Position numbers and translations under genes: made by a program. The notes beneath the pieces were generated by a model. It was not told the origin of the DNA. It did not search any database and saw nothing but the letters and a program-made list of their open reading frames with translations. A stretch of DNA of 64,000 nucleotides from a bacterium (GTDB lineage: Bacteria; Patescibacteriota; Microgenomatia; Woykebacterales; RBG-16-39-9b): NCBI GenBank assembly GCA_030704665.1, contig JAUYID010000009.1, forward strand, positions 64,163-128,162. The letters run 5' to 3'. How positions within the stretch are numbered: the stretch's first letter is position 1; each line of letters starts with the position of its first letter. Of the stretch, positions 1 to 64,000 are shown one piece after another.

Positions 1-864
1 TGGAACTTAAGTCAGATAAAAATACCCAACTACAGTCGAGCAGAAGTCTTTCAAGTGGAAAAAAGGGCCGTCAGTGAAGCTGAGAGCAAAGCTTTGGCTA
101 GTCGGCTCGGTTTTGGTGATAAACCAAAAGAGGTAAAAACTCCAGGCGGTTCGCTTTGGCACTATCAGTCCTTTAATAAGATTCTTGATATCGTTGCCTC
201 GGCGGGCACAATCTCCTTTAAGGACGCGAATAAAATAAAAGCCATTTTTGCTAAAAACCTCAATAAGAGAATAAACCTTGTCCAAGCAACTGAAAAAGCT
301 AAAAACTTTCTTAATAGTTTGGGTTTGTTTTACGCTGATAAACCAGTTAGTTTGGAGGTAAGTAATGTCCTCTACTTTAATCCCCCAAAGGGAACTCTCG
401 ACATTAGTCACTACGGTACCACCGCGGACGACGCAACTGTAGTTTCGATCAGCTTTCAGAAAAAAGTTGCTGGTCTCCCAATCAGATTGCAAGGCGGAAG
501 TGATGAAGTTTCGGTGACGGTCACCCGCAATGACGAGGTCTCGGGCTTTTTCTTGAACAATCTGAAAGTGAAAAGCCTTTCGGCTCGCTATCCTTTGAAA
601 AAGGACGGGGAAGTAAGAAAGCAGCTTTTGGCCGGTAAAGGTACTTTGGTCGGCTATGTCAACCAAAGTCAGGATGGTGGCGGTTTTGTTGAAGCCAACC
701 CAACCTCAGTCTTTATCCAGACAGGGCAGTTAGCTTATTATAACGATTTGGAAACGGGCTACTTGCAGCCGGTCTTTGAATTTTCCGCGCAGGCAGTTAA
801 AAATAACCGTTTTTACGAGGCTCTAGTCGATTTACCTGCAGTTGATTCCAAGTATTTTAAATAA
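1..864 (+). CDS. hypothetical protein, 5'-partial (the frame is open to the window start)
   Basis: Frame-1 ORF has no stop between nt 1 and the stop at 864. The translation looks protein-like. The overlapping minus ORF 7..666 looks like an alternate-frame artefact. Confidence 0.5.
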   Translation, partial: WNLSQIKIPNYSRAEVFQVEKRAVSEAESKALASRLGFGDKPKEVKTPGGSLWHYQSFNKILDIVASAGTISFKDANKIKAIFAKNLNKRINLVQATEKAKNFLNSLGLFYADKPVSLEVSNVLYFNPPKGTLDISHYGTTADDATVVSISFQKKVAGLPIRLQGGSDEVSVTVTRNDEVSGFFLNNLKVKSLSARYPLKKDGEVRKQLLAGKGTLVGYVNQSQDGGGFVEANPTSVFIQTGQLAYYNDLETGYLQPVFEFSAQAVKNNRFYEALVDLPAVDSKYFK

Positions 865-889
865 TCTTTGAAGCTCTGAAATTTAGGTT

Positions 890-1279
890 TTACGCTGGGC
901 AATTGATCCCACCTAAACCAGGGACACAGAAAGTGCCGATCTTGCCGATGCCGGTAAACTGGGCGATAAAACCGATGATCAAGTAACTAGCAATGATAAA
1001 GACCAGTCCAGCCACCGCCCAAAAAAGGGTCAGACGAGCTTGGGAAAGGGCCTTAGGGTCCCCCTGGGCGGTCATGTAGCGGAAACCCCCAATGATGAGG
1101 TAAATTAGGACTACGAAACCTGCAAGAATGGCAATCGCGTTGAGGACATTGCCAAAAAGAACGGTGAGCTGGTCAATATGGACATAGCCGTCCTTAGCGG
1201 TAACTTGAGCCGCGAAAGCGGGCTTGCCAAGTAAAAGGAAGGCGGGGAGAGCCGAAACTGTGGACAGGATCTTAGCCAT
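890..1279 (-). CDS. TrbC/VirB2-family pilin-like membrane protein (paralog 1 of 7)
   Basis: Signal-peptide-like N-terminus MAKILSTVSALPAFLLLG. Core is two TM helices flanking a GGFRYMTAQGDPKA loop motif, shared with the six paralogs at 2583-5290. Start chosen at the internal Met (MAKIL) rather than 1297. Confidence 0.7.
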   Translation of the reverse strand: MAKILSTVSALPAFLLLGKPAFAAQVTAKDGYVHIDQLTVLFGNVLNAIAILAGFVVLIYLIIGGFRYMTAQGDPKALSQARLTLFWAVAGLVFIIASYLIIGFIAQFTGIGKIGTFCVPGLGGINCPA

Positions 1280-2573
1280 GAATATATCTTCCCACAATAA
1301 AATAAAGCCGTCAAACTTGGTTTATTTTTTGAAAACGCAGGTTTGGCTAAAAGAAAAATACTTGCTTCTTGGACTTTTTTTCTTTGATTTTGGTTTGAGA
1401 CTCTTTCGCCTTTGGGAACCAGCCCAAGCCTATTTCGATGAGCAAGCCTATTATTTACCCGCCGCCCGTGGGTATCTTGAAGGCAACCCAAGTCTTAATT
1501 TGGAGCACCCTCCTCTAGCTAAGTTGCTCCTTGCTTTTTCAATAAAACTTTTTGGGGACAATTTTTTTGGCTGGAGGTTTTTTGGGGTTTTGCTGGCTAG
1601 TTTGAGTGTGGTGGTTCTTTACTTATTGACTAAAGAAATAACTAGGAGTAGGAAAGTTGCCTTTTTGGCTAGTAGTCTTCTTATTTTCGATTTTGGCTGG
1701 TTTGCTCTTTCGCGAGTCGGAACAATCGATATTTACTTAGCAAGTTTTTCTTTTTTGGGAGCTTACTTTGTCTTTAGGCTCTGGAGAGAAGGAAGAGTAC
1801 ACCACCTCGCTTTCGCTGGTCTAAGTTTGGGGGCAGCTTTTGCGTCCAAATGGAGTTCCGTACTGATTATTTTTTGGCTGATACTCTTTTTGCTTGTCTT
1901 CTGGAAAAAGAGTCTGCAGATAAAAATGCTGTCTTTGTTTGCAATCTTAGGACTGATTGGAGCGGTCTACTTGGCTAGTTACCTTCCTTTAATAGTTAAA
2001 CACGGTTGGGAGGGTTTTGTAGAAACCCACTTTTGGATGGTGCAGTACCATAACAATTTTGTTCCCAGTAAAACGGCTGAAGCACTTTCGGGGCTCAAAG
2101 GTAAATTTTACCCCTTTCCGGCTTGGAGCTGGCTGCTTGATCCGGTCTTCCCTTTCTTTGGGGAAGTTAGGGATGGTACGGTCCGGACGATCCTTTTCTT
2201 TTTTAACCCTTTGGTTTTGTGGGGGGGTTTTGCTTCCTTAACTTACTTAATTTGGGAACAGCGCCACAAAATTGATCCAGAAAAAATCTTCGTCATTGGC
2301 GCAGTCTTTTTCCTCTGGGCTCCTTGGTTAGCTAGTCCGCGCTACTCTCTTCATTACTATCTTTTGCCCGCCCTTCCCTTTCTCTGTTTTTGCTTTGCTT
2401 TGGGGATCAAAAAAGTTTGGCAGAGAAGTACTAGCCTAGCCTACAGTCTGGTTGCGGTCAGCCTACTTCTCTTTGTTGTCTATTACCCGCTCATTTCAGC
2501 ACTAAAGGTACCTTATTTTTACTCACGAATAGTTTCGGGAATTGTGGAATTTAAGAACGTACCGGGTAAATAG
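1278..2573 (+). CDS. GT39/PMT-like phospholipid-carrier-dependent glycosyltransferase (polytopic membrane protein)
   Basis: N-terminal DEQAYY...EHPPLAK motif typical of the PMT/ArnT-like GT-C fold, followed by many TM helices. Start is uncertain: the ATG at 1278 overlaps the divergent paralog-1 start by 2 nt. Confidence 0.55.
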   Translation: MNISSHNKIKPSNLVYFLKTQVWLKEKYLLLGLFFFDFGLRLFRLWEPAQAYFDEQAYYLPAARGYLEGNPSLNLEHPPLAKLLLAFSIKLFGDNFFGWRFFGVLLASLSVVVLYLLTKEITRSRKVAFLASSLLIFDFGWFALSRVGTIDIYLASFSFLGAYFVFRLWREGRVHHLAFAGLSLGAAFASKWSSVLIIFWLILFLLVFWKKSLQIKMLSLFAILGLIGAVYLASYLPLIVKHGWEGFVETHFWMVQYHNNFVPSKTAEALSGLKGKFYPFPAWSWLLDPVFPFFGEVRDGTVRTILFFFNPLVLWGGFASLTYLIWEQRHKIDPEKIFVIGAVFFLWAPWLASPRYSLHYYLLPALPFLCFCFALGIKKVWQRSTSLAYSLVAVSLLLFVVYYPLISALKVPYFYSRIVSGIVEFKNVPGK

Positions 2574-2582
2574 GAAACCTTT

Positions 2583-2987
2583 TTAGGTGGTACAAGGAGC
2601 AGTGCCAACCCCAGCAGTTCTGGTGGCTCCGGGAAAGACAAAGCTAAAGATGTTGATTCCGAGTACGCTAGCCAAAATCAAGGTAATAGCGAAAGCGGCC
2701 ACCACAATCAGAAGACCAACAACGGCCGAAGTGATTCGGTCTCGAGCTGCTTGAGCAGCAGCTTTGTCTCCACCAGCGGTGATCCACTGAATACCGCCAA
2801 TGACGATAAAGACAAAGGCGAGAAGTCCGGCAACAAAGAAAAGAAGGAGCAAGACGTTGGAAATGATTTTACCCAAATTGTAGAAAGGAATTTGGGTTGA
2901 ATCAAAAGAAATACAAGCGGCATAGGCACTGCGAGCAAAAGCTAAAGGAGCTAAAAGTGCCGGTGCAGCGTAGAGCAGTTTTTTCAT
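2583..2987 (-). CDS. TrbC/VirB2-family pilin-like membrane protein (paralog 2)
   Basis: MKKLLYAAPALLAPLAFA signal peptide. Loop motif GGIQWITAGGDKAAAQAARDRITSA between two hydrophobic helices. Confidence 0.7.
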   Translation of the reverse strand: MKKLLYAAPALLAPLAFARSAYAACISFDSTQIPFYNLGKIISNVLLLLFFVAGLLAFVFIVIGGIQWITAGGDKAAAQAARDRITSAVVGLLIVVAAFAITLILASVLGINIFSFVFPGATRTAGVGTAPCTT

Positions 2988-3043
2988 TAATTTAAGATTA
3001 ATGCTAAGGGTCATTTCTTGTCAAGTAGTTAGTTGCTTGCTTC

Positions 3044-3376
3044 TCAAGGAGCAGGTGGGGGTTCGACACTGGAGAAGTTAAAGCCAAAGATATTTAGTCC
3101 CAGAACCGCTCCCACGATCAGGGTAATCGCGAAGGCTGCAACTACAATTATCAGACCAATGATTGAGTTGGTGATTCTCGTTCGGGCAGCGGCAACGTTT
3201 TTTGGATCCCCACCGGCCGAAATCCACTGGATTCCACCGATGAGCAAATTGGCAAAAAAAGCTAGACCGGCGACAAAATAGGCCAGAAAAAGCAGGACCC
3301 GAAGGATTTGGCCCAAATTGGTAAAACCGCTTAAATTGACGACGTTGAATTGAAAAAGCATGTTAAATAACAGCAA
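3044..3376 (-). CDS. TrbC/VirB2-family pilin-like membrane protein (paralog 3)
   Basis: GGIQWISAGGDPKNVAAARTRITNS core. Sits in tandem with its neighbours. Confidence 0.65.
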   Translation of the reverse strand: MLLFNMLFQFNVVNLSGFTNLGQILRVLLFLAYFVAGLAFFANLLIGGIQWISAGGDPKNVAAARTRITNSIIGLIIVVAAFAITLIVGAVLGLNIFGFNFSSVEPPPAP

Positions 3377-3659
3377 TACCCGGAATTCTAAAAATTGTGG
3401 CGATTAGTTGCAGTATTAAAACCGCCGCCACAACAATGACGATACCGATCACCGCCCGGGTGATGGTCTTTTGACCCTCGGCGGCGGCTTTTTCATCTCC
3501 ACCCGCGGTCAGAAAACGAAAACCTCCAACCAGTAACATGGCAAAGAAAACCAACCCAGAAGCTCCTAGTGCAAGTGAATAGAGGCTCTTAATAAACGTA
3601 TCTGGATTTAAGTTTAATCCCAGAAGACCGACGTTAATTTTCCCGATATAGTCTGGCAT
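3363..3659 (-). CDS. TrbC/VirB2-family pilin-like membrane protein (paralog 4)
   Basis: GGFRFLTAGGDEKAAAEGQKTITRA core. Overlaps the downstream paralog by 14 nt. Confidence 0.65.
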   Translation of the reverse strand: MPDYIGKINVGLLGLNLNPDTFIKSLYSLALGASGLVFFAMLLVGGFRFLTAGGDEKAAAEGQKTITRAVIGIVIVVAAVLILQLIATIFRIPGIAVI

Positions 3660-3661
3660 GA

Positions 3662-3988
3662 TTAAAAAGGTAGTCGTGTTCCGGTGTAGTTGGCGAGCCG
3701 GAAGACTATTTGAATTATGATGAAAGCCGCTAAAATTATCAACAGCCCAATCCCCGCGTTGGTAATCGTTTGTCTTGCTTCTCCAAGCGCTTTGTCGTCC
3801 CCGCGAGAAGTCATAAAGCGGATCCCGCCCCAGATGAGTAGAAAGAAAAAGACGACTCCGGCCGCCCCGAGAGCAAAATTGATTATAAAAGTGAGAAGGT
3901 TGCCGAGACTATCAAAAATTCGGGCCGGGGCGAAGGCAGTTCTTAAATCAATTCCTTGAGCGTTGACCGGGGAAGCAAAGGGTGTCAT
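3662..3988 (-). CDS. TrbC/VirB2-family pilin-like membrane protein (paralog 5)
   Basis: GGIRFMTSRGDDKALGEARQTITNA core. Confidence 0.65.
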   Translation of the reverse strand: MTPFASPVNAQGIDLRTAFAPARIFDSLGNLLTFIINFALGAAGVVFFFLLIWGGIRFMTSRGDDKALGEARQTITNAGIGLLIILAAFIIIQIVFRLANYTGTRLPF

Positions 3989-4374
3989 GGCACGACGCTC
4001 CCAGTGAAGATATTGTAATGAAGAACTTCTTGAATGATAAAACCGATGACGCCGACGGAGAGAATTATAAGTAAACCAATTATCGCTCCGGTGATGGTGG
4101 AACGGGCAGCGCCAACTGCCTTGGGATCTCCCTGGGCGGTCATGTATTTAAAGCCACCCCAAATCAAAAGCAGAGTAGCCACCATACCGGCCAAAACAAT
4201 TACCGTTGGCAGAAGGAGGGTGAGAATGTTGCCCAAATTTAAGCCTGAGCCAAACTTCGTCTCCAGAGGATCAGTGATATCGTTGAGTGTAGGAAAATCG
4301 CCGGCAAGGGTTGAGCTCGCACTGAGAAAATAAGCAGCGAAAATTGGAAGGCTAAAGAAAAGTTTTTTCTTCAT
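3985..4374 (-). CDS. TrbC/VirB2-family pilin-like membrane protein (paralog 6)
   Basis: MKKKLFFSLPIFAAYFLSASSTLA signal peptide. GGFKYMTAQGDPKAVGAARSTITGA core. Start placed at the internal Met. Confidence 0.7.
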   Translation of the reverse strand: MKKKLFFSLPIFAAYFLSASSTLAGDFPTLNDITDPLETKFGSGLNLGNILTLLLPTVIVLAGMVATLLLIWGGFKYMTAQGDPKAVGAARSTITGAIIGLLIILSVGVIGFIIQEVLHYNIFTGSVVP

Positions 4375-4378
4375 TGTC

Positions 4379-5290
4379 TTAGCCCAAAGGTAAACCAAGG
4401 ACGGTGATACCGATTAGACGCAGCAGGAAAACCGCAAAGATGGCAAAGAGTAAGCCGGTGATCGCGGCGGTGATGACACCCCGGGTTTCCTGGAGAGCTT
4501 TGGGGTCTCCTTGACTGGAGACTAGGCGTATTCCTCCGTAGAGGAGGACAAGGAAAGAAATTCCCCCAACCAAACCTAAAAAGAGGGAAAGCATGCCCTG
4601 GACAAAGCCTTTGACGGTCGGGCAAGAAGTAAAGCCCAGAGAAACTTTATCACAGTCACCGGTTGGGCTGCCGAAAGCAGCGTCAAGGGTTTGAGGTACT
4701 GGTGGTACGTCGAGTTCTTTTTGGTCGGAAACTAAAGATATCGTCAAAGCGGTTTGACAGCTGATCGAATCCTTTAGAGAACCTCCTGGAGAGGCCGGAT
4801 TGTCCATAGAAGGGTTTTCCAGAGTGACGGTGTGTTCCCCATAGTGGACGGCGGCAAAACCCTTAAATTTTACTGCTAGGTAACGTCCAGCTAAAGTAGC
4901 ACTGCCCTTATAGGTCAAAATGACTCCATTGTCCAAAGTTTCCTGTCCGGTTAGGTCAGTTTTGATGCGTAAACTCATTTTCCGTGGGGTGCCTTGGAAG
5001 TGGTCGTAAAAATCCCAGTAAATATTGGGCGGGTAAACTTCATCATCTTGGGGAGTGAGTCTTGTATCGACGTAATATGTGAAATTGACAGTAGCAGACG
5101 TATCGTCATCGCTGGGGAAGGGTACGTAGTAAAGAGCTGATTTGTCGATTTTTAGCGATGGGGCGTTGGGAGTGACACTCCAACTACAAATGTCAGTTGC
5201 TGCCTGGACTGGAGATGGTTCCACCAAGAAAAAGAAATTGGCCAGGAAAACAAAGCTTAAAAGAAAGGCAAGAAAAAATTTCTTAGGCAT
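4379..5290 (-). CDS. secreted ~210-aa ectodomain fused to a C-terminal TrbC/VirB2-like domain (paralog 7)
   Basis: N-terminal signal peptide and a Cys-containing extracellular region. The C-terminus carries the family core GGIRLVSSQGDPKALQETRGVITAAITGLLF. Confidence 0.65.
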   Translation of the reverse strand: MPKKFFLAFLLSFVFLANFFFLVEPSPVQAATDICSWSVTPNAPSLKIDKSALYYVPFPSDDDTSATVNFTYYVDTRLTPQDDEVYPPNIYWDFYDHFQGTPRKMSLRIKTDLTGQETLDNGVILTYKGSATLAGRYLAVKFKGFAAVHYGEHTVTLENPSMDNPASPGGSLKDSISCQTALTISLVSDQKELDVPPVPQTLDAAFGSPTGDCDKVSLGFTSCPTVKGFVQGMLSLFLGLVGGISFLVLLYGGIRLVSSQGDPKALQETRGVITAAITGLLFAIFAVFLLRLIGITVLGLPLG

Positions 5291-5395
5291 TAAACCTATT
5301 TTAGGCCAAAAGGGACAAGAAAGTCAAAAGTTCCTGACCGCCGAGCGTGACAATTTGATTTCTGAAGCAAATTCAGCTATGATGGATTCTCTTGC

Positions 5396-7159
5396 ATGAA
5401 AAAGACTTTGGGTCTTTTGGCTCTTCTCCTCATCAGTACTCTTTTTATCAAAACTGTCTCTGCAGATCAGCTTGACGATGTCCAAAACCAAATCAAGAAA
5501 AAAAACTCCGAGTATACCTCGGCCCAAAGAGCGCTAGCTCAGATTCAAAAGGACCTCGCCTCAATCGGTGGAGCCCTGCAGGGAACTCAAAGTCAGCTCG
5601 ACAGTGCCAATACGCAGATCGACTCCGCTAAGGACGAGCTAAAGAAAATCGAAAAGACGATTCTTTCCAAACAGAAAAGCCTGGATTATTTGACCAAAGT
5701 GCGCAACCAACAGATTCGCTCGATTTATACTCATCCACAGTTAAGCGGTTTGGAGTTAATTTTTTCTTCAGGGAATCTTTCCCGTCTGCCGGAAATTGGG
5801 GTTTATCAAAGTAAGGTGGTCGGAGATTCTCAGGGAATGATCAAACTGGTCAACCGTGAGCTAGCTGACTTTAAAAAAACGCAAACAGAAATCGTCAAGG
5901 CCAAAACCGATCTAGAATCTTTAGCTAGTCAGATCAGCTCTAAGCTAGCTGCTTTGGAGGGAAGCTACTATTCGACTGCAAGTGTGCAGAACAGTTTGAA
6001 CAACCAAGTCAAACAAATTCGCCGGACTCTAACTAACCTCAACAAGCAACAAAAGGAACTTATCGCTGCCAAATACGGCATCACCTCCTCCCCAATTGGC
6101 AGTGTGCCGCCGACGGGAGACCCGAATTCGCAAAAAAACTTTAACCCTCCTTTCAGACCTGCCTTTGCCATCTTCTCCTTTGGTGCTTATACCCACCGCA
6201 ACGGGATGAGCCAATATGGGGCTCTCGGTCGAGCCAGCAAAGGGCAAAGTGCGCAGCAAATCTTGAAAGCATACTATCCGGGCACGACTCTTAATAAGAG
6301 CTATCCTGTGCCCGCAACCATTAAAGTCAATGGTACGAATGAATATGGGCAGACTTTTAACAATGTCACCTACACTTTCGACGAATACTTGATGCGCCTC
6401 TATGAAGTTCCTTCTTATTGGAACGATTTGTACGCTGGTAAAGGAAAACAGGTTTTGCGGGCTCAGGCGGTTGCGGCACGGAGTTATGCGATCCGTTACG
6501 GATCTCCGATCTGCCCTTCACAAAGTTGCCAGGTTGTAAAAAAAGAAAAAAACTCGGCCGCCTGGCAACAAGCGGTCAAGGACACCAAAAACTGGGTTCT
6601 GACCGGAGGTAGTGGTAGTTTTCAGTATTCGTCAACTTCAGGGGGTTATTTAAACACCTCGGGTTGGGATACGACTTGCCACGGCTTTAGCTGTTGGCTT
6701 TCCGGGGGAGCCTACGAAGCAATCGGCGGCTCGCCTTGGTTTTACAAAGGTTGGTACAAAGATCTCAACGGGGCTCGTTGTGGACGCAGCCACCCCTGGC
6801 TGACCAAGGCAGAGTTTACGGATCTACTAAATTCCTGGGTTGTCTACACCAAAGGTAGTGGGTCAGACCAAGCCCGGGTGATTTCGATTGACTACAAGTC
6901 TTGTTGGGGAGGAACGGCCAGTCCCTATTCTTTGAGCCAAATGAAGACGCGAGCTGGTCAACTCGGGGGAAGTTACACTAGTGTATCTACAGCTTCGGTT
7001 ACTTACAGTGGTTCGGGCTTTACCAGCAAAGCGAAGTTTGTCACCAACCGCGGTTATTTAGAGATTGACGGACAGGTGTTTTCTGACATTCTAAATTTAC
7101 GTTTGCCGGGAAAGCTAGCGGTCAAAACACCTCTTTACAATATTGAATCGAGATTTTAA
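5396..7159 (+). CDS. SpoIID/LytB-domain protein with an N-terminal signal peptide and a coiled-coil region
   Basis: Signal peptide, then a long heptad-like Q/K/L-rich stretch. C-terminal part contains SpoIID/LytB-type motifs (HRNGMSQYGA...AQAVAARSYA). Confidence 0.65.
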   Translation: MKKTLGLLALLLISTLFIKTVSADQLDDVQNQIKKKNSEYTSAQRALAQIQKDLASIGGALQGTQSQLDSANTQIDSAKDELKKIEKTILSKQKSLDYLTKVRNQQIRSIYTHPQLSGLELIFSSGNLSRLPEIGVYQSKVVGDSQGMIKLVNRELADFKKTQTEIVKAKTDLESLASQISSKLAALEGSYYSTASVQNSLNNQVKQIRRTLTNLNKQQKELIAAKYGITSSPIGSVPPTGDPNSQKNFNPPFRPAFAIFSFGAYTHRNGMSQYGALGRASKGQSAQQILKAYYPGTTLNKSYPVPATIKVNGTNEYGQTFNNVTYTFDEYLMRLYEVPSYWNDLYAGKGKQVLRAQAVAARSYAIRYGSPICPSQSCQVVKKEKNSAAWQQAVKDTKNWVLTGGSGSFQYSSTSGGYLNTSGWDTTCHGFSCWLSGGAYEAIGGSPWFYKGWYKDLNGARCGRSHPWLTKAEFTDLLNSWVVYTKGSGSDQARVISIDYKSCWGGTASPYSLSQMKTRAGQLGGSYTSVSTASVTYSGSGFTSKAKFVTNRGYLEIDGQVFSDILNLRLPGKLAVKTPLYNIESRF

Positions 7160-7225
7160 ACCGAATCGAACTTTACCTACCAAGTCACGGTTGTTAAAAT
7201 AAGGTAACTTAAATAAAAGTAAAAT

Positions 7226-7771
7226 ATGTCTGAGACCGATTTGTCTTCCTGCCGTTTTGAGACGCAAGGGCCAGATGAGAAAATTGAACTGCTGTTGCGG
7301 GCTCACGAAATCACCAATTTAGGTTGGATTGTTAGTGTGGTCGTGCTCGCCTTTTTTGGGCTGGGTTTTTTTCTTTTTAGTTTGACGCTTGATTCCCCCT
7401 TCTCAACTTTGCAGTCGGCCCTTCTTTTGGTTGTTTGGCTACTTTTGCTGATCGGTTTTGCCTTGCAACGCTATCTCTATTGGTTTTTTAATGTTTACCT
7501 GGTCACCAACAAAAAAATAGTTGATGTTGATTTTCTCAACCTTTTTTACAAACAGATTTCTGAAACTCCACTGGAAAACATTCAGGACAGTACCTATCGA
7601 GCGGCTGGTTTTTTCCAAAACCACTTTGATTACGGTGATTTGATGATCCAAACCGCTGGTGAGACGGAAAATTTTGAATTTTTGAATATTCCTGATCCAG
7701 ATGGAGTCCAAGAAAAAATCATGGATTTATCAGCGCAAGCCAAAAAAGTTTTGGGAAGGAACCCCCTTTAG
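7226..7771 (+). CDS. membrane protein, possibly a bacterial PH (bPH_2/YdbS-like) domain protein
   Basis: Two TM helices followed by a ~90-aa soluble domain. The family assignment is by weak resemblance only. Confidence 0.4.
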   Translation: MSETDLSSCRFETQGPDEKIELLLRAHEITNLGWIVSVVVLAFFGLGFFLFSLTLDSPFSTLQSALLLVVWLLLLIGFALQRYLYWFFNVYLVTNKKIVDVDFLNLFYKQISETPLENIQDSTYRAAGFFQNHFDYGDLMIQTAGETENFEFLNIPDPDGVQEKIMDLSAQAKKVLGRNPL

Positions 7772-7773
7772 CT

Positions 7774-8013
7774 ATGGAATTCGATCTCTTAAGCACTCTT
7801 CCCTTGACCGGGACGCAGCTTAGTCTAGTTTTTAAGACAGTTTTGATCGTCTTTTTGTTGGTCTATCTTCTAATTTCTTTTTTGGTTTCAAGACAGATTC
7901 AAGTCATGAACAAGGTTTTAACTACCGCCGATCACGGTAAGATTACTGCCTACGGAAACCTTAATTTGCTCCTCGCTCTAGCCGTTTTAATACTAGTAAT
8001 CATTTTTTTCTAA
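7774..8013 (+). CDS. small membrane protein
   Basis: 79 aa with two hydrophobic helices. Stop abuts the start of the downstream gene. Confidence 0.35.
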   Translation: MEFDLLSTLPLTGTQLSLVFKTVLIVFLLVYLLISFLVSRQIQVMNKVLTTADHGKITAYGNLNLLLALAVLILVIIFF

Positions 8014-9933
8014 ATGGGAAAAGCACTCAACGTCGAATTTAAACTCAGTAAGGGTAAAAAAAGCGAGAACACTTTTTTTACATCAAGTGTCAATGAAGAC
8101 TTGGAGGGCGTTGGCGCGGGACAAAAAGGAACTTTGGCGATTTTGCTCTCGATCAGCGGCGAAGGAGATTTCGAGGAAAGGGCTAGAAGTTTGGTCAAAA
8201 AATTTGAAGATGAATACCTCAAACCGAGAGAGGGGACCGTTCTCACCTGCCTTGAAGCAGCCTTAAGAAGTATGCAGGAAGAGACGAAAGATGAAAATTT
8301 CCTCTTGGAAATCACTACAGCAGTAGTTTGGGGCCTGGTGCTTTATGTCGGTAAACTTGGGGAAACCCAGATCTTTCTTTCTCGGGACAAAGTGAGCAAA
8401 CCAATAAAATTTAAATTTGTGGCAAGCGGAATGCTTAATGACGCTGATACGCTTGCCTTGGTCAACAGCGCTTTTGCAAAAGCAGTTTCCGAAGAAGAGC
8501 TTTCTTTGATTTTAGGTCGGGACAGTCTTGAGGAAGTAAAGCTGAAACTGGATCAAACTCAAGAATCTTCTCCTGGCAGCGCCTGTCTTCTTCTGCGTAT
8601 GAAGCTTGAAGAAGTTGGGGTTGAGGAAGTACCAATTACTTTTCTGGATTCAGATAAAAAAACTTTCAGCACTAGCCTCGCCGTCAAAGAAAAACTTGAC
8701 TTAGTTGTCAGGTTTTCCACAGTAGTTTTTGGAAAAGTTAAGGCCACTGCTTCCCCAATCTGGGAGAGAATTAAACCTTTTTTTGCTCAAGTGGCAAGGA
8801 AATTGTATGAGCCTTGGCGAAGAAAGCAACCCGGCGAAATTTTTAATGAGAAGGCACGTCAGAAATTGCGGCTTCTTGAAGTTGGGACTGTCTTGGCGTT
8901 GATTTTAATTTTCAGTTTAGGTCTGTCCTTTTTAAGATCGAGAAATCAGGAAAAAACTGAACAGTTTCAGGCCTTGGTTAACCAGGTAAAGGAAAAAATC
9001 ACCCAGGCCAAGGAAAGTCTGGTTGTTGATCCCAGTTTGGGGCAAATTCAAATTTCACAAGGAAGAGACTTGCTCTCCCAAGCTGAAAAACTTTCTTCAA
9101 CTGCGGAAACCGAGAGCCTGGAGAAGCAGCTAAATAGCCTTGAAAAGGAGAGCCAGCGGGTCTATTCGCCAAGCGCCCTTAAAGAGGTGACAGACCTTTC
9201 TAGTCTTGGCTTTACTAGCAGTCAAATTGTGCTCGCGGACGACTTTTTGATTGCTCTAGACACTGGAAAGAGTTTGCTAGCTAAGTTTAAGCTAAGTACC
9301 TCAAAAAGATTTTCTGTTGCTACTGCTGGCAGAAAGTTTAAAAACTTAGCTTCTCTCGATGGGGATCTTTATCTTTTGACCGCGGGGCAGGTTTTTGACT
9401 ACAACCCAAGTGACAATTCTAGCAATCAAGTGTTGAGGGGGGAAAGTTTTGGCTCAGAAATAGTTGATGGTGCAATCTATTCTTCAAACCTCTACCTTCT
9501 TGACAAAGAAAAGAAGCAGGTCTGGAAATATTTGAAATTTGGCGCCGGGCTGACTTCAGCTCGGAGTTACTTCACCTCCACCCCACCGGACTTGACCAAG
9601 GCAACAGGTTTGGCGATTGATGGCAGTGTTTGGATCGGGACCTCAGAGGGATCGGTCTACAAGTTTTTGACTGGAAAAAGGCAGGACTTTGAACTTTTTG
9701 GTGCCCCGGAAGACCTTTCAATCAGCAAAATTGTTACTAACGAGAAAACCAAGAATTTGTATCTCCTTGATGCTAGCAAGGGAAGAGTAGTAATATTCGA
9801 CAAAGCTGGGGATTATTTAGCTAGTTATGAGTCTGAGAAAATTAAAGATGCAGCCAGTCTGGTTGTTTCGGAAAAACAAAAAACTATCTACTTTAGCCGG
9901 CAAGCAAAAATTTTCAGCTTCAGAATCAAATGA
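8014..9933 (+). CDS. large hypothetical protein with a central TM helix and C-terminal repeat (beta-propeller-like) region
   Basis: 639-aa ORF. Repeated LYLLD/IYF-containing ~45-aa units in the C-terminal third suggest propeller blades. No recognised catalytic motif. Confidence 0.5.
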   Translation: MGKALNVEFKLSKGKKSENTFFTSSVNEDLEGVGAGQKGTLAILLSISGEGDFEERARSLVKKFEDEYLKPREGTVLTCLEAALRSMQEETKDENFLLEITTAVVWGLVLYVGKLGETQIFLSRDKVSKPIKFKFVASGMLNDADTLALVNSAFAKAVSEEELSLILGRDSLEEVKLKLDQTQESSPGSACLLLRMKLEEVGVEEVPITFLDSDKKTFSTSLAVKEKLDLVVRFSTVVFGKVKATASPIWERIKPFFAQVARKLYEPWRRKQPGEIFNEKARQKLRLLEVGTVLALILIFSLGLSFLRSRNQEKTEQFQALVNQVKEKITQAKESLVVDPSLGQIQISQGRDLLSQAEKLSSTAETESLEKQLNSLEKESQRVYSPSALKEVTDLSSLGFTSSQIVLADDFLIALDTGKSLLAKFKLSTSKRFSVATAGRKFKNLASLDGDLYLLTAGQVFDYNPSDNSSNQVLRGESFGSEIVDGAIYSSNLYLLDKEKKQVWKYLKFGAGLTSARSYFTSTPPDLTKATGLAIDGSVWIGTSEGSVYKFLTGKRQDFELFGAPEDLSISKIVTNEKTKNLYLLDASKGRVVIFDKAGDYLASYESEKIKDAASLVVSEKQKTIYFSRQAKIFSFRIK

Positions 9934-10397
9934 AAACTATTTTTAATAAAAAAGCGAGTTTCGAGTATTTCCTCAAAGAAAAACTCGAAACTGGAATAGT
10001 TCTGACCGGAGCTGAAATTAAATCAGTGCGGGAAGGAGCCGGGTCTTTGGCTGATAGCTTTGTTCGTATTGTCAAAGATGAAGTTACTCTTTTCAATGCC
10101 TTTATTTCTCCCTACAAATACGCTTTCGATCCATCTTACGATCCCAAGAGAGAGCGTAAATTGCTTTTAAAAAGAAAGGAAATTGATTTTTTAATCGGAA
10201 AGCTAACTTCGTCAAACTTGACAATTGTGCCTACAAAGTTGTATATTACACACAATCTTGTCAAACTTGAAATAGCTTTGGCTCTGCCAAAAAAGAAGTT
10301 TGACAAAAGAGATAGCCTCAAGCGTAAGGCCGTGGATCGGCAAACTGAGAGTTTGCTTCGAGCCGAAAAGCGAAAGGCCAATTCGGACAGCAAGTAG
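9930..10397 (+). CDS. smpB: SsrA-binding protein SmpB
   Basis: Typical SmpB length and sequence (GIVLTGAEIKSVREG...KLLLKRKE) with a basic C-terminal tail. tmRNA lies immediately downstream. Confidence 0.9.
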   Translation: MKTIFNKKASFEYFLKEKLETGIVLTGAEIKSVREGAGSLADSFVRIVKDEVTLFNAFISPYKYAFDPSYDPKRERKLLLKRKEIDFLIGKLTSSNLTIVPTKLYITHNLVKLEIALALPKKKFDKRDSLKRKAVDRQTESLLRAEKRKANSDSK

Positions 10398-10423
10398 TTA
10401 ATTCATCTTCTTAAGTACTCTTT

Positions 10424-10800
10424 GGGGATGTTCATTTTCGACGGTAAAGCACATTAACAAGGTTGCAAGCCGGCCAAGCCTATCTAAGCCGCAAAACTGG
10501 AAAGGCAAATTCATAAATGCCAACAAGGCGTTTACACCTTCTTACGCTTACGCGTAATGCTTAAGGTTGTCCTTTAAACTCTCTCTTGGTGGGGTTTATC
10601 TGGGCATCATTCAGCCAAGATGATCTTTTCCGGGTCGGTGACCTTGAAATTATCCATCCGCCGACTGGCGGACCAACAACCTCACTCTATTCTGATCTTG
10701 TCAGTTGGTAGGAATAGAGGAAGTCAAGGACTGACTAAGCTTGTAGAAGCCTGTTGATCTCTTTGCACGGACCTGGGTGCGAAGCCCAGCATCTCCACCA
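10424..10800 (+). ncRNA. ssrA: tmRNA (ssrA); tag frame at ~10518-10556 encoding ANKAFTPSYAYA*
   Basis: 5' end GGGGATGTTCATTTTCGACGG matches the conserved tmRNA 5' acceptor/D-analog (GGGGnuG...UUCGACGG). 3' end carries T-arm CTGGG-TGCGAAG-CCCAG, acceptor CATCTCC and ACCA, pairing with the 5' GGGGATG and including a G3:U wobble. Ala-terminated tag ORF ends in TAA. Located directly after smpB. Confidence 0.75.
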
Positions 10801-10883
10801 TGTCACGAACCCACCGCAAGGTGGGTTCTGGCGTTTTCTGAAAAAAAACTTGCATTCCGGGAAAAAGGAGATTAATTTTATTT

Positions 10884-11567
10884 GTGTTGAAGAGCCTAAT
10901 TAACCTAATCTTTCCAAAAGCGTGTTTGAGTTGCGGCCAGCTAGGTCAATATTTGTGTGGGGGCTGCGAAAAGAAAGTCGAAATTTACAAAACCGCCTTC
11001 TGTCCAGTCTGTGGCAAAGCTTCAATCGGGGGTTTTACTCATCCGAAGTGCCACAGCAATTACTGTTTGTCCGGAGTGATCTGCCTTTTTGAGTACAAGG
11101 GCCCTCTACAAAAGATTCTTCATCAAATTAAATATCGATTTAGTAGTCGGGTGGTTGAGGTTTTCGATAGTCCGGTCGGGAAAATAAACTTACCAGCAAA
11201 TTTAAAGGCATTTGAGCTTTTCCCCTTGCCACTAAATCGGAAAAGAGAAAACTGGCGGGGCTTTAACCAAGCTGAATTGTTGGGTAACCTGGTCGCTAAA
11301 AGGTTTGGTCTGGTTGTTTCGAGGCTTTTACTGGAAAGAAAACTTTTTGAAAAAAGCCAAGTGAAACTGACTCTTGAGCAAAGAAAAAAGAATTTGCAAG
11401 GAGCTTTTCTAGTTGTCGACCCAAAGAAAGTCGCGGGAAAAAAGATACTTTTGTTTGATGATGTTTGGACAACTGGAGCGACTTTGACGGAAGCGGGAAG
11501 AACTCTGAAAAAAGCAGGAGCAGAGCAGGTTTGGGCTTTGTGCTTGGCAAGCTCACACCGAGTTTGA
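10884..11567 (+). CDS. ComF-family phosphoribosyltransferase-domain protein
   Basis: N-terminal Cys-rich zinc-finger (CLSCG...CGGC...CPVCG...HPKC). C-terminal PRTase motif LLFDDVWTTGATL. GTG start with AAGGAG RBS 13 nt upstream. Confidence 0.8.
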   Translation: MLKSLINLIFPKACLSCGQLGQYLCGGCEKKVEIYKTAFCPVCGKASIGGFTHPKCHSNYCLSGVICLFEYKGPLQKILHQIKYRFSSRVVEVFDSPVGKINLPANLKAFELFPLPLNRKRENWRGFNQAELLGNLVAKRFGLVVSRLLLERKLFEKSQVKLTLEQRKKNLQGAFLVVDPKKVAGKKILLFDDVWTTGATLTEAGRTLKKAGAEQVWALCLASSHRV

Positions 11568-11604
11568 ATCTGGCAGGCCATTCTGCTAAAATGCCTCAGC
11601 AACT

Positions 11605-11693
11605 GGAGGGTTGCCCGAGTGGTTTAAGGGGACGGTTTGCTAAACCGTTGGTGCGAAAGCGCCACACAGGTTCGAATCCTGTACCCTCCGCCA
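11605..11693 (+). tRNA. tRNA-Ser(GCT)
   Basis: Cloverleaf traced by hand. Acceptor GGAGGGT/ACCCTCC, anticodon loop TT-GCT-AA, long variable arm, T-loop GGTTCGAATCC, CCA encoded. Confidence 0.85.
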
Positions 11694-11731
11694 TGTACCA
11701 TGCGCTCCGCTTAGGTACATGGCGACGCCAA
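11690..11731 (+). repeat. conserved tRNA-Ser 3'-trailer hairpin (copy 1)
   Basis: GCCATGTACC-15 nt-GGTACATGGC perfect 10-bp stem overlapping the discriminator/CCA, then GACGCCAA. A near-identical copy lies at 12925-12965. Confidence 0.5.
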
Positions 11732-11928
11732 TACGGAACAAATAACTGAACACAAACAGGCAAAAGTCCTTGCTACCAAAAATAGACTCACGATCGAGTT
11801 GATTTTTTATGAAGCGTATCGTAATCATTATGATGCGCTTCGACGAGAAGATTATTTCAAGTCTACTAAAGGTAAAAGAGCTTTGAGACTACTTTTAGTT
11901 GAGTACTTAAGATCAAAAGTTGTATAGT

Positions 11929-12018
11929 GGAGAGGTGGCCGAGTGGATTATGGCGACGGTCTTGAAAACCGTTGTCGGTGCAAGCCGACCGGGGGTTCGA
12001 ATCCCTCCCTCTCCGCCA
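11929..12018 (+). tRNA. tRNA-Ser(TGA)
   Basis: Acceptor GGAGAGG/CCTCTCC, anticodon loop CT-TGA-AA, long variable arm, GGTTCGAATCC T-loop, CCA encoded. Confidence 0.85.
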
Positions 12019-12103
12019 AGTACGAAATCAAAGATTTCTACTTGGCTAGAGACGTAGTTTTGCTAGAAAAACAAAACGTACGTCTCGCCAATTATTTTTA
12101 TAT

Positions 12104-12694
12104 ATGGCTGCCAGCTCTAAAGAAGCAAAAATCAAAGAACTGAAGAAAAATCTCTCCGAGCTTCAGGAAAAACTTGAAGAGCTCGAGGAACGGCCAAGAA
12201 AAGTTCAGATCAAAGAACTCCACTCCTGGGTTTCACCTAGTCGGATCTACAAAAAAAAGTCGGCTCGTTGGTTTCTCAATCTCGTCTTATTAATTTCAAT
12301 AATTCTTGTCATCCTACTCTTTTTGAAGGAGTTTATCCTCATGGCAGTAGTACTTTCGTTCGCCTTTTTGACTTACGTCATCAGCGCAGTTGCTCCGGAA
12401 AATGTGGAACACAAAATTACCACTCAAGGAATTACGAGTGGGGATCAAAGTTTTCTTTGGGAAGAGCTTTATGACTTCTGGTTTACTAGTAAAGGGGGTT
12501 TCCGAATTTTGGTTTTAGATACGCTCTTGCGCTACCCCCGCCAAGTTTTTATTCTGATTCCACAAGAGGAAGAAGAGAAAATAAAAAGCAAAATAGTTGG
12601 TTATTTACCCTTTCGCGAAGTACCAGGGGCGACTTGGATGGATCGCTGGGGAGATAAACTTTCGCACCAGTTTCACCATCTTGTCGGCTCTTAA
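12104..12694 (+). CDS. hypothetical membrane protein with N-terminal coiled-coil segment
   Basis: 196-aa ORF with a KELKKNLSELQEKLEELEE coiled-coil then two TM helices. No recognised family. Confidence 0.45.
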   Translation: MAASSKEAKIKELKKNLSELQEKLEELEERPRKVQIKELHSWVSPSRIYKKKSARWFLNLVLLISIILVILLFLKEFILMAVVLSFAFLTYVISAVAPENVEHKITTQGITSGDQSFLWEELYDFWFTSKGGFRILVLDTLLRYPRQVFILIPQEEEEKIKSKIVGYLPFREVPGATWMDRWGDKLSHQFHHLVGS

Positions 12695-12746
12695 ACTTAA
12701 TTTCCTTCCCTTCATAAGCTATAATCAGAAGCAACTAAATTTACTA

Positions 12747-12823
12747 GTCCCCATAGCTCAGTTGGATAGAGCGTCAGTTTGCGGAACTGAAGGTCGGGTG
12801 TTCGAGTCACCCTGGGGACGCCA
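12747..12823 (+). tRNA. tRNA-Arg(GCG), an unusual anticodon
   Basis: Acceptor GTCCCCA/TGGGGAC, D-arm GCTC..GAGC, anticodon stem TCAGT/ACTGA with loop TT-GCG-GA, T-loop GGTGTTCGAGTCACC, CCA encoded. Confidence 0.7.
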
Positions 12824-12837
12824 TTTAAAATAACCTT

Positions 12838-12928
12838 GGAGGGGTGGCTGAGTGGTTGAAAGCGTCGGTTTCGAAAACCGATGTCCCGGTTTCCGGGACC
12901 GGAGGTTCGAATCCTCCTCCCTCCGCCA
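12838..12928 (+). tRNA. tRNA-Ser(CGA)
   Basis: Acceptor GGAGGGG/TCCCTCC, anticodon loop TT-CGA-AA, long variable arm, T-loop GGAGGTTCGAATCCTCC, CCA encoded. Confidence 0.85.
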
Positions 12929-12965
12929 TGTACCATGCGCCCGCTTAGGTACATAGCGACGCCAA
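12925..12965 (+). repeat. conserved tRNA-Ser 3'-trailer hairpin (copy 2)
   Basis: GCCATGTACC-14 nt-GGTACATAGC then GACGCCAA. Same element as at 11690-11731, placed directly between tRNA-Ser(CGA) and tRNA-Arg(CCG). Confidence 0.5.
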
Positions 12966-13041
12966 GTCCCCGTAGTTCAATGGATAGAACGTCAGTTTCC
13001 GGAACTGAAGGTTGAAGGTTCGAGTCCTTTCGGGGACGCCA
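12966..13041 (+). tRNA. tRNA-Arg(CCG)
   Basis: Acceptor GTCCCCG/CGGGGAC, anticodon loop TT-CCG-GA, T-loop GGTTCGAGTCC, CCA encoded. Closely resembles the tRNA at 12747. Confidence 0.8.
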
Positions 13042-13106
13042 GTTTCTAAAAACGAGAGAAGGCCTCGAGCATGAAGCGCGAAGCCTTCGAGTCGATCATT
13101 CCCCCC

Positions 13107-13889
13107 TTACTTTATTCGGACCGCTTGGACCACCCGTCGTTGGTCGTAGGTCTTGATCTCATCTTGGTAAGTTCCAGCACAGGTTATCAGAGTCATAGCT
13201 TCAAACCATGACGACCGACCGACTACAGAGGCTACATTCAAGGAGTCCAGGGGGTAGGTTTCGTTGGTGAGAACCAGGTAAGTTTCTTGGACACCATCGC
13301 GCCAGAGAGTGATCTCATCCCACTTTACCAGCTCGGCCAGTCTCTCGAAGATCGCAGTTGAACCACCATACTCAAGGTGACCGGCTAAAACCACTTGGGT
13401 TTGCGCAAAGCCTGAGCTGTAAATCACGATCTCATCAGCTTCTTGAGGGGAGGGCATGATCAGGGCGGGTGGAGTTTCGGTGGCTTCGGCAGTCTCGACG
13501 ATCAGATCTCGAGGAGTGGTTTGACTTGAAACCCCAAGCTTGGAAATTTCCAAGTAAATCCCAGAAGGTGGGGTCGGAGTTGGGCTTGGTGTCGAGGTTG
13601 GGGTCTGTGTTTCTGTTGAAGTCGGGATCGCAGTTGGTGTCAAGGTCGGGGTTGGGATCGGAGTCATGGTTGAGCTTGGTACCGCTGTCAGGCTCGGTGT
13701 GGCGGTAGTGCTAGCGGTTGGCAGGGTTTCAATTGGAACATCTTGAGAAGAACTCAATCGAGTCACTTCCCAGGGTGAAAGAAAGTTGAGGATAATAACC
13801 AGGACTGCTGCTGCCAGTATGAGGGGAGTTAAAGTGCGGTACTCGGACAAAGTAAGCCTCCTTGCGGGTTGCCTTTTTCCGGATCTCAA
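13107..13889 (-). CDS. sortase (class E/F-like transpeptidase) with N-terminal TM anchor and Thr/Pro-rich linker
   Basis: C-terminal catalytic motifs VLAGH and MTLITCAG (the TLxTC active-site Cys). N-terminal TM helix then a T/P-rich linker. GC content is visibly higher than the genome background. Confidence 0.7.
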
Positions 13890-14004
13890 GTTCCTGGGAG
13901 CGTAGCAAAGTTTAGCAATTCAAAACAGAGGTTTGTTTGGAGTTACAAAGTGATATAATCACCTCTCGATTCTTGTGTTCAGCCGAAATATAATTTTCCT
14001 CTCT

Positions 14005-14427
14005 ATGTTTAAATTTGAAGAAAGCGCGGGTGGGATAGTCTACAAAAAAGAAAATTCGCAAATCTATATTTTAGTGACTCAACACTCAGCCCATCACGGT
14101 TGGGTTTTTCCCAAGGGTTTGCTTGACAAAGGTGAAGACAAAGCAACCACCGCCTTGCGAGAGGTAAGGGAAGAGGGTGGGGTCGTTGCCAAGATAGTTG
14201 AAGAACTAGCCCCGGTTGAGTACTTCTATAAATTTCAGGGTGAAACGATCAAGAAAAAGGTTACTTATTTCCTGATGGAATACGTGAGTGGTAAGATCGA
14301 AGATCACGACTGGGAAATGGAGGCGGCGGAATGGTTGCCCTTAGAAAAAGTTGACGAGCGTTTGACCTACAAGACGGATAAACAAGTTTTCCAAAAAGCT
14401 CAAGAATTTCTCACAGAAAAAGGTTAA
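14005..14427 (+). CDS. NUDIX hydrolase
   Basis: Nudix box GEDKATTALREVREEGGV (GX5EX7REVXEEXGV). Start placed at the internal Met (MFKFEE). Confidence 0.75.
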   Translation: MFKFEESAGGIVYKKENSQIYILVTQHSAHHGWVFPKGLLDKGEDKATTALREVREEGGVVAKIVEELAPVEYFYKFQGETIKKKVTYFLMEYVSGKIEDHDWEMEAAEWLPLEKVDERLTYKTDKQVFQKAQEFLTEKG

Positions 14428-14439
14428 AACAAAGGGGTA

Positions 14440-14499
14440 TTCGAGGCTCGCACTACACGGGAAGGACTTTCTCGTGTTTTCTGCAGTGCGAGCCTCGAG
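14440..14499. terminator. long GC-rich hairpin (14-bp stem, ~30-nt loop with an inner hairpin) between convergent genes
   Basis: TCGAGGCTCGCACT...AGTGCGAGCCTCGA perfect inverted repeat. Inner ACACG/CGTGT hairpin. On the minus strand it is followed by a T-rich run, consistent with a terminator for 14537..15172. Confidence 0.5.
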
Positions 14500-14536
14500 G
14501 TTCAAGACCTACGTGTCCTTGGTTGCGAAGGCTGCG

Positions 14537-15172
14537 TTACTTCGCCACGCGGCGAGCGACGACACCACCAGCAATCAGAACTAGGCTACTGAGTACCAGG
14601 GCGATAAGCGTCCACAGCGGGAAGCCGGCACCGTCCTGACCCAGGTAGCCACCATTACCGGCGAAAGCAGTGCTCGAGTTGGAGAACGCCGCCGCCAGTA
14701 CGATGCCGACTGCTATGGTTGCGAGTCCGATGGTTTTCAGCGAGTGTCGAAAGACCGCACCTCCGATCGTTTCGACGTCTGTTTTCGCGCCGACGCAGCG
14801 CTGGTAGATTGAGGCTATCACGATGACCGCGATCAGAAATAGACCGATCTGGACCGGAGTCGGCAGGTTAGCAACGTTGTTGCCTATTCCTAACCAGCTG
14901 CCCGTCTCAGTAGCGGTGATCGTTGCTACCTCGCCAAAGTTCACCAATGCCGGTGCGACGATCGTTCTCTCTACGTCCGCCGACATTTCCGCCACGATCG
15001 AAGTCGCGGGAGAGACCAGTACCAGGTCCGGTCCGCGAATCGTGGCCTCGTCGCTCGAGAAGCGGCTCGCCAGGCCCCACGCGCCGACCGCGAGGATGAG
15101 GGCGAGAGCTCCGAGAGCGATGAAGCGCAACATCCCGTGACTGGGCAAAGCCCGTCCCGTTGTGTTGAGCAT
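14537..15172 (-). CDS. high-GC hypothetical membrane protein (compositionally foreign)
   Basis: About 60% GC with GC3-rich codons inside a ~40% GC genome. Several TM helices. Start placed at MLNTTGRAL; the longest ORF runs to 15352. Multiple overlapping alternate-frame ORFs, as is typical of high-GC DNA. Confidence 0.5.
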   Translation of the reverse strand: MLNTTGRALPSHGMLRFIALGALALILAVGAWGLASRFSSDEATIRGPDLVLVSPATSIVAEMSADVERTIVAPALVNFGEVATITATETGSWLGIGNNVANLPTPVQIGLFLIAVIVIASIYQRCVGAKTDVETIGGAVFRHSLKTIGLATIAVGIVLAAAFSNSSTAFAGNGGYLGQDGAGFPLWTLIALVLSSLVLIAGGVVARRVAK

Positions 15173-15494
15173 ACACACCCCTCTCTTCTTGCAACTCCCA
15201 ATCCTTGGGATCCCAAATGAAGAAAGACCCCCTGGGTCTCGTCTTGTTTTTTCGGTGCTTTTGGTCGAGTACCTTAGTCGCCCTCGGCCGAGTTGACGAC
15301 GCGATGAGTAGGAAGTTAGCCGCTCAAGGGCCAGTCGACCGCAAGCTTTCACCTCCTTTGTTCCTCCTCAACAATAGTCCCAACGATAATCCTTTTATAC
15401 CCTCGTTTGCTTGTTTTGTCAATTAAGTTTGAGGTTGTTATATAGATCGCTGCGCGCTCTGAATTACTGCGTGATATAATGCCCCCGACTTCTT

Positions 15495-15584
<90 letters not shown>

Positions 15585-15634
15585 ATTCCAATAAGAGGGA
15601 TCGCCAAAAGCGCCATCCCTCCCCTTCCGCCAGT

Positions 15635-16264
15635 TTATTTTATTGGAGTTAAGAAGCCTTCGTAATTTTGTAGGATAAACTTTACATCTTCTGTAAATTT
15701 GTTTGGGTTGTTTGCTAGTTCTTCTTTTAATTCTTCTAAGCTAAAAACTTCGATACCTGAACTTTCACCGTCGGAGAATTTGATCGAACCGTCATAGTAA
15801 CCAATATAGAATTTGGTCATAAAAGGTTGAACGAAAGTTTGGTTGTTTTCAATTCGTGTGGATTGATAGTTACTTTTGTAATCAACTTCGCGAAACAAAC
15901 CAACCACCTTTAAGTCAGTTACTCTTACCGCATGATCAAATTCGGGGGGGGTTAAAACAGCAGCCGGAAAGCCGAGTTCCTCAGCACATTCTTTAATGAC
16001 AGCTATTTCCCAAGTTTGCCTGGCAGCAACATGACCGCCCACTGTTTTGTCATAGAGTCCGGGGTTTTGTGCTTTGATTTTGCTGCGTTTTTGTAAATAA
16101 ATTCTTCCGTCGGAGTTCATCAACACCAGGCGGATCGACTTTACTTGCTTGGAGATAGAGCCTTTGTTTTTATACTCTTCTTTAATTTCTTGATAAAAAG
16201 CTTCTCGATCCATTGATTCAAGAAGATTACCTTGACGGTCAAAAATTTCTAAAGTTTCGTTCAT
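15635..16264 (-). CDS. NUDIX hydrolase
   Basis: Nudix box GGHVAARQTWEIAVIKECAEELGF. Confidence 0.75.
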   Translation of the reverse strand: MNETLEIFDRQGNLLESMDREAFYQEIKEEYKNKGSISKQVKSIRLVLMNSDGRIYLQKRSKIKAQNPGLYDKTVGGHVAARQTWEIAVIKECAEELGFPAAVLTPPEFDHAVRVTDLKVVGLFREVDYKSNYQSTRIENNQTFVQPFMTKFYIGYYDGSIKFSDGESSGIEVFSLEELKEELANNPNKFTEDVKFILQNYEGFLTPIK

Positions 16265-16380
16265 AAAAAGATTTTATCATGTAGAGAGCTTGCGCTGTTA
16301 TTAGCAATCCTCTAGTATTAGCCTGAAAATGGAAAACCAAGTAGAAGAAGTAAACTCTTGCAGGGACTATTTCCAATTTT

Positions 16381-18135
16381 ATGGATAATCAAATTGAGGA
16401 AGTTAAATCAAAAATTGATATCGTTGCTCTGATTTCTGAATCTGTGAGCCTGAAAAAGGCAGGGCGCAACTACAAAGGACTCTGTCCTTTCCACGGTGAG
16501 AAAACCCCCTCTTTCATGGTCAGCCCCGAGCGGCAAATTTTCAAATGTTTTGGTTGTGGTGAGGGAGGGGACAGCCTCGCCTTTGTGGAAAAAAATGAGA
16601 AGGTTGGGTTTCCCGAGGCTCTAAAAATCCTTGCCAACCGTGCCGGTGTCACTCTTAAGCAAGTGGCTCCTGATCCAGCTGAGAAACTGAAGGAGGAGAT
16701 TTTCAAAATTAATTCCCTGGCCGCCGAGCTCTATCAATTTTTGCTCACCAAACACAAAAGAGGGCAGAGAGCTCTTGACTATCTCAAAGCGCGCGGAATA
16801 AACGAGAAATCGATTAAAGATTTTGGTCTTGGTTACGCTCCTGAGGTAGACAGTTTCGCTTCTGACTACTTCATCAAAAAAGGTTTTAACCCCCGTGATT
16901 TGGTTAGCTCGGGGATGATCCTGCCTTCACAGCGGGGCAAAGGTTGGTATGACCGCTTTCGGGCTCGTATCACTTTTCCGATCCGAGATAGCCGCGGGCG
17001 AGTGGTGGGTTTTTCGGCGCGGGCGCTCGGAGCCAGTGAACCAAAATACCTGAATTCACCTGATACTCTTGTTTTTAACAAAAGCCAAGCTCTTTTTGGA
17101 ATCGACCTGGCCCGGGGGCAAATTAGCAAAGAAAAACGCGCCATCTTGGTGGAAGGCAATCTTGATGTAGTTTCTTCTCACCAAATTGGAGTGACCAATG
17201 TCGTCGCGCCTCTGGGAACTGCTCTGACCGAGCCCCAACTAGCCACCCTTAAGCGCTTTGCTCCAACTATTATTCTCAGTTTTGATACAGACTCAGCCGG
17301 AGTTGCTGCCGCCAAAAGGGGCATTGATCTTGCCGAAAATCAGGGTTTGGAAGTAAAAGTTGCTGACCTGGGGGATGCCAAAGATCCGGATGAATTGATA
17401 AAAAAAGACCCCCAGGCCTGGAGAGATTCAATTGAAAAGGCGACTCCAGTTTACGATTTTTTGATTGCCGCGGCGGTTAAACGTTGGTCAGGGGGAGGTG
17501 CGGAAGGAAAGAGAAAAGCGATCAACGAGGTCTTGCCCTATCTGAAAAGCCTGACCGACCCGATTTTGAAAGAGCACTATTTGGATCTGGTTTCAGCTCG
17601 AGTCGGTACTTCACTCGAAACTTTGCAGAAGTTACTTCTCGGCCAGAACAAAGAAGTGGTCAGGCCCAGTACGGAGATTAAAACTTTAGAAACAACTGAA
17701 GCGGGAGTGGAGGAATATTTACTCGCCTTGATTTTGGCTCAAGAAGAAGTTCGGCTCGATATTGATGAAGCTCTTTTCCAGAAATTGGAAAACAGAGACT
17801 TGTTTGTTCTGATAAAAAAGACCTTTGAAAGAGAAGGAAAACTGAAGGTGAAGTCTTTTCTGAACAAAGTCCCTGAGGCTTTGGTAAGAAGTTTTGATGA
17901 AATCCTTTTGCAGGATGTAGACGAGGGTATGTTGGACAATCCTGATAAACTAAAAAAAGAGATCGAGCTTACCTACAATCGAATTCGTAAAGCTAGGTTT
18001 AAAAGAAAACTTGAATTTTTGACCCTGCAGATCAAACAAGCTGAGGCAGCTAAAGACACTGGGAAAGCCAAAGAACTCACCAAGCAGTTTAGTGAGCTTT
18101 CAACTCAGCTCTCAGCCCTTGACCAAGTCACTTAG
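16381..18135 (+). CDS. dnaG: DNA primase DnaG
   Basis: N-terminal CHC2 zinc finger (CPFHGEKTPSF...CFGCG). TOPRIM region (EGNLDVVS...FDTDSAG). Located upstream of rpoD as in the conserved macromolecular-synthesis operon. Confidence 0.9.
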   Translation: MDNQIEEVKSKIDIVALISESVSLKKAGRNYKGLCPFHGEKTPSFMVSPERQIFKCFGCGEGGDSLAFVEKNEKVGFPEALKILANRAGVTLKQVAPDPAEKLKEEIFKINSLAAELYQFLLTKHKRGQRALDYLKARGINEKSIKDFGLGYAPEVDSFASDYFIKKGFNPRDLVSSGMILPSQRGKGWYDRFRARITFPIRDSRGRVVGFSARALGASEPKYLNSPDTLVFNKSQALFGIDLARGQISKEKRAILVEGNLDVVSSHQIGVTNVVAPLGTALTEPQLATLKRFAPTIILSFDTDSAGVAAAKRGIDLAENQGLEVKVADLGDAKDPDELIKKDPQAWRDSIEKATPVYDFLIAAAVKRWSGGGAEGKRKAINEVLPYLKSLTDPILKEHYLDLVSARVGTSLETLQKLLLGQNKEVVRPSTEIKTLETTEAGVEEYLLALILAQEEVRLDIDEALFQKLENRDLFVLIKKTFEREGKLKVKSFLNKVPEALVRSFDEILLQDVDEGMLDNPDKLKKEIELTYNRIRKARFKRKLEFLTLQIKQAEAAKDTGKAKELTKQFSELSTQLSALDQVT

Positions 18136-18162
18136 TCTATGATAGATACATAAAGACGCAAA

Positions 18163-19230
18163 ATGGCAAAAACCGATTCCCCGATTCAAGAAATTATCAG
18201 CAAAGGACGTGAGCAAGGATTCGTCACTCAGGACGAAATTCTGGCCGCCTTTCCTGAAGCAGAAAGCAACGTTGAAGCTCTTGACGAGCTTTACACTCGC
18301 TTGGCGGAAGAGGGAGTGGATGTTTTCGAGGTTGGTGAAGACTCGGAAAGTAAACCAAGTGAGCTAGAAAAAGAGCTTGAAGTTCTGACCACCATTTCCG
18401 ACGGACAAATCACCGACCCGGTGCGGATGTATTTGAAAGAAATTGGTCGTATCCCTCTGCTGACAGCAGCCGAGGAAAGTGATCTGGCCCAAAGAGTGGA
18501 AAAGGGGGAGAAAAAAGCTAAAGAAAGACTGATTAATTCCAACCTAAGACTAGTGGTTTCCATTGCTAAAAAATACGTTGGTCGAGGGCTGACCTTGCTC
18601 GACCTTATTGAGGAAGGAAATATCGGTTTGATGCGGGCAGTTGAGAAATTCGACTGGCGCAAAGGTTTTAAATTTTCTACTTACGCAACCTGGTGGATCA
18701 GACAGGCGATCACTCGCGCGATTGCCGATCAGGCGCGAACGATTCGTATCCCCGTCCACATGGTGGAAACGATCAACCGCTTCATCCGTACTTCCCGCAA
18801 ACTGATGCAAGAACTCGGCCGAGAGCCAACGCCGGAGGAAGTCGCCAAAGAAATGGGTATTGAGCCTGAAAAAGTCCGTGAGATCATCAAAGTTTCTCAA
18901 GAACCAACTAGTCTTGAAGCTCCGGTTGGAGAAGAAAAAGATTCGACTCTGGGCGATTTCATTCCAGATGAAGAAATCCGACCCGAAGACCAAGCTAGTG
19001 CCGAGCTTCTCAAAGCCCACCTCGCCGAAGTGCTTGACACTCTCAACGACCGCGAAAAGAAAGTTTTGAAGCTGCGCTTTGGACTTGAAGATGGCCGGCA
19101 AAGAACACTAGAAGAAGTCGGCAAAGAATTTGGTGTCACTCGGGAACGTATCCGCCAGATCGAAGCTAAAGCTTTGCGCAAACTGCGTCACCCTACGCGC
19201 TCCAAGAAACTCAAGGATTATCTCGAATAA
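18163..19230 (+). CDS. rpoD: RNA polymerase sigma-70 factor RpoD
   Basis: Regions 1.2-4 are recognisable: [11 protein letters not shown], the [17 protein letters not shown] region 2, and [20 protein letters not shown] region 4.2. Confidence 0.9.
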
Positions 19231-19413
19231 GTTAGTTGCCACTGCCGGGTGAGAGACCCTTCAAATCTTCAGTATGACAATCGAACTTGTCTACTACTAC
19301 CGAATTTTAGTAGAATGCAATTCTATATCGACCAAGCCGTTGCTTCTGAGAAGCTTAAAAATTTATTATTGCGGTCGATATTTCTCAAACCTTAAGAATT
19401 GTAGTTTTAAAGG

Positions 19414-19902
19414 TTGCTTTTAAAAATGGGATCTAGATTTCTTTCCAACACTCACGGAGCAGTTTCTTATGAGGCGATGATTGAAAAAATCGCTGCTTAC
19501 ATTCGTCAGGATACCAATTACACTTACCAATTGATTGTGGGAACTGATTCCGAAGCTAAAGGTAAAGAAGCAGACTTTGTTTCTGCAGTTGTCGTCCACC
19601 GGCTCGGTAAAGGTGGGATTTACTTTTGGCAAAAAGAAAACATAAAAAACATTTACCATATCGCTGACCGAATTGGCCGTGAGACTCAGTACTCCCTCGA
19701 ACTAGCTTGGAAACTGCGGGAGACTTTTCGTCACAATGGACTAGCCGGAATTGAACCAGAGGTTCATCTTGACGTCGGTGAAAATGGTCTGACCCGGGAT
19801 ATGATCAAATGGGTGACGGGTATGGTCCTTGGTAGTGGTTTTAAATTTAAGATCAAGCCGGACAGCTATGGTGCAAGCAAAGTCGCCGATCGCTACACTT
19901 AA
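19414..19902 (+). CDS. DUF458 / YkuK-family RNase H-like protein
   Basis: Motifs match the YkuK family as recalled from memory: LIVGTDS, AVVVHRLGKGG, SYGASKVADRYT. Not confirmed by search. Confidence 0.55.
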   Translation: MLLKMGSRFLSNTHGAVSYEAMIEKIAAYIRQDTNYTYQLIVGTDSEAKGKEADFVSAVVVHRLGKGGIYFWQKENIKNIYHIADRIGRETQYSLELAWKLRETFRHNGLAGIEPEVHLDVGENGLTRDMIKWVTGMVLGSGFKFKIKPDSYGASKVADRYT

Positions 19903-19906
19903 AAAT

Positions 19907-20659
19907 ATGATGGAAAACTCTCCAGAAATTGGTCCGCACTCGCAAATAGACTCAACTTTAGAAAAGATACGCAGCAACACTTCGGATGAAGAACGCGGTG
20001 GGGTAATTCTTTTTGAACAAGAAAAAACACCAGCAGAAAAAAGGGCCAATGAAATTTACGATAGTTTGAGTCTTACTTTGGGGGAAATTGCTGAAGAAGC
20101 TGCTGCCCAAAGTAAAAAAGGTCAGCACGGACGAGAAGCAGAAATTGTTTTGAATGAAATTCTTGAAGTGACAAACGTAACTAACGCTTTTTCCAAAGGA
20201 GAGGTTGAGTTTGAAAGAAACACTAGTCATGAAGCTGAGGCCACAGCTAGAGGAGACAAAATATATTCCTACAGGTCTAATGGAGCGCTGATTGGGTTGA
20301 AAGAGTATGACGTTGATCTGATGATTCGACCGGCGGCCTTTGAAAGAATCGCCGAAGTAGGAAGAAATGTTCAATTTGAAGATGACCGCGAGCAAAGATT
20401 GGCTTTGCGGATTCATCCCCGCCAGGCGATGGGCTCGGATATTCTCGTTCGTATCGATCCAGAGGATGAAATTCAATTTGATATTCAAGCTGATTGGGTT
20501 GATCTGCTAGATTTTTCTGCAGCCGGACAAAAAGCCGGACACCATTTCTCTAGTGGGCTGAAGTACGCAGATTCTCGCGCTAGCTTTCGTGAAGTTCTTG
20601 AAACAATTAATACGAAAGTAAAGGTTCGGGGAGCGGAAAGTTTGCGCACAGCCGCCTAG
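19907..20659 (+). CDS. hypothetical protein
   Basis: 250-aa ORF starting at ATG 19907, 5 nt after the upstream stop. Acidic, with no TM helix and no recognised motif. Confidence 0.5.
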   Translation: MMENSPEIGPHSQIDSTLEKIRSNTSDEERGGVILFEQEKTPAEKRANEIYDSLSLTLGEIAEEAAAQSKKGQHGREAEIVLNEILEVTNVTNAFSKGEVEFERNTSHEAEATARGDKIYSYRSNGALIGLKEYDVDLMIRPAAFERIAEVGRNVQFEDDREQRLALRIHPRQAMGSDILVRIDPEDEIQFDIQADWVDLLDFSAAGQKAGHHFSSGLKYADSRASFREVLETINTKVKVRGAESLRTAA

Positions 20660-20769
20660 GGTTGAAATAGAGCCTGGTTTGTGTATAATATCCCAGCATC
20701 ATTCCTCCTGCCCGCAGACGCTAAAGCGTCAGCTTTTGCAGGCGGGCGGTAGCGTAGTAACATTAAGTT

Positions 20770-21015
20770 GTGACAAGGTTCTTCTACACTTACGTTTTAA
20801 GAAGTCTGAAGGATGGTGATTTGTACGTTGGCTGGACCGACGATTTAAAGTTAAGGTTGGAGAAGCACAACAAAGGCTTGGTAAGGACAACTAAAAGCAG
20901 AAGGCCTTTTGAACTAGTATACTTCGAAGCCGGCTTGTCAAAGCAAAAAGCTGTAAGCAGAGAAAAGAGTTTAAAAACTGGTTTCGGAAGGAAGTTTTTA
21001 AAGGTTAGAATTTAA
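20770..21015 (+). CDS. GIY-YIG nuclease-family protein
   Basis: FFYTYVLRSLKDGDLYVGWTDDLKLRLEKHN is a canonical GIY-YIG motif arrangement. GTG start. Confidence 0.8.
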   Translation: MTRFFYTYVLRSLKDGDLYVGWTDDLKLRLEKHNKGLVRTTKSRRPFELVYFEAGLSKQKAVSREKSLKTGFGRKFLKVRI

Positions 21016-21020
21016 TTCAT

Positions 21021-21095
21021 TCCTCGGTAGCTCAATGGTAGAGCGGCTCCCTGTTAAGGAGATGGTTGTAGGTTCGAATCCTACCCGAGGAGCCA
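21021..21095 (+). tRNA. tRNA-Asn(GTT)
   Basis: Acceptor TCCTCGG/CCGAGGA, anticodon loop CT-GTT-AA, T-loop GGTTCGAATCC, CCA encoded. Its 3' end is overlapped by the stop region of the recombinase gene. Confidence 0.8.
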
Positions 21096-22769
21096 GATAG
21101 GATTTGGGGTCACAGAGACTCCATTTTCGTTTGTTGTAGCAGCTTCTTTTTCAGGTTCGAACATTTCACCAATGTCAGGACTCTTTTTTATGGCTTCCTC
21201 AATCAGTCTGTAAGGTTTTTTCACCTCTAGCGAGATAAGTTTATCTTTTAGTATTGGGTTCGAACCAAGACCAGCCAAAATAATCCTTTTCTTTTCCAAA
21301 CTGCCGTTTTCTAACCAGTAGGGTGCGTTTCTTGCAAAGTCGAAGTCTTTCTCTGCTTTTGTCATCCAATTCTCGACACTTTGATTTGTCTCTTTAAGTT
21401 TTTGTTCTAGTGACTTTTTATCTTTAAGTAGGGAAGTTTTTCGTTCCAAATACTCACTATCGGAAATAAGTTCCCCAGCCACGTTCTTAGGTGAAATCTT
21501 GAGTTTGAGTAGGTTATCAAGTTCGGTGAGAACGTCCTTGTGAGCCTCTTTGAGCGAGGCAGAGACGCTATTTCTTGTGTTCACTTCTACATCAGTCTCT
21601 TTGTTCAATTCTTCAATCGCCCAGTCTTGGAAAGCCTGTGAAATTTGTATTCGCTTTAGCTTGTCACTAAGTTGTTCTTCAAGTTTACTTACTTCAACAC
21701 TTCTTTGAGTGCAGTTAGGATTTTTCCTTTTTGTGCAGTGGTAGTAAATGTAGTGCAAGATTTTAGGATTTACCATAGCCTCGATTAGAATTTTACACTT
21801 TGGGCAGTCTGTCTTTCCGTTAGCAACGAATTTGAGTTTGCAAGATGGGCAAATAATTTGCCACTTTTCCTCAGCAGTTATAACAGCGTTACATTCCCCG
21901 CAATTCATGAGACCTGTATAAGCAAATTCGTGGGTTTTAGCTCTTGGTCGTCCTTTCCTTCCCAAAAGCATCTGTACCCTTTCAAATTCTTCTTTAGTTA
22001 TCATCTTCTCGTGCTTGCCGTCATACCAAACACCACTTCCTTTGGGGAACTCATAGCTACCATAATAGAAAGTATCTCGAAAAACTTCGTAAATTCTGCT
22101 TTTGGCCATGGGGTTCCCACCAATTCTTTTATGTTTGGGAGTTCTGTATCCCCATTCGTTATTTAGTTTGTCTAATATCTGGGGTGGTGTATAAGCACCA
22201 GTCAGCATTAATTCCCAAGCTTTTTTAATCAAAGGGAACCTTGTCGGGTCACTTTGGACAGTCTTATTACCCTTTTCTGCATATTTATCGTTCATGTAAC
22301 CTGGTTTGGCACCAGTGGGAAGTTGACCCATCCCTGCCTTAGTTCTAAGACCGCGTTTTACATCAACACTTAATTTAGAGGAAGAGTATTGAGAATGAGA
22401 TAAGGCACTTTGAAGCATCATTATTCCCTCAGGAGAGTTATCGAAATAGTAAGAACCGAACTTTAGGTCTTTAATTACTCCAGTTCTAACTAGGTAAGTG
22501 ATGGTTGCCGCGTCAATCTCGTTGCGTGATAGTCTGTCTGGGTGCCATGCGATAATTCCATCCGCTTGTCCAGATTTGATAAGTTCAATCATCTCTGCAA
22601 ACTTGGGGCGGTTGTCTGGGATGAAGGCACTTTTTGACTCTTCAAGGTCAATGGTGGTAGGGTGCAAATCAGGAAACTTCCTTTCAAGCTCAAGTCTTTG
22701 AGATTCGTTTGAAAGAGCCTGCCTTTCGTCTTGTTCTGATGATTTTCTTCTATACTCGATATATTGCAT
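21081..22769 (-). CDS. large serine recombinase (site-specific integrase)
   Basis: N-terminal resolvase catalytic domain (YRRKSSEQD...DRLSRN). Central recombinase domain. Cys-rich zinc-ribbon (CGECN...CPSCK...CPKCK). C-terminal coiled-coil. Confidence 0.85.
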   Translation of the reverse strand: MQYIEYRRKSSEQDERQALSNESQRLELERKFPDLHPTTIDLEESKSAFIPDNRPKFAEMIELIKSGQADGIIAWHPDRLSRNEIDAATITYLVRTGVIKDLKFGSYYFDNSPEGIMMLQSALSHSQYSSSKLSVDVKRGLRTKAGMGQLPTGAKPGYMNDKYAEKGNKTVQSDPTRFPLIKKAWELMLTGAYTPPQILDKLNNEWGYRTPKHKRIGGNPMAKSRIYEVFRDTFYYGSYEFPKGSGVWYDGKHEKMITKEEFERVQMLLGRKGRPRAKTHEFAYTGLMNCGECNAVITAEEKWQIICPSCKLKFVANGKTDCPKCKILIEAMVNPKILHYIYYHCTKRKNPNCTQRSVEVSKLEEQLSDKLKRIQISQAFQDWAIEELNKETDVEVNTRNSVSASLKEAHKDVLTELDNLLKLKISPKNVAGELISDSEYLERKTSLLKDKKSLEQKLKETNQSVENWMTKAEKDFDFARNAPYWLENGSLEKKRIILAGLGSNPILKDKLISLEVKKPYRLIEEAIKKSPDIGEMFEPEKEAATTNENGVSVTPNPIWLLG

Positions 22770-22893
22770 AACTTAAATGGCCACCCTGGTTGAACTCAGA
22801 TTCCTTGCGGTTTCTGTCCAAGATGGCCATTAAAAAACCACAAGATTCCTGAGTTCATTGTAATTATCTCATATACAAATGCAAAAATAAACA

Positions 22894-23526
22894 TCATATA
22901 GGCTTAGTGAATGTTTCAACAGCTTCTTCTAATCTATCGTCCTCTTTCCAACCATTTTCTGCCAAAATTGAATCTGCTAATTTCATATCTTCTATTGTAA
23001 AGCTGCTTGACTTACCACCTTCCTCCCACATTTTTTGATATTCTTCATCACTTCTTAAAGAACTAGAAGCCTTAGAAGAACTAAAAGCAGAAACCTCTTT
23101 TTGAGGCAATTCCTGTTTTACTAGCGAAACAAATTGTTCTGTAGGTGAAACTATCTGTTTCACTGGTGAAATGTTTTGTTGCACTACTGAAAGATTGATT
23201 TCATACTCACTTCTTCCAGTTCTAGTAATAAGACCCTTTTGCAAAAGCGTCTTTAAGTTGTTATTAACCTTAGTAGCAGACCATTCAGATTTTGGCAATA
23301 GTGCAGCTAAACCACGATTAGTTGCTTCCACTTTCCCATAAGTTTCTTGATTACCTTCAAACCAAGCATAAAGAGAGACTAATAATGACCAAAGTCTAAA
23401 TTCTGGGTCTGTTAGAGATAAGTCTCTGGCCACTAAGTGCCTTTTACGTGATAGTCTTTCAAAACCACTACCATTAAGCCTTTTTAGCAGATCCATGCTT
23501 ACCCCCATTTGGTATTGGCTCAACAA
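22894..23526 (-). CDS. hypothetical protein (island cargo)
   Basis: 210-aa ORF with internal short repeats (PVKQIV/PTEQFV/LVKQEL). The start could be the internal Met MDLLKRL. Confidence 0.45.
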   Translation of the reverse strand: MLSQYQMGVSMDLLKRLNGSGFERLSRKRHLVARDLSLTDPEFRLWSLLVSLYAWFEGNQETYGKVEATNRGLAALLPKSEWSATKVNNNLKTLLQKGLITRTGRSEYEINLSVVQQNISPVKQIVSPTEQFVSLVKQELPQKEVSAFSSSKASSSLRSDEEYQKMWEEGGKSSSFTIEDMKLADSILAENGWKEDDRLEEAVETFTKPI

Positions 23527-23833
23527 TCTCCCTCATTAAAGCCAAGAAATCAGTAGCCACATCAGCTGCTTCTTGATCAGAAAGTTCTGACCCAAACTCA
23601 AGTTTGTAGATATTTTTGAATTTTTCTAAGGCATTTTTACTGATCATTGGCTAAAAACTCTCCAACTAAAAACTCCAGGCTCACGAGAGATAAACCTGGA
23701 GATTCTAGCCCTCGTGACTTTTTAGCCACAAAAAAAGTGGCTGGTACATAAATTCATCAAATTCATGTGCCAACCACTGAGGCTGGGCGAGAGATAAGCT
23801 CTCGTCTTAACTAACTATAAGTATAACACGTCA

Positions 23834-24046
23834 TTAAATGTTTGAGATGAGTTCCAAAGGTTTAACTCCAAGTGCTTTAGCCAGTTTAACAATTGTTCTG
23901 AGAGTTGTATTTCTTCTACCCATCTCAATTTCATTGACTGAAGTCAGATCCATACCAATTTCGAACGCTAGTTTCTCTTGAGATAAACCTTTATTTTCTC
24001 TGAGTTCTCGAACTTTGCCCCCAAATTGTGAGAGGAAATTTTCACT
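23834..24046 (-). CDS. XRE-family helix-turn-helix transcriptional regulator
   Basis: LRENKGLSQEKLAFEIGMDLTSVNEIEMGRR is a classic HTH_XRE. Start placed at MSENFL. Transcribed divergently from 24110. Confidence 0.75.
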   Translation of the reverse strand, partial: SENFLSQFGGKVRELRENKGLSQEKLAFEIGMDLTSVNEIEMGRRNTTLRTIVKLAKALGVKPLELISNI

Positions 24047-24055
24047 CATGATTAT

Positions 24056-24105
24056 TGTATTTATGCCAAATGGTTGGTATAATGTCTTTGGCATTTATGC
24101 CAAAC
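24056..24105. promoter_or_regulatory. divergent promoter/operator: TTGTAT-17-TATAAT with three ATGCCAAA half-sites including a perfect TTTGGCAT-TT-ATGCCAAA palindrome
   Basis: Direct reading of the sequence between the XRE gene and the secreted-protein gene. The palindrome overlaps the -10/+1 region, as expected for repressor binding. Confidence 0.45.
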
Positions 24106-24109
24106 TAAT

Positions 24110-24559
24110 ATGAGACTTAAAATACTTCTAGTTATTTTAGGTTCTCTGCTTCTTGCCTCTGGAACCTATTTAGGAATAAATAAACTCAAACCACAACAAA
24201 AGGAACAAAGTTCTGTCGCTGTTGTTGTGGAGAATAAAGTAGCCACTAAATCTGCTGACCTAGCACAAGAAATGAAGAAAGAAGATCCAAAACAACCAGG
24301 AAAAGTAAAGGGATCTAGTACCAAAACAAACCCACCAGCCCCTTACCAGCCCTCGCAGGAACTAGTAGGCTACCTACAACCTTTAACCCAAGGTTTGGAG
24401 GTAGAAGCTCAAACTTCTACTGAAAATCCCAACTCTAACGAAACAAAAGACTGCACACCAATAACTCAACCTGGTACTTGGCAAGACGGCGTGGGAGTAA
24501 CTGTAACCATTGATCCTTGTACAAACATAAAACAGGATCAGCCTTTAATTAACCCTTAG
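24110..24559 (+). CDS. secreted hypothetical protein (signal peptide)
   Basis: MRLKILLVILGSLLLASGTYLG signal peptide. Low-complexity Q/P/T-rich mature region. Confidence 0.5.
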   Translation: MRLKILLVILGSLLLASGTYLGINKLKPQQKEQSSVAVVVENKVATKSADLAQEMKKEDPKQPGKVKGSSTKTNPPAPYQPSQELVGYLQPLTQGLEVEAQTSTENPNSNETKDCTPITQPGTWQDGVGVTVTIDPCTNIKQDQPLINP

Positions 24560-24572
24560 TGTCGGACATAAA

Positions 24573-24908
24573 ATGGAATGGTTTAACAAACTTACAAATC
24601 CTCAATTTGAAGCTAAAATAGAAGAACCTTCAGTCGAGCCTAACGAGCCTGAACAGGTAGTGGGCGTTAGAGATTTGAAGGGTGATGAAGGTAATACTAG
24701 TAATATGATGATATGGGGTGCTCCTTGGTGGCATTGGCTGGTTGGCTTAATAGTTTTTATACCTTTTCTACTTCTTATAAATCTAGTGGAGCGTTTAAAT
24801 CTGAATGAGAGCATAAAATTGTTGCTTTTAGTACCTGGGTCTGTGATTGTTTTTGGTATTTATGGTTTTATTACCCACGAGATTATTAAGAAGTTTTCAA
24901 AAAAGTAG
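24573..24908 (+). CDS. hypothetical membrane protein
   Basis: 111 aa. Acidic N-terminus then two TM helices. Confidence 0.45.
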   Translation: MEWFNKLTNPQFEAKIEEPSVEPNEPEQVVGVRDLKGDEGNTSNMMIWGAPWWHWLVGLIVFIPFLLLINLVERLNLNESIKLLLLVPGSVIVFGIYGFITHEIIKKFSKK

Positions 24909-24911
24909 GTT

Positions 24912-25040
24912 TATTCCTTTTCCTTTGGGATAATTCGCCAGGCGAATAATCTTTCTTTAGTAAAGAAAACCTCCTACTTTTTTCCTTTGAGATAGTGTGC
25001 CAGGCACATAATCTTTCCGTGTTTGCCTGGCGAGAGGTTG
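24912..25040. repeat. iteron-like direct repeats, each containing a short palindrome
   Basis: Repeat 1 TTCCTTTTCCTTTGGGATAATTCGCCAGGCGAATAATCTTTC (palindrome ATTCGCC-A-GGCGAAT). Repeat 2 TTTTTTCCTTTGAGATAGTGTGCCAGGCACATAATCTTTCC (palindrome TGTGCC-A-GGCACA). A third partial unit has TTGCCTGGCGA. Confidence 0.5.
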
Positions 25041-25049
25041 ATGAGGTTT

Positions 25050-25090
25050 AACCTGCAAAAGACTTTGCAGGTTGCTTTGTATTCTTTTAA
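25050..25090 (+). terminator. rho-independent terminator-like hairpin
   Basis: AACCTGCAAA-AGAC-TTTGCAGGTT perfect 10-bp stem followed by GCTTTGTATTCTTTT. Confidence 0.5.
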
Positions 25091-25312
25091 AAGCTTTAGC
25101 CTTATCAATGTCCTTTCAGAACCAAATTGGCTTAAATTTAGAAGCTTGCAATGTTTTTTGCAAGCTCTGCTGGCATGAAACAGTTTAAGATAATTTTAAA
25201 AAAATTTACGTACAGGGGAGGGAGTAGAGGTCTCGATCCTAAAAGTTGTAATTAGCCTTAACTTTTCGTCAAAATGTTGACTTTTGTTAGTCTTTGTAAA
25301 TTAATGTAAAGC

Positions 25313-25495
25313 TCAATCCAAACCAATTTCCTTGAACTTCTTATTTAAAATGTCGCTGATGTGCTTTTTTTGAAGCAGTTGCCAGGCAACCTGTCTTGGG
25401 TTTTTAGTAGCGTAGCCTGATCTTCTAACAGACTGAGCACCGCTCCCCAAACTCTCAAAATAAAATTTAACAAACAAACGTTCTTTTATAGTCAA
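25313..25495 (-). pseudogene. phage terminase small-subunit N-terminal fragment (remnant)
   Basis: The 60-aa ORF ERLFVKFYFESLGSGAQSVRRSGYATKNPRQVAWQLLQKKHISDIL matches the N-terminal DNA-binding region of terminase small subunits (the ...QAAIRAGYS... signature). Full-length proteins are ~150 aa, so this is truncated. Confidence 0.5.
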
Positions 25496-25553
25496 AATAA
25501 AACTCCTTTATTCATTTAACTAGCAATTAAAGTCTCGCTCTTTAGCTTCTATC

Positions 25554-27239
25554 ATGCTAAAATTCAACCTACTCATGGCATCAACTTTAGAGGATAAAAG
25601 TAAAGAAGAGCTAATAGGTATTATAAAACATCTAAAAAAGCGAAAGAAGTTTGGTTTGGTCTGGGAAGAAAAGCCAGAGGATGTTGTTGAGCAGTGCAAA
25701 AAAGAGCTACCAGTCCTTGAAGAAGTTAAAGACAAAACTATCGCTGAGGATTCAAACGGCCCTACAAATCTCCTTATTGAAGGTGATAATTACCATTCTT
25801 TATCAGTACTAAACTATACTCACGCTGGGAAAATAGATGTGATTTATATAGACCCGCCTTACAATACAGGTGCACGTGATTGGAAATACAACAACCACTT
25901 CGTAGATTCCAATGATACCTACAGACATAGTAAGTGGGTTGCTATGATGCATAAGCGTCTAATACTTGCAAAAAACTTACTTAAACAAGATGGGGTTTTA
26001 ATTGTCACCATTGATGACAATGAATTTAGTTCCCTCGGCCTTCTTTTAGATGAGATATTTCCCAATAAAGTTAGGACGACAGTTGTTATCAAATATAATC
26101 CAGCTGGTACTGCAAGAAGCGGGTTTTCCAGATGTCACGAGTATGCCATATACCTACTAAACCCAGGCCAAGAAATCAACAAAAAACCTGCCCCTCCCGA
26201 TATTAGAAGTAGAAATTTACGCCGAAATGGTAATAACTCCGACAGATCAGACAGTCCTACTATGTTTTACCCAATATATGTAGATAAGACCACACTTAAA
26301 GTCATTGGAGTTGGAGAAGCTCCAGGTAATGATTTTCATCCCGAAAAACAGACATTTGAGCACAACGATCGTTATGAAGTTTGGCCACTAGATGAAAATA
26401 ACAAGGAAAAAAACTGGTATTACAGTAGGAAAAGAGTGGAGGACAAAGGTAGTGAAGAATTAGTTGGTCGAGTTGTAAAGGAGAAAGTCCATCTTTATTT
26501 TTCTACTAGTAATAACTCTGAACAAAAATACCAAACAGTTTGGACGGGAAGCGAATATGACGCTGGGGCTTATGGAAGCAGCTTGGTTAAAGAAATAATT
26601 GATACAAAATTTCCTTTTCCCAAATCCCTATATGCCGTACGAGATTGCATAAAATCAGTAATTAAGTCTAAAGAAGCTATAGTTTTAGATTTTTTTGCAG
26701 GGTCGGGAACAACAGGACACGCGACTATGCTTCTTAATAAGGAAGATGGCGGTAACCGCCAGTTTATTTTATGCACTAATAATGAAAACGGGATAGCCGA
26801 GGAGATCACATATCCAAGAATAAAGAACACAATTTCAGGTTATTCTAACATAGAAGGTATTCCCGCTAATTTACGTTATTTCAAAACCTCTTTTGTATCC
26901 AAATCTAAAGTTTCTGACGACACTCGTAGAGAATTAGTTAAGCGTAGTTCTGAAATGATTTGTGTGAGAGAAAATACATTTGAGGAGACTGTAGATACAT
27001 CAAGTTTCAAGATCTACAAAGATTCCGAACATTTAACGGGCATTCTCTTTGATTTAAACTCTATAGATGACTTCAAAAAAACTGTAAGAGAGCAAAAGTT
27101 ACCTGCTAATATATACGTGTTTTCACTTACTAACGATACGTATGACGAGGATTTTGAAGATTTAGGAATTGATCACAATCTCTGCCCGATACCAGAAAGC
27201 ATACTTGAAGTTTATAGAAAAGTATTTAGGAGAAAATAA
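25554..27239 (+). CDS. mod: Type III restriction-modification DNA methyltransferase (Mod subunit, beta-class N6A/N4C MTase)
   Basis: DPPYNT (motif IV) precedes FFAGSGTTGHA (motif I), the beta-class order typical of Type III Mod. Abuts the res gene. Confidence 0.85.
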   Translation: MLKFNLLMASTLEDKSKEELIGIIKHLKKRKKFGLVWEEKPEDVVEQCKKELPVLEEVKDKTIAEDSNGPTNLLIEGDNYHSLSVLNYTHAGKIDVIYIDPPYNTGARDWKYNNHFVDSNDTYRHSKWVAMMHKRLILAKNLLKQDGVLIVTIDDNEFSSLGLLLDEIFPNKVRTTVVIKYNPAGTARSGFSRCHEYAIYLLNPGQEINKKPAPPDIRSRNLRRNGNNSDRSDSPTMFYPIYVDKTTLKVIGVGEAPGNDFHPEKQTFEHNDRYEVWPLDENNKEKNWYYSRKRVEDKGSEELVGRVVKEKVHLYFSTSNNSEQKYQTVWTGSEYDAGAYGSSLVKEIIDTKFPFPKSLYAVRDCIKSVIKSKEAIVLDFFAGSGTTGHATMLLNKEDGGNRQFILCTNNENGIAEEITYPRIKNTISGYSNIEGIPANLRYFKTSFVSKSKVSDDTRRELVKRSSEMICVRENTFEETVDTSSFKIYKDSEHLTGILFDLNSIDDFKKTVREQKLPANIYVFSLTNDTYDEDFEDLGIDHNLCPIPESILEVYRKVFRRK

Positions 27240-29521
27240 TGACACTAAAAAGCTACCAAAAAACTGCCGTGGATAAACTACTAAAGATAAGTAATAAGCT
27301 CCTGAAAAAAGATGGCCAAAGAGTTTGCGTCTTAAAAGCACCAACAGGTTCAGGTAAGACTATTATGATCGCTGACTTTTTGAAACAGCTTGCCGCTGAA
27401 CAGCTGCCCAATTCGTATGCCTTTATTTGGGTGAGTGGTAACAACCTACACAAACAAAGTAGAGATAAGCTCGAAAGATACCTTAATCCAAGCCGCTACA
27501 CCTTCTCTTACCTCGAAGAGATTCAGAACAGTGAGATAAAAGAAAACGAGATTGTCTTTGTTAACTGGCATAGCTTGACCAAACAAGATAGAACTACAGG
27601 TGAATACACCAACGTTTTTATGAGGGACAATGAAACCGATCAAAATCTTCGAACCTTTGTTAAAAACACTAAGGAAAATGGGTTACAAATTATACTGATA
27701 GTTGATGAAAGTCACTATCATTACTGGTCACTAAAATCTCAGCAGCTTGTCCAAGAGGTTATTGGCCCTAAATTGACACTAGAGGTTTCTGCTACACCAA
27801 AACTAGAACCTTCCAGAGATGAGATTGATCATGATGAAGCGGGGTATGTCTCCGTTCGTTTTGATGACGTAATCGCAGAAGGAATGATTAAAAGCGAAGT
27901 GATAATCAACAAAGAGATCGGTAAATACTCGGAATTTTCTAACGCTGCTGATGAAGCGATCCTTTCAGCTGCTTTGGAAGAGCGTCAGGAATTGGCTAAG
28001 CTGTACGAAGAAAGAAAGTCTGACATCAATCCTCTGATGTTAATTCAACTTCCGAGTGAAAGTGAATCAACAAGCAGCCTTGATAAAACTAAGCTTGAGT
28101 TTGTGGAAAGTTTTCTCAAAGAAAAGCACAATATTACAGTTGAAAATGGTTTGCTTGGAATTTGGTTGTCTGAGAGAAAAGATCATGTAGATAATATCTC
28201 TGATCCAGATAGTAGCGTACAAGTTTTGATCTTTAAGCAAGCGATTGCATTAGGATGGGATTGCCCAAGAGCACAAGTACTTGTTATGTTCAGAGAAATA
28301 AAGAGTGTTACCTTTGAAATACAGACTGTTGGGCGAATACTTAGAACACCAGAGGCGAAGCACTACGAGGAGGATCAACTAAATAAGGCTTACGTTTACA
28401 CAAATCTTGAAAAACTACATATTGCCCAAGACAAAGAAAGTCAGTCGTTTTTCCAGGTTTACCCTGCACATAGAACAGCAAAATATTCGAAAATCGAATT
28501 ACCCTCTACATATCTAAGTCGTATTGACTATGGTGATCTTACTCTGAGTTTTAGAAAACTATTTCTCGAAGAGGCTAATAAGTATTTTGGCGTTTCAGAA
28601 AACGACATGCCTAGTGGAGCGAAGAAAAAGGCTGATGTAAAACTCGATCTTCTTCCTAGCGAATTAAAACAACCAGTTATCTCTGATACAGTTATTCAAG
28701 ATATTGATGATCCTGAAAGTATTCTTGGGCCTATTGTTAACTTCCCTGTTCCTGAGGATGATTTGAAATACAAGTTTGAATACTTTGCTAAAGCCCGTTC
28801 TGTTCCTTATGCTCCTGTTCGCTCTCACACAAAAATTCAACAAGCGATTTATGATTGGTTTGACGATTACTTAGGTTACAAAGATTCAAGCAGAATTGAA
28901 ATCCAGCGTATTGTAGTATGTTCTGAAAATAACCAAAAGATTTTCAAGGAAATAATTGAGACTGCAAAGGATCGCTTCAAGGAAGTTAATAAAAAGGAGA
29001 AACAAGCTAAACAGCCTGAAAAAGCAGTTGTTTGGGACGTTCCAGCCCTTCAGTACTTCAATGAGCTTTATGAGGCCATAGAAACCTCTAACTACTCTCA
29101 AGAACCATGTTACGTACAGAAAGGCCGATCAGCTCCTGAAAAAGAATTTGAAGATGAAATTAAAAAAAGTAAGACGATTGATTGGTGGTATAAAAACGGC
29201 ACCAACAAGGAAAGCTTTTTCGCCTTACCTTATCAGCATCCAATCAAGGACACTAAACAAAGTTTCTACCCAGACTTTATCATTCACTTCAAAGATGGTT
29301 CTACAGGAATTTATGACACAAAGAGTGAAGCTACAGCGGAAAGTACTGAAACAGCAGCAAAATCAGACGCTTTGTATGCTTATCTAAAAGAACTCAATTC
29401 AAAGGGGTTTAAAGTCAAAGGAGGGATCGTTAATGTGAAACCCTCTGGAATGTTTATTTACGAGGCTAAGAAGTATAGTACTGATCCTAATTCCCCTGGT
29501 TGGCATAGAGCGGAAATCTAA
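27239..29521 (+). CDS. res: Type III restriction enzyme Res subunit (SF2 helicase-nuclease)
   Basis: Walker A VLKAPTGSGKT. DEAH-like IVDESHY. Helicase motifs QTVGRILR. Start overlaps the mod stop (ATGA). Confidence 0.85.
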   Translation: MTLKSYQKTAVDKLLKISNKLLKKDGQRVCVLKAPTGSGKTIMIADFLKQLAAEQLPNSYAFIWVSGNNLHKQSRDKLERYLNPSRYTFSYLEEIQNSEIKENEIVFVNWHSLTKQDRTTGEYTNVFMRDNETDQNLRTFVKNTKENGLQIILIVDESHYHYWSLKSQQLVQEVIGPKLTLEVSATPKLEPSRDEIDHDEAGYVSVRFDDVIAEGMIKSEVIINKEIGKYSEFSNAADEAILSAALEERQELAKLYEERKSDINPLMLIQLPSESESTSSLDKTKLEFVESFLKEKHNITVENGLLGIWLSERKDHVDNISDPDSSVQVLIFKQAIALGWDCPRAQVLVMFREIKSVTFEIQTVGRILRTPEAKHYEEDQLNKAYVYTNLEKLHIAQDKESQSFFQVYPAHRTAKYSKIELPSTYLSRIDYGDLTLSFRKLFLEEANKYFGVSENDMPSGAKKKADVKLDLLPSELKQPVISDTVIQDIDDPESILGPIVNFPVPEDDLKYKFEYFAKARSVPYAPVRSHTKIQQAIYDWFDDYLGYKDSSRIEIQRIVVCSENNQKIFKEIIETAKDRFKEVNKKEKQAKQPEKAVVWDVPALQYFNELYEAIETSNYSQEPCYVQKGRSAPEKEFEDEIKKSKTIDWWYKNGTNKESFFALPYQHPIKDTKQSFYPDFIIHFKDGSTGIYDTKSEATAESTETAAKSDALYAYLKELNSKGFKVKGGIVNVKPSGMFIYEAKKYSTDPNSPGWHRAEI

Positions 29522-29564
29522 GACACTACCGAAACCTGCTATAGAAACTCTTTGGTTAAAAAGC

Positions 29565-31298
29565 TTAGTCTTTTAGATCAAATTTAGAATAAAGCCAGCT
29601 AAAAATCTCTTCCACCTTTGTCCGAGTACTTTTAGACAAAGTTATTTTACTCGAATCGGTCTCAACATCCTCAAGAAAAACCCTTGAAACAAGCTCTTTC
29701 TTGCCTTTTACCAACTCTGAGTTGGATTTACTAACTTTAGTTGGGTAGCTTTCCTTTAGAATAAATTTATAAAAATCCTTGGGATCAAAAATATCTTCAA
29801 TTCCCATACAATCCTTTATTTTCTTGATACTTTCTCCAGCAACGGTATCGTTGTCCTCGAAAAACTCCTTTTTAAGCTGATTGTAAGCTTTTCTACCCGA
29901 GTCTCTATCATCGTCAAAAACAGCTTTAAAAGGATAACCCCAGCCTAATAAAACACTCGCTACATTGGCAATATTATTAACTCCGCAAGCGGGAATGAAG
30001 CAAAGTTTGTCGTCTTTGTCTAAAAGCTTCTGAAAAGCTGAAAGATAATAATGGTCGCTTATACCTTCAACCAGAACGTTAAGTCTAAGATTCGGATCTA
30101 ACAAAGAGTGAGAGGCACTGAGTCCCATCGCTGTCACAATAGGCGAGAGGGCATCCATTCCACCTTTATGCTTTCTCCCACTAAATTGGGCGACAGTTTC
30201 AACCTTTGTACAAAAATCTTTTTCATTAGTTACCAAGCGTATTCTAGCAAACTCCTTGCCAACTACCCCGATAAGATTTGGGTTGTGTGTCGTGTAGATA
30301 ATTTGTGCACCTTTGGAAGCTATTTCGTTCAAAACTTTCTTAACATCTTTTTGGGCCCTTTCATGCAAACCTTGACCAGGCTCATCAATAAGTATCACCA
30401 GATTTTTTATTGAGGATTCCTCGACCCCTAAAGCTCTTAACCTTAAATTAAACGCACTAAACCATTGAAAACCCTGGCTTTTTTGCTCCATATAAAGAGG
30501 GTCGCCATCATTTCGGTCAATTAAGAACTGAATTTTTGGTGATGTTTCGTGCGGAAGTATTTTTACCTTAAAGTTGTAACGTCCATTTTCCTCAAGCTGT
30601 TGCGACCAATAAGTGTTTAGATCATCACTAGCTTCTTTTTCCAACCTACTTTCTTCTCTGTTGACTGCTCTTGCATCCTTTCCAGCTATATCGGAGAAAT
30701 TTGCTTTAAAAACTGCTTGAAAGTCCATTACAGCCTGGTGATTGCTAATATCAGCGACAGGTACTTCTCCAGGAAGAAGATCCCTAAAGGAATCATAAAA
30801 GACGAATTTTCTCATTTCAATTACCAAATCTTTTAAAAGACCTTCCAAGGTAGTTATACTCGCTTTGTTTGCTACCTCTTGCCCTTCAGTCTCTGGTGCT
30901 GGATTATCATCAACTACGAAAAAACTAGCTAATTGCTCAGAATCCTTACTTTCAAATTCAATGTCACCCACGTTTCTTCTAACAAATGTTATTTTTGGAT
31001 TCTTGGTCAGAAATGATCTTAACTTCTGATTCTCTGTTTCGTTGAAAATATTTTCTATATCCCAATCTTCCAGCAGAAAGGTGCAAGTTACTTCTGGATC
31101 CTGCCCTTGCCTTCTTAAAAGACGTTCAAAGTCTGGTTGCGGGCCGTTTCGAAAAAAGTCCAGGGATTCTATAATTGCACTTTTACCAGCCTCGTTTTGT
31201 CCTGCCAGAATAGTGATGTTATCTTTCTCAGGTAGCTCGCAGAATCCAGTATCAACTATAGATTTAAAATTTTTAATTTGAAATGCTGCTAATCTCAT
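29565..31298 (-). CDS. OLD-family ABC-ATPase fused to a TOPRIM nuclease domain (Gabija GajA / PARIS-like defence nuclease)
   Basis: N-terminal Walker A AGQNEAGKSA. Walker B/D-loop LVILIDEPGQGLHERAQ. C-terminal TOPRIM (VLVEGISDHYYL...FIPACGVNN). Confidence 0.75.
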   Translation of the reverse strand: MRLAAFQIKNFKSIVDTGFCELPEKDNITILAGQNEAGKSAIIESLDFFRNGPQPDFERLLRRQGQDPEVTCTFLLEDWDIENIFNETENQKLRSFLTKNPKITFVRRNVGDIEFESKDSEQLASFFVVDDNPAPETEGQEVANKASITTLEGLLKDLVIEMRKFVFYDSFRDLLPGEVPVADISNHQAVMDFQAVFKANFSDIAGKDARAVNREESRLEKEASDDLNTYWSQQLEENGRYNFKVKILPHETSPKIQFLIDRNDGDPLYMEQKSQGFQWFSAFNLRLRALGVEESSIKNLVILIDEPGQGLHERAQKDVKKVLNEIASKGAQIIYTTHNPNLIGVVGKEFARIRLVTNEKDFCTKVETVAQFSGRKHKGGMDALSPIVTAMGLSASHSLLDPNLRLNVLVEGISDHYYLSAFQKLLDKDDKLCFIPACGVNNIANVASVLLGWGYPFKAVFDDDRDSGRKAYNQLKKEFFEDNDTVAGESIKKIKDCMGIEDIFDPKDFYKFILKESYPTKVSKSNSELVKGKKELVSRVFLEDVETDSSKITLSKSTRTKVEEIFSWLYSKFDLKD

Positions 31299-31383
31299 TT
31301 ATTGCTTTCATTTTGGCAAACAAAAAACTGCCACTTGGGACAGTTCTTGATCAAGTATAGTCTAAGCCACAGTAGGTTTCAAG

Positions 31384-31683
31384 CTAGGGATCGGTCACCA
31401 ATTCGACATCCAATAGCTTTTGCCACTTTTCTCCAAACCTTGTTTCAAGGCTATTTTTAAGGCTGTGGAGAACATCAGCTGCTCCATACAAATGTATGGT
31501 TACTTCTTCGCCAGTTAACATCAGACCCGCTTTGTCTGTTAGAGCAACCTTACGAAGGACTAGTAGGTTGGGGTCGGTGCTGCTTTTGAATTTTGGCATT
31601 CCGTCCGACCACCACGTACCACTAGGGTTTGACGAAATCTTTATTATTCCTTGTTCTACGGCTTCTTTTAAAGTAGTCGACAT
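31384..31683 (-). CDS. hypothetical 99-aa protein, upstream in the same operon as the OLD-family nuclease
   Basis: Co-oriented with the nuclease gene and 85 nt upstream of it. No recognisable motif. Confidence 0.45.
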   Translation of the reverse strand: MSTTLKEAVEQGIIKISSNPSGTWWSDGMPKFKSSTDPNLLVLRKVALTDKAGLMLTGEEVTIHLYGAADVLHSLKNSLETRFGEKWQKLLDVELVTDP

Positions 31684-32047
31684 ACAATTCTTTTATCACG
31701 TGAACGTTTAGTAGTCAACCAAGCGTACTGTGGTAAATAAATGACCTACCTGTTTTAGAAAAATTATTGTCGCACTGGTGAGGCAGTTTCCCAGCTCGAA
31801 TTTTTATCAAAAGAGGGTGTATGGAGGGTCAATCTTAAAAAGGTTTGGAGAGAGTCCTGCCTTGTTTAAGAATAGATGTAATAGTTTCTAACATCGTCTA
31901 TCAAGGAGAGCCATAAAAAAGCTTCTGATCGCAAGGACGGAAGTTTATTTCTTTCTTCTAGTTTGATTCGATCCTCGAATCCTTGTTTTTGCAAAGCAAA
32001 AAATGGGCGCTAAGCGATCATATAGAACGAGTGGTCGCAGGAAACTT

Positions 32048-32069
32048 TAGTTTCCTACCCCCGGAGCCA
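32048..32069 (+). repeat. degenerate tRNA-Asn 3'-end copy (candidate attR of the island)
   Basis: AGTTTCCTACCCCCGGAGCCA resembles the tRNA-Asn T-stem/acceptor/CCA with ~17 of 22 matches. Confidence 0.3.
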
Positions 32070-32112
32070 TTACCTCAAGCTGTCTTCAGCGCAGGATCCT
32101 AACAAAGTGGAT

Positions 32113-32156
32113 CCTATAGTATTTGACTTTTCAAGCTAACTCTGCTATACTTTCAG
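32113..32156 (+). promoter_or_regulatory. consensus sigma-70 promoter module P1 (TTGACT-17-TGCTATACT) upstream of high-GC ORF 32274
   Basis: -35 at 32123-32128 and -10 at 32146-32151. The flanks (CCTATAGTA upstream, shared spacer positions) match the modules at 46215 and 49833. Confidence 0.5.
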
Positions 32157-32273
32157 CTAATAAATCTCATTATTTTTCCCTCAATTCTTGTCGCTAAATC
32201 TGCTTTCAAACTGTTTGAATGTAGACAGAGCGGTAAGAGTTTACACCGACCTTGAGTCGGAGGGAGGCGAGAA

Positions 32274-32678
32274 ATGACGTCCGTATTATCCTGGTTGTTT
32301 GGTAGCAAAACCAAGCAAGCACCGGCGGTTCAGCCACAGAGGCCAGAAAACCCTCTGCTGAACCGACTCCGCGGTATCACCCCAGGGGTACAGGAGGTGC
32401 AGAAGTCGCAGCAGTCCGAGGTGGGCAAACAGCGATTCCTCACGGAGTTAGACGAAGTCAAGGAGATCGTGGAGGGCCTCGAAGGCAAGATGATCGAAGC
32501 CGCCAACGAAGGGCGAGACTATATCGACGTCTACAGGTCTAATTCACGAAGCCCAGAGGGTCTGCGAGGTTTGTCTCGTGCCGTCTTCGACTACTTGGAA
32601 CGAGAGGGCTTTAATCCGATCATCTGGGAGACGTATGACACACTCGGATCTTACAACCTAATTGCAGTTAGATGGTGA
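32274..32678 (+). CDS. high-GC hypothetical protein (compositionally foreign cassette)
   Basis: About 60% GC with GC3-rich codons. Strong RBS GGAGGGAGG 6 nt upstream. Hydrophilic 134-aa protein. Confidence 0.5.
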   Translation: MTSVLSWLFGSKTKQAPAVQPQRPENPLLNRLRGITPGVQEVQKSQQSEVGKQRFLTELDEVKEIVEGLEGKMIEAANEGRDYIDVYRSNSRSPEGLRGLSRAVFDYLEREGFNPIIWETYDTLGSYNLIAVRW

Positions 32679-32900
32679 TCACAAAAAGACCACCCGAATT
32701 AGTGCCCGTTAGAAGCACTCTGGTCGCTGCATACCTGTTCCCTAAGAAGAACAAAATGCAGCAAGTCCTTAAGATAATCATAAACTGGTTAATTTAAGAC
32801 AACAAACTAGCTGAAAGGTTAGTTTTTTGTTGGTAAAAAGTTCCAACATTCTTCATAAACACATTTATTTTCAGTATATTTGAAAACGTGCTAAAAGAAC

Positions 32901-33848
32901 CTACTGAAGTAACTCAAAAAGCACAAAAGACAGATAGAAAAGAATTAGAACAACGCCTTCCGCTCGTGTGATTCCTTGCTTAGATTTGGAAAATAGGTAA
33001 AAGAGCACTAATCCCAAAGCTATGAACAAAAAAGTCATTAAGTAGCCGTCTTTGGTCAGAACTTCCCCGTTGTGAAGCAAGGTAAAAACTCCAAAGAGTA
33101 AGGTATTGGCTGCTGCCGAACCAACATAATCGCCAAAAACAATATCTTTTTTACCTAAAATCACTCCTTTTACCGCTAGACTAAGCTCAGGTAAATTAGT
33201 TCCGATTGAAAGGAAAATTAAACTGATCACGAAAGGTGAGATATTAAAGAAGTTAGAGAAGTAAAGAGTCTTGTCCAAGATTATATTACTGGCAAAGAAG
33301 ACAATCACAATCCCACCAATCAGTTTGGCAATGTCGGTTAGGAGAGTCGTGTTTGGTTTTAAGTTATCAACCATGTCCTCAAAGTTCTCGATCACGCCTT
33401 TTCTTCTTTCGACCAAAATGATTAAAAATAGGTAGAGTAGAATCAAAATAACTCCTTCAAGATTGGATACCCGAGCGTCGCTGACAAAGAGTGCCGGAGC
33501 TGCAATGACCGCGAGGGCTATCACTAAATTCCTGCCTTCAAACTGGTGAGTTAGTCTAATCCCGTTATTCAAGACAGCTAGCAGAGGTATTACCAGTAAA
33601 AAGATAACCACGACACCACCAAGCAGGTTCCCGACAAAAATATCAGGCTTTCCCTCTAGGACTGCCCCTAAACCGACTGAAAATTCTGGTATTGAAGTAA
33701 GCAAACCTAAAACAAGAAAAGAAAAGGCGAAAGGAGATAGTTTTACTCGTTTAGAGTATTTATCAACCGCTGAAATTATTAAACCAGCACCAAACCAAAT
33801 TAGACCGAAGGAAGCTAGATAAATGAAAAGGTTTAGGAACGCCATCAA
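32901..33848 (-). CDS. CaCA-family cation/Ca2+ antiporter (YrbG-like sodium/calcium exchanger membrane protein)
   Basis: Two internal repeats of ~5 TM each with alpha-repeat motifs GLGAVLEGKPDIFVGNLLGG and TNLPELSLAVKG. Confidence 0.7.
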   Translation of the reverse strand: MMAFLNLFIYLASFGLIWFGAGLIISAVDKYSKRVKLSPFAFSFLVLGLLTSIPEFSVGLGAVLEGKPDIFVGNLLGGVVVIFLLVIPLLAVLNNGIRLTHQFEGRNLVIALAVIAAPALFVSDARVSNLEGVILILLYLFLIILVERRKGVIENFEDMVDNLKPNTTLLTDIAKLIGGIVIVFFASNIILDKTLYFSNFFNISPFVISLIFLSIGTNLPELSLAVKGVILGKKDIVFGDYVGSAAANTLLFGVFTLLHNGEVLTKDGYLMTFLFIALGLVLFYLFSKSKQGITRAEGVVLILFYLSFVLFELLQ

Positions 33849-34062
33849 CTAGAGTTTATCGTTTTGTTCTTTGTTCCACAAACCAGTAAACCACCAAACC
33901 TAAACGAGGGAGGTAAGACTGCCCTGTTGTTGTTAAAAAGTTCCAACCCTTCGATGAACTCAGGACAGGCATACTCGACCAGGGCGAGATGTTGATCCCC
34001 TTTTTAGCGGTCGCCAGGCGAGGCGTGTCTTTTATATTGACCGGGATGGTAAAATTACCAAG

Positions 34063-34461
34063 ATGAAAAATAGAAATCTATGGTTAGTTGTTGCCGCAGG
34101 AGTAGTTTTGGTTGGCTTGTTCTACTACCTACAACCAAAATCTGAAAACAAAAGTCAAAACCCCAGCAACCAAAGTGAAGAACAAAAGACATCCCCAAAA
34201 ACTTTTGAGTGGACGATACAAGGAAAGAAACTGCTATCAGGGCAAGAAACTCTGAAGGTGACCGAAGGTGAGGAAGTCAGTCTCAAAGTAAGCGCAGACG
34301 AAGCCGACGAGCTCCACCTCCACGGCTATGATGTTGCAGTGGACCTAGAGCCGGGCGAGACAGTAGAACTAAAAGTAAAAGCAGACAAAACTGGTAGGTT
34401 TGTAATTGAGCTTGAGGAAGCCAAAGTTGACCTTGGGGCTTTGGAAGTAAGTCCTAAATGA
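34063..34461 (+). CDS. secreted hypothetical protein, possibly a cupredoxin-like beta-sandwich
   Basis: Signal/TM anchor. Beta-rich region with an ELHLHGYD motif. Translationally coupled (ATGA) to the downstream membrane protein. Confidence 0.45.
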   Translation: MKNRNLWLVVAAGVVLVGLFYYLQPKSENKSQNPSNQSEEQKTSPKTFEWTIQGKKLLSGQETLKVTEGEEVSLKVSADEADELHLHGYDVAVDLEPGETVELKVKADKTGRFVIELEEAKVDLGALEVSPK

Positions 34462-35822
34462 AACTCTCTTTGAGTCTAGCGGTCTTCCTCGCCTTTCTTT
34501 TTCTCCCCTCACCTGTCTTGGCCCACGGCTTTGGTCAAAAATTCAGCCTTCCCCTTCCCTTTTGGATGTATTTATTTGCTTCTGGTGTGGTCGTGGTTGT
34601 CTCTTTTGTTCTTCTCTCCTTTTTTGCTTCGACCAAAAAAGATATCAAACCTGTCAAGACCTGGGCCGCCCTGCCCGGTTGGTTCATCAGCTTGCTTCGT
34701 TACCTGTTTCTAGCCCTATTTCTGCTGCTTCTCGCAACCGGACTTTTTGGTAACCAACTCCCGGGGGACAATTTTAGCGTCATTTTTTTCTGGATTCTTT
34801 GGACAGTGGGTCTTTTCTATCTTTTTTCTTTTCTGGGAAATTTGTGGCAGTATATGAATCCTTGGCAGAGCTTGTTTTTGGGGTTCAAAAAACTCTTTCC
34901 GGACTACCAACCGCCCCTAAAACTAGCCTCCAAAGTTGCTTTGTGGCCAGCGGTCTTATTTTTTGTTGCTTACATCTGGATCCAAAATGTCTTGATAGTT
35001 TTCAACCCGGCGGACATGGCCCTGCTTCTTGGCGCTTACTCTCTGCTTACCCTCTCGGCTGCCTATCTTTTTGGGGAGGAGTGGTTTGCGAAAGGGGAAT
35101 TTTTCACGGTTCTTTATCAGACCGTTTCCACTTTCTCTCCATTTAAATACCAGAGTAAAAAGACTGAGGTCTACACACCGGCAATTCGTCTGACCAACGA
35201 ACTTACTAGAAACTTTAGTTTGGTAGTTTTTATATTGTTTATGCTGGCGGGGGTTACTTTTGACGGAGTCAAAGAAACTCCTACCTATTTTGGAATAAGG
35301 GACTATTTAGCTTCAAACTTCAATTTTCACGTAGCTTCAAGGCTGTTCCACACTATTGCCCTGCTCCTCCTTTTTGTTGGATTTTTTACAGCCTACTATT
35401 TTTTTAACTTTCTAGTCAGCCGTCTCACCAAGCTAGATTTGAAAAAAACCGGACTTTATTTTGTGACTTCCCTGGTCCCGATTGCGGTTGGCTATGAGCT
35501 AGCCCACTTTTCTTCGCTCCTATTGATTCAGGGCCAAGACATAATCAGAGTGGTAGGAGATCCTTTTGCGTTTGGTTGGAACAGTCTTGGAACAGAGGGC
35601 TTTCGACCAATACTTTTTGTGAATGCGAAATTCTTCTGGTATTTTCAGATAGTTAGTATTATTGCCGGACACATCGCCGGTGTCTACGTAGCTCACAAAA
35701 TTGCCCTTTCTTACCTTGGTAAAAGACAAGCCTTTATAAGCCAGTTTCCAATGCTTTTCTTGATGATTCTCTTCACCATTTTCAGCCTCTGGGTGATCTC
35801 TCAGCCACTAGTAGTGCAATAG
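34458..35822 (+). CDS. polytopic integral membrane protein (10+ TM helices), function unknown
   Basis: 454 aa and extremely hydrophobic. Operonic with 34063. Confidence 0.5.
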   Translation: MKLSLSLAVFLAFLFLPSPVLAHGFGQKFSLPLPFWMYLFASGVVVVVSFVLLSFFASTKKDIKPVKTWAALPGWFISLLRYLFLALFLLLLATGLFGNQLPGDNFSVIFFWILWTVGLFYLFSFLGNLWQYMNPWQSLFLGFKKLFPDYQPPLKLASKVALWPAVLFFVAYIWIQNVLIVFNPADMALLLGAYSLLTLSAAYLFGEEWFAKGEFFTVLYQTVSTFSPFKYQSKKTEVYTPAIRLTNELTRNFSLVVFILFMLAGVTFDGVKETPTYFGIRDYLASNFNFHVASRLFHTIALLLLFVGFFTAYYFFNFLVSRLTKLDLKKTGLYFVTSLVPIAVGYELAHFSSLLLIQGQDIIRVVGDPFAFGWNSLGTEGFRPILFVNAKFFWYFQIVSIIAGHIAGVYVAHKIALSYLGKRQAFISQFPMLFLMILFTIFSLWVISQPLVVQ

Positions 35823-35940
35823 CGAGCCATAAAAACTGGGTAAATGACCACACAATTAGGTAATTTTCGCCTGCTATAGTATAATGTCATGAATGAAAGG
35901 AGGTACACCTAGGTTTAATTAAAAAATCTATCAAAAAATT

Positions 35941-36138
35941 ATGAACGGAACAATTAAAACAAAAACTGATAAGGGCTATGGATTTATTGCCCGTGACGGA
36001 GAAGAAAAAGATCTTTTCTTTCACTCAAATGATTTGAGTGGGGTTAGTTTTGACGAGCTTCAACCCGGAGCTGCGGTCAGCTTCGATGTCGTCGACGGTG
36101 ATAAAGGTCCAAGCGCGAAAAACGTAAAACCTGCCTAA
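35941..36138 (+). CDS. cold-shock protein (CspA family)
   Basis: MNGTIKTKTDKGYGFIARDGEEKDLFFH contains the RNP1/RNP2 motifs of cold-shock domains. Preceded by a TGCTATAGTATAAT extended -10 promoter. Confidence 0.85.
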   Translation: MNGTIKTKTDKGYGFIARDGEEKDLFFHSNDLSGVSFDELQPGAAVSFDVVDGDKGPSAKNVKPA

Positions 36139-36242
36139 ATCAGCTACTAAGTTTTACTTAGAACAAAGAGCTAGCCGAAAGGCTAGTTTTTTGTTTGGTT
36201 AGGGTTAAAACTAAAGCGTGCTATTTTTGTTAGAATAAAACA

Positions 36243-36803
36243 ATGGGTCTGGTAGACAAAATAGTTTACGCTGATGACGATACCGAAAAAGTAAGCCTAC
36301 TGTTGCGCCTCCGTCTTCCCTGGCTGCTTGTGGGTCTGGTCGGCGGAACAGCTGCCTCCTTTCTCGTTTCCCGTTTTGAACCAATCTTGACCCAAAATAT
36401 TTCCCTCGCCTTCTTTCTGCCCTTGATAGTTTATATGAGCGATGCAGTCGGGACGCAGACGGAGAACATTTTCGTGCGCAATTTGGGTAAAGGGGAAGCA
36501 AGATTCTTTACTTATCTGATCAAAGAATTTTTTATTGGCGTCGGTTTGGGCTTGATCTTTGCAGTTTTGATCGGACTGGTGACGCACTTTTGGATTGGTT
36601 CGATGGAAATAACCACGACAGTGTCACTGGCTATGTTTCTCACTGTCTCTGTCGCGCCCATTATCGCCTTGATCGTTCCGGAGTTGATCACCAAAGAACA
36701 CCGTGACCCAGCTTTGGGATCAGGGCCGTTTACTACTATTGTTCAAAACATTGTCAGTATCATCATTTATTTTCTCGTTGCTTCTTGGGTTTTTTTCTCT
36801 TAG
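36243..36803 (+). CDS. MgtE-like divalent cation transporter membrane domain protein
   Basis: Five TM helices with the conserved MgtE TM-domain pattern (PWLLVGLVGG...AVGTQTENIF...DPALGSGPFTT). Lacks the N-terminal MgtE-N/CBS domains. Confidence 0.6.
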   Translation: MGLVDKIVYADDDTEKVSLLLRLRLPWLLVGLVGGTAASFLVSRFEPILTQNISLAFFLPLIVYMSDAVGTQTENIFVRNLGKGEARFFTYLIKEFFIGVGLGLIFAVLIGLVTHFWIGSMEITTTVSLAMFLTVSVAPIIALIVPELITKEHRDPALGSGPFTTIVQNIVSIIIYFLVASWVFFS

Positions 36804-38735
36804 CTAAAGAGGATAAGTCAGCAAAGCTTGCAGAGCGGGAAAATTGGTCGAGTACTCACTACTAGTGACCGTAGCAAATTCCACCACGATCGTGATATTG
36901 CCCCGATTTTGGTTCCATTGCTCCATAGTTCCGGTGATAGCGTAGCCAAAAGTCTCAACCCCACCACTACCAGTCCCATAACCAGTCTTGCTCGAGTACC
37001 AGTTGCGGAAGGAAGAAGAAATGCCATCTCCGACCACCACGGAAGCAGCGGAGTGATAGGAAATTGTCCGTACCGGGTCTTCAGAGAGAATTAAATCACG
37101 TAGGGCTCTGCTTTCCGGCTCGGAAAAAGGAGCCGAGCCACCACCGTGCGGGTAGGACTTGTCTTTCCAATAAGTTTGAGCTTGCCAGTCGGCATTCCAG
37201 TTGCGGTTTAAATCCACACCCCGAGCGTTAAAACGACTGTTGGCAGAGACCCCATCGGGATTAGCAAAGGGAACGACAATAAAAGTCCGGTCAGAGGGGA
37301 TCTGGTTTTGATGGTAACGCAAATAGTTGGTCCAGAGTGAGAGCATCGTACCTGTGTTGTCCTCGGTTCCATGCATACTACCGATAAGCAATATTTTTTT
37401 GCTTCCGAAGCCAAAGAAAGTTGCGTTGATGGCTCTACCTTGGACTGAATAGCCGATGGTTTTTGTTCTTTCACCAGTGGTGGTGAAGCTAGAAGAAAAG
37501 CTTTGAGTGCTGTTCTCTCCACCGACACTTTTAATTCCCTTGGTGATGACAACCTTGTAACTACTGAAAAGTTTCAAATTAGTACTGGGATGGAAGGAGA
37601 GGGTGTTTTTGTACCAGGAGAAAGAACCACTTGTCGCCGGACTCAGCGAGAAATGGTTCTGGGCTGACGAATGATCAACCTCTTGATCAAAAGTAACTGA
37701 AATCGAAGAGCCACGGCTGACACCTGACCCCGTTGGCGAAAAACCGATTGCTTTGGCTGGACCGGCGGTATGAAATTTAAAATTAAAATCAGAATCCAAA
37801 TAAGCCCCGTCGTCGGCTTTGAGATCCTCATTTAAAGTTATCGAGTAATTTGTGTTAGTTTTGAGATTTGCTTGCGGGTTGAAAACTACGGTTTTGGAAT
37901 TTTTTAGACTGAACTGACCTGAGGTTGGGGGAGAGATTTTCCAAAGCCTTTCAAAATCTTTAAGAGCTAGGGACTTGTTAAATGCAAAACTAAGATTGCT
38001 TTGTTTGGGTACTATTTTAGAGTTGTTTTTTGGATCAGTCGAAGTAATTTCTAAGGAAGGTAAAGTCGTGAAATCCTGAAAAGAAATTAGCTCCAAGCTA
38101 CCAGGGCTCGTTTTGAGGAAAAGGCTTGTATGATAGGTGGTTCCTTGTTGGAGTTTAGTTTTGGGAGAAACGACCAGAGTCTTGCCCACCCAAGCTTTCT
38201 CAAAGTCAAACTCAGGTTTGGTCAGAAGAATAAAGTCTCCCTTGGTGATTTTTTTGTCCATTGAAAAGCGGAGGACAGCTTTGCTAGAAACCTCTTTAGA
38301 ATTTTTTCCTGGGTAGGCACTCTCCACTTTTGGTAAAGAGCCCGTTCGGAAGCTTTGAGAAAAGTTTCTTTTTAGGCCCAACCAACGGATTTTCAGAGAG
38401 ACGCTGTAGAGAGTGTTGGCCTTGAGTAAATTGTCCGGAACAATGACCAGTTGTTTTTGGATCGGATTCAAACCGTGCAGCCATTTGCTTTTGAAGAGAG
38501 TTTTCGGGGTGATCTCAATCTCGAAATTTTCTTCATCAATAGAGCCGAGGAAAGAAAAGGTAATTTTCCCATCAATTGCTTTGTCGGCTTTCTCAGCTGA
38601 GGCCAGAACTTGGGGAGGAATCAAGTAAAACAACTCAAAGATTAGTAAAAAACCGAGAGTGGAAAAGCTTAAAAAAGAAAAAACCAGGAAGCGCTGTTTT
38701 TTGCTGGCAACGTAAACAAGCAATTTTTGGTACAT
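36804..38735 (-). CDS. M14-family zinc carboxypeptidase with N-terminal Ig-like repeat domains
   Basis: C-terminal catalytic motifs GSMHGTEDNTG, NPDG, NRNW and ISYHS. N-terminal TM anchor then repeated ~90-aa beta-rich modules. Confidence 0.7.
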   Translation of the reverse strand: MYQKLLVYVASKKQRFLVFSFLSFSTLGFLLIFELFYLIPPQVLASAEKADKAIDGKITFSFLGSIDEENFEIEITPKTLFKSKWLHGLNPIQKQLVIVPDNLLKANTLYSVSLKIRWLGLKRNFSQSFRTGSLPKVESAYPGKNSKEVSSKAVLRFSMDKKITKGDFILLTKPEFDFEKAWVGKTLVVSPKTKLQQGTTYHTSLFLKTSPGSLELISFQDFTTLPSLEITSTDPKNNSKIVPKQSNLSFAFNKSLALKDFERLWKISPPTSGQFSLKNSKTVVFNPQANLKTNTNYSITLNEDLKADDGAYLDSDFNFKFHTAGPAKAIGFSPTGSGVSRGSSISVTFDQEVDHSSAQNHFSLSPATSGSFSWYKNTLSFHPSTNLKLFSSYKVVITKGIKSVGGENSTQSFSSSFTTTGERTKTIGYSVQGRAINATFFGFGSKKILLIGSMHGTEDNTGTMLSLWTNYLRYHQNQIPSDRTFIVVPFANPDGVSANSRFNARGVDLNRNWNADWQAQTYWKDKSYPHGGGSAPFSEPESRALRDLILSEDPVRTISYHSAASVVVGDGISSSFRNWYSSKTGYGTGSGGVETFGYAITGTMEQWNQNRGNITIVVEFATVTSSEYSTNFPALQALLTYPL

Positions 38736-38804
38736 GGGGCGGTAAATGAATTTTACCCCGCAGCTACAAACTCTGTCTAGTTTGGAGTATACTTTTTTGA
38801 CACC

Positions 38805-39728
38805 ATGCAGCTGAAGCGTTTTGCTGACAACCCAATCCTTTCCCCAAGCAAAAAATGGTGGGAGTTCAAGGCCGTTTTCAATCCAGGGGTGGCCCTCTAT
38901 AATGACAAAATTACCTTGCTTTACCGGGCAATCGGGGGAGATGGTTTGTCGCGTTTTGGTTTAGCAACTAGCCAGGACGGCATTAGTTTCGAAAGGGCCG
39001 CTGAGCCAGTTTTTGAGGGTGGTATCGACAGCCCTTACGAAAGATTGGGGGTGGAAGATCCAAGGATAGTTAAAATCGAGAACACCTACTACATTACTTA
39101 CAACGCTGCCTCAGTTTATCCAGCTTCTGAATTCAAAAAAGTAAGTCTTGCCCCTTCTCTTTACCATCCAGCTCCTTGGCGATTTCGACCAAGTTTAATT
39201 ACCACCAAAGACTTTCGAGATTTTGAGCATCAGGGGATCCTGCTTTCTGAAGACAGCAAGGACGCAACTCTTTTTCCAGAAAAAATTGCGGGTAAATTCG
39301 CCCTTTTACATCGGGTTTATCCTAATATCTACCTTTCTTTTTCAGAGGATCTGAAAAATTGGAGTGAGAAGAAAGTTTTGCTTACTCCACACAAAGCCTC
39401 TTGGGACAGCGAAAGAGTTGGCGCTGGTTCTCAACCGATCAAAACAGAGAAGGGTTGGGTCATTTTTTATCATGGTGTTTCAGAAAAACACCAGTATCGG
39501 ATGGGTTTACTTGTTCTTGATCTTGCCGATCCGGGCAAGATAATCTTTCGTTCTTCAGAACCAATTCTTCTTCCAGAAGAGAGCTACGAAAGATCTGGTT
39601 TGACAGCCGAGGTAGTTTTTACTTGTGGGGCCCTTGAAGTTGGGGAGGAGTTTTTTGTTTACTACGGGGCAGCGGACAAATGTATTGGTTTAGCAACCAT
39701 AACGAAAAAGCAGCTCCTCAGCTTTTAA
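38805..39728 (+). CDS. GH130-family glycoside hydrolase/phosphorylase (DUF377)
   Basis: FNPGVALYNDKITLLYRA, DPRIVKIENTYYITYNA and GWVIFYHG are typical GH130 beta-propeller motifs. Confidence 0.65.
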   Translation: MQLKRFADNPILSPSKKWWEFKAVFNPGVALYNDKITLLYRAIGGDGLSRFGLATSQDGISFERAAEPVFEGGIDSPYERLGVEDPRIVKIENTYYITYNAASVYPASEFKKVSLAPSLYHPAPWRFRPSLITTKDFRDFEHQGILLSEDSKDATLFPEKIAGKFALLHRVYPNIYLSFSEDLKNWSEKKVLLTPHKASWDSERVGAGSQPIKTEKGWVIFYHGVSEKHQYRMGLLVLDLADPGKIIFRSSEPILLPEESYERSGLTAEVVFTCGALEVGEEFFVYYGAADKCIGLATITKKQLLSF

Positions 39729-39776
39729 TTTAGCGTGATTGAGTTAAAACCCACTTTTTGTTAATCTTTCTCCGAG

Positions 39777-40625
39777 ATGAGTTTTTTCCAGCGCTTTCAA
39801 CGCCAATTTTATCTTGCTTTTTCACTATTCTTGCTAGTTTTAGTTGCAACGAGTCTTTTTGCCACTTACCAAAGCTTCCTGCAGAGTTCAGAAAGGCAGC
39901 TTTTGCTTCAAGGGGGAAGCAAAGTAGTTCCTTTGGGTGTAGAGGAACAACTGATCCGCAACGCTACTTTCAGTGCAGTTGCCAAAGTGAATGAAAAAGT
40001 TGTGACCGGAAAGGCCCTAGCCGCCTCAGCTGCAGTGACTAGTTTTGTGACGCAAAAGGGAAATGAGCTGCTCGTTTTGGTCAACAAAAGTATTAGTTTG
40101 CCGAGTACCTATGTTCCTGGGGATTTAGTTTTGTTAAACCCAAGTCTACAAACTAGTGGCAAAGCCCGACTGCGGAACCAGGCCGCAAAGCAGCTGGCTA
40201 AAATGTTTGCCGCAGCGAAAACAGCCGAGCACAGTCTAGTGGTTACCTCAGCTTTTCGCAGTTACTCTGAGCAAGTCTCGACTTTCAACTATTGGGTCGC
40301 CTACGCTGGTTTGGAGGCGGCCAAATCTTTTTCGGCCCGGGCCGGACACTCGCAGCATCAATTGGGAACCGCAGCTGATATCTCTGCAGCTAGTGTTGGT
40401 TATAAACTGACTCAAAGTTTCGGTTCAACGACTGAGGGGAAGTGGCTCGCCAAAAACGCCTATCTTTTTGGTTTCGTTTTGAGTTACCCAAAGGGTAAGG
40501 AGAAGATTACCGGTTATTCCTACGAGCCTTGGCACTTCCGCTATATTGGGCTCAGTAGCGCAAAAAAAATGCGTGATTTGGGGCTTGACCTGGAGACTTT
40601 TCTGAAAAGCTATGGAGTTTGGTAG
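39777..40625 (+). CDS. M15B/VanY-family D-alanyl-D-alanine carboxypeptidase
   Basis: SAFRSYSEQ, HSQHQLGTAADI and EPWHFRY are the Zn-binding H-x6-D / H motifs of VanY-like peptidases. N-terminal TM anchor. Confidence 0.7.
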   Translation: MSFFQRFQRQFYLAFSLFLLVLVATSLFATYQSFLQSSERQLLLQGGSKVVPLGVEEQLIRNATFSAVAKVNEKVVTGKALAASAAVTSFVTQKGNELLVLVNKSISLPSTYVPGDLVLLNPSLQTSGKARLRNQAAKQLAKMFAAAKTAEHSLVVTSAFRSYSEQVSTFNYWVAYAGLEAAKSFSARAGHSQHQLGTAADISAASVGYKLTQSFGSTTEGKWLAKNAYLFGFVLSYPKGKEKITGYSYEPWHFRYIGLSSAKKMRDLGLDLETFLKSYGVW

Positions 40626-40682
40626 GAGGAAGCAAGTTTATCGCGTTAGAAAAATCTGCTAAACTGATTTGGTTAAGGATGA

Positions 40683-40790
40683 ATTTATATCGATCAAAAG
40701 GGTTGTTTCTGTGAAACTTAAGTTGACTGGTTTGAAATAATGAAAATATCGATCAAGAAGTTGTCTTTGAAAGACTATGAATTTTTATTA
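40683..40790. repeat. three direct repeats of a TATCGATCAA-containing ~30-nt unit upstream of the ferredoxin gene
   Basis: ATATCGATCAAAAGGGTTGTTTCTGTGAAAC (40683), ATATCGATCAAGAAGTTGTCTTTGAAAGAC (40746) and TACGATCGAAGACG (40783). Each contains an ATCGAT palindrome. Confidence 0.4.
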
Positions 40791-40855
40791 CGATCGAAGA
40801 CGCTTGCGGCGCAGAGCGCGAGGCGATCTATACTTCCATTTTCGCTAAAGCTCAA

Positions 40856-41065
40856 ATGAAAATTAAAATAGACAGAAATCTCTGTATCGGTGCTGGTTCT
40901 TGTAGCGTTATCGCACCCAATACCTTTGAACTTGATGACGAACTCAAGGCAGTCGTCAAAAACCCAGAGGGAGATCCTCGCGATACGATCATTGACGCAG
41001 CCAAATCCTGTCCTGTACTTGCTATTCTTCTGGAAGAAGACGATGGGACTCAGATTTACCCATAA
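40856..41065 (+). CDS. 4Fe-4S single-cluster ferredoxin
   Basis: CIGAGSC...C...CP cysteine pattern in a 69-aa acidic protein. Confidence 0.75.
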   Translation: MKIKIDRNLCIGAGSCSVIAPNTFELDDELKAVVKNPEGDPRDTIIDAAKSCPVLAILLEEDDGTQIYP

Positions 41066-41236
41066 TTCTTTTGCGACCTTTTTGAAAAGGTAGCGCCAAA
41101 ACTTTCGCTAAACTTCGCTAGCTGTTAAACTATGCAAAAAAGCTCGGGAATCCTCGGAAATTCTCTTCGGTCAGTTTCCATTCCCTCTTCGCTTTTTAGC
41201 AAGTTTAAAGACGCTAGCTACGTAATAGCGATTAAT

Positions 41237-41863
41237 ATGAAAAAACTAGAAAAATACACTTCCATGCGCGATCCAGGGAAAACCCCGGAACCTTTTACTA
41301 GCAAAGATATTGATCCAGAAAAGCTAGTTTACGTGGTTCAGAAACATTCAGCTACAGCTCTCCACTACGATTTTCGCCTGGAAATGGGTGGTGTCATGCC
41401 TTCCTGGGCGATTCCCAAAGGTCCTAGTCTCGACAACAGTGTGAAAAGATTAGCCATGCAAACTGAAGACCACCCCCTGGATTACCGACACTTTGAAGGG
41501 GTAATTCCGGCTGGTGAGTATGGTGCTGGACCAGTCATTATTTGGGACGAGGGTTGGTACTTACCTGAGACTGAAATTTCGCCTGGGATCAGGAAAGAAA
41601 TTCGGGATAAAAAAGAAGGGGAGAAAGCCATGCTTGCAGGACTGGAAAAAGGAGAAATAAAATTTTTTCTTTATGGAAAAAAACTAAAGGGCAGTTTTAC
41701 CTTGGTCAAAACTAAGGGCTTCCCACCGGGCAAAGCAGGGAAAAATGCTTGGCTTTTGATCAAGCACAAAGATCACTTTGTGGTTGAAGGCTATGATGCA
41801 GCTGAGTTTAAAGAATCAGCTCTTTCCGGAAAAACTCTTGAGGAAATAAAAGAGAAGGGTTAA
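41237..41863 (+). CDS. LigD-type 3'-phosphoesterase (PE) domain protein, stand-alone
   Basis: The QKHSATALHYDFRLE...PKGPS...EDHPLDY...GEYGAG motif order matches the LigD N-terminal PE domain. Start placed at the internal Met MKKLEKY. Confidence 0.65.
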   Translation: MKKLEKYTSMRDPGKTPEPFTSKDIDPEKLVYVVQKHSATALHYDFRLEMGGVMPSWAIPKGPSLDNSVKRLAMQTEDHPLDYRHFEGVIPAGEYGAGPVIIWDEGWYLPETEISPGIRKEIRDKKEGEKAMLAGLEKGEIKFFLYGKKLKGSFTLVKTKGFPPGKAGKNAWLLIKHKDHFVVEGYDAAEFKESALSGKTLEEIKEKG

Positions 41864-41958
41864 TTTAAGACCCCTCATCCTGAACTTATTTCAGCTCCGA
41901 AGACAGAGTCGTAATCGTCTTGTACTGATCCTGCTTTTGTGTTAAGTTTCCTTCTCAC

Positions 41959-42693
41959 ATGCTTGAGATCAAAGATTTACACGTTTCAACTCAAAAGAAA
42001 GAAATTCTGCGCGGAATTAGCCTAAAAATAAAACCAGGCGAAATCCACGCCCTGATGGGGCCAAACGGTTCGGGAAAATCCTCTCTTTCTATGGCTCTGA
42101 TGGGGCATCCTCAATATCAAATTACCAAAGGTGAGGTTATTCTCGATGGACAAGACATAAGCGCTCTGAGCGTTGACAAAAGAGCCAAAGCAGGCTTGTT
42201 TCTAGCCATGCAATATCCAGTTGCGGTCGCCGGGGTTTCGATCAACAATTTCATGCGTTCAGCCTACAAAAATCTCAAAGATCCGGGGGTTAAAGCTCTT
42301 GAGATTCAAAATAAAGTCAAAAACGAACTGAACCAGCTTAAACTAGACGAGAAGTTTATCAGCCGAGCCGTGAACGAAGGCTTTTCCGGAGGAGAGAAGA
42401 AGAAGTTGGAAACTCTGCAACTAACAATTCTGGAACCAAAATATGCAATTCTTGATGAGACGGATTCAGGACTTGATGTAGACGCTCTCAAGATTGTTTC
42501 CAAAGGAGTGATGAAGGCAAAAGAAAAAGACCAAAAACTAGGGATCCTATTAATTACTCATTATCAAAGAATATTACGGTACATTCAGCCAGATTTTGTT
42601 CACATTTTAGTGGATGGAAAGATCGTCAAAAGTGGGGATAAAGACCTAGCATTAGAAATAGAAGAGAAAGGTTATCAGGAGGTGTCATCCTGA
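41959..42693 (+). CDS. sufC: Fe-S cluster assembly ATPase SufC
   Basis: Walker A GPNGSGKS. ABC signature FSGGEKKK. Walker B ILDETDSGLD. Confidence 0.9.
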   Translation: MLEIKDLHVSTQKKEILRGISLKIKPGEIHALMGPNGSGKSSLSMALMGHPQYQITKGEVILDGQDISALSVDKRAKAGLFLAMQYPVAVAGVSINNFMRSAYKNLKDPGVKALEIQNKVKNELNQLKLDEKFISRAVNEGFSGGEKKKLETLQLTILEPKYAILDETDSGLDVDALKIVSKGVMKAKEKDQKLGILLITHYQRILRYIQPDFVHILVDGKIVKSGDKDLALEIEEKGYQEVSS

Positions 42694-42749
42694 GCGACTA
42701 GCGAAGGATCTCTGAGATTCTTCACTTCGTTCAGAATGACAGAACTAAA

Positions 42750-44162
42750 ATGCCAAAAGTAGTCGCCGAAGTTGCCGTCAATGAAAGTTACCGAGAAAAG
42801 TACGGTTTCTCGAAGCCCGAGAATTATTTTTTCAAGAGTAGAAAAGGTTTGGATGAACAAATTGTCCAGGAGATTTCCCACCATAAATCTGAGCCTGAAT
42901 GGATGCTCAAATTTAGACTAAGAGCCCACGAAATTTTTAAACAAAAAAAGCAACCTCTGTGGGGTGCTGACCTTTCTACCATTAACTACGATGATATTTA
43001 CTACTACATTCGCCCAACTGAAAAGAAGAGTTTAACCTGGGAAGGTTTGCCCAAGGAGATTAAAGAGACTTATGATGCGATTGGCATTCCTGAGGCGGAA
43101 AAGAAATATCTCGCCGGGGTTGGGGCTCAGTACGAGAGTGAGGTCATTTACCACTCAATCAAAAAAGAATGGGAGAAAAAGGGAGTCATCTTTGAATCAA
43201 CTGATACTGCTCTCCAAAAATACCCCGAGCTTTTTCAAGAGTACTTTGGCCGGGCGATTCCAGCGGCGGACAACAAACTTGCAGCCTTAAACAGCGCGGT
43301 CTGGTCAGGAGGAAGCTTTATTTACGTACCTAAGAATGTAAAGATCGATATCCCCTTGCAGGCCTATTTCCGCATTAACGCCGCCAACATGGGCCAGTTT
43401 GAGCGCACGCTGATCATTGTTGACGAGGGAGCGCAAGTTCACTACGTCGAAGGCTGCACTGCTCCGGTCTATTCAACTGATTCTCTGCACGCGGCGGTCG
43501 TTGAAATTTTTGTCAAAAAAGGCGCTCGTTGTCGCTACACCACGATTCAGAATTGGAGTAACAATGTTTACAATCTAGTGACTAAAAGAGCCATGGTGGA
43601 GGAAGATGCGACCATGGAGTGGGTGGATGGCAACCTAGGTTCGAAGATTACGATGAAGTACCCCTCAGTCTACTTACGCGGTCGGGGGGCAAGAGGAGAG
43701 GTGCTTTCTATCGCTTTTGCCGGAGCCGGTCAGCACCAAGACGCGGGTGGTAAAGCCTATCACCTCGCCCCGGATACAAGCAGCTCAATTGTCTCGAAAT
43801 CAATTTCTAAAGATGGTGGTCGAACCAGTTATCGCGGCATGCTGAAAGTGATTAAGGGTGCTGAACGTGTCAAAGCCAATGTCCGTTGTGATGCACTTAT
43901 ATTAGATGAATTAAGTAGGTCTGATACTTACCCGACGATGCAGATTGATGAGGAAGATGTTTCCATCGCTCATGAAGCCACAGTTTCAAAAATCGGTGAA
44001 GATCAACTTTTTTATTTAATGTCACGTGGTTTAAACGAAAACGATGCGACCAGCATGATCGTCAACGGCTTCATCGAACCAATCGTCAAAGAACTCCCAC
44101 TCGAATATGCGCTTGAGTTAAATAGACTAATACAATTAGAGATGGTGGGAGCTGTAGGATAA
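42750..44162 (+). CDS. sufB: Fe-S cluster assembly scaffold SufB
   Basis: 470 aa with the conserved SufB C-terminal beta-helix region (...[20 protein letters not shown]...). Confidence 0.9.
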
Positions 44163-44468
44163 TTGACAGATCGGATTTTTTTGTTGCACAATATATTTAT
44201 GAAGAGATTAAAGATCTATCTTTTGTTTTTAGTGATTGCTTTGGTGATAACGTTCCTGACTAGTTTTTACAAGTATCAATTACCGGCTACAAGCGTCTTC
44301 AGTGGAAGTAATGGCAGCAACATCGACATTTTAGTAGCTGGATTTCCACTACATTTCCTTTCTTACACGAAAGAGATTTTTCTAGGGAATTTGGTAATCG
44401 ACATTTTCTTTTGGTTTTCGCTTGTAACCATGGCTGCAAAGGCCTGGGATCTATCCAAAGAGAAATAA
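44163..44468 (+). CDS. small membrane protein within the suf cluster
   Basis: 101 aa with two TM helices. Start abuts the sufB stop. Confidence 0.4.
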   Translation: MTDRIFLLHNIFMKRLKIYLLFLVIALVITFLTSFYKYQLPATSVFSGSNGSNIDILVAGFPLHFLSYTKEIFLGNLVIDIFFWFSLVTMAAKAWDLSKEK

Positions 44469-44518
44469 ATCACTCAAACTTCTTCCCAAGAATTCAAAAG
44501 TAAAGTAGAATAGCCTTC

Positions 44519-45097
44519 ATGAATGCGATTAATCTAATTCTGCAAGAAGGCCAGGAAAAAGTTTTACCTTTGGTTTTTATGACGGGTTCTGAAGAAATTG
44601 AAGTGAACGCGCAGCTCGTTGGTCGGGGAGCGAGACTGGATGTGATTGGTGCCTTTTTTCTCACCAATTCTGACGAAGTTAAAGCTACGATCAACATTAC
44701 CCATGCTGCGCCCGACACCTATTCCAACACGTTAATTAAATCCGTTCTAAACGAAAAGGCGCAGGGCGGTTTCTATGGTTTGGTGAAGATAAAACGCGGA
44801 GCAAAAAATACCGATACCTATTTTCGTGAGGACGCCTTACTACTTTCCAAAAACGCGAAAGCGGAAGCAATTCCTTCTCTAGAGATTGATGAGAACGAGG
44901 TCAAGGCGGGCCACGCCTCGACCGTCGGTCCAGTTGACCCAGAAAGTATTTTTTACCTACAGAGCCGGGGGATCCCGGCGGATCAGGCCAAGAGACTGCT
45001 CGTCCAAGGCTATCTCGGCGCAGTTGCGGACAAACTACCTGAGAAAGAAAAAGCCCAACTTTTCACTTTTCTCGAAAAAGAGTTTAGAATTAGTTAA
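44519..45097 (+). CDS. sufD: short-form SufD (SufB/SufD-family) protein
   Basis: The C-terminal GHASTVGPVDPESIFYLQSRGI motif is shared with SufB/SufD. 192-aa short form. Confidence 0.7.
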   Translation: MNAINLILQEGQEKVLPLVFMTGSEEIEVNAQLVGRGARLDVIGAFFLTNSDEVKATINITHAAPDTYSNTLIKSVLNEKAQGGFYGLVKIKRGAKNTDTYFREDALLLSKNAKAEAIPSLEIDENEVKAGHASTVGPVDPESIFYLQSRGIPADQAKRLLVQGYLGAVADKLPEKEKAQLFTFLEKEFRIS

Positions 45098-45195
45098 AGC
45101 TTGTCATCCTGAGGCAAAGCCGAAGGATCTCCTTTGCTAAACCTGGGAGAAGCAGATTCTTCGCTGATCGCTCAGAATGACATTAGGGGAATTAA

Positions 45196-45507
45196 ATGTC
45201 TGAATTTCAAAAAGTCGCAAAACTAGATGATGTGCACGATGGTCAAATTACCTTGGCCAAGATCGGCAAGGAACAGATAGCCCTTTATCGTTTGGGCAAC
45301 GAAGTCTTGGCGACGACCAATATTTGCACCCACGAATACTGTGAGCTTGATCAAAACCACAATATTGAAGGTGAAGAGGTAGAGTGCACTTGTCACGGCA
45401 GTAAGTTCAAAATTCGCACCGGGGAAAACACTTCACCACCCGCTGCCGAGCCATTACCTATTTTTAAAACTAAAGTTGAGAACGGGGAGGTCTTTGTTGA
45501 AATATGA
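45196..45507 (+). CDS. Rieske [2Fe-2S] domain protein
   Basis: CTHEYCEL...CTCHGSKF, i.e. the CxH-x15-17-CxxH Rieske ligands. Confidence 0.75.
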   Translation: MSEFQKVAKLDDVHDGQITLAKIGKEQIALYRLGNEVLATTNICTHEYCELDQNHNIEGEEVECTCHGSKFKIRTGENTSPPAAEPLPIFKTKVENGEVFVEI

Positions 45508-45647
45508 GTAAGATTGTCGGTTTTGCAGGGTCGTTAAGAGAAAAGTCCTACAATAAAATTTTTGAAACTTCAGACCACTGTCTTCAGGTTCAAAAATCTT
45601 GCGCTTTAGCTATAGATCCCTATAGACTAAAGCTTAAAATGGCTTAG
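45504..45647 (+). pseudogene. N-terminal fragment duplicated from the downstream FMN reductase gene
   Basis: The encoded MSKIVGFAGSLREKSYNK parallels MKIIGFAGSLRSASYNK of the intact gene at 45650, then diverges to a stop after 47 codons. Confidence 0.4.
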
Positions 45648-45649
45648 TT

Positions 45650-46201
45650 ATGAAAATAATCGGATTTGCCGGGAGTCTACGCTCCGCTTCTTACAATAAA
45701 ATGGCACTTAAACTTGTTCTGGAAAAGGCGGAAGAAGACGGAGCTGAGACCGAGTTTATTGATCTGAAGCCGCTTAACATTCCTCTTTATGATGGTGATT
45801 TGGAAAAGGAAATTCAACTTCCTGACGGAATCAAATTGCTGCGAGAGAAAATCGAAGCTGCGGACGGGTTGATTATCGCAACTCCGGAGTACAATCACTC
45901 TCTTCCTGGTGTGCTTAAGAATACCCTTGATTGGATCTCCCGAACAAAATATTTTCCTGATATTTTAACTGGAAAAAAGGTCGCCCTCTTTGGGGCTTCC
46001 GATGGGAACTTTGCCACCGTGAGAGCGCAAATTGCCTTTTTTCCAATTGCCAATACCCTTGGCCTCAACTTGATGCCCTCAAAAACTTATGTGGGCAACG
46101 TTGAAGAAGTTTTTGATGAAAACGGAAAGTGTCTTGATGCAAAAGTGGAAGAAAGACTCGCCAAATTCGCGCAAAACTTCGTCAAATTTATCCAAAATTA
46201 A
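45650..46201 (+). CDS. NADPH-dependent FMN reductase-family oxidoreductase
   Basis: Flavodoxin-like fold motifs GFAGSLRSASYN and LIIATPEYNHSLPGVLKNTLDW. Confidence 0.75.
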   Translation: MKIIGFAGSLRSASYNKMALKLVLEKAEEDGAETEFIDLKPLNIPLYDGDLEKEIQLPDGIKLLREKIEAADGLIIATPEYNHSLPGVLKNTLDWISRTKYFPDILTGKKVALFGASDGNFATVRAQIAFFPIANTLGLNLMPSKTYVGNVEEVFDENGKCLDAKVEERLAKFAQNFVKFIQN

Positions 46202-46214
46202 TCAAGCAAAGGTC

Positions 46215-46262
46215 TCATAGTCATTGACTTTTGAGGCTAAGTTTGCTATAATGTTTCACATT
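46215..46262 (+). promoter_or_regulatory. consensus sigma-70 promoter module P2 (TTGACT-17-TGCTATAAT) upstream of high-GC ORF 46379
   Basis: -35 at 46224-46229 and -10 at 46247-46252. Homologous beyond the hexamers to P1 and P3. Confidence 0.5.
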
Positions 46263-46378
46263 AATTCTCCAAGCAGGCAAAGGCCCTGATTTCCTTACTT
46301 TTCCACACCTGAAGTTAATTAGATTGAATTCAGCTGTGGGGAAACAAGGAAGTCGAGTGCAACCTCAAGGAGGAGATC

Positions 46379-46774
46379 TTGAAGACCATCGTTATCGCCG
46401 CGCTCGCTTTGTTCGCGTTTCTTGGGTTTCTGGGCTACTCGTGGCTCCAGGGTTCCAAGGTCGAAAAGAGCGTGCCCGCAGAGGTGGCTGTCCAGCGCTT
46501 CTACGAGCACCAGGCGAAGTACCGTGCCAGACAGGAAGGGCCGGAGGCCTATCTAGACTATGGAGCGCGGCTAGCCTCAGCTTTGAAGGACGGCCAGCTC
46601 GCTAGCCTCAGCCAGACGGACAAAGACAAGCTTGACGCTGAGCTCTGGAAGATGCTCAACGATCTGGCCAGCGACACACTCAGCGAGACCCAGTGGTTGG
46701 TGTACCGCAGTGTACAAGACAACCTGCAAAGTTACTATGACACCCATCCTCGGGGGTCGGCCTCATCGAGATAA
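46379..46774 (+). CDS. high-GC membrane-anchored hypothetical protein (compositionally foreign cassette)
   Basis: About 58% GC. TTG start with AAGGAGG RBS. N-terminal TM helix then a soluble domain. Followed by a GC-rich 11-bp-stem hairpin (46788-46822). Confidence 0.5.
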   Translation: MKTIVIAALALFAFLGFLGYSWLQGSKVEKSVPAEVAVQRFYEHQAKYRARQEGPEAYLDYGARLASALKDGQLASLSQTDKDKLDAELWKMLNDLASDTLSETQWLVYRSVQDNLQSYYDTHPRGSASSR

Positions 46775-46877
46775 CAGTGAAAGTGATGGTTGAGCGCTTC
46801 GTGGACCCACCCCAGCCACGAAGCGCCACACCTCTAAAACTTGTGAAAGTCTCTTTCAGAGAGTAGAATAGCCACGC

Positions 46878-48206
46878 GTGAAAGCTCAAGTCCAAGTTAC
46901 AGCAAAAAAAGACCTCTTTAAATACCGGAAAGATTTTCCAATTCTAGGCCGTAAAGTACATGGTAAAGACCTGATTTATTTCGACAACGCTGCGACCAGT
47001 CAAAAACCCCAAGCCGTTATTGATGCGGTTTCCAACTACTACAAAACCAGCAACGCCAATGTTCACCGCGGTGTGCACAAACTTTCTGAAGAAGCGACTG
47101 AAGCTTATGAGCAGGCTAGAAAGAAGGTAGCTGACTTTATCAAGGGAGGAGATTCTTCCCAAATCGTTTTCACCCGCAACGCGACCGAAGCAATTAATCT
47201 GGTAGCTTACGCTTGGGGGAGAGACAATATTGAAGCTAACGACGAAATCTTACTCACTCAAATGGAGCACCACTCAAACCTAGTTCCCTGGCAAATTCTA
47301 GCTAAAGAAAAAGGGGCAAAGCTGAAATTCATCCCGATCAACGAGCAGGGTGAATTAAGAATTAAGAATGAAGAATTAAAAATTTACTTGACGCCAAAGA
47401 CAAAATTAATCTCTTTAACTCATGTTTCCAACGTCCTCGGTACCGTCAACCCTGTGAAGGACGTGATTAACGAAGCTAAAAACTTTAATCCTGAGATTAA
47501 AATTCTAGTCGATGGAGCTCAGGCAGTACCACATCTTCCAGTCTCGGTGCAGAGCCTAGGAGTCGATTTTTACGCTTTCACTGGCCACAAAATGCTTGGT
47601 CCAACCGGAATTGGGGTGCTCTGGGCAAAAAGGGAACTACTTGAAAAAATGAGACCGTTTCAGGCTGGTGGGGAGATGATTCTTGACGTTGGTTGGGAAG
47701 AGTCCAGCTACAATTACATTCCCTGGAAGTTTGAGGCGGGCACCCCCAATATTGCTGGGGCGGTTGGTCTGGGAGCTGCCGTAGACTATTTAAGCAAAGT
47801 TGGTATGAAAAATATCCGAGAACACGAAAAGGACCTAACTGAGTATGCTTTAAGAAAACTTGAATCTGTTGCCAATCTAGAAATTTATGGACCGAGAAAG
47901 CTTGATCGCAAAACGGGAGTCATCTCTTTCAACATTGTTAAAGAGGGTAAGGTAAACCCCTCACTTCGTTCAGCGACCGTATTTCCTGACGGAAAAGTGG
48001 TCATTCATCCCCATGATTTAGCTTCGATACTCGACGCTCATGGCATTGCTGTGCGCAGCGGGCACCACTGCGCAGCACCCTTGATGAAAGTTTTGGGCAT
48101 TCCAGCTGCGGCCAGAATCAGCTTTCATCTTTACAACACCAAAGAAGAAATTGACCAACTTGTGCCCGCACTTGAGAAAGCGAAGCAAATTTTTAAGATT
48201 AATTAA
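46878..48206 (+). CDS. sufS: cysteine desulfurase SufS
   Basis: Class V aminotransferase with PLP-lysine region (FYAFTGHKMLGPTGIG) and the HHCAAPL active-site Cys loop. Confidence 0.9.
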   Translation: MKAQVQVTAKKDLFKYRKDFPILGRKVHGKDLIYFDNAATSQKPQAVIDAVSNYYKTSNANVHRGVHKLSEEATEAYEQARKKVADFIKGGDSSQIVFTRNATEAINLVAYAWGRDNIEANDEILLTQMEHHSNLVPWQILAKEKGAKLKFIPINEQGELRIKNEELKIYLTPKTKLISLTHVSNVLGTVNPVKDVINEAKNFNPEIKILVDGAQAVPHLPVSVQSLGVDFYAFTGHKMLGPTGIGVLWAKRELLEKMRPFQAGGEMILDVGWEESSYNYIPWKFEAGTPNIAGAVGLGAAVDYLSKVGMKNIREHEKDLTEYALRKLESVANLEIYGPRKLDRKTGVISFNIVKEGKVNPSLRSATVFPDGKVVIHPHDLASILDAHGIAVRSGHHCAAPLMKVLGIPAAARISFHLYNTKEEIDQLVPALEKAKQIFKIN

Positions 48207-48207
48207 A

Positions 48208-48576
48208 ATGGAAGACCAACTCTACCGAGAAGTTATACTCGAACGTTTTTCCAATCCAGTCAATCAAGGGATGCTTGAAAAGCCGGACTTGGAGGCTGTT
48301 TTGCTCAACCCACTCTGTGGTGATGAAGTGCGTTTGCAAGTTAAGCTAAACGGAACCAAGGTAAGTCAAGCCCGCTTTTCGGGAAACGGTTGCGCCATCT
48401 CCCAGGTTTCAGCCTCACTTCTAGCAGAGTATTTGGAAGGTAAAAATTTAAGCGCAGCAAAAAAGATAACCCCAGACAAACTTCTTTCTCTGCTCGAGAT
48501 CAAACCCAGCCCCGCTCGTTTGAGTTGCGCTTTGCTTTCTCTGGAAACCCTAAAGAAAGCCCTGCAACCTAGTTAA
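48208..48576 (+). CDS. sufU: SufU/IscU-like Fe-S scaffold protein
   Basis: Conserved Cys motifs NPLCGDEV and GNGCAIS. Start at ATG 48208, just after the sufS stop. Confidence 0.75.
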   Translation: MEDQLYREVILERFSNPVNQGMLEKPDLEAVLLNPLCGDEVRLQVKLNGTKVSQARFSGNGCAISQVSASLLAEYLEGKNLSAAKKITPDKLLSLLEIKPSPARLSCALLSLETLKKALQPS

Positions 48577-48603
48577 TTATCTTCTGCTATACTAAAAATA
48601 GCT

Positions 48604-49839
48604 ATGGAACAGGTTAAATACTTAATTATTGGTGGCGGTATTGCCGGTACGAACGCAGCTGAAATGATCCGTCGTCTCGATCCTTCAGGATCAATCCTCA
48701 TTGTCACAGAAGAAAAAGACCTACTTTACTCACGAGTCATGCTACCTGATTTTCTGCGTGACGAAGTTCCCTACGAAAAGATTTTTCTGCGCAAGGCGCA
48801 GGATTATCAAAAAAACCAGATTGGGCTGAAGCTAAACGAGCCGGTTTCGAAGGTTAACGCAAAGGAAAAGAAAATCACTCTAGCCTCTGGAGAGGAGATA
48901 GAGGCGGAGAAAATTCTGGTCGCCTCGGGAGGAAAAGTGAACAAACTGAAAAACCCAGGATCAGACTTAGCTGGAGTCAGCTATTTGCGCACCACTGAGG
49001 ATGCGCAACAAGCAAAAGATTGGCTCCGAACCTCGCAAGAAGCAGTTGTGGTTGGAGGAGGTTTCATTGGAATTGAATTTGCCAAAACTTTTCGCCAGCA
49101 CAATTTGCAGACAAAAGCCTTGATCATGGAGAAGTATTTTTGGGAGGCAGTGGTGGGTGAAAATTCTGGTAAATTGCTAACCGAGCTACTTCAAGAAAAT
49201 GGAATTGAAGTTGTCGCTGGGGTCCAAGTTGGCCAATTTATTGGCCAAAACCGTTTAGAAAAAGTCAAACTGAACAACAACCAGGAGATCCCAGCCCAAA
49301 TTGCCGGAGTGGGGATTGGCATTCATTTGGATTTGGATCACTTGCAAGACTCAGGTCTCAAGATTAACAAAGGAGTAGTCACAGACCAGTATTTGCAAAC
49401 TTCGGCCCCAGATATTTGGGCTGCCGGTGATATTGCTGAATTTTATGACCCTATTTTCGATAAGTACCATACTCTAGGCAACTGGACCAATTCTTCTGCT
49501 CAAGGCCGGGTCGTAGGTGCGAATATGGTGGGTCAGAAGCAAGTTTTTGAGACCTTAAGTACATACTCAATTGATGTTTTTGGCTCAAGCTTTACTTTTT
49601 TGGGTGATCCGGCCGTGGATGAGCAAACTGAAGTAGTTGAACGTGGTAGCCTGACGGATAAGAAATTGGGTAGAATTTTGCTTCGCAATGACGTTGTTGT
49701 TGGTGCTTCTCTCATCAATCTTAATCATGACCGAGCGGCTTTGAACAAACTTATTAAAGAAAAGACGAAGGTAGCTACTTCAAAAGAACAATTAAAAGAC
49801 CCAAAATTCGATCTTCTGAGCTTACTCAACACCCTATAG
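48604..49839 (+). CDS. FAD-dependent pyridine nucleotide-disulfide oxidoreductase
   Basis: N-terminal GGGIAG FAD Rossmann. Second VVGGGFIGIE NAD(P) Rossmann. AAGDIAE FAD-binding motif. Confidence 0.75.
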   Translation: MEQVKYLIIGGGIAGTNAAEMIRRLDPSGSILIVTEEKDLLYSRVMLPDFLRDEVPYEKIFLRKAQDYQKNQIGLKLNEPVSKVNAKEKKITLASGEEIEAEKILVASGGKVNKLKNPGSDLAGVSYLRTTEDAQQAKDWLRTSQEAVVVGGGFIGIEFAKTFRQHNLQTKALIMEKYFWEAVVGENSGKLLTELLQENGIEVVAGVQVGQFIGQNRLEKVKLNNNQEIPAQIAGVGIGIHLDLDHLQDSGLKINKGVVTDQYLQTSAPDIWAAGDIAEFYDPIFDKYHTLGNWTNSSAQGRVVGANMVGQKQVFETLSTYSIDVFGSSFTFLGDPAVDEQTEVVERGSLTDKKLGRILLRNDVVVGASLINLNHDRAALNKLIKEKTKVATSKEQLKDPKFDLLSLLNTL

Positions 49840-49881
49840 TACTTGACTTTTAACCCTATTTTTGCTATAATATTTCACATT
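49833..49881 (+). promoter_or_regulatory. consensus sigma-70 promoter module P3 (TTGACT-17-TGCTATAAT) upstream of high-GC ORF 49927
   Basis: -35 at 49843-49848 and -10 at 49866-49871. Followed by the leader hairpin AAGTCG..CGACTT plus T-tract and the RBS AAGGAGGG. Confidence 0.5.
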
Positions 49882-49926
49882 GAAGTCGGCAAACGTCGAC
49901 TTTTTGTTTCCTTAAGGAGGGAGCAC

Positions 49927-50634
49927 ATGCGATCGTTGGTCATCAAAGTGACCGCCCCGCTGGCGATCATCATGACGCTAGTGTGGTTGACTTTTTCGGC
50001 ATCCTCGGCCTTGGCTTGGGAAGTCGAAGTCGAGTGTCGCGACGGTTTCGTCGGCGGCAGCATCCATGTCCCGGAGGCGAGTAGCTTCGACATTTATGTC
50101 GAGGATCACGTCCCTGGTAAGGGCTGGCTGGAGGTTCCAGGCAGTCGCGATGAGATTACCGTCGCCGAGGGTAAGGAGGGTTTCGTGCCTTTCGGACCAC
50201 TTGACGTTCGGGCTCATCGTGATGGTGCTGATCTTCTCAAGATCGCTCAGACAGCGGACGATACTCCCTACGAGCCGTTCGACGTTTGTGACGCACCTGA
50301 ACCGACCTCAACTACAGTCCCACCGACGAGTACTCCGAGCCCGACCTTCACCGCGACGGCTACGAGAGCTCCGAGGACGGCCACGAAGACCGCAGTCCCT
50401 CCGACCGCGACTTCAACGCCTTGGGGAAGTGTGGGTGAGCCGGGTTTGTCGATCACTCCCGAGCCAACGTCCACGACCGCACCAGCACCGCCAGCCATCA
50501 AGCTGCCGGCCGCAGGAACAGGGGCTGATCGAGTAGCGAAGAGGCAAGTCGTACCCTACATGGTCATCGGCTTCGCCGGCATCTTCCTTCTCATGGCCGG
50601 GTCACTGCGACGCAACAACCGACGGCGTCGTTAA
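49927..50634 (+). CDS. high-GC secreted Thr/Pro-rich protein with a C-terminal LPAAG-type cell-wall sorting signal
   Basis: Signal peptide, globular N-domain and T/P-rich linker. C-terminus is LPAAGTG + a hydrophobic stretch + RRNNRRRR, the tripartite sortase-substrate architecture. About 62% GC. Confidence 0.55.
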   Translation: MRSLVIKVTAPLAIIMTLVWLTFSASSALAWEVEVECRDGFVGGSIHVPEASSFDIYVEDHVPGKGWLEVPGSRDEITVAEGKEGFVPFGPLDVRAHRDGADLLKIAQTADDTPYEPFDVCDAPEPTSTTVPPTSTPSPTFTATATRAPRTATKTAVPPTATSTPWGSVGEPGLSITPEPTSTTAPAPPAIKLPAAGTGADRVAKRQVVPYMVIGFAGIFLLMAGSLRRNNRRRR

Positions 50635-50660
50635 GCGAAATTATCCTTGAGTCGGTTTTG

Positions 50661-50716
50661 ATCGGGTCGTCCACTGTAAGCCTCTTTCTAAGAGCAAGTG
50701 GACGGCCCGATTTTCG
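50661..50716 (+). terminator. long GC-rich two-level hairpin plus T-tract, 3' of the high-GC cassette
   Basis: ATCGGGTCGTCCACT...AGTGGACGGCCCGAT outer stem (one G:U). Inner CTCTT/AAGAG hairpin. Followed by TTTTCG. Confidence 0.45.
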
Positions 50717-50754
50717 TATTTGACAGCTTTCCCCCCAACGTTTAGGATAGATTT

Positions 50755-51147
50755 ATGGCCGATCTTTCTGGAAAAAAAGTTCTAGTGGTTGATGATGAAG
50801 ACTCAATTCGTGAGATTTATCGTCGTGAACTGCAAACCCACGGTTTTGAAGTAGTTGTAGCGGCCGATGGGGAAGAGGGTTTACTGAAAGCGGGGGAGGC
50901 GATTCCCGACATTATTTTACTCGACATTATGCTTCCCAAGATGAGTGGTATTGACGTTCTCAAAGCTCTCAAAGAAAATCAACTGACCAAGAACGTTCCA
51001 GTTCTACTGCTGACCAATCTTGGTGAAGAAACAATCATCAAAGAGGGTTTTGAGCTGGGCGCAGACGGGTATCTCCTCAAAGTTTCTTACACTCCCGCCC
51101 AAGTCGTCGACGAGGTCACCAAGTTTTTGTCAGACAACAATTCCTAA
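50755..51147 (+). CDS. stand-alone response-regulator receiver domain protein (CheY-like)
   Basis: Receiver-domain signature: acidic pocket VLVVDDED, phospho-acceptor Asp in ILLDIMLP, conserved Thr/Lys (LLLTNL, YLLK). No output domain. Confidence 0.8.
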   Translation: MADLSGKKVLVVDDEDSIREIYRRELQTHGFEVVVAADGEEGLLKAGEAIPDIILLDIMLPKMSGIDVLKALKENQLTKNVPVLLLTNLGEETIIKEGFELGADGYLLKVSYTPAQVVDEVTKFLSDNNS

Positions 51148-51153
51148 ATTTCC

Positions 51154-51966
51154 ATGAGTAATTTTGAATTTCGTCAGGATCCTTTAAATCGGGATTGGGT
51201 TATCATTGCACCGTTGCGCTCAAAAAGACCTGATGTCGCCAAAGGCTCGGAACCGGTTTGTCCTTTTTGTGAAGGTAATGAGGCGCTGACTCCCCGAGAG
51301 GTTTACCGTCTTGGCAAAGGCAGGGTGAACAAGCCTGGGTGGGAGATAAGAGTTACTCCCAACAAATTTCCCTTCGCTCCAATTCACGAAGTAGTGATTC
51401 ACAGCCCACGACACGAGGAGAATTTTTTTACCTTTAGCAAAAGTAAATTGATCAAGATTTTTAAAGTTTACAGGCAGCGGTACTTAGAACACCAAAGTAA
51501 GGGACAAGTTTTTATCTTTCACAATTTTGGCAAAGAGGGAGCTGAATCATTGCCTCACTCTCACACTCAAATTGCGGTCATACCTTCAGAATTAACTTTG
51601 AGAATACCTTTGATGGGAATCCAGGAAAACACTTTTCGAGCAACAAAATACTTCAATCTCTTTTGCCCAGAAGCTAGTCATTGGCCCGCTGAAGTTTGGA
51701 TTGGTCCCAAAGCAAGAGGCGAAAGTTTCGGCTCAATCTCTCCTTCGCAAACTGAAGACTTGGCCAAGGCGGTAGCTTTAGTTTTAAAAAAACTGGAAAA
51801 ATTTCTTCGTCCAGAGTTTCCTTTCAACTTTTACATTTATCCCGCCGGGGATTGGTACTTGCGGATCATTCCTCGTCTCAAAGTGCTCGGTGGTTTTGAG
51901 ATTGGGACTAATGTTTTTGTAAATACCGCCGACCCAGTTTCAACCGCCAAGGCTTTGGGGCGTTAG
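51154..51966 (+). CDS. galT: galactose-1-phosphate uridylyltransferase-like HIT-family protein (GalT)
   Basis: Zn motif CPFCEGNE. HIT-like active site HSHTQI (HxHxQ). Confidence 0.7.
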   Translation: MSNFEFRQDPLNRDWVIIAPLRSKRPDVAKGSEPVCPFCEGNEALTPREVYRLGKGRVNKPGWEIRVTPNKFPFAPIHEVVIHSPRHEENFFTFSKSKLIKIFKVYRQRYLEHQSKGQVFIFHNFGKEGAESLPHSHTQIAVIPSELTLRIPLMGIQENTFRATKYFNLFCPEASHWPAEVWIGPKARGESFGSISPSQTEDLAKAVALVLKKLEKFLRPEFPFNFYIYPAGDWYLRIIPRLKVLGGFEIGTNVFVNTADPVSTAKALGR

Positions 51967-52007
51967 ACCCTTCCCAAACCCCCTCTGAGGCTCTAAAATA
52001 GTTCCTT

Positions 52008-52304
52008 ATGATCAGTAAAGAAGATGTGGTGAACCAGCTAAAAACTGTCAATGACCCGGAGCTCGGAATTAACATTGTTGATCTCGGTTTGGTTTATGAG
52101 GTAAGAACCAAAAACAATAATGTTTTTGTTCTCTTGACGCTAACTTTTCCAGGTTGTCCTTTTGGAACAATAGTCAACGAAGAAGTAAACAAAGCTCTTT
52201 CCGCATTAAAGAAGGTGGGGAAAATAAGTTTAAAAATCACTTTTGATCCGCCTTGGGATCTTACTAAAGTCAGTCCGGAGGCGGCCGCCGAAATAGGTAT
52301 TTGA
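52008..52304 (+). CDS. DUF59/MIP18-family Fe-S cluster assembly protein (SufT-like)
   Basis: NDPELGINIVDLGLVYEV and TFPGCP are hallmark DUF59 motifs. Confidence 0.7.
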   Translation: MISKEDVVNQLKTVNDPELGINIVDLGLVYEVRTKNNNVFVLLTLTFPGCPFGTIVNEEVNKALSALKKVGKISLKITFDPPWDLTKVSPEAAAEIGI

Positions 52305-53287
52305 AAATGATCAACTTAGTTGATATTTTTGTCTTGGGTGTTTTAATATTTTTTGCTTGGCAAGGTTTTCACACTGGCCTTCTCGGAGGAGTGCTCAACC
52401 TTTTGACTACTGGACTAGCTTTCTTGCTAGCACTTTTGCTCTACCCGTATTTGGGTAGTTTTCTTTCTCAAAGGTTCGATATTGCTGAGAACTTTACTTT
52501 GATAGTGAGTTTCTTCTTTATTTTAGTTTTTAGTGAGATTACCTTTGGTTTTTTGGCTACTTTGATTTACAAACACTTAGTTAGCCCACTGCACAAACGT
52601 TTTCGATCCTTATTAAAAATCGATAAAATTCTTGGCATCATACCCTCTTTGTTTGTCGGAGCCATCCTAGCAAGCCTTTTTTTGCTCCTTCCACTTTTAC
52701 TGCCGGTGACTCCAGGCTTGAGGAGCAATATTGCAGATTCGTTTTGGGGCGAAAAAGTTTTGTCACCTTTGGTTACCAACCAGCGAAAATTCGAAAAGTT
52801 TCTCAATCGTCTCCCTTACCAAAACTTGATTTATTTATTGACTCCAAGTCCAGAATCACAAGAAACAGTCAAACTCTCAATTCCAGCCAAGACTAACTTT
52901 AAAGTTGATAGTGAATCTGAAAAAAGGATGTTTTCTTTAGTAAATAAAGAGCGTAAAGCCAGAGGGTTAAAAGAACTACTTTTTGATAGTGCGTTGCGAG
53001 AGGTCGCTCGCGACCACTGCCTCGATATGTTTAAGCGTAGCTATTTCTCCCATTACACCCCGGAAGGCAAATCTCCTTTTGACCGGATGAAAGAGGCGGG
53101 AATCACTTATTTGGTAGCGGGAGAAAACCTCGCCTATGCCGCCTCTGTTGAAGTAGCTCATCAAGGTTTGATGAATTCGCAGGGCCACCGGGAAAATATT
53201 TTGCGGGGCGAGTTTGGTCATCTTGGAGTCGGGGTAATTGACGGCGGACTCTCCGGGAAAATATTTTGCCAAGAGTTCAAAGACTGA
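52301..53287 (+). CDS. CvpA-family membrane domain fused to a C-terminal CAP (SCP/PR-1, YkwD-like) domain
   Basis: N-terminal 4-TM CvpA-like region. C-terminal CAP motifs HYTPEGKSPFDRM, GENLAY and HRENIL. Confidence 0.6.
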   Translation: MKMINLVDIFVLGVLIFFAWQGFHTGLLGGVLNLLTTGLAFLLALLLYPYLGSFLSQRFDIAENFTLIVSFFFILVFSEITFGFLATLIYKHLVSPLHKRFRSLLKIDKILGIIPSLFVGAILASLFLLLPLLLPVTPGLRSNIADSFWGEKVLSPLVTNQRKFEKFLNRLPYQNLIYLLTPSPESQETVKLSIPAKTNFKVDSESEKRMFSLVNKERKARGLKELLFDSALREVARDHCLDMFKRSYFSHYTPEGKSPFDRMKEAGITYLVAGENLAYAASVEVAHQGLMNSQGHRENILRGEFGHLGVGVIDGGLSGKIFCQEFKD

Positions 53288-53305
53288 AGTTGTTATAATC
53301 AAGCC

Positions 53306-53761
53306 ATGAATTACTTGAACAAGCAAATTAAGAAAAACCCCCTATTCTTTGCCCTTCTTTTACCAGCCCTAACAGATTCTATAATTACTTTATTAGGCCA
53401 AAGTCAGGCGTATTGGAACGGTTCAAAAACTGTAAATGAAGCAAGCCCAGCTTATTATTTTCTTCTAGCCTCGCCTTGGGTTTATTTAGTGGCGGTTATT
53501 GTATGGTTCATTTTCTGGTACTGGGTTTTTAAGAAGATAAAAGAACCGGCTAACCTGTTTTTAATGTTTGTTTTTATCGTTGGTCACGCTTGGGGCAGCT
53601 CAACTTGGATAAAAAAGCTTCTAATTGAAAATGGTCTTTACACAGTTGAGAATCAAAGCCGAACGATACTGGGTTGGAGCTTGTTGATGCTTTACTTTGT
53701 TGTAATTGCCGTTTTAGCAACCTACTGTTTAAAAATATATATGGAGAGTAGAAAAAAATGA
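53306..53761 (+). CDS. hypothetical membrane protein
   Basis: 151 aa with four TM helices. Confidence 0.4.
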   Translation: MNYLNKQIKKNPLFFALLLPALTDSIITLLGQSQAYWNGSKTVNEASPAYYFLLASPWVYLVAVIVWFIFWYWVFKKIKEPANLFLMFVFIVGHAWGSSTWIKKLLIENGLYTVENQSRTILGWSLLMLYFVVIAVLATYCLKIYMESRKK

Positions 53762-53977
53762 CTGACAAGCTTGTCTGTTGCAATCCCTTTTGACTAGGAC
53801 TAATCTTAAAGACGAATCCATAACTAATTTATAAGGCCTTCTAGGTTTATCAACAAAAGGAGGTAGTTATGGAGAGAAGTCCCCCGGTTTGATTTCACTC
53901 AAATCAAGCGGGACCAGGAATTTCTTGATTGTCTTGAGAGGAAATTCCTGGGCAATTATTTCAATAAATTACAAATC

Positions 53978-54005
53978 CCCGAAGTCACTCTTCGGGTTTT
54001 TGTTT
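53978..54005 (+). terminator. rho-independent terminator
   Basis: CCCGAAG-TCACT-CTTCGGG followed by TTTTTGTTTT. Confidence 0.55.
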
Positions 54006-54041
54006 TAAAAGGAATGGTATAATAAATTTTAGCTGTTGAAC

Positions 54042-54117
54042 TTGTAGCTCAGCGGTTAGAGCACCATTTAACACTTGCTGGGTCAGTAGCTCAGCGGTTA
54101 GAGCACCACTCTTATAT
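54042..54117 (+). repeat. two tandem 5'-fragment copies of the tRNA-Ile(TAT) gene
   Basis: 54042-54064 repeats the D-arm (GTAGCTCAGCGGTTAGAGCACCA, 23/23 identical). 54084-54117 repeats from the D-arm to the anticodon loop (34/34 identical) and breaks inside CTTATA|T. Confidence 0.55.
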
Positions 54118-54133
54118 CTTGCTTGGGCACCGA

Positions 54134-54209
54134 TTGGATCGGTAGCTCAGCGGTTAGAGCACCACTCTTATAAAGTGGGGGTCCTTGGTTCAAATCCAAG
54201 CCGATCCAC
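54134..54209 (+). tRNA. tRNA-Ile(TAT), intact copy
   Basis: Acceptor GGATCGG/CCGATCC, D-arm GCTC-AGCGGTTA-GAGC, anticodon stem CCACT/AGTGG with loop CT-TAT-AA, T-arm CTTGG-TTCAAAT-CCAAG, discriminator A, CCA encoded. Confidence 0.7.
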
Positions 54210-54274
54210 CATAGTCTTTACTGACTGATCAAAGTGGGAGAAAAGCAAGATAATGAGTAAGATGTATTCTTGCG

Positions 54275-54392
54275 AATATAAAGTGGGGGTCCTTGGTTCA
54301 AATCCAAGCTGACCCACCAGAGTCTTAATTGACTGATCACAGTGGTTCTCCAGCAGTAATTTTAGTGGAAGGTCCTTGGTTCAAATCCAAGC
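54275..54392 (+). repeat. two 3'-half copies of the tRNA-Ile(TAT) gene (att-like scars)
   Basis: 54275-54317 is identical over 32 nt (TATAAAGTGGGGGTCCTTGGTTCAAATCCAAG) to the intact gene from the anticodon loop onward, then carries a variant acceptor CTGACCCACCA. 54362-54392 is a second, shorter copy (AGTGGAAGGTCCTTGGTTCAAATCCAAG). Confidence 0.55.
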
Positions 54393-54481
54393 AAGTTCGA
54401 TAGCACCTTATATCGCGCTAAAGGTAATTCTGAAGAATTGTTAAAATTAGATGCGCGCGATATTTTGTCGATTACGCCAAA

Positions 54482-54892
54482 ATGAAACTATCCTACGCAC
54501 TTGTAGCTGATCACGCTTTTTTGTCAATTGATAAAAAGGTAAATATTATCGGAATTTTTGAGACGATCAACTCAGTCTCTTTTCCGGTGATCCATCCAAA
54601 ATTTGTTGTGGTTGGTTCGATCGAGCCGAGTCAGCAGACTTTCAAAATGGCCCTCAATATCGCAGATGCCATGACCGGACAGAGCATTATCGACAACTCT
54701 ACCGAAAGAGAAATTAAACTTCCACCCAATCAGATCAATGCCAACTTCAACTTCATCATCGAAATAGTAAATATTAATTTCAGAGCCGCCGGAAACTACC
54801 GGGTCGAGATCCTCATCGATGGACAAAAGCTTGGCGAGGTCCCCTTGAAAGTGGTTCAAGCCCCAACTCCGATCGATTCACCTCAGGCTTAG
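54482..54892 (+). CDS. hypothetical protein (element cargo)
   Basis: 136-aa ORF with no recognised motif. Confidence 0.45.
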   Translation: MKLSYALVADHAFLSIDKKVNIIGIFETINSVSFPVIHPKFVVVGSIEPSQQTFKMALNIADAMTGQSIIDNSTEREIKLPPNQINANFNFIIEIVNINFRAAGNYRVEILIDGQKLGEVPLKVVQAPTPIDSPQA

Positions 54893-54959
54893 GCTTTACT
54901 TCCAGCAAACAAATTTCTAAAATAGCGTTGACCGAATCTGCAAGCAAGGGAGGGGAGAG

Positions 54960-55187
54960 ATGGTTAAGGCACTACTACCCGAGACTAAGGTTGAGGGTTG
55001 GCTCGACACCAACGAGGCGGCGGCTCTGCTTGGTGTTCACCCGCAAACAGTACGAGTGTTGGTGCGCAAGGGTAAGCTAGAAGCCACTCACTTGAACAGC
55101 TCTCGACTTGTTTTTGAGGAAGCTAAAGTCGAGAAGTTCAAAGGCGGTTACAAACCAAGGAAACCAGAGAGGAGGGTTTTAAGGTGA
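54960..55187 (+). CDS. excisionase-like helix-turn-helix DNA-binding protein
   Basis: LDTNEAAALLGVHPQTVRVLVRKGKL is an HTH_17/Xis-type motif. Confidence 0.55.
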   Translation: MVKALLPETKVEGWLDTNEAAALLGVHPQTVRVLVRKGKLEATHLNSSRLVFEEAKVEKFKGGYKPRKPERRVLR

Positions 55188-55426
55188 CTAAGAAAAACTT
55201 AGCCGACTACCTTACGGTTAAGCAGGTGGCTGAGGAGCTAAGTGTTCAACGACGAACAGTACTAAGACAGATCAAAGCCGGCAATCTCAAGGCCTTTTGG
55301 TTTGGAAGAGGTTTTCTGGTCGAGAAAAAGGAGCTGGAGCGTTTTAGGAAGACCTACAAAGGGAGAGTCGGGCATCCGCGAGTTGAGGTAGAGGGGCTAG
55401 GGGCTTGGCTTGATAAATTGAGCTGA
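55184..55426 (+). CDS. excisionase-like helix-turn-helix DNA-binding protein
   Basis: LTVKQVAEELSVQRRTVLRQIKAGNLKAF is an HTH_17/Xis-type motif. Overlaps the upstream stop (GTGA). Confidence 0.6.
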   Translation: MTKKNLADYLTVKQVAEELSVQRRTVLRQIKAGNLKAFWFGRGFLVEKKELERFRKTYKGRVGHPRVEVEGLGAWLDKLS

Positions 55427-55431
55427 GCCTC

Positions 55432-56304
55432 TTAGAGTTCGTCAAGTTTGATCGGTTCTTCGAGTCTTCCTTGAATTAAATTCAAATATTTCTCGGTAGT
55501 TGCTAATCTTTTGTGGCCAGCGAGCTTGCTGACGAGAACCAGAGAAGTGCCAGCCATGAGGTGATGGGCGACAAAAGTGTGGCGCAGATCATTCACTTTA
55601 GCGTCTTTAATGCCAGCAAGTTTGAAGTAGCGGTCGATTGCAGTTCGAATATTGCGCACAAGTAAGGGGCGACCGGTTTTGGTAACAAACAAAGTTTCAT
55701 CTTTGGTATTGGGTCGAATTTCCAAATACTTTTTTAGAGAAACTTCAGCAGCTTTGTTCAAAGGGACAGTCCTTTCTGGGTAACTTTCTCCCGCCGGAAC
55801 GTGAATTTCCCCTATCTTTGAGTTTTCAGAAAAGTGCAGATCGTCCATCTTTAGTTTCGCGAGCTCCCCAATTCGAATTCCAGTTTGCAAGAGAACCTCA
55901 ATGATGGCACTGATACGAATATCAGCCCGAGCCGCGTCTCGCAGCGCGCGGTACTCCATTTTGGAAAGAATTCTCGGTGGTTTCATTTCAAATTTGGGGT
56001 GTTCAAGTAGGGAAGCGGGGTCATCGGTCAAAACATCGGTGACTTTGAGAAAACGGAAGAAAGTCTTGGTTGAGTTGGTTTTTCGAGAAATACTTTTTGG
56101 AGTGTAGCCTTCCTTGGAAAGTTTGGCCATGAAAGCGCGCAGATCTTTGGTATCAATACCTTCAATTTCAGCTTTTTTTAAGCTAGCAAGAAAATTTACC
56201 AGCTGTTCAATATCTTTCCCATAGGCCAAAACAGTCGCACTGCTGCGACCTTGACTCTTTAAATGGTCAACAAATTTGGCATGGGCTTCGTGGAGTTTTG
56301 TCAT
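55432..56304 (-). CDS. tyrosine-type site-specific recombinase/integrase
   Basis: N-terminal SAM-like core-binding domain. C-terminal catalytic residues R (LRDAARA), HxxR (LRHTFVAHHL) and the nucleophile Y in EKYLNL. Confidence 0.85.
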   Translation of the reverse strand: MTKLHEAHAKFVDHLKSQGRSSATVLAYGKDIEQLVNFLASLKKAEIEGIDTKDLRAFMAKLSKEGYTPKSISRKTNSTKTFFRFLKVTDVLTDDPASLLEHPKFEMKPPRILSKMEYRALRDAARADIRISAIIEVLLQTGIRIGELAKLKMDDLHFSENSKIGEIHVPAGESYPERTVPLNKAAEVSLKKYLEIRPNTKDETLFVTKTGRPLLVRNIRTAIDRYFKLAGIKDAKVNDLRHTFVAHHLMAGTSLVLVSKLAGHKRLATTEKYLNLIQGRLEEPIKLDEL

Positions 56305-56635
56305 ATTTCTAGCAGTCTATTTGAATTGTACCAATTTGGAATAGCACCTGTCAAGAGACTATAGGGTACTTGCTGGAAGCAAGTTCCCTGCGAAAGCTAA
56401 AGCTTTCTTAGGTCACTAGGGGTAATGTCCTACCGTAAATCAGATGCTGCCTAATCTGCGCTCAAGCATAGTCTGACGACTATTTGCTTGATCTTAGGGT
56501 TTCTAAGAAACAAACCACCGAAAATCCTTGATAGCAACTTCGTCAACAGTTTTAAGTTATAAGGGCGCAAAGCATATGTAGCCATAACCTAGAGTTTGGG
56601 TCAGATTGTTAGCTTTGTCTTGGTATAATTAGAAA

Positions 56636-56974
56636 GTGAAGAAAACTGCCCAACTCATTTTTGTGCTCGTGCTTCTTCTTACCAGCTTTTCCCTGCTTCG
56701 CAGTGTCGTTGCTTCCTATCAAAAAATGGGAAGTTTGAACTCAACTCAGAAACAAATAAACGCCTTGCGGGACGAAAAGGAGAGACTAAAGGCAGAGAAA
56801 GAGTATCGGCAAACACCCTTTTATATTGAAAAAACAGCTCGGGATAGTCTCGGTCTAGGAAAAAACGGGGAAACTGTTTTGGTTTTGACACAACCGGCAA
56901 CAAGTTCTGCCTTGACGAAAAGTAAAATACCTCAGTCCAACTTGGAGGCTTGGTTCGATCTTTTCTTCAACTAA
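56636..56974 (+). CDS. septum-formation initiator family protein (FtsB/DivIC/FtsL-like)
   Basis: Single N-terminal TM helix followed by a coiled-coil (QINALRDEKERLKAEKEY). 112 aa. Confidence 0.6.
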   Translation: MKKTAQLIFVLVLLLTSFSLLRSVVASYQKMGSLNSTQKQINALRDEKERLKAEKEYRQTPFYIEKTARDSLGLGKNGETVLVLTQPATSSALTKSKIPQSNLEAWFDLFFN

Positions 56975-57028
56975 GAAAAAATTTGACTCTTCAAAGCTAA
57001 AATGGTAGAGTACGAACACTTAGTTCAC

Positions 57029-57103
57029 CGCGGGTGGGGGGTATAGCATCCCGCGAGGCTCATAATCTCGCTTAAGCCGGTGCGAATCCGGCACCCGCAA
57101 CCA
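57029..57103 (+). tRNA. tRNA-Met(CAT) with initiator-like features (C1:A72 mismatch, A73)
   Basis: Acceptor CGCGGGT/ACCCGCA with unpaired C1-A72 as in bacterial tRNA-fMet. Anticodon loop CT-CAT-AA. T-arm GCCGG-TGCGAAT-CCGGC. Ends AACCA. D-stem GGGG/TCCC. The anticodon stem lacks the canonical three G-C pairs, so initiator identity is tentative. Confidence 0.6.
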
Positions 57104-57160
57104 ATACAAACCGTTCCCTAAAGGAGCGGTTTGTGCGTTTCAGAGTTGTGGGTTGGAAAT

Positions 57161-57235
57161 TGGTGGCTGCGGCTGGATTTGAACCAGCGACCAACGGCTT
57201 ATGAGTCCGCTGCTCTACCACTGAGCTACGCAGCC
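57161..57235 (-). tRNA. tRNA-Met(CAT) (elongator Met or lysidine-modified Ile2)
   Basis: The reverse complement folds with acceptor GGCTGCG/CGCAGCC, D-arm GCTC-AGTGGTA-GAGC, anticodon loop CT-CAT-AA (A31:G39 mismatch), T-arm GCTGG-TTCAAAT-CCAGC, and CCA. Confidence 0.7.
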
Positions 57236-57289
57236 AAATTGATTTTCTGCGGTTTGCATTATATAGTTTAAACTTAATTCAGACAAGTT

Positions 57290-57616
57290 ATGAGTGAAAT
57301 TTCTTTTGAAGAATTTCAAAAACTAGATTTAAAAGTTGGCAAAGTCATTTCCGCCGAACCAATTGAAGGTTCAAGTAAGCTGCTTAAGCTCAAAGTAGAT
57401 TTTGGCCTTGAAAACAGACAAATCCTTTCGGGGATTGCGGAGTTTTACAAACCAGAAGAACTGATCAACAAAAATTTTGTTTTCATCACCAATCTTGAGT
57501 CTCGCAAGATGATGGGTCTGCAAAGCCAGGGGATGATTCTTTGCGCTGATGTCGCTGGAAGAGCAGTTTGTTTATCCCCGGTGGATAATGTCCCTGCTGG
57601 GACTCCGATTCACTAG
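57290..57616 (+). CDS. tRNA-binding domain protein (CsaA/Trbp111-like, Myf/EMAP OB-fold)
   Basis: LDLKVGKVISAEPIEGSSKLLKLKVDFG...GMILCAD matches the C-terminal tRNA-binding domain of MetRS/PheT. Confidence 0.7.
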   Translation: MSEISFEEFQKLDLKVGKVISAEPIEGSSKLLKLKVDFGLENRQILSGIAEFYKPEELINKNFVFITNLESRKMMGLQSQGMILCADVAGRAVCLSPVDNVPAGTPIH

Positions 57617-57987
57617 CAATTTGGGTTTGCAGACTGGTTTAAAGAAAAGTTATCCCCGTTTTTGAGAACTGTATTTTCATTTCCAGTCTTGATAATTACT
57701 GAGTTAGGACTACAAAAAGCGTACTGAAAAGTAGTTAAATCCAGCCCAGCTGAGTCAATTTCTTTTAAGGTTTGGGGGTAGACGCCGTTTTCGGAAAAGT
57801 AAAGATTAAGTTTGGTAGCCAAAATTTTTAAATTAGCTTTGTTTTTGATAGAAATAGCAGTCGCAACTGTTTCTTTCGCCCCACCTGCTTTGCTAGTTTG
57901 ACCCAGTTGGTTAGTAGCTAAGAACGCAATTAAAACCACCCCAACAAGCAGACTGAATATTCCTAAGACAGCAAGAGCCCTCATCAC
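57613..57987 (-). CDS. hypothetical membrane-anchored protein
   Basis: N-terminal TM helix MMRALAVLGIFSLLVGVVLIAFLA. No pilin GFTLIE motif. Confidence 0.4.
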   Translation of the reverse strand: MMRALAVLGIFSLLVGVVLIAFLATNQLGQTSKAGGAKETVATAISIKNKANLKILATKLNLYFSENGVYPQTLKEIDSAGLDLTTFQYAFCSPNSVIIKTGNENTVLKNGDNFSLNQSANPNC

Positions 57988-58318
57988 AATTATTATAGCG
58001 CTGATTTGACAAAAATTCTTAGCTTTGCTAGAGTCTTTCTCACAATGATGACAAACTTAAACCATTATTGGCCAGACTCTTCCAACTAAGTTGGCGGTTT
58101 TGTTGTGCCTTGGTTTAAGTTTCTTCTAAAATAATTTTCCAAAACAAAGACATTACAAAATTCGCTAACAGGCGAATTTTTTGATGGCCAAAAGGTTATC
58201 AACAGTTTGAAAGGTAGAGAGAATGTGTGACTGCATTGGTCCACGCTTCGATCCGTAGGTTTTCAGGGAGACGTCCCTGTTTTCCGAAGCAGATCTTGAA
58301 AGGAAAGGAGGTGATAGC

Positions 58319-58408
58319 ATGGAAAAGCGACCGTACAGCCACGGCCGCGCCTCGTGGGGTCCGCACAGCTACGGCAGTGCACCCTGGGCCCTGCATTGCA
58401 ACCGGTAA
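58319..58408 (+). CDS. candidate 29-aa small ORF inside a high-GC structured intergenic block
   Basis: ATG preceded by AAAGGAGGTG 6 nt upstream, encoding MEKRPYSHGRASWGPHSYGSAPWALHCNR. Could equally be part of a structured RNA. Several overlapping alternate-frame ORFs in the track cover the same block. Confidence 0.25.
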   Translation: MEKRPYSHGRASWGPHSYGSAPWALHCNR

Positions 58409-58671
58409 GATGAGATGAGGCCAAAAACGCACGGGCGACTTGCATTCCCGCGAAGGTCAGCTTGTCGCCCGTACGGGTCTCATTCTATCACAGCCGTTGC
58501 AAAGCGAAGAGAGGAGGCTAAACACAAAAAGTTTAACCTCCTCTCAAAGACAAAAAGAGTTTTAGTTGCTATACTTTGTGTAATTCTAGAAATTATACCG
58601 ACCTAAAGGTAGTTTTGAAAAACTAAAAGGTTATTATGTGCGGTCGATATAATGTTCGTTAAACTCACATT

Positions 58672-59661
58672 ATGAAAAGAATTTTGACAGGTGACCGCCC
58701 CACTGGAAAACTACATCTAGGCCACTACGTGGGCTCTCTAAAAAACCGTTTAGCACTTCAGGACGAATACGAAGTGTTTCTTCTTGTAGCGGATTTACAT
58801 TCTCTGACTACAAAAACCGATACCACTGAACTTAAAGAAAATATTAAAAACTTAATTCTTGACCAACTCGCAATCGGAATTGACCCAAACAAGGTTACCT
58901 TTTGTTTGCAAAGTGCGATTCCTGAGGACACAGAGCTTGCAAGTATTTTTTCAATGTTAGTGACAAAAAATCGACTGGAAAGAATTCCAACCTTGAAAGA
59001 TGTTCTTCGTGATTTAAAAATTGAAAACCCTACACTTGGACTTCTTTCCTACCCAGTGCTTATGAGTGCAGATATTTTAATGATAAGAGCGAATGTTGTT
59101 CCAGTAGGCAAGGATCAGGCTAGCCACGTGGAAATAACCCGGGAAATTGCCGAGAGGTTCAACTCTACTTACGGAAAGGTTTTTCCAGTTCCTGAAGCTT
59201 TGATTCCAGAAGGGCTTGGAACTTTACCGGGAATTGATGGAAAAGCAAAAATGAGCAAATCTTTGGGCAACGCGATTTACCTTTCTGACTCTGCTGAAGA
59301 AGTAAAAAAGAAGGTTAACTCAATGTATACAGACCCCAAACGTATCAAGCCTACCGATCCCGGAACAGTCGAAGGCAATCCGGTCTTTATTTATCACGAT
59401 GCCTTCAACTCCAACAAAGAAGAAGTAAACGCTCTAAAAGAGCGCTACCGAGAGGGAAAAGTAGGGGACGTTGAAGTCAAAGAAAAACTGGCTCAAGCTT
59501 TGAACGATTTTCTTGCTCCTATTCGAGACAGACGAGCTGAGTTTGAAAAAGAACCTGAAGTGATTGATGAGATCCTTAAATCGGGAACCGAAAAAGCGAG
59601 AAAAGAAGCTTCAGAAACCTTAAAACTAGTCAAAGAAGCAATGTCTTTACCCAATTTTTAG
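58672..59661 (+). CDS. trpS: tryptophan--tRNA ligase
   Basis: Class I HIGH (TGKLHLGHY) and KMSKS motifs. 329 aa. Confidence 0.9.
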   Translation: MKRILTGDRPTGKLHLGHYVGSLKNRLALQDEYEVFLLVADLHSLTTKTDTTELKENIKNLILDQLAIGIDPNKVTFCLQSAIPEDTELASIFSMLVTKNRLERIPTLKDVLRDLKIENPTLGLLSYPVLMSADILMIRANVVPVGKDQASHVEITREIAERFNSTYGKVFPVPEALIPEGLGTLPGIDGKAKMSKSLGNAIYLSDSAEEVKKKVNSMYTDPKRIKPTDPGTVEGNPVFIYHDAFNSNKEEVNALKERYREGKVGDVEVKEKLAQALNDFLAPIRDRRAEFEKEPEVIDEILKSGTEKARKEASETLKLVKEAMSLPNF

Positions 59662-59756
59662 ACCCTCCTAAAAACACTTGGCAATCTTGCCCCCGCAATA
59701 TATAATGCTTCAACGTATCCAGCTTTACAATTATTATTTGAGATCAAATTAAACCA

Positions 59757-61628
59757 ATGTTGGATGAAATAAAAAACAAAAAACCAAAGCCGAATAGTTC
59801 CTGGAAAAACTTGGGAGTCTATTTTCTCATTATCTTGGTGGGAAGTCTGATCATCTACGGGTTCTTTCAACCCAAAGATACAGGAGCGCAAAAAGATCTT
59901 TCCGAAGTGATTAAATTGATCAAAGATGACAAAGAGAAGAAAGTCACCATTGATGGTGACAATATTACCCTTGAGCTCAAGGATGGAAGCAAAGTCCAGA
60001 CCAGAAAAGAAAGGGATCAAAGTTTCATTCAGACGCTGGCTGCGGCTGGGATCAAGCCCCAGGACGTTCCCTTCAATGTCAAAGACAACTCAGCTTCAGA
60101 CACAATCCTCAGTCTTCTAAGTTTATTTTTGCCAGTCATCCTCATCGGAGCTTTCTTTTTCTTTATCATGAGACAAGCTCGAGCTCAGGGAGACAGTTTG
60201 CTGTCTTTTTCTAGATCCAGGGCCAAAACCTTCAATCGCGACAAACCAGGGGTGAAGTTTGCTGACGTGGCTGGGGTTGATGAAGCCAAGCAAGAACTAC
60301 AAGAAGTGGTTGAGTTTCTCAAGACTCCGGAGAAATTCCGTGCTTTAGGAGCCAAAATTCCCAAAGGGGTGCTCCTTATTGGCCCAGCTGGGGTAGGGAA
60401 AACCTTGCTTGCCCGAGCAGTAGCTGGAGAAGCTGGGGTGCCATTCTTTTCAATTGCGGGTAGTGAATTTATGGAAATGCTTGTCGGAGTTGGGGCCAGC
60501 CGAGTACGTGACCTTTTTGAAACGGCCAAAAAAGACGCCCCAGCGATTGTCTTTATTGACGAAGTTGACTCGATTGGTCGGCAGCGTGGTTTGGGTATCG
60601 GTGGCGGCCATGATGAGCGTGAACAAACCTTAAACCAAATTCTCGTTGAAATGGATGGTTTTGAACCCAATGTCAATGTAATTGTCATGGCCGCCACTAA
60701 CCGGCCGGACATGCTTGACCCGGCACTGGTGCGACCAGGCCGTTTCGACCGAAGAGTCGCTCTTGATTTACCAGATATCAAAGGCCGAAAAGCGATTGTT
60801 GATATTTATGCTAAAGGAAAACCAATGGCCAAAGAAGTCGATAGAGAAAGAATTGCTCGCCGTACCGTTGGTTTTTCCGGGGCAGACCTTGAAAATATGC
60901 TAAATGAAGCTGCGATTTTAGCGGCTCGTGAAAACAAGCGAGAAGTTGACAACAAAATTTTGGAAGAAGCAGCCACCAAAGTTCAGCTTGGTCCCCAGCG
61001 TCGTCGTATGACTAGTGATGAAGAAAAAAGGATCACTGCTTATCATGAAGGGGGGCACGCCGTGGTGACGAAACTTCTTCCCCACATGGACCCGGTCCAC
61101 CGAATTTCGATCGTTGCACGTGGGGCAACGGGAGGGCACACGATGATTCCACCAGCAATTGATCGCTACAACGAAACCAGAACTCGGCTTTTGGAAACGA
61201 TTACCTCCTTACTTGGAGGCCGCGCGGCGGAAGATATTGAGTTTAACGACTTCACTGTTGGAGCTTCTTCAGACATTGAAAGGGCGACGGAAATTGCTCG
61301 CCAAATGGTGACCAAATTTGGTATGAGTGACCTCGGACCAATGACTATGGGGACTCAGGGGGAAAACCCTTGGATTGCCCGTGAAGTTGGCGAAGGCAAG
61401 GCTTTGTCTGAAGAGCTGGCGGCCAAGGTTGACGATCGGGTCAAAAAGATTATGGACGAGCAGTTTGTGATAGCTAAAAGATTGCTTAAAGAAAATAAGG
61501 AAAAACTTGATCTTGTTGCGAAAGAATTGATCAAAAAGGAGACGCTTGAAGGTGATGAGTTTGAAGAGCTAATGACCCGCGGGGAGGCTCTTCACCAGGT
61601 GCGGGACAACATCACCAATACCAATTAA
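59757..61628 (+). CDS. ftsH: ATP-dependent zinc metalloprotease FtsH
   Basis: Two N-terminal TM helices. AAA+ Walker A GPAGVGKT, Walker [12 protein letters not shown]. Zn protease HEGGHA motif. Confidence 0.9.
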
Positions 61629-61678
61629 TTTAAAGCTCTTTTCGTCAAAGTAAAATTCAGTTAGAATTCCTTGCAGCT

Positions 61679-63826
61679 ATGTCAAAACTTGTTCTTGTTG
61701 ATGGACACGCTCTCTTTCATCGGGCCTTTCACGCCATGCCGCCCTTAACCACTTCCAAGGGAGAACTGGTCAACGCTGTTTACGGCTTTACAGTTATGCT
61801 TCTCAAAGTCTTGGAAGATATCAAGCCCGAGTACGCCGCAGTGGCTTTTGATACCAAAGCTCCAACCTTTCGCCACACTCAGTTTACGGGCTACAAAGCC
61901 CACCGTATTGCAGCTCCAAGTGAAATGCATGAGCAGTTGCCTCGGGTCAAAGAAGTCGTGAGTCGACTCAATATTCCCATTTTTGTCCTTGAAGGTTACG
62001 AAGCTGACGACATCATCGGTACTCTAGCTTCCCAGGCGGTAGATCAAGAAGTTTTTATTGTGACTGGCGACCGTGACGCCCTGCAGCTAGTTAATACTCA
62101 CGTTAAAACCTACATGCCTGGTAAATCTCTTTCTGACATCATTATCCACGACGGGAGAAGTTTTGAGCAAAAATATGGCTTTAAACCCAAGCAATTGATT
62201 GACTTCAAGGCTTTGGTGGGAGATGCCTCCGACAACATTCCCGGAGTCGCCGGAATCGGAGAAGTCAGCGCCACTAAACTGATTGCCGAGTTTGGCTCAG
62301 TTGAAGAAATTTATAAAAACTTGGAGAAGATTCCTGAAAAAACTAGCAAAAAACTAGCAGAAGGAGCAGAAAGCGCGGTAATGAGTAAACAATTAGCTAC
62401 TATCGATACGGCGGTACCAATTAGACTGGATCTCAACAAATGTCTCTTGCACGACTATGACAAAGCTTCCGCAGTCGAACTTTTTGAAGATCTTGAGTTT
62501 ACTTCTTTGATTAAACGTTTGCCTGGAATCGGAAAAGTCACGCTTAAACCCAAAAACCACGAAGATCAGGGTGAGCTTTTTAATAATGAGGAGTCTGTTG
62601 AGCCTGTGAAAAAAACAGAGACTCAGCTTGATGCAGTTTTGCGGGAGATGGAGGAGTATGGAGTACTGATCGACAAAAGTTACTTGGACAAACTTAGTTC
62701 AGACATCAACGCGGCCATTGCCAAGTTGGAAAAAGGAATTTACTCTTCGGTCGGTCATGAATTCAATCTCAACTCGCCCAAGCAACTCTCGGAAGTTTTG
62801 TTTACTGAGCTTGGTCTGACTTCAACCAAAAAAGGCAAATCACACGCTTCGACTGATGTTGAGACTCTGACAGAACTGCTCGGAGCCCATCCCTGTATTG
62901 AAATGCTTTTGTCCTACCGCGAGCTTTTTAAACTCAAATCTACTTATGTTGACGCCTTACCACCCTTGCTTGATAAAAACAACCGACTACATACCCACTA
63001 CCACACTGACGCGACCAAAACCGGGCGCCTTTCTTCAAACAACCCCAACTTGCAAAATATCCCTGCTAAAGGTGGTTGGGGAATGAAAGTCCGAGCTGCC
63101 TTTGTCGCCCCCAAAGGCTCAAAACTGCTTTCGGCTGATTACAATCAGATCGAGCTGCGGGTCATGGCCCACCTCTCCGGAGATAAGCGCCTCAAAGAAA
63201 TTTTTGCGGCTGGAGAAGATATTCACACTCGTACAGCGGTGGAAATTCTCAACAAAAAACCAGAAGAGGTGAGCAAGGACGATCGGCGGTTGGCCAAAGT
63301 TGTCAATTTCGGCATCATGTATGGCCTTTCACCTTTTGGGCTTTCAAGACAACTTAAAATTGACCGAGACGCGGCCGCTACTATTATAGATAAGTACTTT
63401 GAAGAGTTTCCGGGAGTAAAAGCTTGGCTCGATAAAACCTTGGCGCAAGCTTACGAGAAAGGCTACGTTGAAACTTTAGGAGGTTTTCGTCGCTACCTGA
63501 TTGAGCTTAAGCAAGGTAACCAAAGGGTGCGGGCGGCGGGTGAGAGACAAGCGATTAACTCTCCGGTTCAGGGAACAGCGGCTGACATCATCAAGGCGGC
63601 AATGATCAAAATGGCCTCGAAGCTAAAATCCAAAGAGCTAAAAACGAAAATGATCCTTCAAGTCCACGACGAGCTCGTCTTTGAAGTTCCTGACCAGGAA
63701 ATTGAAACTGTTTACCCGTTGATCAAAGAGACGATGGAGAAAACCTTTAAACTAGATGTTCCCATTGTTATAGAAGCCAAGATTGGTCAAAACTGGGGCG
63801 AGATGAACGTTTTTCGTTTCGACTAA
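61679..63826 (+). CDS. polA: DNA polymerase I (5'-nuclease plus polymerase domains, short form)
   Basis: N-terminal 5'-3' exonuclease motifs (LVDGHALFHRAF, GDASDNIPGV). C-terminal family A motifs (DYNQIELRV, RRLAKVVNFGIMYG, QVHDELVFE). At 715 aa, a proofreading domain is apparently absent. Confidence 0.9.
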   Translation: MSKLVLVDGHALFHRAFHAMPPLTTSKGELVNAVYGFTVMLLKVLEDIKPEYAAVAFDTKAPTFRHTQFTGYKAHRIAAPSEMHEQLPRVKEVVSRLNIPIFVLEGYEADDIIGTLASQAVDQEVFIVTGDRDALQLVNTHVKTYMPGKSLSDIIIHDGRSFEQKYGFKPKQLIDFKALVGDASDNIPGVAGIGEVSATKLIAEFGSVEEIYKNLEKIPEKTSKKLAEGAESAVMSKQLATIDTAVPIRLDLNKCLLHDYDKASAVELFEDLEFTSLIKRLPGIGKVTLKPKNHEDQGELFNNEESVEPVKKTETQLDAVLREMEEYGVLIDKSYLDKLSSDINAAIAKLEKGIYSSVGHEFNLNSPKQLSEVLFTELGLTSTKKGKSHASTDVETLTELLGAHPCIEMLLSYRELFKLKSTYVDALPPLLDKNNRLHTHYHTDATKTGRLSSNNPNLQNIPAKGGWGMKVRAAFVAPKGSKLLSADYNQIELRVMAHLSGDKRLKEIFAAGEDIHTRTAVEILNKKPEEVSKDDRRLAKVVNFGIMYGLSPFGLSRQLKIDRDAAATIIDKYFEEFPGVKAWLDKTLAQAYEKGYVETLGGFRRYLIELKQGNQRVRAAGERQAINSPVQGTAADIIKAAMIKMASKLKSKELKTKMILQVHDELVFEVPDQEIETVYPLIKETMEKTFKLDVPIVIEAKIGQNWGEMNVFRFD

Positions 63827-64000
63827 AGATTGTCTTTGGAAATTGTGAGCCAAGCCACCACCCCAAAAATATTCAAGCTCGTGACCAAAAGAAAGATTGC
63901 CAGACCGAAACTGAGCTGAGTATTTTGCTTGCTTTGAGCCGAAAGAACTTGGCCCAAGTCGCCGGTGTAAGTCTTCCAAATTGTTCCCGCCGAAGAAGTG
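63823..64000 (-). CDS. hypothetical membrane protein, 5'-partial at the window end
   Basis: The minus-strand frame is open to the window edge and ends ...LSFGLAIFLLVTSLNIFGVVAWLTISKDNL*. Its stop overlaps the polA stop. The track ORF 63752..63979 is in another frame and would overlap 75 nt of conserved polA sequence. Confidence 0.35.
   Translation of the reverse strand, partial: TSSAGTIWKTYTGDLGQVLSAQSKQNTQLSFGLAIFLLVTSLNIFGVVAWLTISKDNL

What the first reader, a model, noticed from the sequence alone, without database searches (positions are those of the whole stretch)
21021..32069. About 11 kb integrative defence island at tRNA-Asn with a large serine recombinase
The recombinase gene's stop region overlaps the last 15 nt of tRNA-Asn. 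A degenerate copy of the tRNA 3' end occurs at ~32051-32069. Between them lie an XRE repressor with a palindromic operator, two small secreted/membrane proteins, iteron-like repeats, a truncated phage terminase small subunit, a Type III R-M system (mod-res) and an OLD-family ATPase-TOPRIM nuclease operon. Serine integrases rarely generate long target duplications, so the apparent attR copy may instead be a scar of an older tyrosine-integrase event at the same tRNA.
Basis: partly seen in the sequence, partly recalled or inferred. Interest (0 to 1): 0.55.

Follow-up and report, generated by a model that had tools for sequence, protein, structure and literature searches.

The report
tRNA-targeting serine-integrase defence island
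A roughly 11 kb mobile island carrying two anti-phage systems sits in the tRNA-Asn gene of an uncultured ultra-small (CPR) bacterium. Its integrase belongs to a large group of serine recombinases that, unusually for that enzyme family, insert next to tRNA genes.

Summary
tRNA-Asn(GTT) lies at 21021-21095, and a 562-aa large serine recombinase (LSR, 21081-22769, minus strand) ends 15 nt inside it. The cargo is a Type III R-M system and an OLD-like nuclease. A tRNA-3'-end copy lies at 32054-32069.

The host is a Woykebacteria-like Patescibacterium. Four relatives keep sigA - RNaseH-like gene - tRNA-Asn without an LSR. One relative carries a different LSR element at the same tRNA, with the same 15-nt overlap.

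A nearer, decayed tRNA-half copy (31856-31913) was missed. It abuts sequence that in one relative follows the tRNA directly. The site therefore records nested integrations, and nothing implicates a tyrosine integrase.

The main result is at family level. In 51 of 80 genomes with relatives of this LSR, the LSR reading frame ends inside a convergent tRNA gene; about 0.2 are expected by chance. Nine amino-acid specificities are involved. I found no description of tRNA-targeting LSRs.

The exact crossover point is unresolved. The island is ordinary; the integrase clade is a new variant of a known kind.

The parts
21021..21095 (+). tRNA-Asn(GTT), the integration target; attL side. Its 3' part (somewhere from the anticodon loop to the last ~5 nt) is inferred to be supplied by the element.
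   Evidence: The acceptor stem TCCTCGG/CCGAGGA pairs perfectly.
21081..22769 (-). Large serine recombinase, 562 aa. The last 15 nt of the gene are the reverse complement of the tRNA 3' end.
   Evidence: Pfam. PHROG integrase 2.2e-50. Profile against PDB: SPbeta SprA/YokA 1.5e-16, TP901-1, phiC31, A118. Y6, R8 and S10 are conserved in the family alignment.
22894..23526 (-). ORF of 200-210 aa; a weak resemblance to DnaD-like helicase loaders makes it a candidate replication protein.
   Evidence: phrog_186 at 7.7e-4 only. No Pfam or NCBIfam hit.
23474..23647 (-). Small ORF of 57 aa that accompanies related LSR genes; function unknown (candidate directionality factor, speculative).
   Evidence: tblastx finds homologues just upstream of the LSRs in L088 and L089.
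23834..24094 (-). XRE-family helix-turn-helix regulator (71-86 aa).
   Evidence: HTH_3 6.8e-17. Similar small HTH genes occur in the LSR elements of L086, L088, L089 and L091.
24087..24104 (.). Perfect 8+8 palindrome TTTGGCAT-TT-ATGCCAAA in the divergent promoter gap, with a half-site at 24060-24070; candidate operator.
   Evidence: (family D20).
24110..24559 (+). ORF149, with an N-terminal hydrophobic signal or anchor.
   Evidence: Hydropathy. No family hit.
24573..24908 (+). ORF111, with two predicted membrane segments.
24918..25017 (.). Two 38-nt direct repeats, each an internal hairpin. Only two copies, so not demonstrably iterons.
   Evidence: (family D4).
25313..25495 (-). 60-aa protein resembling the N-terminal DNA-binding part of terminase small subunits. 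It is a conserved stand-alone gene of these elements.
   Evidence: Terminase_2 1.5e-9, profile positions 1-56 of 141. phrog_51. A 60-aa homologue lies in L085-87.
25554..27239 (+). Type III R-M methyltransferase (mod).
   Evidence: N6_N4_Mtase 8.8e-29. PADLOC MTase_III 5.4e-81.
27239..29521 (+). Type III R-M restriction subunit (res), 760 aa.
   Evidence: ResIII 3.6e-19 and Helicase_C. REase_III 6e-19. A weak TnsA-like nuclease hit at residues 658-719.
29565..31298 (-). OLD-like ABC-ATPase plus TOPRIM nuclease, 577 aa.
   Evidence: AAA_15 and AAA_21, with OLD-like_TOPRIM at 21.5 bits. PADLOC Old 6.2e-23.
31384..31683 (-). ORF99, unknown function; the last gene of the island.
   Evidence: Called in the Logan assembly. 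No family hit.
31856..31913 (+). 'Fragment 1': a decayed copy of the tRNA-Asn 3' part (anticodon loop to ...GAGCCA). It is the nearest candidate attR.
   Evidence: Semi-global score 42 against shuffles of 20.9 +/- 3.8 (0 of 2000); 3 of 2000 without the last 8 nt. Positional homology to L082 and to the tRNA 3' end of L129.
31914..32011 (+). Spacer homologous to the sequence that directly follows tRNA-Asn in L129: an A-run, a GNRA-capped hairpin at 31922-31943, T-rich tracts, and a second hairpin at 31965-31981.
   Evidence: Window 31878-31982 against L082: 70% identity, score 79.5 against a shuffle maximum of 31.5. L129 against L082: 60 against 33. Terminator-like site.
32012..32069 (+). 'Fragment 2': an older tRNA-Asn 3'-half-like scar. 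It is the alternative attR.
   Evidence: 42 against 21.6 +/- 4.0; 0 of 2000. Homologous fragments occur in L129 and L082.

Best explanation
The region is an integrative element of about 10.8-11.0 kb. Its left junction lies inside or at the 3' end of tRNA-Asn at 21053-21095. Its right junction is at 31856-31913 or 32054-32069. The host is a Woykebacteria-like Patescibacterium (CPR).

The element's integrase is a large serine recombinase from a CPR-wide clade that uses tRNA genes as chromosomal attachment sites. The element brings its own copy of the tRNA 3' end, which now completes the functional tRNA. The recombinase gene runs convergently into that copy, so its last codons and stop codon are tRNA sequence read backwards. 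The former 3' part of the tRNA was pushed to the far end of the element and has decayed.

The locus records at least two such events, seen as two tRNA-half-like fragments about 155 nt apart. The older one is shared with relatives that lack the island.

The core module comprises the LSR, a small conserved ORF, a DnaD-like ORF, an XRE regulator with its operator, two envelope proteins and a 60-aa TerS-N-like protein. The cargo is a Type III restriction-modification system and an OLD-like nuclease, so for the host the island acts as an anti-phage defence island.

Shown: the gene content, the overlap, the tRNA-like fragments, the absence of the island at the same tRNA in relatives, and the clade-wide LSR-tRNA association.

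Inferred: that this LSR performed the integration; the crossover position (anticodon loop, T-loop or acceptor positions 70/71 are all still possible); and that precise excision using fragment 1 would now rebuild a defective tRNA-Asn, which would lock the element in place.
For: Anatomy.

Foreign composition: GC 0.36-0.40 inside against 0.43-0.45 outside.

Host identity: the sigA product is 100% identical to that of an NCBI MAG with a 938-kb contig, and 85-88% identical to Woykebacteria sigma factors.

Variable occupancy of the same tRNA-Asn: L082/83, L084, L128 and L129/130 have no LSR. L085-87 carry another LSR element with the same 15-nt overlap.

Empty-site chain: the L129 tRNA 3' end plus its downstream sequence aligns to L082 at 13907-14065, which is 3.16 kb beyond the L082 tRNA (score 60 against 33). 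That L082 stretch aligns in turn to window 31878-31982 (79.5 against 31.5).

Both tRNA-like fragments are significant when tested at a fixed position.

Clade-level evidence:
- At least 575 relatives occur in GTDB genomes, almost all Patescibacteria.
- In 51 of the best 80 loci the LSR ORF ends 10-106 nt inside a convergent tRNA. Four more show a partial tRNA at a contig end, and one abuts a tRNA 3' half.
- Chance expectation is 0.19 loci.
- Targets are Asn, Gln, Trp, His, Ser, Asp, Glu, Leu and Ile.
- Far-end tRNA-derived repeats occur in L018 (22 exact nt starting at the anticodon, then 17 nt) and L077 (16 exact nt).
- Tandem LSRs occur in L088.

Precedent for an att site inside the 3' end of a serine-integrase gene: PMC4701971.
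Against: - No excised circle, no attP and no exact empty site of the same species could be found. Junction searches in metagenome and viral contigs gave nothing. Flank-protein scans found no relatives.
- Fragment 1 is only about 70% like the tRNA and is not significant in an unanchored search. A chance hit of similar raw score exists at 50111-50154.
- Part of the decay of fragment 1 is shared with L082, whose island has entirely different genes and no LSR. The displacement that created fragment 1 may therefore predate this particular element.
- Most relatives (43 of 46 testable) show no recognisable far-end repeat within 10 kb.
- Evidence on the crossover position is contradictory.
Confidence: 0.72

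Rival explanations
1. A single 11-kb island runs from 21021 to 32069, with the copy at 32054-32069 as attR or as a scar. Because serine integrases make only tiny duplications, that copy would be left over from an older tyrosine-integrase element.
For: - The copy is real (14 of 16).
- With the LSR-side flank it reconstructs a tidy candidate attP, TTTCCTA-N14-TAGGATT. This has the same geometry as attL, AATCCTA-N14-TAGGATT.
- A hypothetical excision joining at this copy is still called tRNA-Asn by ARAGORN.
- The fragment does look older than the island, because it is shared with L129 and L082.
Against: - No tyrosine recombinase is present in the window region or at the relatives' sites.
- Relatives of this LSR and published serine-integrase ICEs have repeats of 16-21 nt or more.
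- A nearer tRNA-like fragment lies between the island and this copy.
- The 155 nt between the two fragments directly follow an LSR-free tRNA in L129.
Confidence: 0.25
2. A locked or inherited hotspot island. The tRNA-Asn to cold-shock-gene interval is a long-standing variable hotspot. The present gene set arrived by homologous recombination in conserved flanks, or by successive replacement. The LSR is now a passenger that can no longer excise the island. This overlaps with the best explanation and differs only on present mobility.
For: - The interval between tRNA-Asn and the cold-shock gene is 14.8 kb in the window and 4.4 kb in L082, with unrelated genes.
- Derived features of fragment 1 are shared by the window and L082.
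- Joining the tRNA 5' part to fragment 1 yields no recognisable tRNA.
- Only one tRNA-Asn gene lies in the window.
Against: - The LSR ORF is intact, with conserved catalytic residues.
- Its arrangement at the tRNA is exactly that of 51 other loci.
- The composition remains foreign.
Confidence: 0.35
3. A phage satellite or integrative plasmid rather than a plain defence island. The XRE switch, the DnaD-like protein, the repeat pair and the TerS-like protein would form a PICI-like regulation, replication and packaging-hijack module.
For: - The 60-aa TerS-N-like protein is conserved across elements.
- The L085-87 element has a Prim-Pol replicase and DUF669 next to the same HTH / secreted protein / TerS-like block.
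- The DnaD-like hit is weak.
- Two hairpin repeats lie nearby.
Against: - No capsid, portal or large-terminase gene is present.
- Only 36 distant relatives of the LSR occur in 2.9 million viral contigs, against at least 575 in genomes.
- All functional assignments except the HTH are weak.
Confidence: 0.15
4. The LSR-tRNA overlap is a coincidence, and the recombinase is an invertase or resolvase unrelated to integration.
For: Only the general fact that Resolvase-domain proteins include invertases.
Against: - 51 of 80 relatives overlap a convergent tRNA, against 0.19 expected.
- The Recombinase and zinc-ribbon domains mark integrase-type LSRs.
- The PHROG integrase hit is 2.2e-50.
Confidence: 0.01

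Closest known systems
Single serine-integrase ICEs of Streptococcus integrated in rumA (Ambroset et al. 2016, PMC4701971)
   Same: - A large serine recombinase gene converges on the target gene.
- One copy of the direct repeat (2-21 bp) lies inside the 3' end of the integrase gene.
- Integration exchanges the 3' parts of the two genes.
   Different: - The target there is a protein-coding gene in Firmicutes; here it is tRNA genes of at least nine specificities in Patescibacteria.
- No conjugation genes are present here.
- Identity to known LSRs is very low (about 24% to phage integrases).
SCCmec / Ccr recombinases at the 3' end of rlmH (orfX)
   Same: - An LSR-driven island lies at the 3' end of a conserved RNA-related gene.
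- Direct repeats of about 15 bp restore the gene end.
- Tandem or composite arrays with repeated att scars occur (established knowledge).
- NCBIfam CcrA/B/C models hit weakly.
   Different: - Scores are far below the Ccr cut-offs (33-38 bits against 700-900).
- The target here is a tRNA.
- The recombinase gene here abuts the att site.
Tyrosine-integrase genomic islands in tRNA genes (P4-like islands, PICIs, many ICEs; sublocation classes of Williams 2002, from my own knowledge)
   Same: - Integration is into the 3' part of a tRNA gene, with an element-borne replacement copy.
- A displaced tRNA fragment marks the far end.
- Serial accretion leaves fossil fragments.
- The integrase gene sits next to the tRNA.
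   Different: The enzyme family is unrelated: the catalytic domain is of the serine resolvase type, and no tyrosine recombinase is present.
Characterised phage LSRs (SPbeta SprA, A118, TP901-1, phiC31, Bxb1)
   Same: The domain order is resolvase, recombinase, zinc ribbon. Profile hits to their solved structures were found.
   Different: - Those integrate into protein-coding or intergenic sites.
- In the largest computational LSR survey, the word tRNA does not occur (PMC10083194).
- A single-sequence search of the window LSR against PDB finds nothing at E <= 1e-3.
Defence islands carrying Type III R-M and OLD-family (P2 Old / class 1 OLD) nucleases
   Same: The mod-res pair and a stand-alone ATPase-TOPRIM protein sit side by side on a mobile element.
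   Different: Nothing unusual was seen in the cargo. The TOPRIM match is marginal, and Res is short (760 aa).

Membership tests
Large serine recombinase (integrase type) | N-terminal resolvase catalytic domain with the conserved Y-x-R-x-S serine nucleophile motif | tested here: met
   PF00239 at 7.5e-14 over residues 4-149. Y6, R8 and S10 are nearly invariant in the 34-sequence alignment.
Large serine recombinase (integrase type) | Recombinase domain (PF07508) following the catalytic domain | tested here: met
   3.1e-8, at 34.2 bits against a cut-off of 21.1.
Large serine recombinase (integrase type) | Zinc-ribbon domain with an embedded coiled coil | tested here: inconclusive
   PF13408 at 20.0 bits, below the 25.3-bit cut-off. 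Many invariant Cys residues (C290, C293, C345, C353 and others). The coiled coil was not examined.
Large serine recombinase (integrase type) | Short attB and attP sites with a 2-bp crossover and imperfect dyad symmetry | tested here: inconclusive
   A dyad AATCC-N18-GGATT is centred near tRNA position 70/71 in attL. It is the best of 24 centres tested and is absent from 53 control tRNAs. The far-end repeats, however, point to the T-loop or the anticodon loop.
Genomic island integrated in a tRNA gene | Integrase gene adjacent to the tRNA, and a tRNA-derived direct repeat at the far end | tested here: met
   15-nt overlap. Fragments at 31856-31913 and 32012-32069.
Genomic island integrated in a tRNA gene | Absence from the same site in related genomes | tested here: met
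   L082/83, L084, L128 and L129/130 lack it. In L129 the tRNA is contiguous with sequence homologous to window 31914 onwards. No same-species empty site was found.
Genomic island integrated in a tRNA gene | Demonstrated excision or a circular form | not testable with these tools
   No reads are available. Junction pattern searches were empty.
Type III restriction-modification system | A Mod methyltransferase and a Res SF2-helicase subunit in one operon | tested here: met
   PADLOC MTase_III 5.4e-81 and REase_III 6e-19. ResIII and Helicase_C domains. The mod stop and res start overlap at 27239.
Type III restriction-modification system | C-terminal PD-(D/E)xK endonuclease motif in Res | tested here: inconclusive
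   Only a weak TnsA-like_N hit (7.6e-3) at residues 658-719.
OLD-family nuclease | N-terminal ABC-type ATPase fused to a C-terminal TOPRIM domain | tested here: inconclusive
   The ATPase is clear (AAA_15 1.2e-19). OLD-like_TOPRIM scores 21.5 bits, under the 23.2-bit cut-off. The PADLOC Old model hits at 6.2e-23 over residues 294-468.
R-M controller (C) protein | A small HTH gene immediately upstream of, and co-oriented with, the R-M genes it controls | tested here: not met
   The best PADLOC hit is Control_protein (3.7e-18). However, the gene lies 1.4 kb away on the opposite strand, and similar HTH genes accompany LSR elements that have no R-M system.

The most novel reading that the evidence does not exclude
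Patescibacteria harbour a very large, previously undescribed clade of large serine recombinases whose natural attachment sites are tRNA genes of many specificities. The recombinase reading frame ends inside the element-borne tRNA copy. Repeated integrations at one essential single-copy tRNA leave nested fossil halves, can lock the resident element in place, and may drive the unusually fast turnover of tRNA-Asn stem sequences seen among close relatives. Such enzymes would be natural integration tools for CPR bacteria.
Probability: 0.4. Interest if true: 0.72.

Novelty: new variant of a known kind. Interest (0 to 1): 0.6.

Why it matters
Serine integrases are the workhorses of genome engineering. 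They are generally described as targeting protein-coding or intergenic sites, while tRNA genes are regarded as the domain of tyrosine integrases. A clade with hundreds of members that sits at tRNA 3' ends would add three things:
- a new class of conserved, predictable attB sites;
- candidate tools for Patescibacteria, which are very hard to manipulate;
- an independent, convergent example of why mobile elements favour tRNA genes.

It would also show how defence genes (Type III R-M, OLD) move in bacteria with tiny genomes. The island on its own is an ordinary defence island.

Tried and rejected
1. Scanning genome contigs with the 276-aa flank ORF found no relatives. Scanning metagenome contigs with the Na/Ca-exchanger flank protein also found none.
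2. Exact searches for the predicted empty-site junction (metagenome contigs) and the predicted attP junction (viral contigs) gave no hits.
3. Exact-protein look-ups of ORF134 and the GIY-YIG protein found nothing on record.
4. A megablast of the island against plasmids found no match.
5. Viral contigs hold only 36 distant relatives. Most are a shorter (~420 aa) type that does not overlap a tRNA, and the best one (L092, 42% identity) has its own stop codon and no tRNA-like sequence.
6. I first modelled the crossover inside GGAGCCA, with the copy at 32054-32069 as an element-borne mimic. I then favoured an anticodon-loop crossover after seeing L018 and L042. Neither model explains all the data, so I leave the position open.
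7. I considered the XRE protein as an R-M controller protein and rejected that on position and on its presence in R-M-free elements.
8. A consensus fold of the hairpin after fragment 1 was uninformative, because I gave wrong coordinates for L082.
9. A tRNA-like local hit at 50111-50154 lies inside a coding ORF and is treated as chance.

Full report
**What is there**

ARAGORN and Rfam both place tRNA-Asn(GTT) at 21021-21095 on the plus strand. On the minus strand, an ORF at 21081-22769 encodes 562 aa. It carries Resolvase, Recombinase and (sub-threshold) zinc-ribbon domains. It also hits the PHROG integrase family at 2.2e-50. Its last four codons and stop codon (W-L-L-G-TAG) are the reverse complement of the last 15 nt of the tRNA. 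GC content drops from about 0.44 to 0.36-0.40 between 21.0 and 31.5 kb.

Behind the recombinase lie, in order:
- a 200-210-aa ORF with a weak DnaD-like hit;
- a 57-aa ORF;
- an XRE helix-turn-helix gene;
- a perfect palindrome TTTGGCAT-TT-ATGCCAAA in the divergent gap;
- a signal-anchored ORF149 and a two-segment membrane ORF111;
- two 38-nt hairpin repeats;
- a 60-aa protein matching the first 56 positions of the Terminase_2 profile;
- a Type III mod-res pair;
- an OLD-like ATPase-TOPRIM gene;
- a 99-aa ORF.

These assignments rest. Two corrections apply. The 'iterons' are only two copies. The 'truncated terminase' is a conserved 60-aa gene that recurs at the same length in an unrelated LSR element.

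**Host and relatives**

The window's sigma factor is identical to one from an NCBI MAG with a 938-kb contig. It is 85-88% identical to Woykebacteria sigma factors. The recombinase's relatives are named Levy-, Davies-, Gottesman- and Woesebacteria and other Patescibacteria. Contigs carrying the closest sigma factors all keep the order dnaG - sigA - RNaseH-like gene - tRNA-Asn.

In L082/83, L084, L128 and L129/130, no recombinase follows the tRNA. In L085-87 the tRNA is followed by a different LSR, only 24% identical, with the same 15-nt overlap. Its cargo is a Prim-Pol replicase, DUF669, HTH genes, a secreted protein and the 60-aa TerS-like gene. The site is thus variably occupied, as expected for an integration hotspot.

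**The right end**

It is the tip of a longer fragment at 32028-32069. That fragment aligns to the tRNA from the variable loop onward, with a 5-nt insertion. Tested at a fixed position, it scores 42 against 21.6 +/- 4.0 for shuffles.

It is not, however, the first tRNA-like sequence after the island. Window 31878-31982 is 70% identical to L082 13879-13985 (score 79.5 against a shuffle maximum of 31.5). That L082 stretch is in turn homologous to the last 8 nt of the L129 tRNA-Asn plus its immediate downstream sequence (score 60 against 33).

In L082 the same block lies 3.16 kb beyond the tRNA, behind an LSR-free island. In the window it lies 10.8 kb beyond the tRNA.

Immediately left of that block, the window has a decayed tRNA-like stretch at 31856-31913. 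It runs from an anticodon-loop-like TTGTTTAA to ...GAGAGCCA. It scores 42 against 20.9 +/- 3.8 (0 of 2000 shuffles), and 3 of 2000 shuffles reach its score when the terminal 8 nt are left out.

The simplest reading is nested events. An old event left the fragment ending at 32069 in the common ancestor of all three lineages. A later one displaced the fragment ending at 31913 in the ancestor of the window and L082. The decay pattern of fragment 1 is partly shared by the window and L082, although their islands share no genes. The island content has therefore turned over since that displacement.

A caution applies. In unanchored searches fragment 1 is not significant, and a chance hit of similar raw score exists elsewhere in the window.

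**The recombinase family**

A scan of one genome per GTDB species found at least 575 relatives, and I examined the best 80. In 51 of them the LSR reading frame ends 10-106 nt inside a convergent tRNA gene. Four more show a partial tRNA at the contig end. One (L042) abuts only a tRNA-Asn 3' half.

From the density of other tRNAs in the same 1.33 Mb, 0.19 such cases are expected. The targets are:
- Asn (18 loci);
- Gln (9);
- Trp (7);
- His (6);
- Ser (5);
- Asp (2);
- Leu (2);
- Glu (1);
- Ile (1).

Recurrent C-terminal tails such as ...RGWDSNPRPIG are simply the T-arm read backwards.

Most loci without a tRNA come from MAGs labelled as other phyla, and their LSRs have unrelated C-terminal tails. 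Viral contigs hold only 36 distant relatives.

In the library available, I found no paper describing serine integrases that target tRNA genes. The largest LSR survey never uses the word tRNA. The TIGER/Islander announcement does not break down tRNA use by integrase family. The nearest precedent is the streptococcal rumA-specific serine integrases, whose att repeat lies inside the integrase gene's 3' end.

**Where is the crossover?**

Three lines of evidence disagree.

(a) Anticodon loop. L018 has an exact 22-nt copy of tRNA-His starting at the anticodon, a 46-nt insert, then 17 more tRNA nucleotides. This lies 7.3 kb from the LSR. L027 and L040 have decayed copies starting in the anticodon loop. 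In L042, the tRNA-like sequence next to the LSR stops matching tRNA-Asn in the anticodon loop.

(b) T-loop. L077 has an exact 16-nt repeat starting at GAATCC. The older fragment in the window has a mismatched T-stem (GCAGG...CCTAC). In L129 and L082 the acceptor part of that fragment is identical to the host's own tRNA, while the part to its left is not.

(c) Acceptor positions 70/71. Across 52 LSR-adjacent tRNAs, the T-loop AATCC is mirrored by GGATT or GnA on the LSR side, at equal distance from a centre 4-5 nt inside the tRNA end. Mean complementarity is 5.29 of 15 against 3.64 in 53 control tRNAs, and this centre is the best of 24 tested. The mirrored bases co-vary with the T-stem in L040, L013 and the window, where the dyad reads AATCCTA-N14-TAGGATT. 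Those mirrored bases also encode a conserved Asn-Pro motif, so coding constraint cannot be excluded.

Different subfamilies may use different sublocations, as tyrosine integrases do. I leave the point open.

**Consequences**

If the element excised using fragment 1, ARAGORN finds no tRNA in the product. Using the older fragment, a tRNA-Asn with two acceptor mismatches results. Only one tRNA-Asn gene lies in the window. The element may therefore be locked in, although the LSR ORF is intact and its catalytic motif is conserved.

Close relatives show four different tRNA-Asn acceptor stems and three different anticodon stems. That is a striking amount of variation for genomes whose sigma factors are 87-95% identical. 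Repeated replacement of the tRNA 3' part by element-borne copies is a possible, untested cause.

**Verdict**

The interpretation as an LSR-borne defence island at tRNA-Asn is supported. The island is ordinary. The clade-wide tRNA targeting by serine integrases in CPR bacteria is the noteworthy part, and I rate it a new variant of a known kind.

Noticed in passing
window 19829-21015: About 1.1 kb lies between the RNaseH-like gene and tRNA-Asn. It holds a doubtful 276-aa ORF and an 81-aa GIY-YIG gene. It is absent in L082, L084, L086 and L128, where the tRNA follows the RNaseH-like gene within about 50-100 nt. L129 has two other small ORFs there. This looks like a second small insertion, possibly a homing-type GIY-YIG element.
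   Followed up: partly
window 21021-21095 compared with L082, L084, L086, L128, L129: tRNA-Asn is only about 79-81% identical between genomes whose sigA proteins are 87-95% identical. There are four acceptor-stem variants (TCCTCGG, TCCGCCG, TCCGGCG, TCCCCGG) and three anticodon-stem variants, all with compensatory changes.
   Followed up: partly
window 12747-12823 and 54136-54211: A tRNA-Arg with anticodon GCG and a tRNA-Ile with anticodon UAU are present. Both are uncommon in bacteria. The Ser/Arg tRNA cluster at 11.6-15.6 kb is conserved in relatives.
   Followed up: no
L001 (Logan SRR13727534 contig), its end = window 21064: The independent assembly of the same island stops 32 nt inside the tRNA, in the variable loop. 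That is what a branch in a k=31 assembly graph would give. It could reflect a second sequence context for the tRNA 3' part (an excised form, an empty site or another strain).
   Followed up: no
L018, about 7.28-7.37 kb upstream of the LSR start: The far-end copy of tRNA-His is split in its T-loop by a 46-nt insert containing a perfect hairpin, TCCGCC-TTC-GGCGGA. The motif TTTGCGCCTTA occurs both just after the tRNA and about 35 nt before the far-end copy.
   Followed up: no
L088 4624-6408 and 15215-16408: Two LSR genes lie in the same orientation about 10 kb apart on one contig. Defence-like genes lie around and between them (DNA methylase, Schlafen/AlbA_2-HATPase, DUF5677). This suggests tandem elements.
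   Followed up: no
L129 12786-12900 (and the identical L130): An exact 15-nt copy of the tRNA-Asn 3' end (CTACCCGGGGAGCCA) lies about 100 nt after the tRNA, with only a hairpin and T-rich tracts between. This is either a miniature element or the stump of a deleted one.
   Followed up: partly
viral loci L094-L122: A shorter (~420 aa) LSR subfamily dominates the viral contigs. Several have a convergent tRNA 0.1-3 kb downstream rather than overlapping.
   Followed up: no
window 31922-31943, L082 about 13921-13942: A GNRA-capped hairpin (CTTCTGATC-GCAA-GGACGGAAG) shows apparent compensatory changes between the window and L082 (read by eye). It is followed by T-rich sequence and is probably the tRNA's native terminator.
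   Followed up: partly
window 57029-57103 (+) and 57161-57235 (-): Two convergent tRNA-Met(CAT) genes lie 57 nt apart.
   Followed up: no
window 32070-35850: ORF134, a Na/Ca exchanger gene, a cupredoxin-like ORF132 and ORF454 lie between the scars and the cold-shock gene. They have no counterpart in L082, which has one 294-aa ORF there. This is a second variable segment, not linked to the LSR.
   Followed up: partly

Follow-up and report, generated by a model that had tools for sequence, protein, structure and literature searches.

Promoter modules and the units behind them

The DNA analysed here, a 64-kb window of a 938-kb contig, derives from the metagenome-assembled genome of a groundwater bacterium with a small genome, which probably belongs to the Patescibacteria. 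It contains units that each consist of a promoter, a structured leader, a strong Shine-Dalgarno (SD) sequence, a short GC-rich ORF and a hairpin, and that are monocistronic. Contigs used for comparison, among them fragments of related genomes, are designated L004, L007, L008, L037, L081, L108, L129 and L133.

Promoter module 1 (32113–32157, + strand) consists of a CCTATAGT element at −45, the −35 hexamer TTGACT (32123–32128), a 17-nt spacer, TGC (32143–32145) and the −10 hexamer TATACT (32146–32151). It is followed by a leader of about 116 nt (32158–32273, +), which is predicted to form a long hairpin of invariant sequence (−40.1 kcal/mol, z = −5.0); the C/U-rich tract that flanks this hairpin would base-pair with the SD sequence GGAGGGAGG. 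This structure is also predicted for L007 and L108, and covariation gives it no support, because the stems are invariant and contain only one compensatory pair. ORF1 (32274–32678, +; 134 aa), listed at NCBI as hypothetical protein Q8P13_00695, has no hydrophobic segment. Where ORF1 and the Na/Ca-exchanger gene converge, a hairpin with a T-run (32789–32831), read by eye and not called by the terminator scan, is probably a bidirectional terminator. Its second copy, which is 79% identical, is located at 36153–36195 (repeat family D7).

Promoter module 2 (46215–46258, +) contains ATAGT at 46217–46221, the −35 hexamer at 46224–46229, TG at 46244–46245 and the −10 hexamer TATAAT at 46247–46252. In the leader of about 120 nt (46259–46378, +), UUCUCC is predicted to pair with the SD sequence GGAGGA within a long hairpin (−41.9 kcal/mol, z = −4.1). 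ORF2 (46379–46774, +; 131 aa) starts with TTG 6 nt past AGGAGG and carries a hydrophobic anchor or signal at its N-terminus, and its reading frame is supported by GC3 > GC1 > GC2. When it was searched for in 5.8 billion proteins, the sole match was its own Logan copy, and it is an orphan. Behind it lies a GC-rich hairpin, GAGCGCTTCGTGG...CCACGAAGCGC (46792–46827, +), which lacks a T-run and was read by eye, not called by the scan.

Promoter module 3 (49833–49877, +) contains ATAGT at 49836–49840, the −35 hexamer at 49843–49848, TG at 49863–49864 and the −10 hexamer TATAAT at 49866–49871. The TAG stop codon of the upstream Pyr_redox gene (49837–49839) is located inside its CCTATAGT element. The leader (49878–49926, +; z = −4.4) is predicted to form a terminator-like hairpin with a U-run (49882–49903), followed by a small hairpin enclosing the SD sequence. 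ORF3 (49927–50634, +; 235 aa; NCBI Q8P13_00800) has a signal peptide, a domain of roughly 90 aa with two conserved Cys residues, a Pro/Thr-rich linker, LPAAG, a transmembrane segment and an RRNNRRRR tail. It looks like a sortase substrate, and its syntenic orthologue P0002 has LPRTG. The hairpin CGGGTCGTCCACT...AGTGGACGGCCCG with a T-run behind ORF3 (50663–50719, +) was read by eye, its loop being too long for the terminator scan. The leader folds have z values of −4 to −5, and the SD sequence is paired in every prediction. Rfam searches gave no family for leader 1 and no credible match for leader 2.

The three modules are the only matches to CCTATAGT-N2-TTGACTTTT-N11-TGCTATAMT in the window. 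The part of the pattern from TTGACTTTT onwards matches at 32123–32151, 46224–46252 and 49843–49871, all on the + strand, and no further match is found on either strand even when three mismatches are allowed. Shuffled sequences give 0.18 matches on average, and none of 100 shuffles reaches three. The sequence-only reading gave the 17-nt spacer and the TGn extended −10 correctly; the N13 in its pattern is a miscount, which yields no match. It also held that the likeness extends beyond the hexamers, and this is borne out by a comparison, at 37 non-hexamer positions, of 73 promoter-like sites whose spacer is 17 nt long. Of these positions, 27, 23 and 22 agree in the three module pairs, whereas the remaining 2,625 pairs share 9.7 on average (sd 2.7) and 20 at most. 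The module pairs are therefore the top three of 2,628, 4.6–6.4 sd above all others, and the modules form the top direct-repeat family in the 31–51.5 kb region. Their common grammar is the −45 CCTATAGT element, TTT behind the −35 hexamer, an extended −10 of the form T.TG and a −10 hexamer close to consensus. The modules are homologous, and that they are copies of one strong sigma-70-type promoter, its activity being predicted, shares the even odds given below to the reading as a whole.

Part of the likeness may reflect a promoter dialect rather than descent, because a generic motif, ATAG-N3-TTGACTTTT-N11-TGNTATANT, is common before ordinary genes in unrelated metagenome contigs (more than 120 matches), and because a looser copy precedes a native gene. 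This copy, CCTATAGT-N3-TTGACA-18-TGG-TACAAT (56326–56363, − strand), lies before a xerC/D-like gene of ordinary GC content (55432–56304, −), so identified from an L004 orthologue carrying PF00589. It was missed by the sequence-only reading, and as a single relative in −45 and −35 elements it is a weak instance of further copies before native genes.

Composition of the GC-rich ORFs and the sortase locus

The GC content of ORF1, ORF2 and ORF3 is 0.54, 0.58 and 0.60, and their GC3 is 0.64, 0.73 and 0.60–0.63, respectively, compared with a GC content of 43.6% for the window and a GC3 of about 0.26–0.53 for native genes. They are GC-rich relative to the window as proposed, but not all of them fall in the proposed 58–62% range. 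The GC content climbs near the SD sequence and drops near the 3' hairpin, and the promoters themselves are 27–36% GC. Codon usage shows a uniform shift to G/C-ending codons, as exemplified by AAG (0.75 versus 0.27) and ATC (0.79 versus 0.34), and amino-acid usage is shifted to A, G, P, R, V and T. Both lie between those of native genes and those of a 66% GC organism, in agreement with the earlier description of these ORFs as compositionally foreign. The ORFs have no likeness to one another, as had also been stated. Searches of Pfam, NCBIfam, PADLOC and PHROGs assigned no family to them at a significant score, and for none of the three did a GC-rich donor come to light. GC3 exceeds 0.55 in only four of about 75 ORFs, and the three modules precede three of these four (hypergeometric P = 6e-5, computed within these 64 kb of the 938-kb contig). 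Putative ribosomal-protein-sized genes at 2.5–5.3 kb have an ordinary GC3 of 0.42–0.50.

The fourth GC-rich ORF, ORF4 (14537–15172, −; 211 aa; GC3 0.65–0.70), was overlooked in the earlier count of three. It has three to four hydrophobic segments and a C-terminal sorting-signal-like domain, GNGGYLGQD..FPLWTL..AGG..RR.AK. Its promoter and leader of about 220 nt (15173–15422, −) comprise TTGACA (15422–15417), a 17-nt spacer, TATAAA, and a hairpin with a U-run (15240–15224). This promoter is near-consensus and predicted to be strong, and is unlike the three modules. Over its C-terminal 40 residues, ORF4 matches the C-terminal ends of large surface proteins at 62–76% identity; one of these proteins is encoded next to three sortases on a contig of 66% GC. 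A class F-like sortase gene (13107–13889, −; GC 0.52) is identified by Pfam PF04203 (E = 3e-10) and by NCBIfam class_F_sortase (E = 2e-12, below the family cut-off), and its product probably processes the ORF3 and ORF4 proteins. Envelope proteins are encoded by three of the four GC-rich ORFs, and two of these proteins resemble sortase substrates.

The units in related genomes

In L004, the ORF3 orthologue lies between the Pyr_redox and response regulator genes, with a GC3 of 0.67 compared with 0.29–0.41 for its neighbours. Its promoter is ATAGGAATTGACTTTT-N11-TGTTATAGT, and its leader has the same hairpin-plus-U-run layout as leader 3. The ORF4 orthologues in L129 and L133 are located beside tRNA-Ser and NUDIX (GC3 0.66 and 0.67 versus 0.23–0.44), with similar promoters in the same place. 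The ORF1 orthologue in L007 directly follows tRNA-Asn and has the same promoter and leader, the module being nearly identical to module 1. Taken together, the orthologues of these three ORFs have a GC3 of 0.62–0.67 versus 0.23–0.44 and similar promoters. Because most units have syntenic orthologues with an equal GC excess, they do not appear to be recent insertions, and the proposal of repeated capture, taken as recent events in this host, is not supported. These comparisons indicate that the units have long belonged to the lineage and are not fresh foreign insertions, and the interpretation in the sequence-only reading is as a whole partly supported.

The GC class at 989 native four-fold sites correlates between the host and a Hainich relative at only 0.06 ± 0.03. 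Because neighbouring genes have reached saturation at their silent sites, neutral amelioration should have brought GC3 below the observed values. According to a simple two-state model with about 55 sites per GC-rich gene, a gene acquired at the split with a GC3 of 0.90 would by now have at most 0.55–0.60 here and 0.49–0.55 in the Hainich relative; the observed values of 0.63–0.70 and 0.66–0.67 exceed this bound. The four-fold sites of ORF3 have no memory left (correlation −0.04) and are still 0.67 and 0.58 GC. On the ORF1 branches to the window and to L007, 8 and 10 AT-to-GC changes and 8 and 6 GC-to-AT changes are counted. Four-fold identity between the window and L007 is 0.60 for the ORF1 unit, and 0.29–0.36, which is saturation, for rpoD, dnaG and an RNaseH-like gene.

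About 150 nt of the promoter and leader of module 1 recurs in another metagenome contig, L108, before a non-homologous 86-aa ORF. In the three-way alignment with L007, mean column identity is 83% for module 1 and L108, and the hairpin core is almost invariant. The spacer region of module 3 is identical to that of L081 at 30 of 36 positions and is similar to that of L108. L108 and L008 have a 3' hairpin in common and different ORFs. In the relative L037, a module and a GC-rich DUF7736 ORF separate tRNA-Ser from dnaG, a place at which the window lacks such an ORF. The promoter-leaders before non-homologous ORFs in the related DNA of L108, L081 and L037 lend some support to the notion of a portable promoter, the evidence for ORF turnover being a few short contigs. 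The suggested site-specific cassette-insertion system gains no such support: the units have no flanking direct or inverted repeats, no attC-like or att sites, no adjacent integrase and no common core in their 3' hairpins. The window encodes one large serine recombinase (21081–22769), which is part of a distinct defence island of low GC content inserted at tRNA-Asn; unit 1 and the right end of this island lie 60 nt apart. The ORF1 unit of L007 follows tRNA-Asn and the island is absent, which indicates that the island arrived later, in an insertion of its own.

Origin and maintenance of the units

The likeness of the modules might be coincidental, since near-consensus promoters resemble each other, and the ORFs might be GC-rich merely from their Ala, Gly, Pro and Thr content. 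Indeed, much of the common sequence is known promoter grammar (−35, T.TG extended −10 and −10), the generic motif is frequent in metagenomes, and the Pro/Thr-rich linker of ORF3 raises GC1 and GC2. This possibility is very improbable, being already contradicted by the codon-usage and non-hexamer comparisons: the synonymous shift goes beyond amino-acid content, non-hexamer identity goes far beyond all other promoter-like pairs in the window, and the association of module and GC-rich ORF is significant and recurs in relatives. It is hardly credible that foreign GC-rich fragments were joined into the contig by assembly or binning, as the metagenomic source might suggest, because Logan contigs L001 and L003 reproduce the junctions of units 3 and 2 with native flanks, relatives show the same architecture in their ENA, NCBI and Logan assemblies, and each unit lies exactly in an intergenic gap between native flanks. 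The reading closest to the sequence-only one takes the genes as recent foreign acquisitions, inserted as cassettes by a site-specific, integron-like or other recombinase-driven system that supplies or targets the module. The sharp GC boundaries, the alien codon usage, the restriction of ORF2 to this genome and the closeness of unit 1 to the serine-recombinase island are consistent with this. It is nevertheless improbable, and for ORF1, ORF3 and ORF4 largely refuted, because these three ORFs, out of four that are GC-rich, occupy syntenic positions in relatives with saturated silent sites in native genes, the ORF1 unit occurs in L007 without the island, neither flanking repeats nor an adjoining integrase accompany the units, and the units are scattered with a promoter each, unlike integron arrays.

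It is also possible, but rather unlikely, that the units form a native regulon, in which the promoters are alike through a common regulator or sigma factor and an equal need for strength, not through copying, with neither foreign origin nor portability. The GC-rich mRNAs would then be adaptive for very highly expressed envelope proteins, for example through resistance to an AU-specific RNase or through control of folding and translation. High GC3 held by syntenic orthologues past silent-site saturation is what a selected stationary composition predicts, and the nearly equal AT-to-GC and GC-to-AT changes in ORF1 agree with it, as do the leaders and SD sequences, which look made for regulated, high-level expression, and the −45 CCTATAGT element before a native gene. 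However, one 150-nt promoter-leader precedes non-homologous ORFs, and the module 3 spacer is unlike that of the L004 orthologue and matches promoters of unrelated ORFs in L081 and L108. ORF2 is an orphan, and silent sites have diverged far less in the ORF1 unit than in the surrounding genome. Furthermore, amino acids are shifted too and all G/C-ending codons are increased, suggesting a compositional regime rather than chosen optimal codons, and the putative ribosomal-protein-sized genes have ordinary GC3.

The best explanation as a whole, to which we assign a probability of about 0.5, is that a reused promoter-leader heads a long-standing class of GC-rich genes. Copies of a strong promoter, as predicted, would drive GC-rich genes that belong to no family and mostly encode cell-envelope proteins, and the structured leader would control translation by pairing with the ribosome-binding site. 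The promoter-leader would be reused over evolutionary time while the ORF behind it turns over, probably because related genomes or loci recombine in the ordinary way, with no dedicated recombinase involved. The GC-richness probably began with genes from GC-rich bacteria, and a gene-specific force, such as selection on mRNA or codons or GC-biased repair tied to frequent recombination, may now keep the GC content of these genes off the equilibrium of the genome.

Promoter modules and the GC-rich genes behind them

The pattern TTGACTTTT-N11-TGCTATAMT is found at 32123, 46224 and 49843 on the forward strand, within modules 1, 2 and 3 (32113-32157, 46215-46258 and 49833-49877), and the three promoter elements proposed in the sequence-only reading are thereby confirmed. 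No other match to this pattern is present in the window on either strand when up to three mismatches are allowed, and shuffled sequence gives a mean of 0.18 matches. The gap of 13 nt previously assigned to the pattern is a miscount, because the N13 form gives no match and N11 is correct. The hexamer spacing of 17 nt and the TGn extended -10 element described at the same time are correct in all three modules. The modules fit a sigma-70-type promoter with an extended -10 element, with agreement at 10-11 of the 12 hexamer positions, a spacer of 17 nt and TG in three of three. When the 73 promoter-like sites of the window with a 17-nt spacer are scored at 37 positions outside the hexamers, the module pairs agree at 27, 23 and 22 of them and the other 2,625 pairs at 9.7 on average (sd 2.7, maximum 20), so that the proposed likeness beyond the hexamers is borne out. 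The additional features common to the modules are a -45 element CCTATAGT, TTT after the -35 hexamer, A..CTA in the spacer and T.TGC before the -10 hexamer.

A generic and loose form of the motif, ATAG-N3-TTGACTTTT-N11-TGNTATANT, matches at least 120 metagenome stretches, and the matches listed lie mostly in unrelated contigs with ordinary genes downstream. A looser copy of the module also precedes a native xerC/D-like gene of the window (55432-56304). These results suggest that the likeness of the modules is partly a promoter dialect; their descent is argued from the similarities of the spacer and the leader. Among the matches listed, a near-identical string, ATAGTTCTTGACTTTT...TG.TATAAT, is found ahead of short ordinary ORFs in many marine and other metagenome contigs (L042, L043, L048, L050, L057-L059, L063, L064, L068, L072 and others). 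These contigs may represent a separate, widespread promoter family, possibly with phages as its source.

The GC content of the window is 43.6%, and GC3 exceeds 0.55 in only 4 of about 75 ORFs: ORF1 (32274-32678, forward strand, GC3 0.64), ORF2 (46379-46774, forward strand, GC3 0.73), ORF3 (49927-50634, forward strand, GC3 0.60-0.63) and ORF4 (14537-15172, reverse strand, GC3 0.65-0.70). The three high-GC genes reported from the sequence are found again, and ORF4 was overlooked. All three modules stand ahead of an ORF with GC3 above 0.55 (P = 6e-5). The promoter of ORF4 differs from the module and is a near-consensus TTGACA-17-TATAAA. The GC content of the units climbs near the Shine-Dalgarno (SD) sequence and drops near the 3' hairpin, the promoters having 27-36% GC. 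The composition and codon usage of the unit ORFs deviate from those of the genome, as is expected for recently acquired islets. The codon shift in the GC-rich ORFs covers all G/C-ending codons, the amino-acid composition is shifted as well, and both usages are intermediate between those of native genes and those of a 66% GC organism. This shift looks like a compositional regime rather than a choice of particular optimal codons. Translational selection is rejected as its cause, because the increase extends to every G/C-ending codon and the small genes at 2.5-5.3 kb have ordinary GC3. In L129, a contig of a Hainich relative, an ORF of 72 aa (3199-3417, reverse strand) with GC3 of 0.63 lies among neighbours at 0.23-0.30 and adjoins a toxin-antitoxin pair and a Fic gene. 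This ORF may also belong to the GC-rich class.

Unit anatomy, reuse and encoded proteins

The units are arranged in the order of promoter, leader (116, 120 and 49 nt for leaders 1, 2 and 3), GGAGG-type SD sequence, ORF and GC-rich hairpin. Leaders 1, 2 and 3 are predicted to fold more stably than their shuffles (z = -5.0, -4.1 and -4.4), and the SD sequence pairs with an upstream C/U-rich tract in every fold prediction. Known 5' leaders include RNA thermometers and translational riboswitches, which hide the ribosome-binding site, and 5' stabiliser hairpins, of which the ompA and aprE leaders are examples. The unit leaders resemble them in their predicted structure, in which a stable, extended hairpin occurs at the 5' end together with an anti-SD tract that pairs with the SD sequence. 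Leader 3 and the ORF4 leader are also similar to attenuators, because each contains a hairpin with a U-run that is flagged by a terminator scan. However, the unit leaders match no Rfam covariance model at the gathering score, with chance-level matches only at E <= 1, and are candidate control elements without a known partner, whether ligand, temperature or protein. In leader 1, unlike in the known leaders, the sequence of the hairpin is conserved together with its shape. Elsewhere in the window, three intergenic sites (32789-32831, 36153-36195 and an inverted partner at 31317-31348) carry terminator-like hairpins that are flanked by T/A runs and have 75-79% similarity; terminators, like promoters, seem to come as reused modules. 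A 30-nt element, TGTCATCCTGAG...CGAAGGATCTC, is present at 42683-42712 and 45102-45131, with a weaker copy at 41397-41426, and sits at or just after stop codons within the suf gene cluster.

The informative contigs among the metagenome matches listed are L037, L069, L081, L087/L097, L108 and L111. Module 1 and its leader align with L108 over about 150 nt, with a mean column identity of 83% in a three-way alignment that includes L007, the contig of a relative with the ORF1 orthologue, and with an almost invariant hairpin core. The ORF that follows in L108 encodes 86 aa, is GC-rich and is unrelated to ORF1. The 3' hairpin of L108 is common to L008, which carries an ORF1 orthologue. The spacer of module 3 is closer to those of L081 (30 of 36 positions) and L108, in which other ORFs follow, than to that of its own orthologue in L004. 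L037 (contig Ga0209323_10000002, 258 kb), which is a relative by its tRNA-Ser and dnaG, contains at 567-1225, between these two genes, a module whose leader is about 290 nt long and is followed by a GC-rich DUF7736/phrog_15963 ORF; the window has no such ORF at this site. A module, a long hairpin leader, an SD sequence and a GC-rich orphan ORF are also found together in the low-GC contigs L069, L087/L097 and L111. The DUF7736/phrog_15963 ORF is the only cassette ORF, among the matches listed, that is tied to a family also seen in phages.

The ORF1 unit has a four-fold site identity of 0.60 between the window and L007, and rpoD, dnaG and an RNaseH-like gene of the same pair have identities of 0.29-0.36. 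This result suggests either an exchange of the ORF1 unit more recent than the divergence of the two genomes or a constraint on its silent sites. The whole unit with its non-coding flanks (32040-32800 in the window, 3410-4175 in L007) is conserved far beyond housekeeping silent sites, and the first 25 or so codons of ORF1 are almost unalignable.

ORF1 and ORF3 correspond to the NCBI proteins Q8P13_00695 and Q8P13_00800, which belong to a metagenome-assembled genome and are encoded on a contig of 938 kb. No credible family is found for ORF1-ORF4 in Pfam, NCBIfam, PADLOC or PHROGs, the ORF1 alignment gives no PDB sequence below E = 0.1, structure prediction and fold search give nothing usable, and exact-protein look-ups of ORF1 and ORF2 give no match. 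ORF1 has no hydrophobic segment. ORF2, for which the Logan call begins at a later start, carries a hydrophobic anchor at its N-terminus. ORF3 consists of a signal peptide, a two-cysteine domain, a Pro/Thr-rich linker, LPAAG, a transmembrane (TM) segment and a basic tail, and has the layout of an LPXTG sortase substrate (hydrophobic residues 1-31, LPAAG, TM 206-227 and an RRNNRRRR tail). Its orthologue carries LPRTG in place of LPAAG, and ORF3 matches none of the curated LPXTG-anchor models of NCBIfam at E <= 0.1. ORF4 contains several hydrophobic segments and a conserved C-terminal domain, and its C-terminal 40 aa (14537-14660) match the C-termini of many proteins with 62-76% identity, among them a 545-aa surface protein that adjoins three sortases on a 66% GC contig. 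This 40-aa domain, ..(P)DTGNGGYLGQD..FP(M/L)WTL.AL.LGS..LVAGG...RR.(A/G)K, closes many otherwise unrelated proteins (P0010, P0014-P0019; contig L132), some of them from a 66% GC organism that has three sortase genes downstream. Judged from its sequence, it resembles a sorting signal, but one without a match among the curated NCBIfam models. The similarity to LPXTG-type substrates lies in the signal peptide, motif, TM segment and tail of ORF3, in the sorting-signal-like end of ORF4 and in the presence of a sortase gene in the window, but the ORF4-type ..GNGGYLGQD..FPxWTL.. corresponds to no known sorting signal that could be identified. The sortase gene (13107-13889, GC 0.52, with a Pro/Thr-rich N-terminal half) lies between tRNA-Arg and NUDIX. 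It may be an acquired gene, because L129 and L133, the contigs of relatives with ORF4 orthologues, have no sortase at the matching position.

Age of the units and persistence of their GC excess

The relatives stem from Hainich groundwater, in its 0.1-um filter fractions, and have genes for T4SS_pilin and DUF5657. CPR bacteria of the Hainich wells are the subject of earlier work (PMC8672522). The source organism of the window is probably a patescibacterium. ORF3 has a single relative among 5.8 billion proteins, P0002, with 38% identity. The P0002 gene is present in L004 (GCA_964360785.1) with the same neighbours as ORF3 (Pyr_redox, response regulator, FeS_assembly_P and CvpA/CAP), has a GC3 of 0.67 versus 0.29-0.41 for these neighbours, and is preceded by ATAGGAATTGACTTTT-N11-TGTTATAGT and then by a leader hairpin with a U-run. 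ORF4 has full-length relatives with 33-37% identity, and the two that are placed on contigs (L129 and L133) adjoin tRNA-Ser, NUDIX, SmpB, DnaG and RpoD as in the window, with GC3 of 0.66 and 0.67 versus 0.23-0.44 in their neighbours. The relatives of ORF1 have 78% and 69% identity, and in L007 the gene follows tRNA-Asn with a promoter, leader and 3' flank nearly identical to those of the window. No relative of ORF2 is found among the 5.8 billion proteins. A recently acquired islet should be absent at the syntenic site in relatives, but only ORF2 is so; ORF1 (L007), ORF3 (L004) and ORF4 (L129, L133) are present there. The units are a conserved, lineage-wide gene class with lasting GC-richness. 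They are not an assembly artefact, because independent assemblies reproduce their junctions. A search of genome contigs with the Pyr_redox protein gives only an unrelated match with 22% identity.

The tRNA-Asn (21021-21095) that precedes the ORF1 unit is the integration site of an 11-kb low-GC island (21096-32053, GC 36-40%, GC3 about 0.3). The island encodes a large serine recombinase (21081-22769, reverse strand), an HTH protein, a type III restriction-modification system consisting of a methyltransferase (25554-27239) and a restriction subunit (27239-29521), and an OLD-family ATPase-nuclease (29565-31298, reverse strand). Its right border is a 16-nt repeat of the tRNA 3' end, CCTACCCCCGGAGCCA (32054-32069). 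The island is missing in L007, in which only about 130 nt separate tRNA-Asn from the ORF1 unit. The other tRNA calls of ARAGORN (12747-12823, 54136-54211 and 57029-57235) include a tRNA-Arg with the anticodon GCG, a tRNA-Ile with the anticodon TAT, and two tRNA-Met on opposite strands, 57 nt apart.

Native proteins are 49-89% identical between the window and the Hainich relative, and their four-fold sites are essentially saturated (identity 0.33 versus 0.27 expected). Between the two lineages, the correlation of the GC class across such sites is only 0.06 +- 0.03 (n = 989), which in a two-state model bounds the retention of the starting composition at about 0.25-0.35 per lineage. For a gene that entered at the split with GC3 of 0.90, the model allows up to 0.55-0.60 today in the window genome and up to 0.49-0.55 in the relative. 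The GC-rich genes lie above these bounds, with observed GC3 of 0.63-0.70 in the window and 0.66-0.67 in the relative. The four-fold sites of ORF3 and its orthologue have a correlation of -0.04 +- 0.14, yet their GC contents are 0.67 and 0.58. On the window and L007 branches, ORF1 has 8 and 10 AT-to-GC changes and 8 and 6 GC-to-AT changes, counts that are small and not decisive. A plain old transfer followed by slow decay falls short for the unit ORFs. From the exceeded bounds, the memoryless sites of ORF3 and the shift across all codons, we conclude that the GC-richness of these ORFs is upheld by a gene-specific force, which may be selection on mRNAs or GC-biased conversion.

Relation to known systems and wider meaning

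In the model of Lawrence and Ochman, horizontally acquired genes and genomic islets are said to undergo amelioration. The unit genes resemble such islets: each is a lone gene between native operons, its composition changes sharply at the borders, its codon usage is alien, and it lacks homologues. However, they have no mobility genes or att sites, and they are syntenic across genomes with saturated silent sites without being ameliorated. The donor search gives no match outside the clade for ORF1, ORF2 or ORF3, and only the C-terminal 40 aa of ORF4 match a 66% GC organism. A phage origin is without support, because neither relatives of ORF1-ORF3 nor copies of the strict module or of leader 1 are present in viral contigs. 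The proposal that foreign genes were captured behind a portable promoter stands for the alien composition and the reuse of the promoter-leader, and fails for the timing and mechanism. As for its alternative, site-specific cassette insertion, the units are similar to integron cassettes in being short single-ORF units of unrelated functions, and share the idea of ORFs swapped behind a fixed promoter. Integron cassettes are promoterless, carry attC, and are arrayed beside intI and attI with one common Pc promoter. The units are instead dispersed, with spacings of 14 kb and 3.6 kb, and each has a promoter, leader and hairpin of its own. Neither attC nor IntI is found in the window; the neighbours of the units are FMN reductase, SufS, Pyr_redox, a response regulator and a Na/Ca exchanger, with no IntI accompanied by attI and Pc, and the only tyrosine-recombinase-like gene is the xerC/D-like one, 5 kb away. 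An integron or any other site-specific cassette system is rejected, because flanking repeats, a sequence core common to the 3' hairpins and an adjacent integrase are all lacking, so that insertion machinery is not evident.

The closest described concept to the modules is the putative mobile promoter (PMP) ('Promoter propagation in prokaryotes', Matus-Garcia et al. 2012, PMC3488235). PMPs have been proposed as a way of wiring new or silent genes into expression, are defined by at least 50 nt at 80% identity or more upstream of non-homologous CDSs in one genome, and form families that are sometimes common to several genomes (PMC3488235). The module copies in the window are 62-72% identical over 53 nt, which is below this within-genome threshold, but module 1 with its leader reaches it between genomes, and the pair with L108 is the only one to do so among the matches listed. 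PMPs have not been reported to be tied to one compositional gene class, whereas the module copies all precede GC-rich ORFs without a family, and a structured leader belongs to the module, unlike PMPs. In the literature searched, neither GC-rich promoter-tagged genes in Patescibacteria nor a persistent GC excess of such orphans is described. ORFans are usually short and AT-rich (PMC3514957); the unit genes differ from them in deviating towards high GC, and their deviation is thus in an unusual direction.

A wider reading, which we consider unlikely and to which we give a probability of roughly 0.2, is that Patescibacteria swap GC-rich single-gene cassettes in a recombinase-free, integron-like accessory-gene system, in which GC-richness is actively maintained. 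Such cassettes would carry the promoter-leader as a tag at the 5' end and the hairpin at the 3' end, and would form a pool common to related ultra-small bacteria. They would be exchanged by DNA uptake and homologous recombination, with the conserved cassette ends as homology arms. Their GC-richness would be upheld by GC-biased conversion that accompanies frequent recombination, or by mRNA selection, and would not be a fading foreign trace.

Single genes that lie 15-25 GC points above the genome after saturation of silent sites do not fit the model of acquisition followed by decay. If their composition is actively maintained, the units would be a compact natural test case for bacterial GC content, for which selection (PMC2936529) and biased gene conversion (PMC4450053) are candidate forces. 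If the promoter-leader is a reusable expression tag, the units would show how regulator-poor bacteria with tiny genomes plug new envelope proteins into high expression. They would also flag candidate abundant surface proteins, sortase substrates included, in organisms thought to be cell-attached, and the module with its leader would be a candidate expression tool for Patescibacteria.

Follow-up and report, generated by a model that had tools for sequence, protein, structure and literature searches.

A tRNA-Ile(UAU) gene nested within the split halves of two older tRNA-Ile genes in a candidate-phyla-radiation bacterium

Why does the sole intact gene for tRNA-Ile(UAU) at a bacterial locus lie between broken copies of itself, and what broke them? 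In the 64-kb window (the whole 64,000-nt stretch of DNA analyzed here), gene and fragments follow one another in the order 5'A, 5'B, intact tRNA C, 3'B, and 3'A (Table 1). A preliminary description had recognized two 5' and two 3' partial copies, a count that stands; what it missed is that every fragment retains an acceptor strand and that the 5' and 3' fragments match up concentrically, with seven of seven positions complementary in each acceptor stem: GAACTTG/CAAGTTC for A (the 3' strand at 54392-54398), GGGTCAG/CTGACCC for B, and GGATCGG/CCGATCC for C. ARAGORN calls one tRNA only in the region (Rfam tRNA score, 73.8 bits), about 2 nt beyond the 54134-54209 first assigned to it. Self-comparison yields an exact 22-nt repeat in three copies (D5) and repeats of 38-69 nt at 91-100% identity (D1, D2), lengths far beyond chance expectation, and comparable fragments are absent at the other nine tRNAs of the window. 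The UAU tRNA is genuine, as had been proposed, with an identical anticodon arm in 113 species representatives, mostly labelled Patescibacteria. The 64-kb window holds no open reading frame with an SGGxDS PP-loop motif (tilS type), and an elongator-type CAU tRNA lies at 57161-57235.

Table 1. Features of the tRNA-Ile nest and of its recombinase neighborhood (positions in the window).
Feature	Position	Strand	Description
Predicted extended -10 promoter	54015..54023	+	TGGTATAAT; upstream of the outermost 5' half; from sequence
5'A, oldest (outermost) tRNA	54038..54067	+	acceptor GAACTTG, intact D-arm, start of anticodon stem, then CCA
Cassette B leader	54068..54079	+	TTAACACTTGCT
5'B, second tRNA	54080..54116	+	acceptor GGGTCAG, D-arm, anticodon stem, loop through CTTATA
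Leader of innermost (type-2) cassette	54117..54135	+	contains TCTTGCTT
tRNA-Ile(UAU) C, sole intact gene	54136..54211	+	acceptor GGATCGG/CCGATCC, CCA encoded; ARAGORN (tat anticodon), Rfam, cloverleaf fold
Type-2 cassette trailer	54212..54276	+	hairpin AGTC...GACT (54213-54226); end hairpin GCAAGA/TCTTGC (54245-54273), then GAA
3'B, second tRNA	54277..54319	+	TATAAAGTGG...CTGACCC ACCA
Cassette B trailer	54320..54362	+	homologous to C trailer (GAGTCTTAATTGACTGATCACAGTGG...)
3'A, oldest (outermost) tRNA	54363..54399	+	TAGTGG...CAAGTTC; 3' anticodon-stem strand, intact T-arm, acceptor CAAGTTC, discriminator G
Long-loop hairpin	54410..54466	+	ATATCGCGC...GCGCGATAT, then TTT; sequence only
Two HTH_17/excisionase-domain ORFs	54960-55426
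Tyrosine recombinase, 290 aa	55432-56304	-	Pfam Phage_int_SAM_1 and Phage_integrase

Every fragment had been described as broken at or near the anticodon loop, and the complementarity and fold analysis of the A and B halves agrees: the breaks fall after CTTATA on the 5' side and before TATAA on the 3' side. When the 157-bp insert and one TATA are removed from B, a perfect 76-nt cloverleaf results, the TATA of 3'B being a duplicate of 54113-54116; the inserts of the window measure 131 and 157 bp. The 5'B half is identical to tRNA C over tRNA positions 8-37, while the outermost level has diverged further, with no anticodon loop in 5'A and, in 3'A, a variable region 1 nt longer than that of C and no CCA. 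Each inner tRNA is accompanied by its own leader and trailer, and the B and C trailers are homologous (the D2 repeat, 69 nt and 91% identical, extends past the tRNA end). In the type-2 cassette, leader and trailer form a helix between TCTTGCTT (54117-54124) and AAGCAAGA (54243-54250), and GTGG (54234-54237) in the trailer pairs with the CCAC of the tRNA 3' end; the corresponding pairing of cassette B, TGCTGG (54076-54081) with CCAGCA (54350-54355), is weak because it comprises only 6 bp. The 157-bp cassette contains no ORF. A group I intron is ruled out by the lack of any Rfam match, no intron family reaching the gathering score anywhere in the window.

The cassette leaders, at 12-37 nt, are too short to hold a promoter. 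The TGGTATAAT promoter upstream of 5'A probably drives the whole nest; the same motif, (G)TGGTATAAT, precedes the outermost 5' half by 15-25 nt in L017, L019, and L140 as well, and it was left unflagged by the promoter consensus scan, which requires a -35 box. The long-loop hairpin beyond 3'A may mark the end of the transcription unit; it was uncalled by the terminator scan.

Comparison with orthologous loci, which had been proposed as a check, reveals the same kind of nesting in relatives. Relic halves are present at about half of the Woykebacteria-level loci and in about 20 of 112 candidate-phyla-radiation species representatives, and the nested pattern is seen in many bacteria of this radiation; the literature searched contains no description of nested or interrupted bacterial tRNA genes of this kind. 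If only fragments interrupted in the anticodon arm are counted as true relics, and neighboring intact tRNAs that share the D-arm are left out, 5' halves end at tRNA positions 34-38 and 3' halves start at positions 33-37, with the break centered between anticodon positions 35 and 36. The architecture recurs in tRNA-Met, tRNA-Cys, and tRNA-Ala, broken after position 35 regardless of sequence, and less clearly in tRNA-Val, where a 5' relic reaches about position 37. The nests are compact: among 175 tRNA-Ile(UAU) genes examined, not one is associated with a relic at a distance above 450 nt. L140, the closest relative, retains the outermost relic (5'A and 3'A) and the promoter around a different interior, a single tRNA with the acceptor GGGTCCA. 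When levels were paired automatically, a procedure that mispaired the window's own levels (whose pairs rest on the separate complementarity and fold analysis), the outer acceptor strands were fully paired (7/7) in 11 of 19 levels, compared with 8.5% after random re-pairing, and in 18 of the 19 they were unlike the inner allele. The outer halves decay, increasingly with depth: the anticodon loop of A is lost, the acceptors of L022 are mismatched, and hairpins have been inserted in L097 and L101. Some nests, L080 among them, contain perfect inverted repeats of 17-20 bp, which simple insertion leaves unexplained and which stand as a counterpoint to the cassette model developed below.

The type-2 cassette, the innermost one of the window, is present in six genomes as independent insertions, each in a different resident allele. 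Its ends are conserved, (T)ATA[T/A]CTTGC on the left and ...CTTGCGA[A/T] abutting TATAA on the right; four of the six copies start with TCTTGC (ACTTGC in L115, TCTCGC in L069), all end in ...CTTGCGA[A/T], and the flanking TATA repeat is present wherever both junctions survive. Filled and empty versions of one site are available: L178 carries the cassette, the same allele occurs without interruption in L145 and L170, and the two states differ by the cassette and a 4-bp duplication of TATA. In L178 the resident anticodon stem (GGTGT/ACACC) differs right up to the TATA and leaves at most 6 nt of flanking homology, for which reason we reject spread of type 2 by homologous recombination through the tRNA 'exons'. 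The leader-trailer helix is kept in all six homologous cassettes, with one compensatory change from UA to AU, and RNAalifold reports covariation between UA and CG in the trailer hairpin (three sequences against three). An 18-mer from the cassette end recurs among the 141 fetched loci only at the nested tRNA-Ile gene of L069 and is absent from IMG/VR. Between cassette families the duplication is 0, 2, or 3-4 nt long, a spread that no single known mechanism predicts and another counterpoint to the cassette model.

We think it likely that small tRNA cassettes with neither promoter nor enzyme of their own insert site-specifically into the anticodon loop of a resident tRNA gene, replace its function, and use its promoter, after which the old halves decay. 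Repeated insertion of this kind would place a working tRNA-Ile inside the split halves of two older copies, and the nest levels A, B, and C bear out the hotspot of recurrent insertion first suspected here. An ancestral tRNA-Ile(UAU), A, equipped with a promoter, would have been split in its anticodon loop by a promoter-less cassette in which a complete tRNA-Ile(UAU), B, was preceded by a short leader and followed by a structured trailer; B in turn would have been interrupted at that position when a second cassette brought in tRNA C. With each insertion the resident gene would be inactivated and its function taken over by the new gene, which would be transcribed from the resident promoter within a single long precursor and released by normal tRNA processing, and the displaced halves, having no further function, would decay. 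Insertion would be centered between positions 35 and 36, would duplicate 0-4 nt depending on the cassette family, and would be independent of homology to the target stem. The uninterrupted B site would read GGGTCAG...CTTATAAAGTGG...CTGACCC, and an excised circle or junction form TTCTTGCGAA-TATA-TCTTGCTTGGGC.

Since the cassettes encode no protein, insertion would have to depend on a trans-acting agent or on some property of the cassette's own fold, and it probably takes place at the DNA level, through a trans-acting enzyme. Neither an enzyme, an excised intermediate, nor an autonomous parent element was found in the window, among 221 loci, in IMG/VR, or in phage and plasmid collections. Searches of IMG/VR with the cassette trailer pattern, the junction pattern, and the tRNA arm returned nothing, or chance matches without a tRNA. 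A large serine recombinase at 21081-22769 was considered as the agent and rejected: it is part of a separate island, and its conservative 2-bp crossover is ill suited to junctions of 0 and 4 nt. A unit of about 160 bp is an awkward substrate for known recombinases, which weighs on the cassette model. Among known elements, MITEs and IMEX-type elements resemble the cassettes in being very small and protein-less, with defined, conserved ends and, in type 2, a constant 4-bp duplication, and in presumably being moved by an enzyme encoded elsewhere. The cassettes differ in that they carry an essential tRNA gene and target only its homologue, in that dispersed copies were not found among the 141 fetched loci or in IMG/VR and no transposase was identified in the window, and in that nests do not require an adjacent xer gene.

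The nests could instead be what is left of collapsed prophages or islands: large elements, each with an integrase and a tRNA-Ile of its own, would have disrupted the host gene on integrating through a short core, and later deletions would have removed all but the now-essential element tRNA. Such a mechanism is known: in the tRNA-dependent lysogeny of actinobacteriophages, an essential host tRNA gene is disrupted and not rebuilt, the element being an entire phage that brings a tyrosine integrase and has a core of about 10 bp (Guerrero-Bustamante & Hatfull, 2024; PMC10865867). This precedent explains disruption without reconstruction, a replacement tRNA of the same isotype, and a short core as the only sequence shared with the target, and the genomes of the candidate phyla radiation are strongly streamlined. 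The inserts described here, however, are 130-300 bp long and promoter-less and have no gene other than the tRNA, with a core of 0-4 nt, and nests arise because, unlike the phage, the cassette is itself the next target. Intermediates are lacking, no relic lying beyond 450 nt at any of the 175 loci, and the same compact type-2 ends in six genomes with different alleles would call for six identical deletions, or else for the spread by homology that L178 excludes. IMG/VR contains neither such a tRNA-Ile(UAU) nor the junction sequence, the inserts carry no integrase, and a BLAST comparison with phages and plasmids matched the tRNA body only. We regard a prophage origin as improbable.

On a par with it, and likewise improbable in our judgment, is copying through RNA or single-stranded DNA, in which a copy of a processed pre-tRNA or of an imported single strand, its ends joined by the leader-trailer helix, enters the anticodon hairpin at its apex; insertion at an apex would make a sequence-specific recombinase unnecessary. 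Several features point this way: the cassettes lack a promoter, start with a leader helix, and end in a hairpin; the un-nested genes of L067, L156, and L168 share the same leader-trailer helices; the helices covary, with G.U pairs in the sense strand (L115, L017); and the break lies at the structural center of the loop in Ile, Met, Cys, and Ala tRNAs whatever their sequence. Against it, the window yielded no reverse transcriptase and no suitable ligase, no precedent is known in bacteria, and cassette ends are fixed within a family, which a sequence-specific enzyme fits better. Counting G.U against A.C mismatches to tell RNA- from DNA-level helices was abandoned, informative mismatches being too few and mixed (about five against three by inspection).

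The explanation first offered for this locus, several rounds of integration and excision by a kilobase-sized lambda-type tyrosine integrase element that left half-gene scars, seems to us very unlikely. Islands and prophages integrated in the tRNA anticodon loop are reported at class I sites (Williams, 2002; Islander database). Such islands carry an integrase and restore the gene with a 3' half of their own, which produces a hybrid tRNA and leaves 3' fragments kilobases away. The nest resembles them in its target, an anticodon loop with a symmetric stem, which is the classic class I crossover position, and in the displaced fragments that mark past events, and the tyrosine recombinase and two excisionase-domain ORFs noted at the outset do lie nearby, 0.6-2 kb away. 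The nest nevertheless shows no hybrid tRNA, no distant 3' fragments, and no integrase within the insert; classical integration yields a hybrid tRNA and 3' fragments only, and precise excision leaves no scar, whereas here there are 5' relics with matched acceptors. The relics are concentric halves of older whole genes around inserts of about 130-300 bp, and a kilobase-scale element is present at none of 175 loci. Nor does the neighboring recombinase belong to an integrated element: it is encoded beyond the outermost relic (the end of 3'A being at 54399) and is a core gene, also found in relatives with no nest or a different one. Its best NCBIfam matches are XerC (172.7 bits), XerD, and XerA, all full length and below the equivalog cut-offs, and it is a recombinase of the Xer type, not a mobile-element gene. 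Homologues are 69-91% identical among the matches listed, the closest (about 100, at 80-91%) being on Woykebacteria-labelled contigs. Gene order is conserved in Candidatus Woykebacteria (CvpA/CAP - tRNA-Ile - DUF6941 - recombinase - DivIC - ... - TrpRS - FtsH), DUF6941 and DivIC being the immediate neighbors of the recombinase at those Woykebacteria loci that were inspected, and the synteny of recombinase and tRNA-Ile holds down to 57% identity. At 14 of the 20 nested loci of the species sample, xer is absent from the fetched block, and a role for the adjacent Xer as agent through linkage is therefore unsupported, although it might act in trans. A candidate att repeat around the recombinase module, ATAGCACCT at 54402 and 56337, was dropped because chance alone should produce a repeated 9-mer within 2 kb and the module belongs to the core. 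On this homologue search and synteny comparison, we reject the integrase reading, and prophage integrase would be the wrong annotation for the recombinase.

Slightly less probable still is that the outer halves are working exons of split or intron-bearing tRNAs whose 'intron' holds another tRNA. In archaeal-type split, permuted, and multi-intron tRNAs (Nanoarchaeum, Thermoproteales, Cyanidioschyzon), the halves are expressed and joined by a BHB endonuclease and a ligase. The likeness lies in halves set apart in the genome and in complementary sequences beside the break, the junction-side helices resembling the complementary leaders of Nanoarchaeum split tRNAs; moreover, B is perfect once its insert is removed, and the exons of L063 and L044 fit together exactly, CTTA meeting TAAAGTGG. 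Here, though, a complete gene lies between the halves, and the outer halves lose loop, acceptor pairing, or arms with depth. The junction falls between 35 and 36 with 0-4 duplicated nucleotides and not at 37/38, a BHB motif is not evident at the junctions by inspection, no Rfam intron family is found here, and the splicing endonuclease is not known from bacteria. Group I homing introns offer a different parallel, as selfish inserts in the tRNA anticodon loop that spread between alleles and occur in the same phylum at the same position, 35/36 (PMC13011429); the cassette differs in having no ribozyme core (no Rfam match) and in not being spliced out but compensating with a new gene. That co-assembled strain variants of one tRNA locus produced the pattern is barely conceivable: the source is a metagenome-type assembly, as are all the data, and in the Logan assembly made independently from SRR13727534 the contigs end at 54115 and 54280, within the repeats, but the copies are joined by unique spacers, ordered concentric complementarity is unlike graph errors, and similar nests turn up in many independent assemblies, two of the contigs being 846 and 915 kb long.

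The cassette model describes a mode of tRNA turnover in which an essential gene is replaced from within and its history is stored as concentric relics, a readable record of horizontal exchange among the ultra-small bacteria of the candidate phyla radiation. The same relics mislead tRNA annotation, and short-read assemblies fall apart at them, as the Logan contigs that end within the repeats illustrate. A host that receives a cassette is left without the copy it had, which makes the cassettes inherently addictive; with neither promoter nor protein, they represent a minimal selfish element; the break between positions 35 and 36 in several tRNA species points to an activity that recognizes the anticodon hairpin of the tDNA or tRNA. 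A more speculative reading, which we consider less likely than not, is that tRNA genes of the candidate phyla radiation are themselves selfish mobile units: a bare unit of leader helix, tRNA, and trailer hairpins would insert at the apex of a homologue's anticodon hairpin, guided by structure and not by sequence, perhaps by way of folded single-stranded DNA or RNA, kill the resident copy, and become indispensable. If true, such units would constitute a new class of mobile element without any gene of its own and a living example of how split and interrupted tRNA genes originate.

The intact tRNA-Ile(UAU) gene of the window (C; called tRNA-Ile(tat), the sole ARAGORN call at the locus, with 73.8 bits against the Rfam tRNA model) lies within the halves of two further copies of itself, in the concentric order 5'A, 5'B, C, 3'B, 3'A. 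The preliminary description of one intact tRNA flanked by partial copies is thus borne out, except that its coordinates were about 2 nt low and the acceptor strands had been left out. Chance is excluded as a source of the partial copies by the repeats among them (an exact 22-nt repeat present three times, and 38-69 nt at 91-100% identity), and the other nine tRNAs of the window have no relic fragments. The acceptor stems are fully complementary at every level (A, GAACTTG/CAAGTTC; B, GGGTCAG/CTGACCC; C, GGATCGG/CCGATCC), and 5'B plus 3'B, minus the 157-bp insert and one TATA, give 76 nt that fold as a perfect cloverleaf. The anticodon loop is gone from level A, and the variable region there has one additional base, which marks this level as the oldest. 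Downstream of B and C, homology extends 26 nt past the CCA end, so each insert consists of a tRNA gene plus its own flanks. The inner genes, whose leaders of 12 and 19 nt are too short for a promoter, are probably expressed from the outer promoter. As RNA, the 375-nt unit has its outermost acceptor strands paired and is more stable than shuffled sequences (z = -5.2).

Features of the tRNA-Ile(UAU) nest and of other loci in the window
Feature	Position	Strand	Remark
Mobile/defence island	21021-31298		
tRNA-Asn(GTT)	21021-21095		adjoins island
Large serine recombinase, 562 aa	21081-22769	minus	overlaps tRNA-Asn 3' end
Type III methyltransferase	25554-27239		island
Type III restriction subunit	27239-29521		island
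OLD/AAA_15-type ATPase	29565-31298		island
LigD 3'-phosphoesterase-domain protein	41132-41863		stand-alone
Terminator of unit preceding nest	53978-53996		terminator scan
Extended -10 box TGGTATAAT	54015-54023		directly upstream of 5'A, past preceding unit's terminator
5'A	54038-54067		sequence, repeat comparison
5'B	54080-54116		sequence, repeat comparison
tRNA-Ile(UAU), C	54136-54211		intact
3'B	54277-54319		sequence, repeat comparison
3'A	54363-54399		sequence, repeat comparison
Two excisionase-domain (HTH_17) ORFs	54960-55426		
Recombinase (xer), 290 aa	55432-56304	minus	homologue search
Non-coding stretch, 330 nt	56305-56635		
Initiator-like tRNA-Met (CGCGGG...)	57029-57103		
Elongator-type CAU tRNA	57161-57235		

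Nests are also present at the orthologous locus in relatives, with differing contents. L140 (L numbers denote loci fetched from other genomes or contigs) has outermost relic A and the promoter in common with the window and encloses just one tRNA, whose acceptor is GGGTCCA, while L017, L019, L022, L025, and L141 have nests of one or two levels with other alleles, in several cases with the entire unit, promoter included, inverted relative to the flanking genes. Within Woykebacteria, the same flanking genes enclose nest and promoter in one orientation or the other (L019 versus L141; L142-L180), and relatives more distant than these all share the window's orientation. The anticodon arm CACTCTTATAAAGTGGGGGTC, used as a query with one genome per species, retrieved 113 genomes, the majority labelled Patescibacteria, and roughly 20 out of 112 loci that could be used have relic halves. 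Nests reach three levels in a Paceibacterota genome (L080) and at least four in L036. Among 80 metagenomic loci collected via the Xer protein, the tyrosine recombinase encoded near the nest, relics occur in about half of those at ≥80% Xer identity and in roughly 15-20% of the more distant ones. When true relics are taken as copies broken in the anticodon arm, leaving out neighbouring intact tRNAs that share a D-arm, the 5' copies stop within tRNA positions 34-38 and the 3' copies start within 33-37. Outer acceptor strands are complementary at 7/7 positions in 11 of 19 automatically paired levels, versus 8.5% upon random re-pairing, and the outer acceptor allele differs from the inner one in 18 of the 19. 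For 175 tRNA-Ile(UAU) genes, both strands beyond a distance of 450 nt were free of relics.

The inserts, here called cassettes (a complete tRNA gene with leader and trailer, splitting a resident tRNA in the anticodon loop), belong to families with fixed ends. Type 2, the family of the window's innermost insert, has the left end (T)ATA[T/A]CTTGC and, on the right, a hairpin GCAAGA-loop-TCTTGC, GA[A/T], and then TATAA of the resident loop. It is present in six genomes (the window, L069, L115, L134, L153, and L178), with allele GGATCGG in five copies, and its resident alleles are all different (GGGTCAG, GGATCGG, GGGTCCA, GGGCCAG-like, GGGCACA, and GGGCGTG). The last of these is empty in L145 and L170 and filled in L178, the difference being the cassette plus a 4-bp TATA duplication. 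Because this allele has the anticodon stem GGTGT/ACACC and not CCACT/AGTGG, the cassette context matches its target in the loop alone. Homologous recombination through the tRNA body is thereby excluded as the means of spread, and insertion must be site-specific. A given allele may occupy different levels: GGATCGG is innermost in the window and outermost in L069 and L048, and GGGTCCA is an inner allele in L140 and an outer one in L115. Other families end in GCG-YCCCG-loop-CGGGR before (T/A)AAAGTGG (type 1), in CCGATATATCGGC... ahead of the junction (type 3), or in GC-rich terminal repeats CCCGCC.../...GGCGGG (type 4). Duplications measure 0 nt (L044, L063), 2-3 nt (L080), or otherwise 3-4 nt, always centred between positions 35 and 36.

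Each cassette has a leader-trailer helix around the tRNA and a hairpin immediately ahead of the 3' junction. Flanking inverted repeats of at least 10 bp are largely specific to nested genes (background about 6 bp, maximum 8-9). Leader-trailer helices of unique sequence are also found on un-nested Woykebacteria genes (L067, L156, L168), so a cassette resembles a complete tRNA transcription unit without its promoter. RNAalifold, applied to an alignment of the six type-2 cassettes, gives a leader helix TCTTGC/GCAAGA with one compensatory UA to AU change, a trailer hairpin with covariation between UA and CG (three versus three sequences), and a pairing of CCAU with GUGG, by which the 3' end is sequestered. 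These patterns argue that selection acts on the flanks at the RNA level, so that the inner tRNA folds or is processed inside a long precursor. The trailer of allele GGGCGTG (L145, L170, L178) contains GTGGTGGGTGTG(G/A)(G)CCTGG, which is complementary, with G.U pairs, to the T-arm and acceptor 3' strand of the same tRNA and has a T run after it, giving a terminator-like hairpin with the tRNA 3' end as one arm.

Other tRNA species are affected as well. In many relatives a nest also surrounds elongator tRNA-Met(CAU), which lies across xer from tRNA-Ile; it breaks directly past CTCA (position 35) and restarts at TAAGCC, and tRNA-Cys (L095, break after CTGC) and tRNA-Ala (L112, break after CTTG) have the same architecture. 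The breaks across Ile, Met, Cys, and Ala indicate that the break point is a structural position, the anticodon-loop centre, and not a sequence. Some tRNA-Val genes also have relics; in the clearest (L039), the 5' relic reaches about position 37. Among the loci at hand, relics accompany 38/154 Ile(UAU), 11/49 elongator Met, 5/51 Val(GAC), 1/50 initiator, and 0/17 Leu(GAG) genes. GC-rich hairpins (such as GGATGC-loop-GCATCC, CTCGCAAAGCGAG, and CCCGCCCGAACGG...GGGCGGG) stand in the D-loop, variable region, or T-arm of dead tRNA-Ile and tRNA-Met halves (L097, L101, L017, L019, L141, L025), the same hairpin at equivalent sites in different genomes. In phage tRNA arrays on IMG/VR contigs (L005, L006, L007/L010, L009, L011), a 3' half, 4-25 nt, and a 5' half with complementary acceptor strands lie in this circularly permuted order directly upstream of a normal tRNA; joined, with approximate joins, they give tRNA-like ARAGORN calls.

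The nesting, the independent insertions of one family, the empty sites, the compactness, the decay of outer halves, and the constant break point are most likely the result of site-specific insertion of small promoter-less tRNA cassettes into resident genes of like kind. A cassette would enter at the anticodon-loop centre of a resident gene of the same kind and destroy it. The cassette's tRNA would be read from the resident promoter, be freed by the usual processing steps, and turn essential. The new gene would be the target of the next cassette, so that halves would pile up concentrically and decay. We infer that insertion occurs at the DNA level through a trans-acting activity. The window encodes no transposase, reverse transcriptase, or homing endonuclease, nests do not require adjacency to xer, and searches of IMG/VR and of phage and plasmid collections gave neither a parent element nor a junction. 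That the cassettes are promoter-less and helix-closed, and that the break point is structural, fits a route via single-stranded folded DNA or processed RNA. The family-specific fixed ends fit this route less well, and neither a reverse transcriptase nor a suitable ligase for it was identified in the window. Collapse of phages of the tRNA-dependent-lysogeny type would explain the replacement logic (PMC10865867) but leaves the total absence of intermediates and the recurring identical compact ends unexplained.

The preliminary description attributed the fragments to integration and excision of an element carrying the neighbouring recombinase as its integrase. This model fails because 5' halves persist as relics, acceptors are matched, kb-scale elements are missing, and the recombinase is not the integrase of an inserted element. 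Its homologues, 69-91% identical (the closest 100 or so at 80-91%), are mostly from Candidatus Woykebacteria, Patescibacteria; its top full-length matches among curated families are XerC, XerD, and XerA; and it lies outside the outermost relic. All inspected relatives have the order CvpA/CAP - tRNA-Ile(UAU) - DUF6941 - recombinase - DivIC - ... - tRNA-binding protein - TrpRS - FtsH, and linkage to the tRNA persists to 57% identity. Together these mark a core Xer-type gene. The HTH_17 ORFs are an insertion between DUF6941 and xer that the window shares, among inspected relatives, with L140 alone, the closest of them; the gap is 1-5 nt in L017, L019, and L022, and the other inspected relatives have no HTH_17 gene there. 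The non-coding stretch that separates the divIC-like gene from the start of xer contains several short hairpins and has no Rfam match. The outer halves decay and the junctions fall between positions 35 and 36, both of which contradict functional tRNAs that are split or carry introns. Short-read contigs do end within repeats, but an assembly artefact is excluded by many independent assemblies, including contigs of 846 and 915 kb.

The window's genuine integrated mobile/defence element is the island at tRNA-Asn(GTT), rather than the Xer locus. The LigD-type protein, whose domain serves bacterial end joining as an end-processing module, could have a role in break repair. The UAU gene is no decayed pseudogene; both its sequence and its location are conserved over a broad lineage. 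The SGGxDS PP-loop motif, sought as a check for tilS, is in no ORF of the 64-kb window. The initiator-like tRNA-Met is called by ARAGORN, falls under the Rfam tRNA gathering score, and has an unusual D-arm, GGGGGGTATAGCATCCC.

Among the papers retrieved by full-text search on nested, interrupted, or fragmentary tRNA genes of Patescibacteria, none describes this pattern; they deal either with group I introns residing in tRNA genes of these bacteria (PMC13011429) or with displaced tRNA fragments from integrated elements (PMC9897764). The cassettes are akin in logic to tRNA-dependent lysogeny (PMC10865867), homing introns, and MITEs. If their insertion is both structure-guided and enzyme-independent, they would represent a new class of mobile element.
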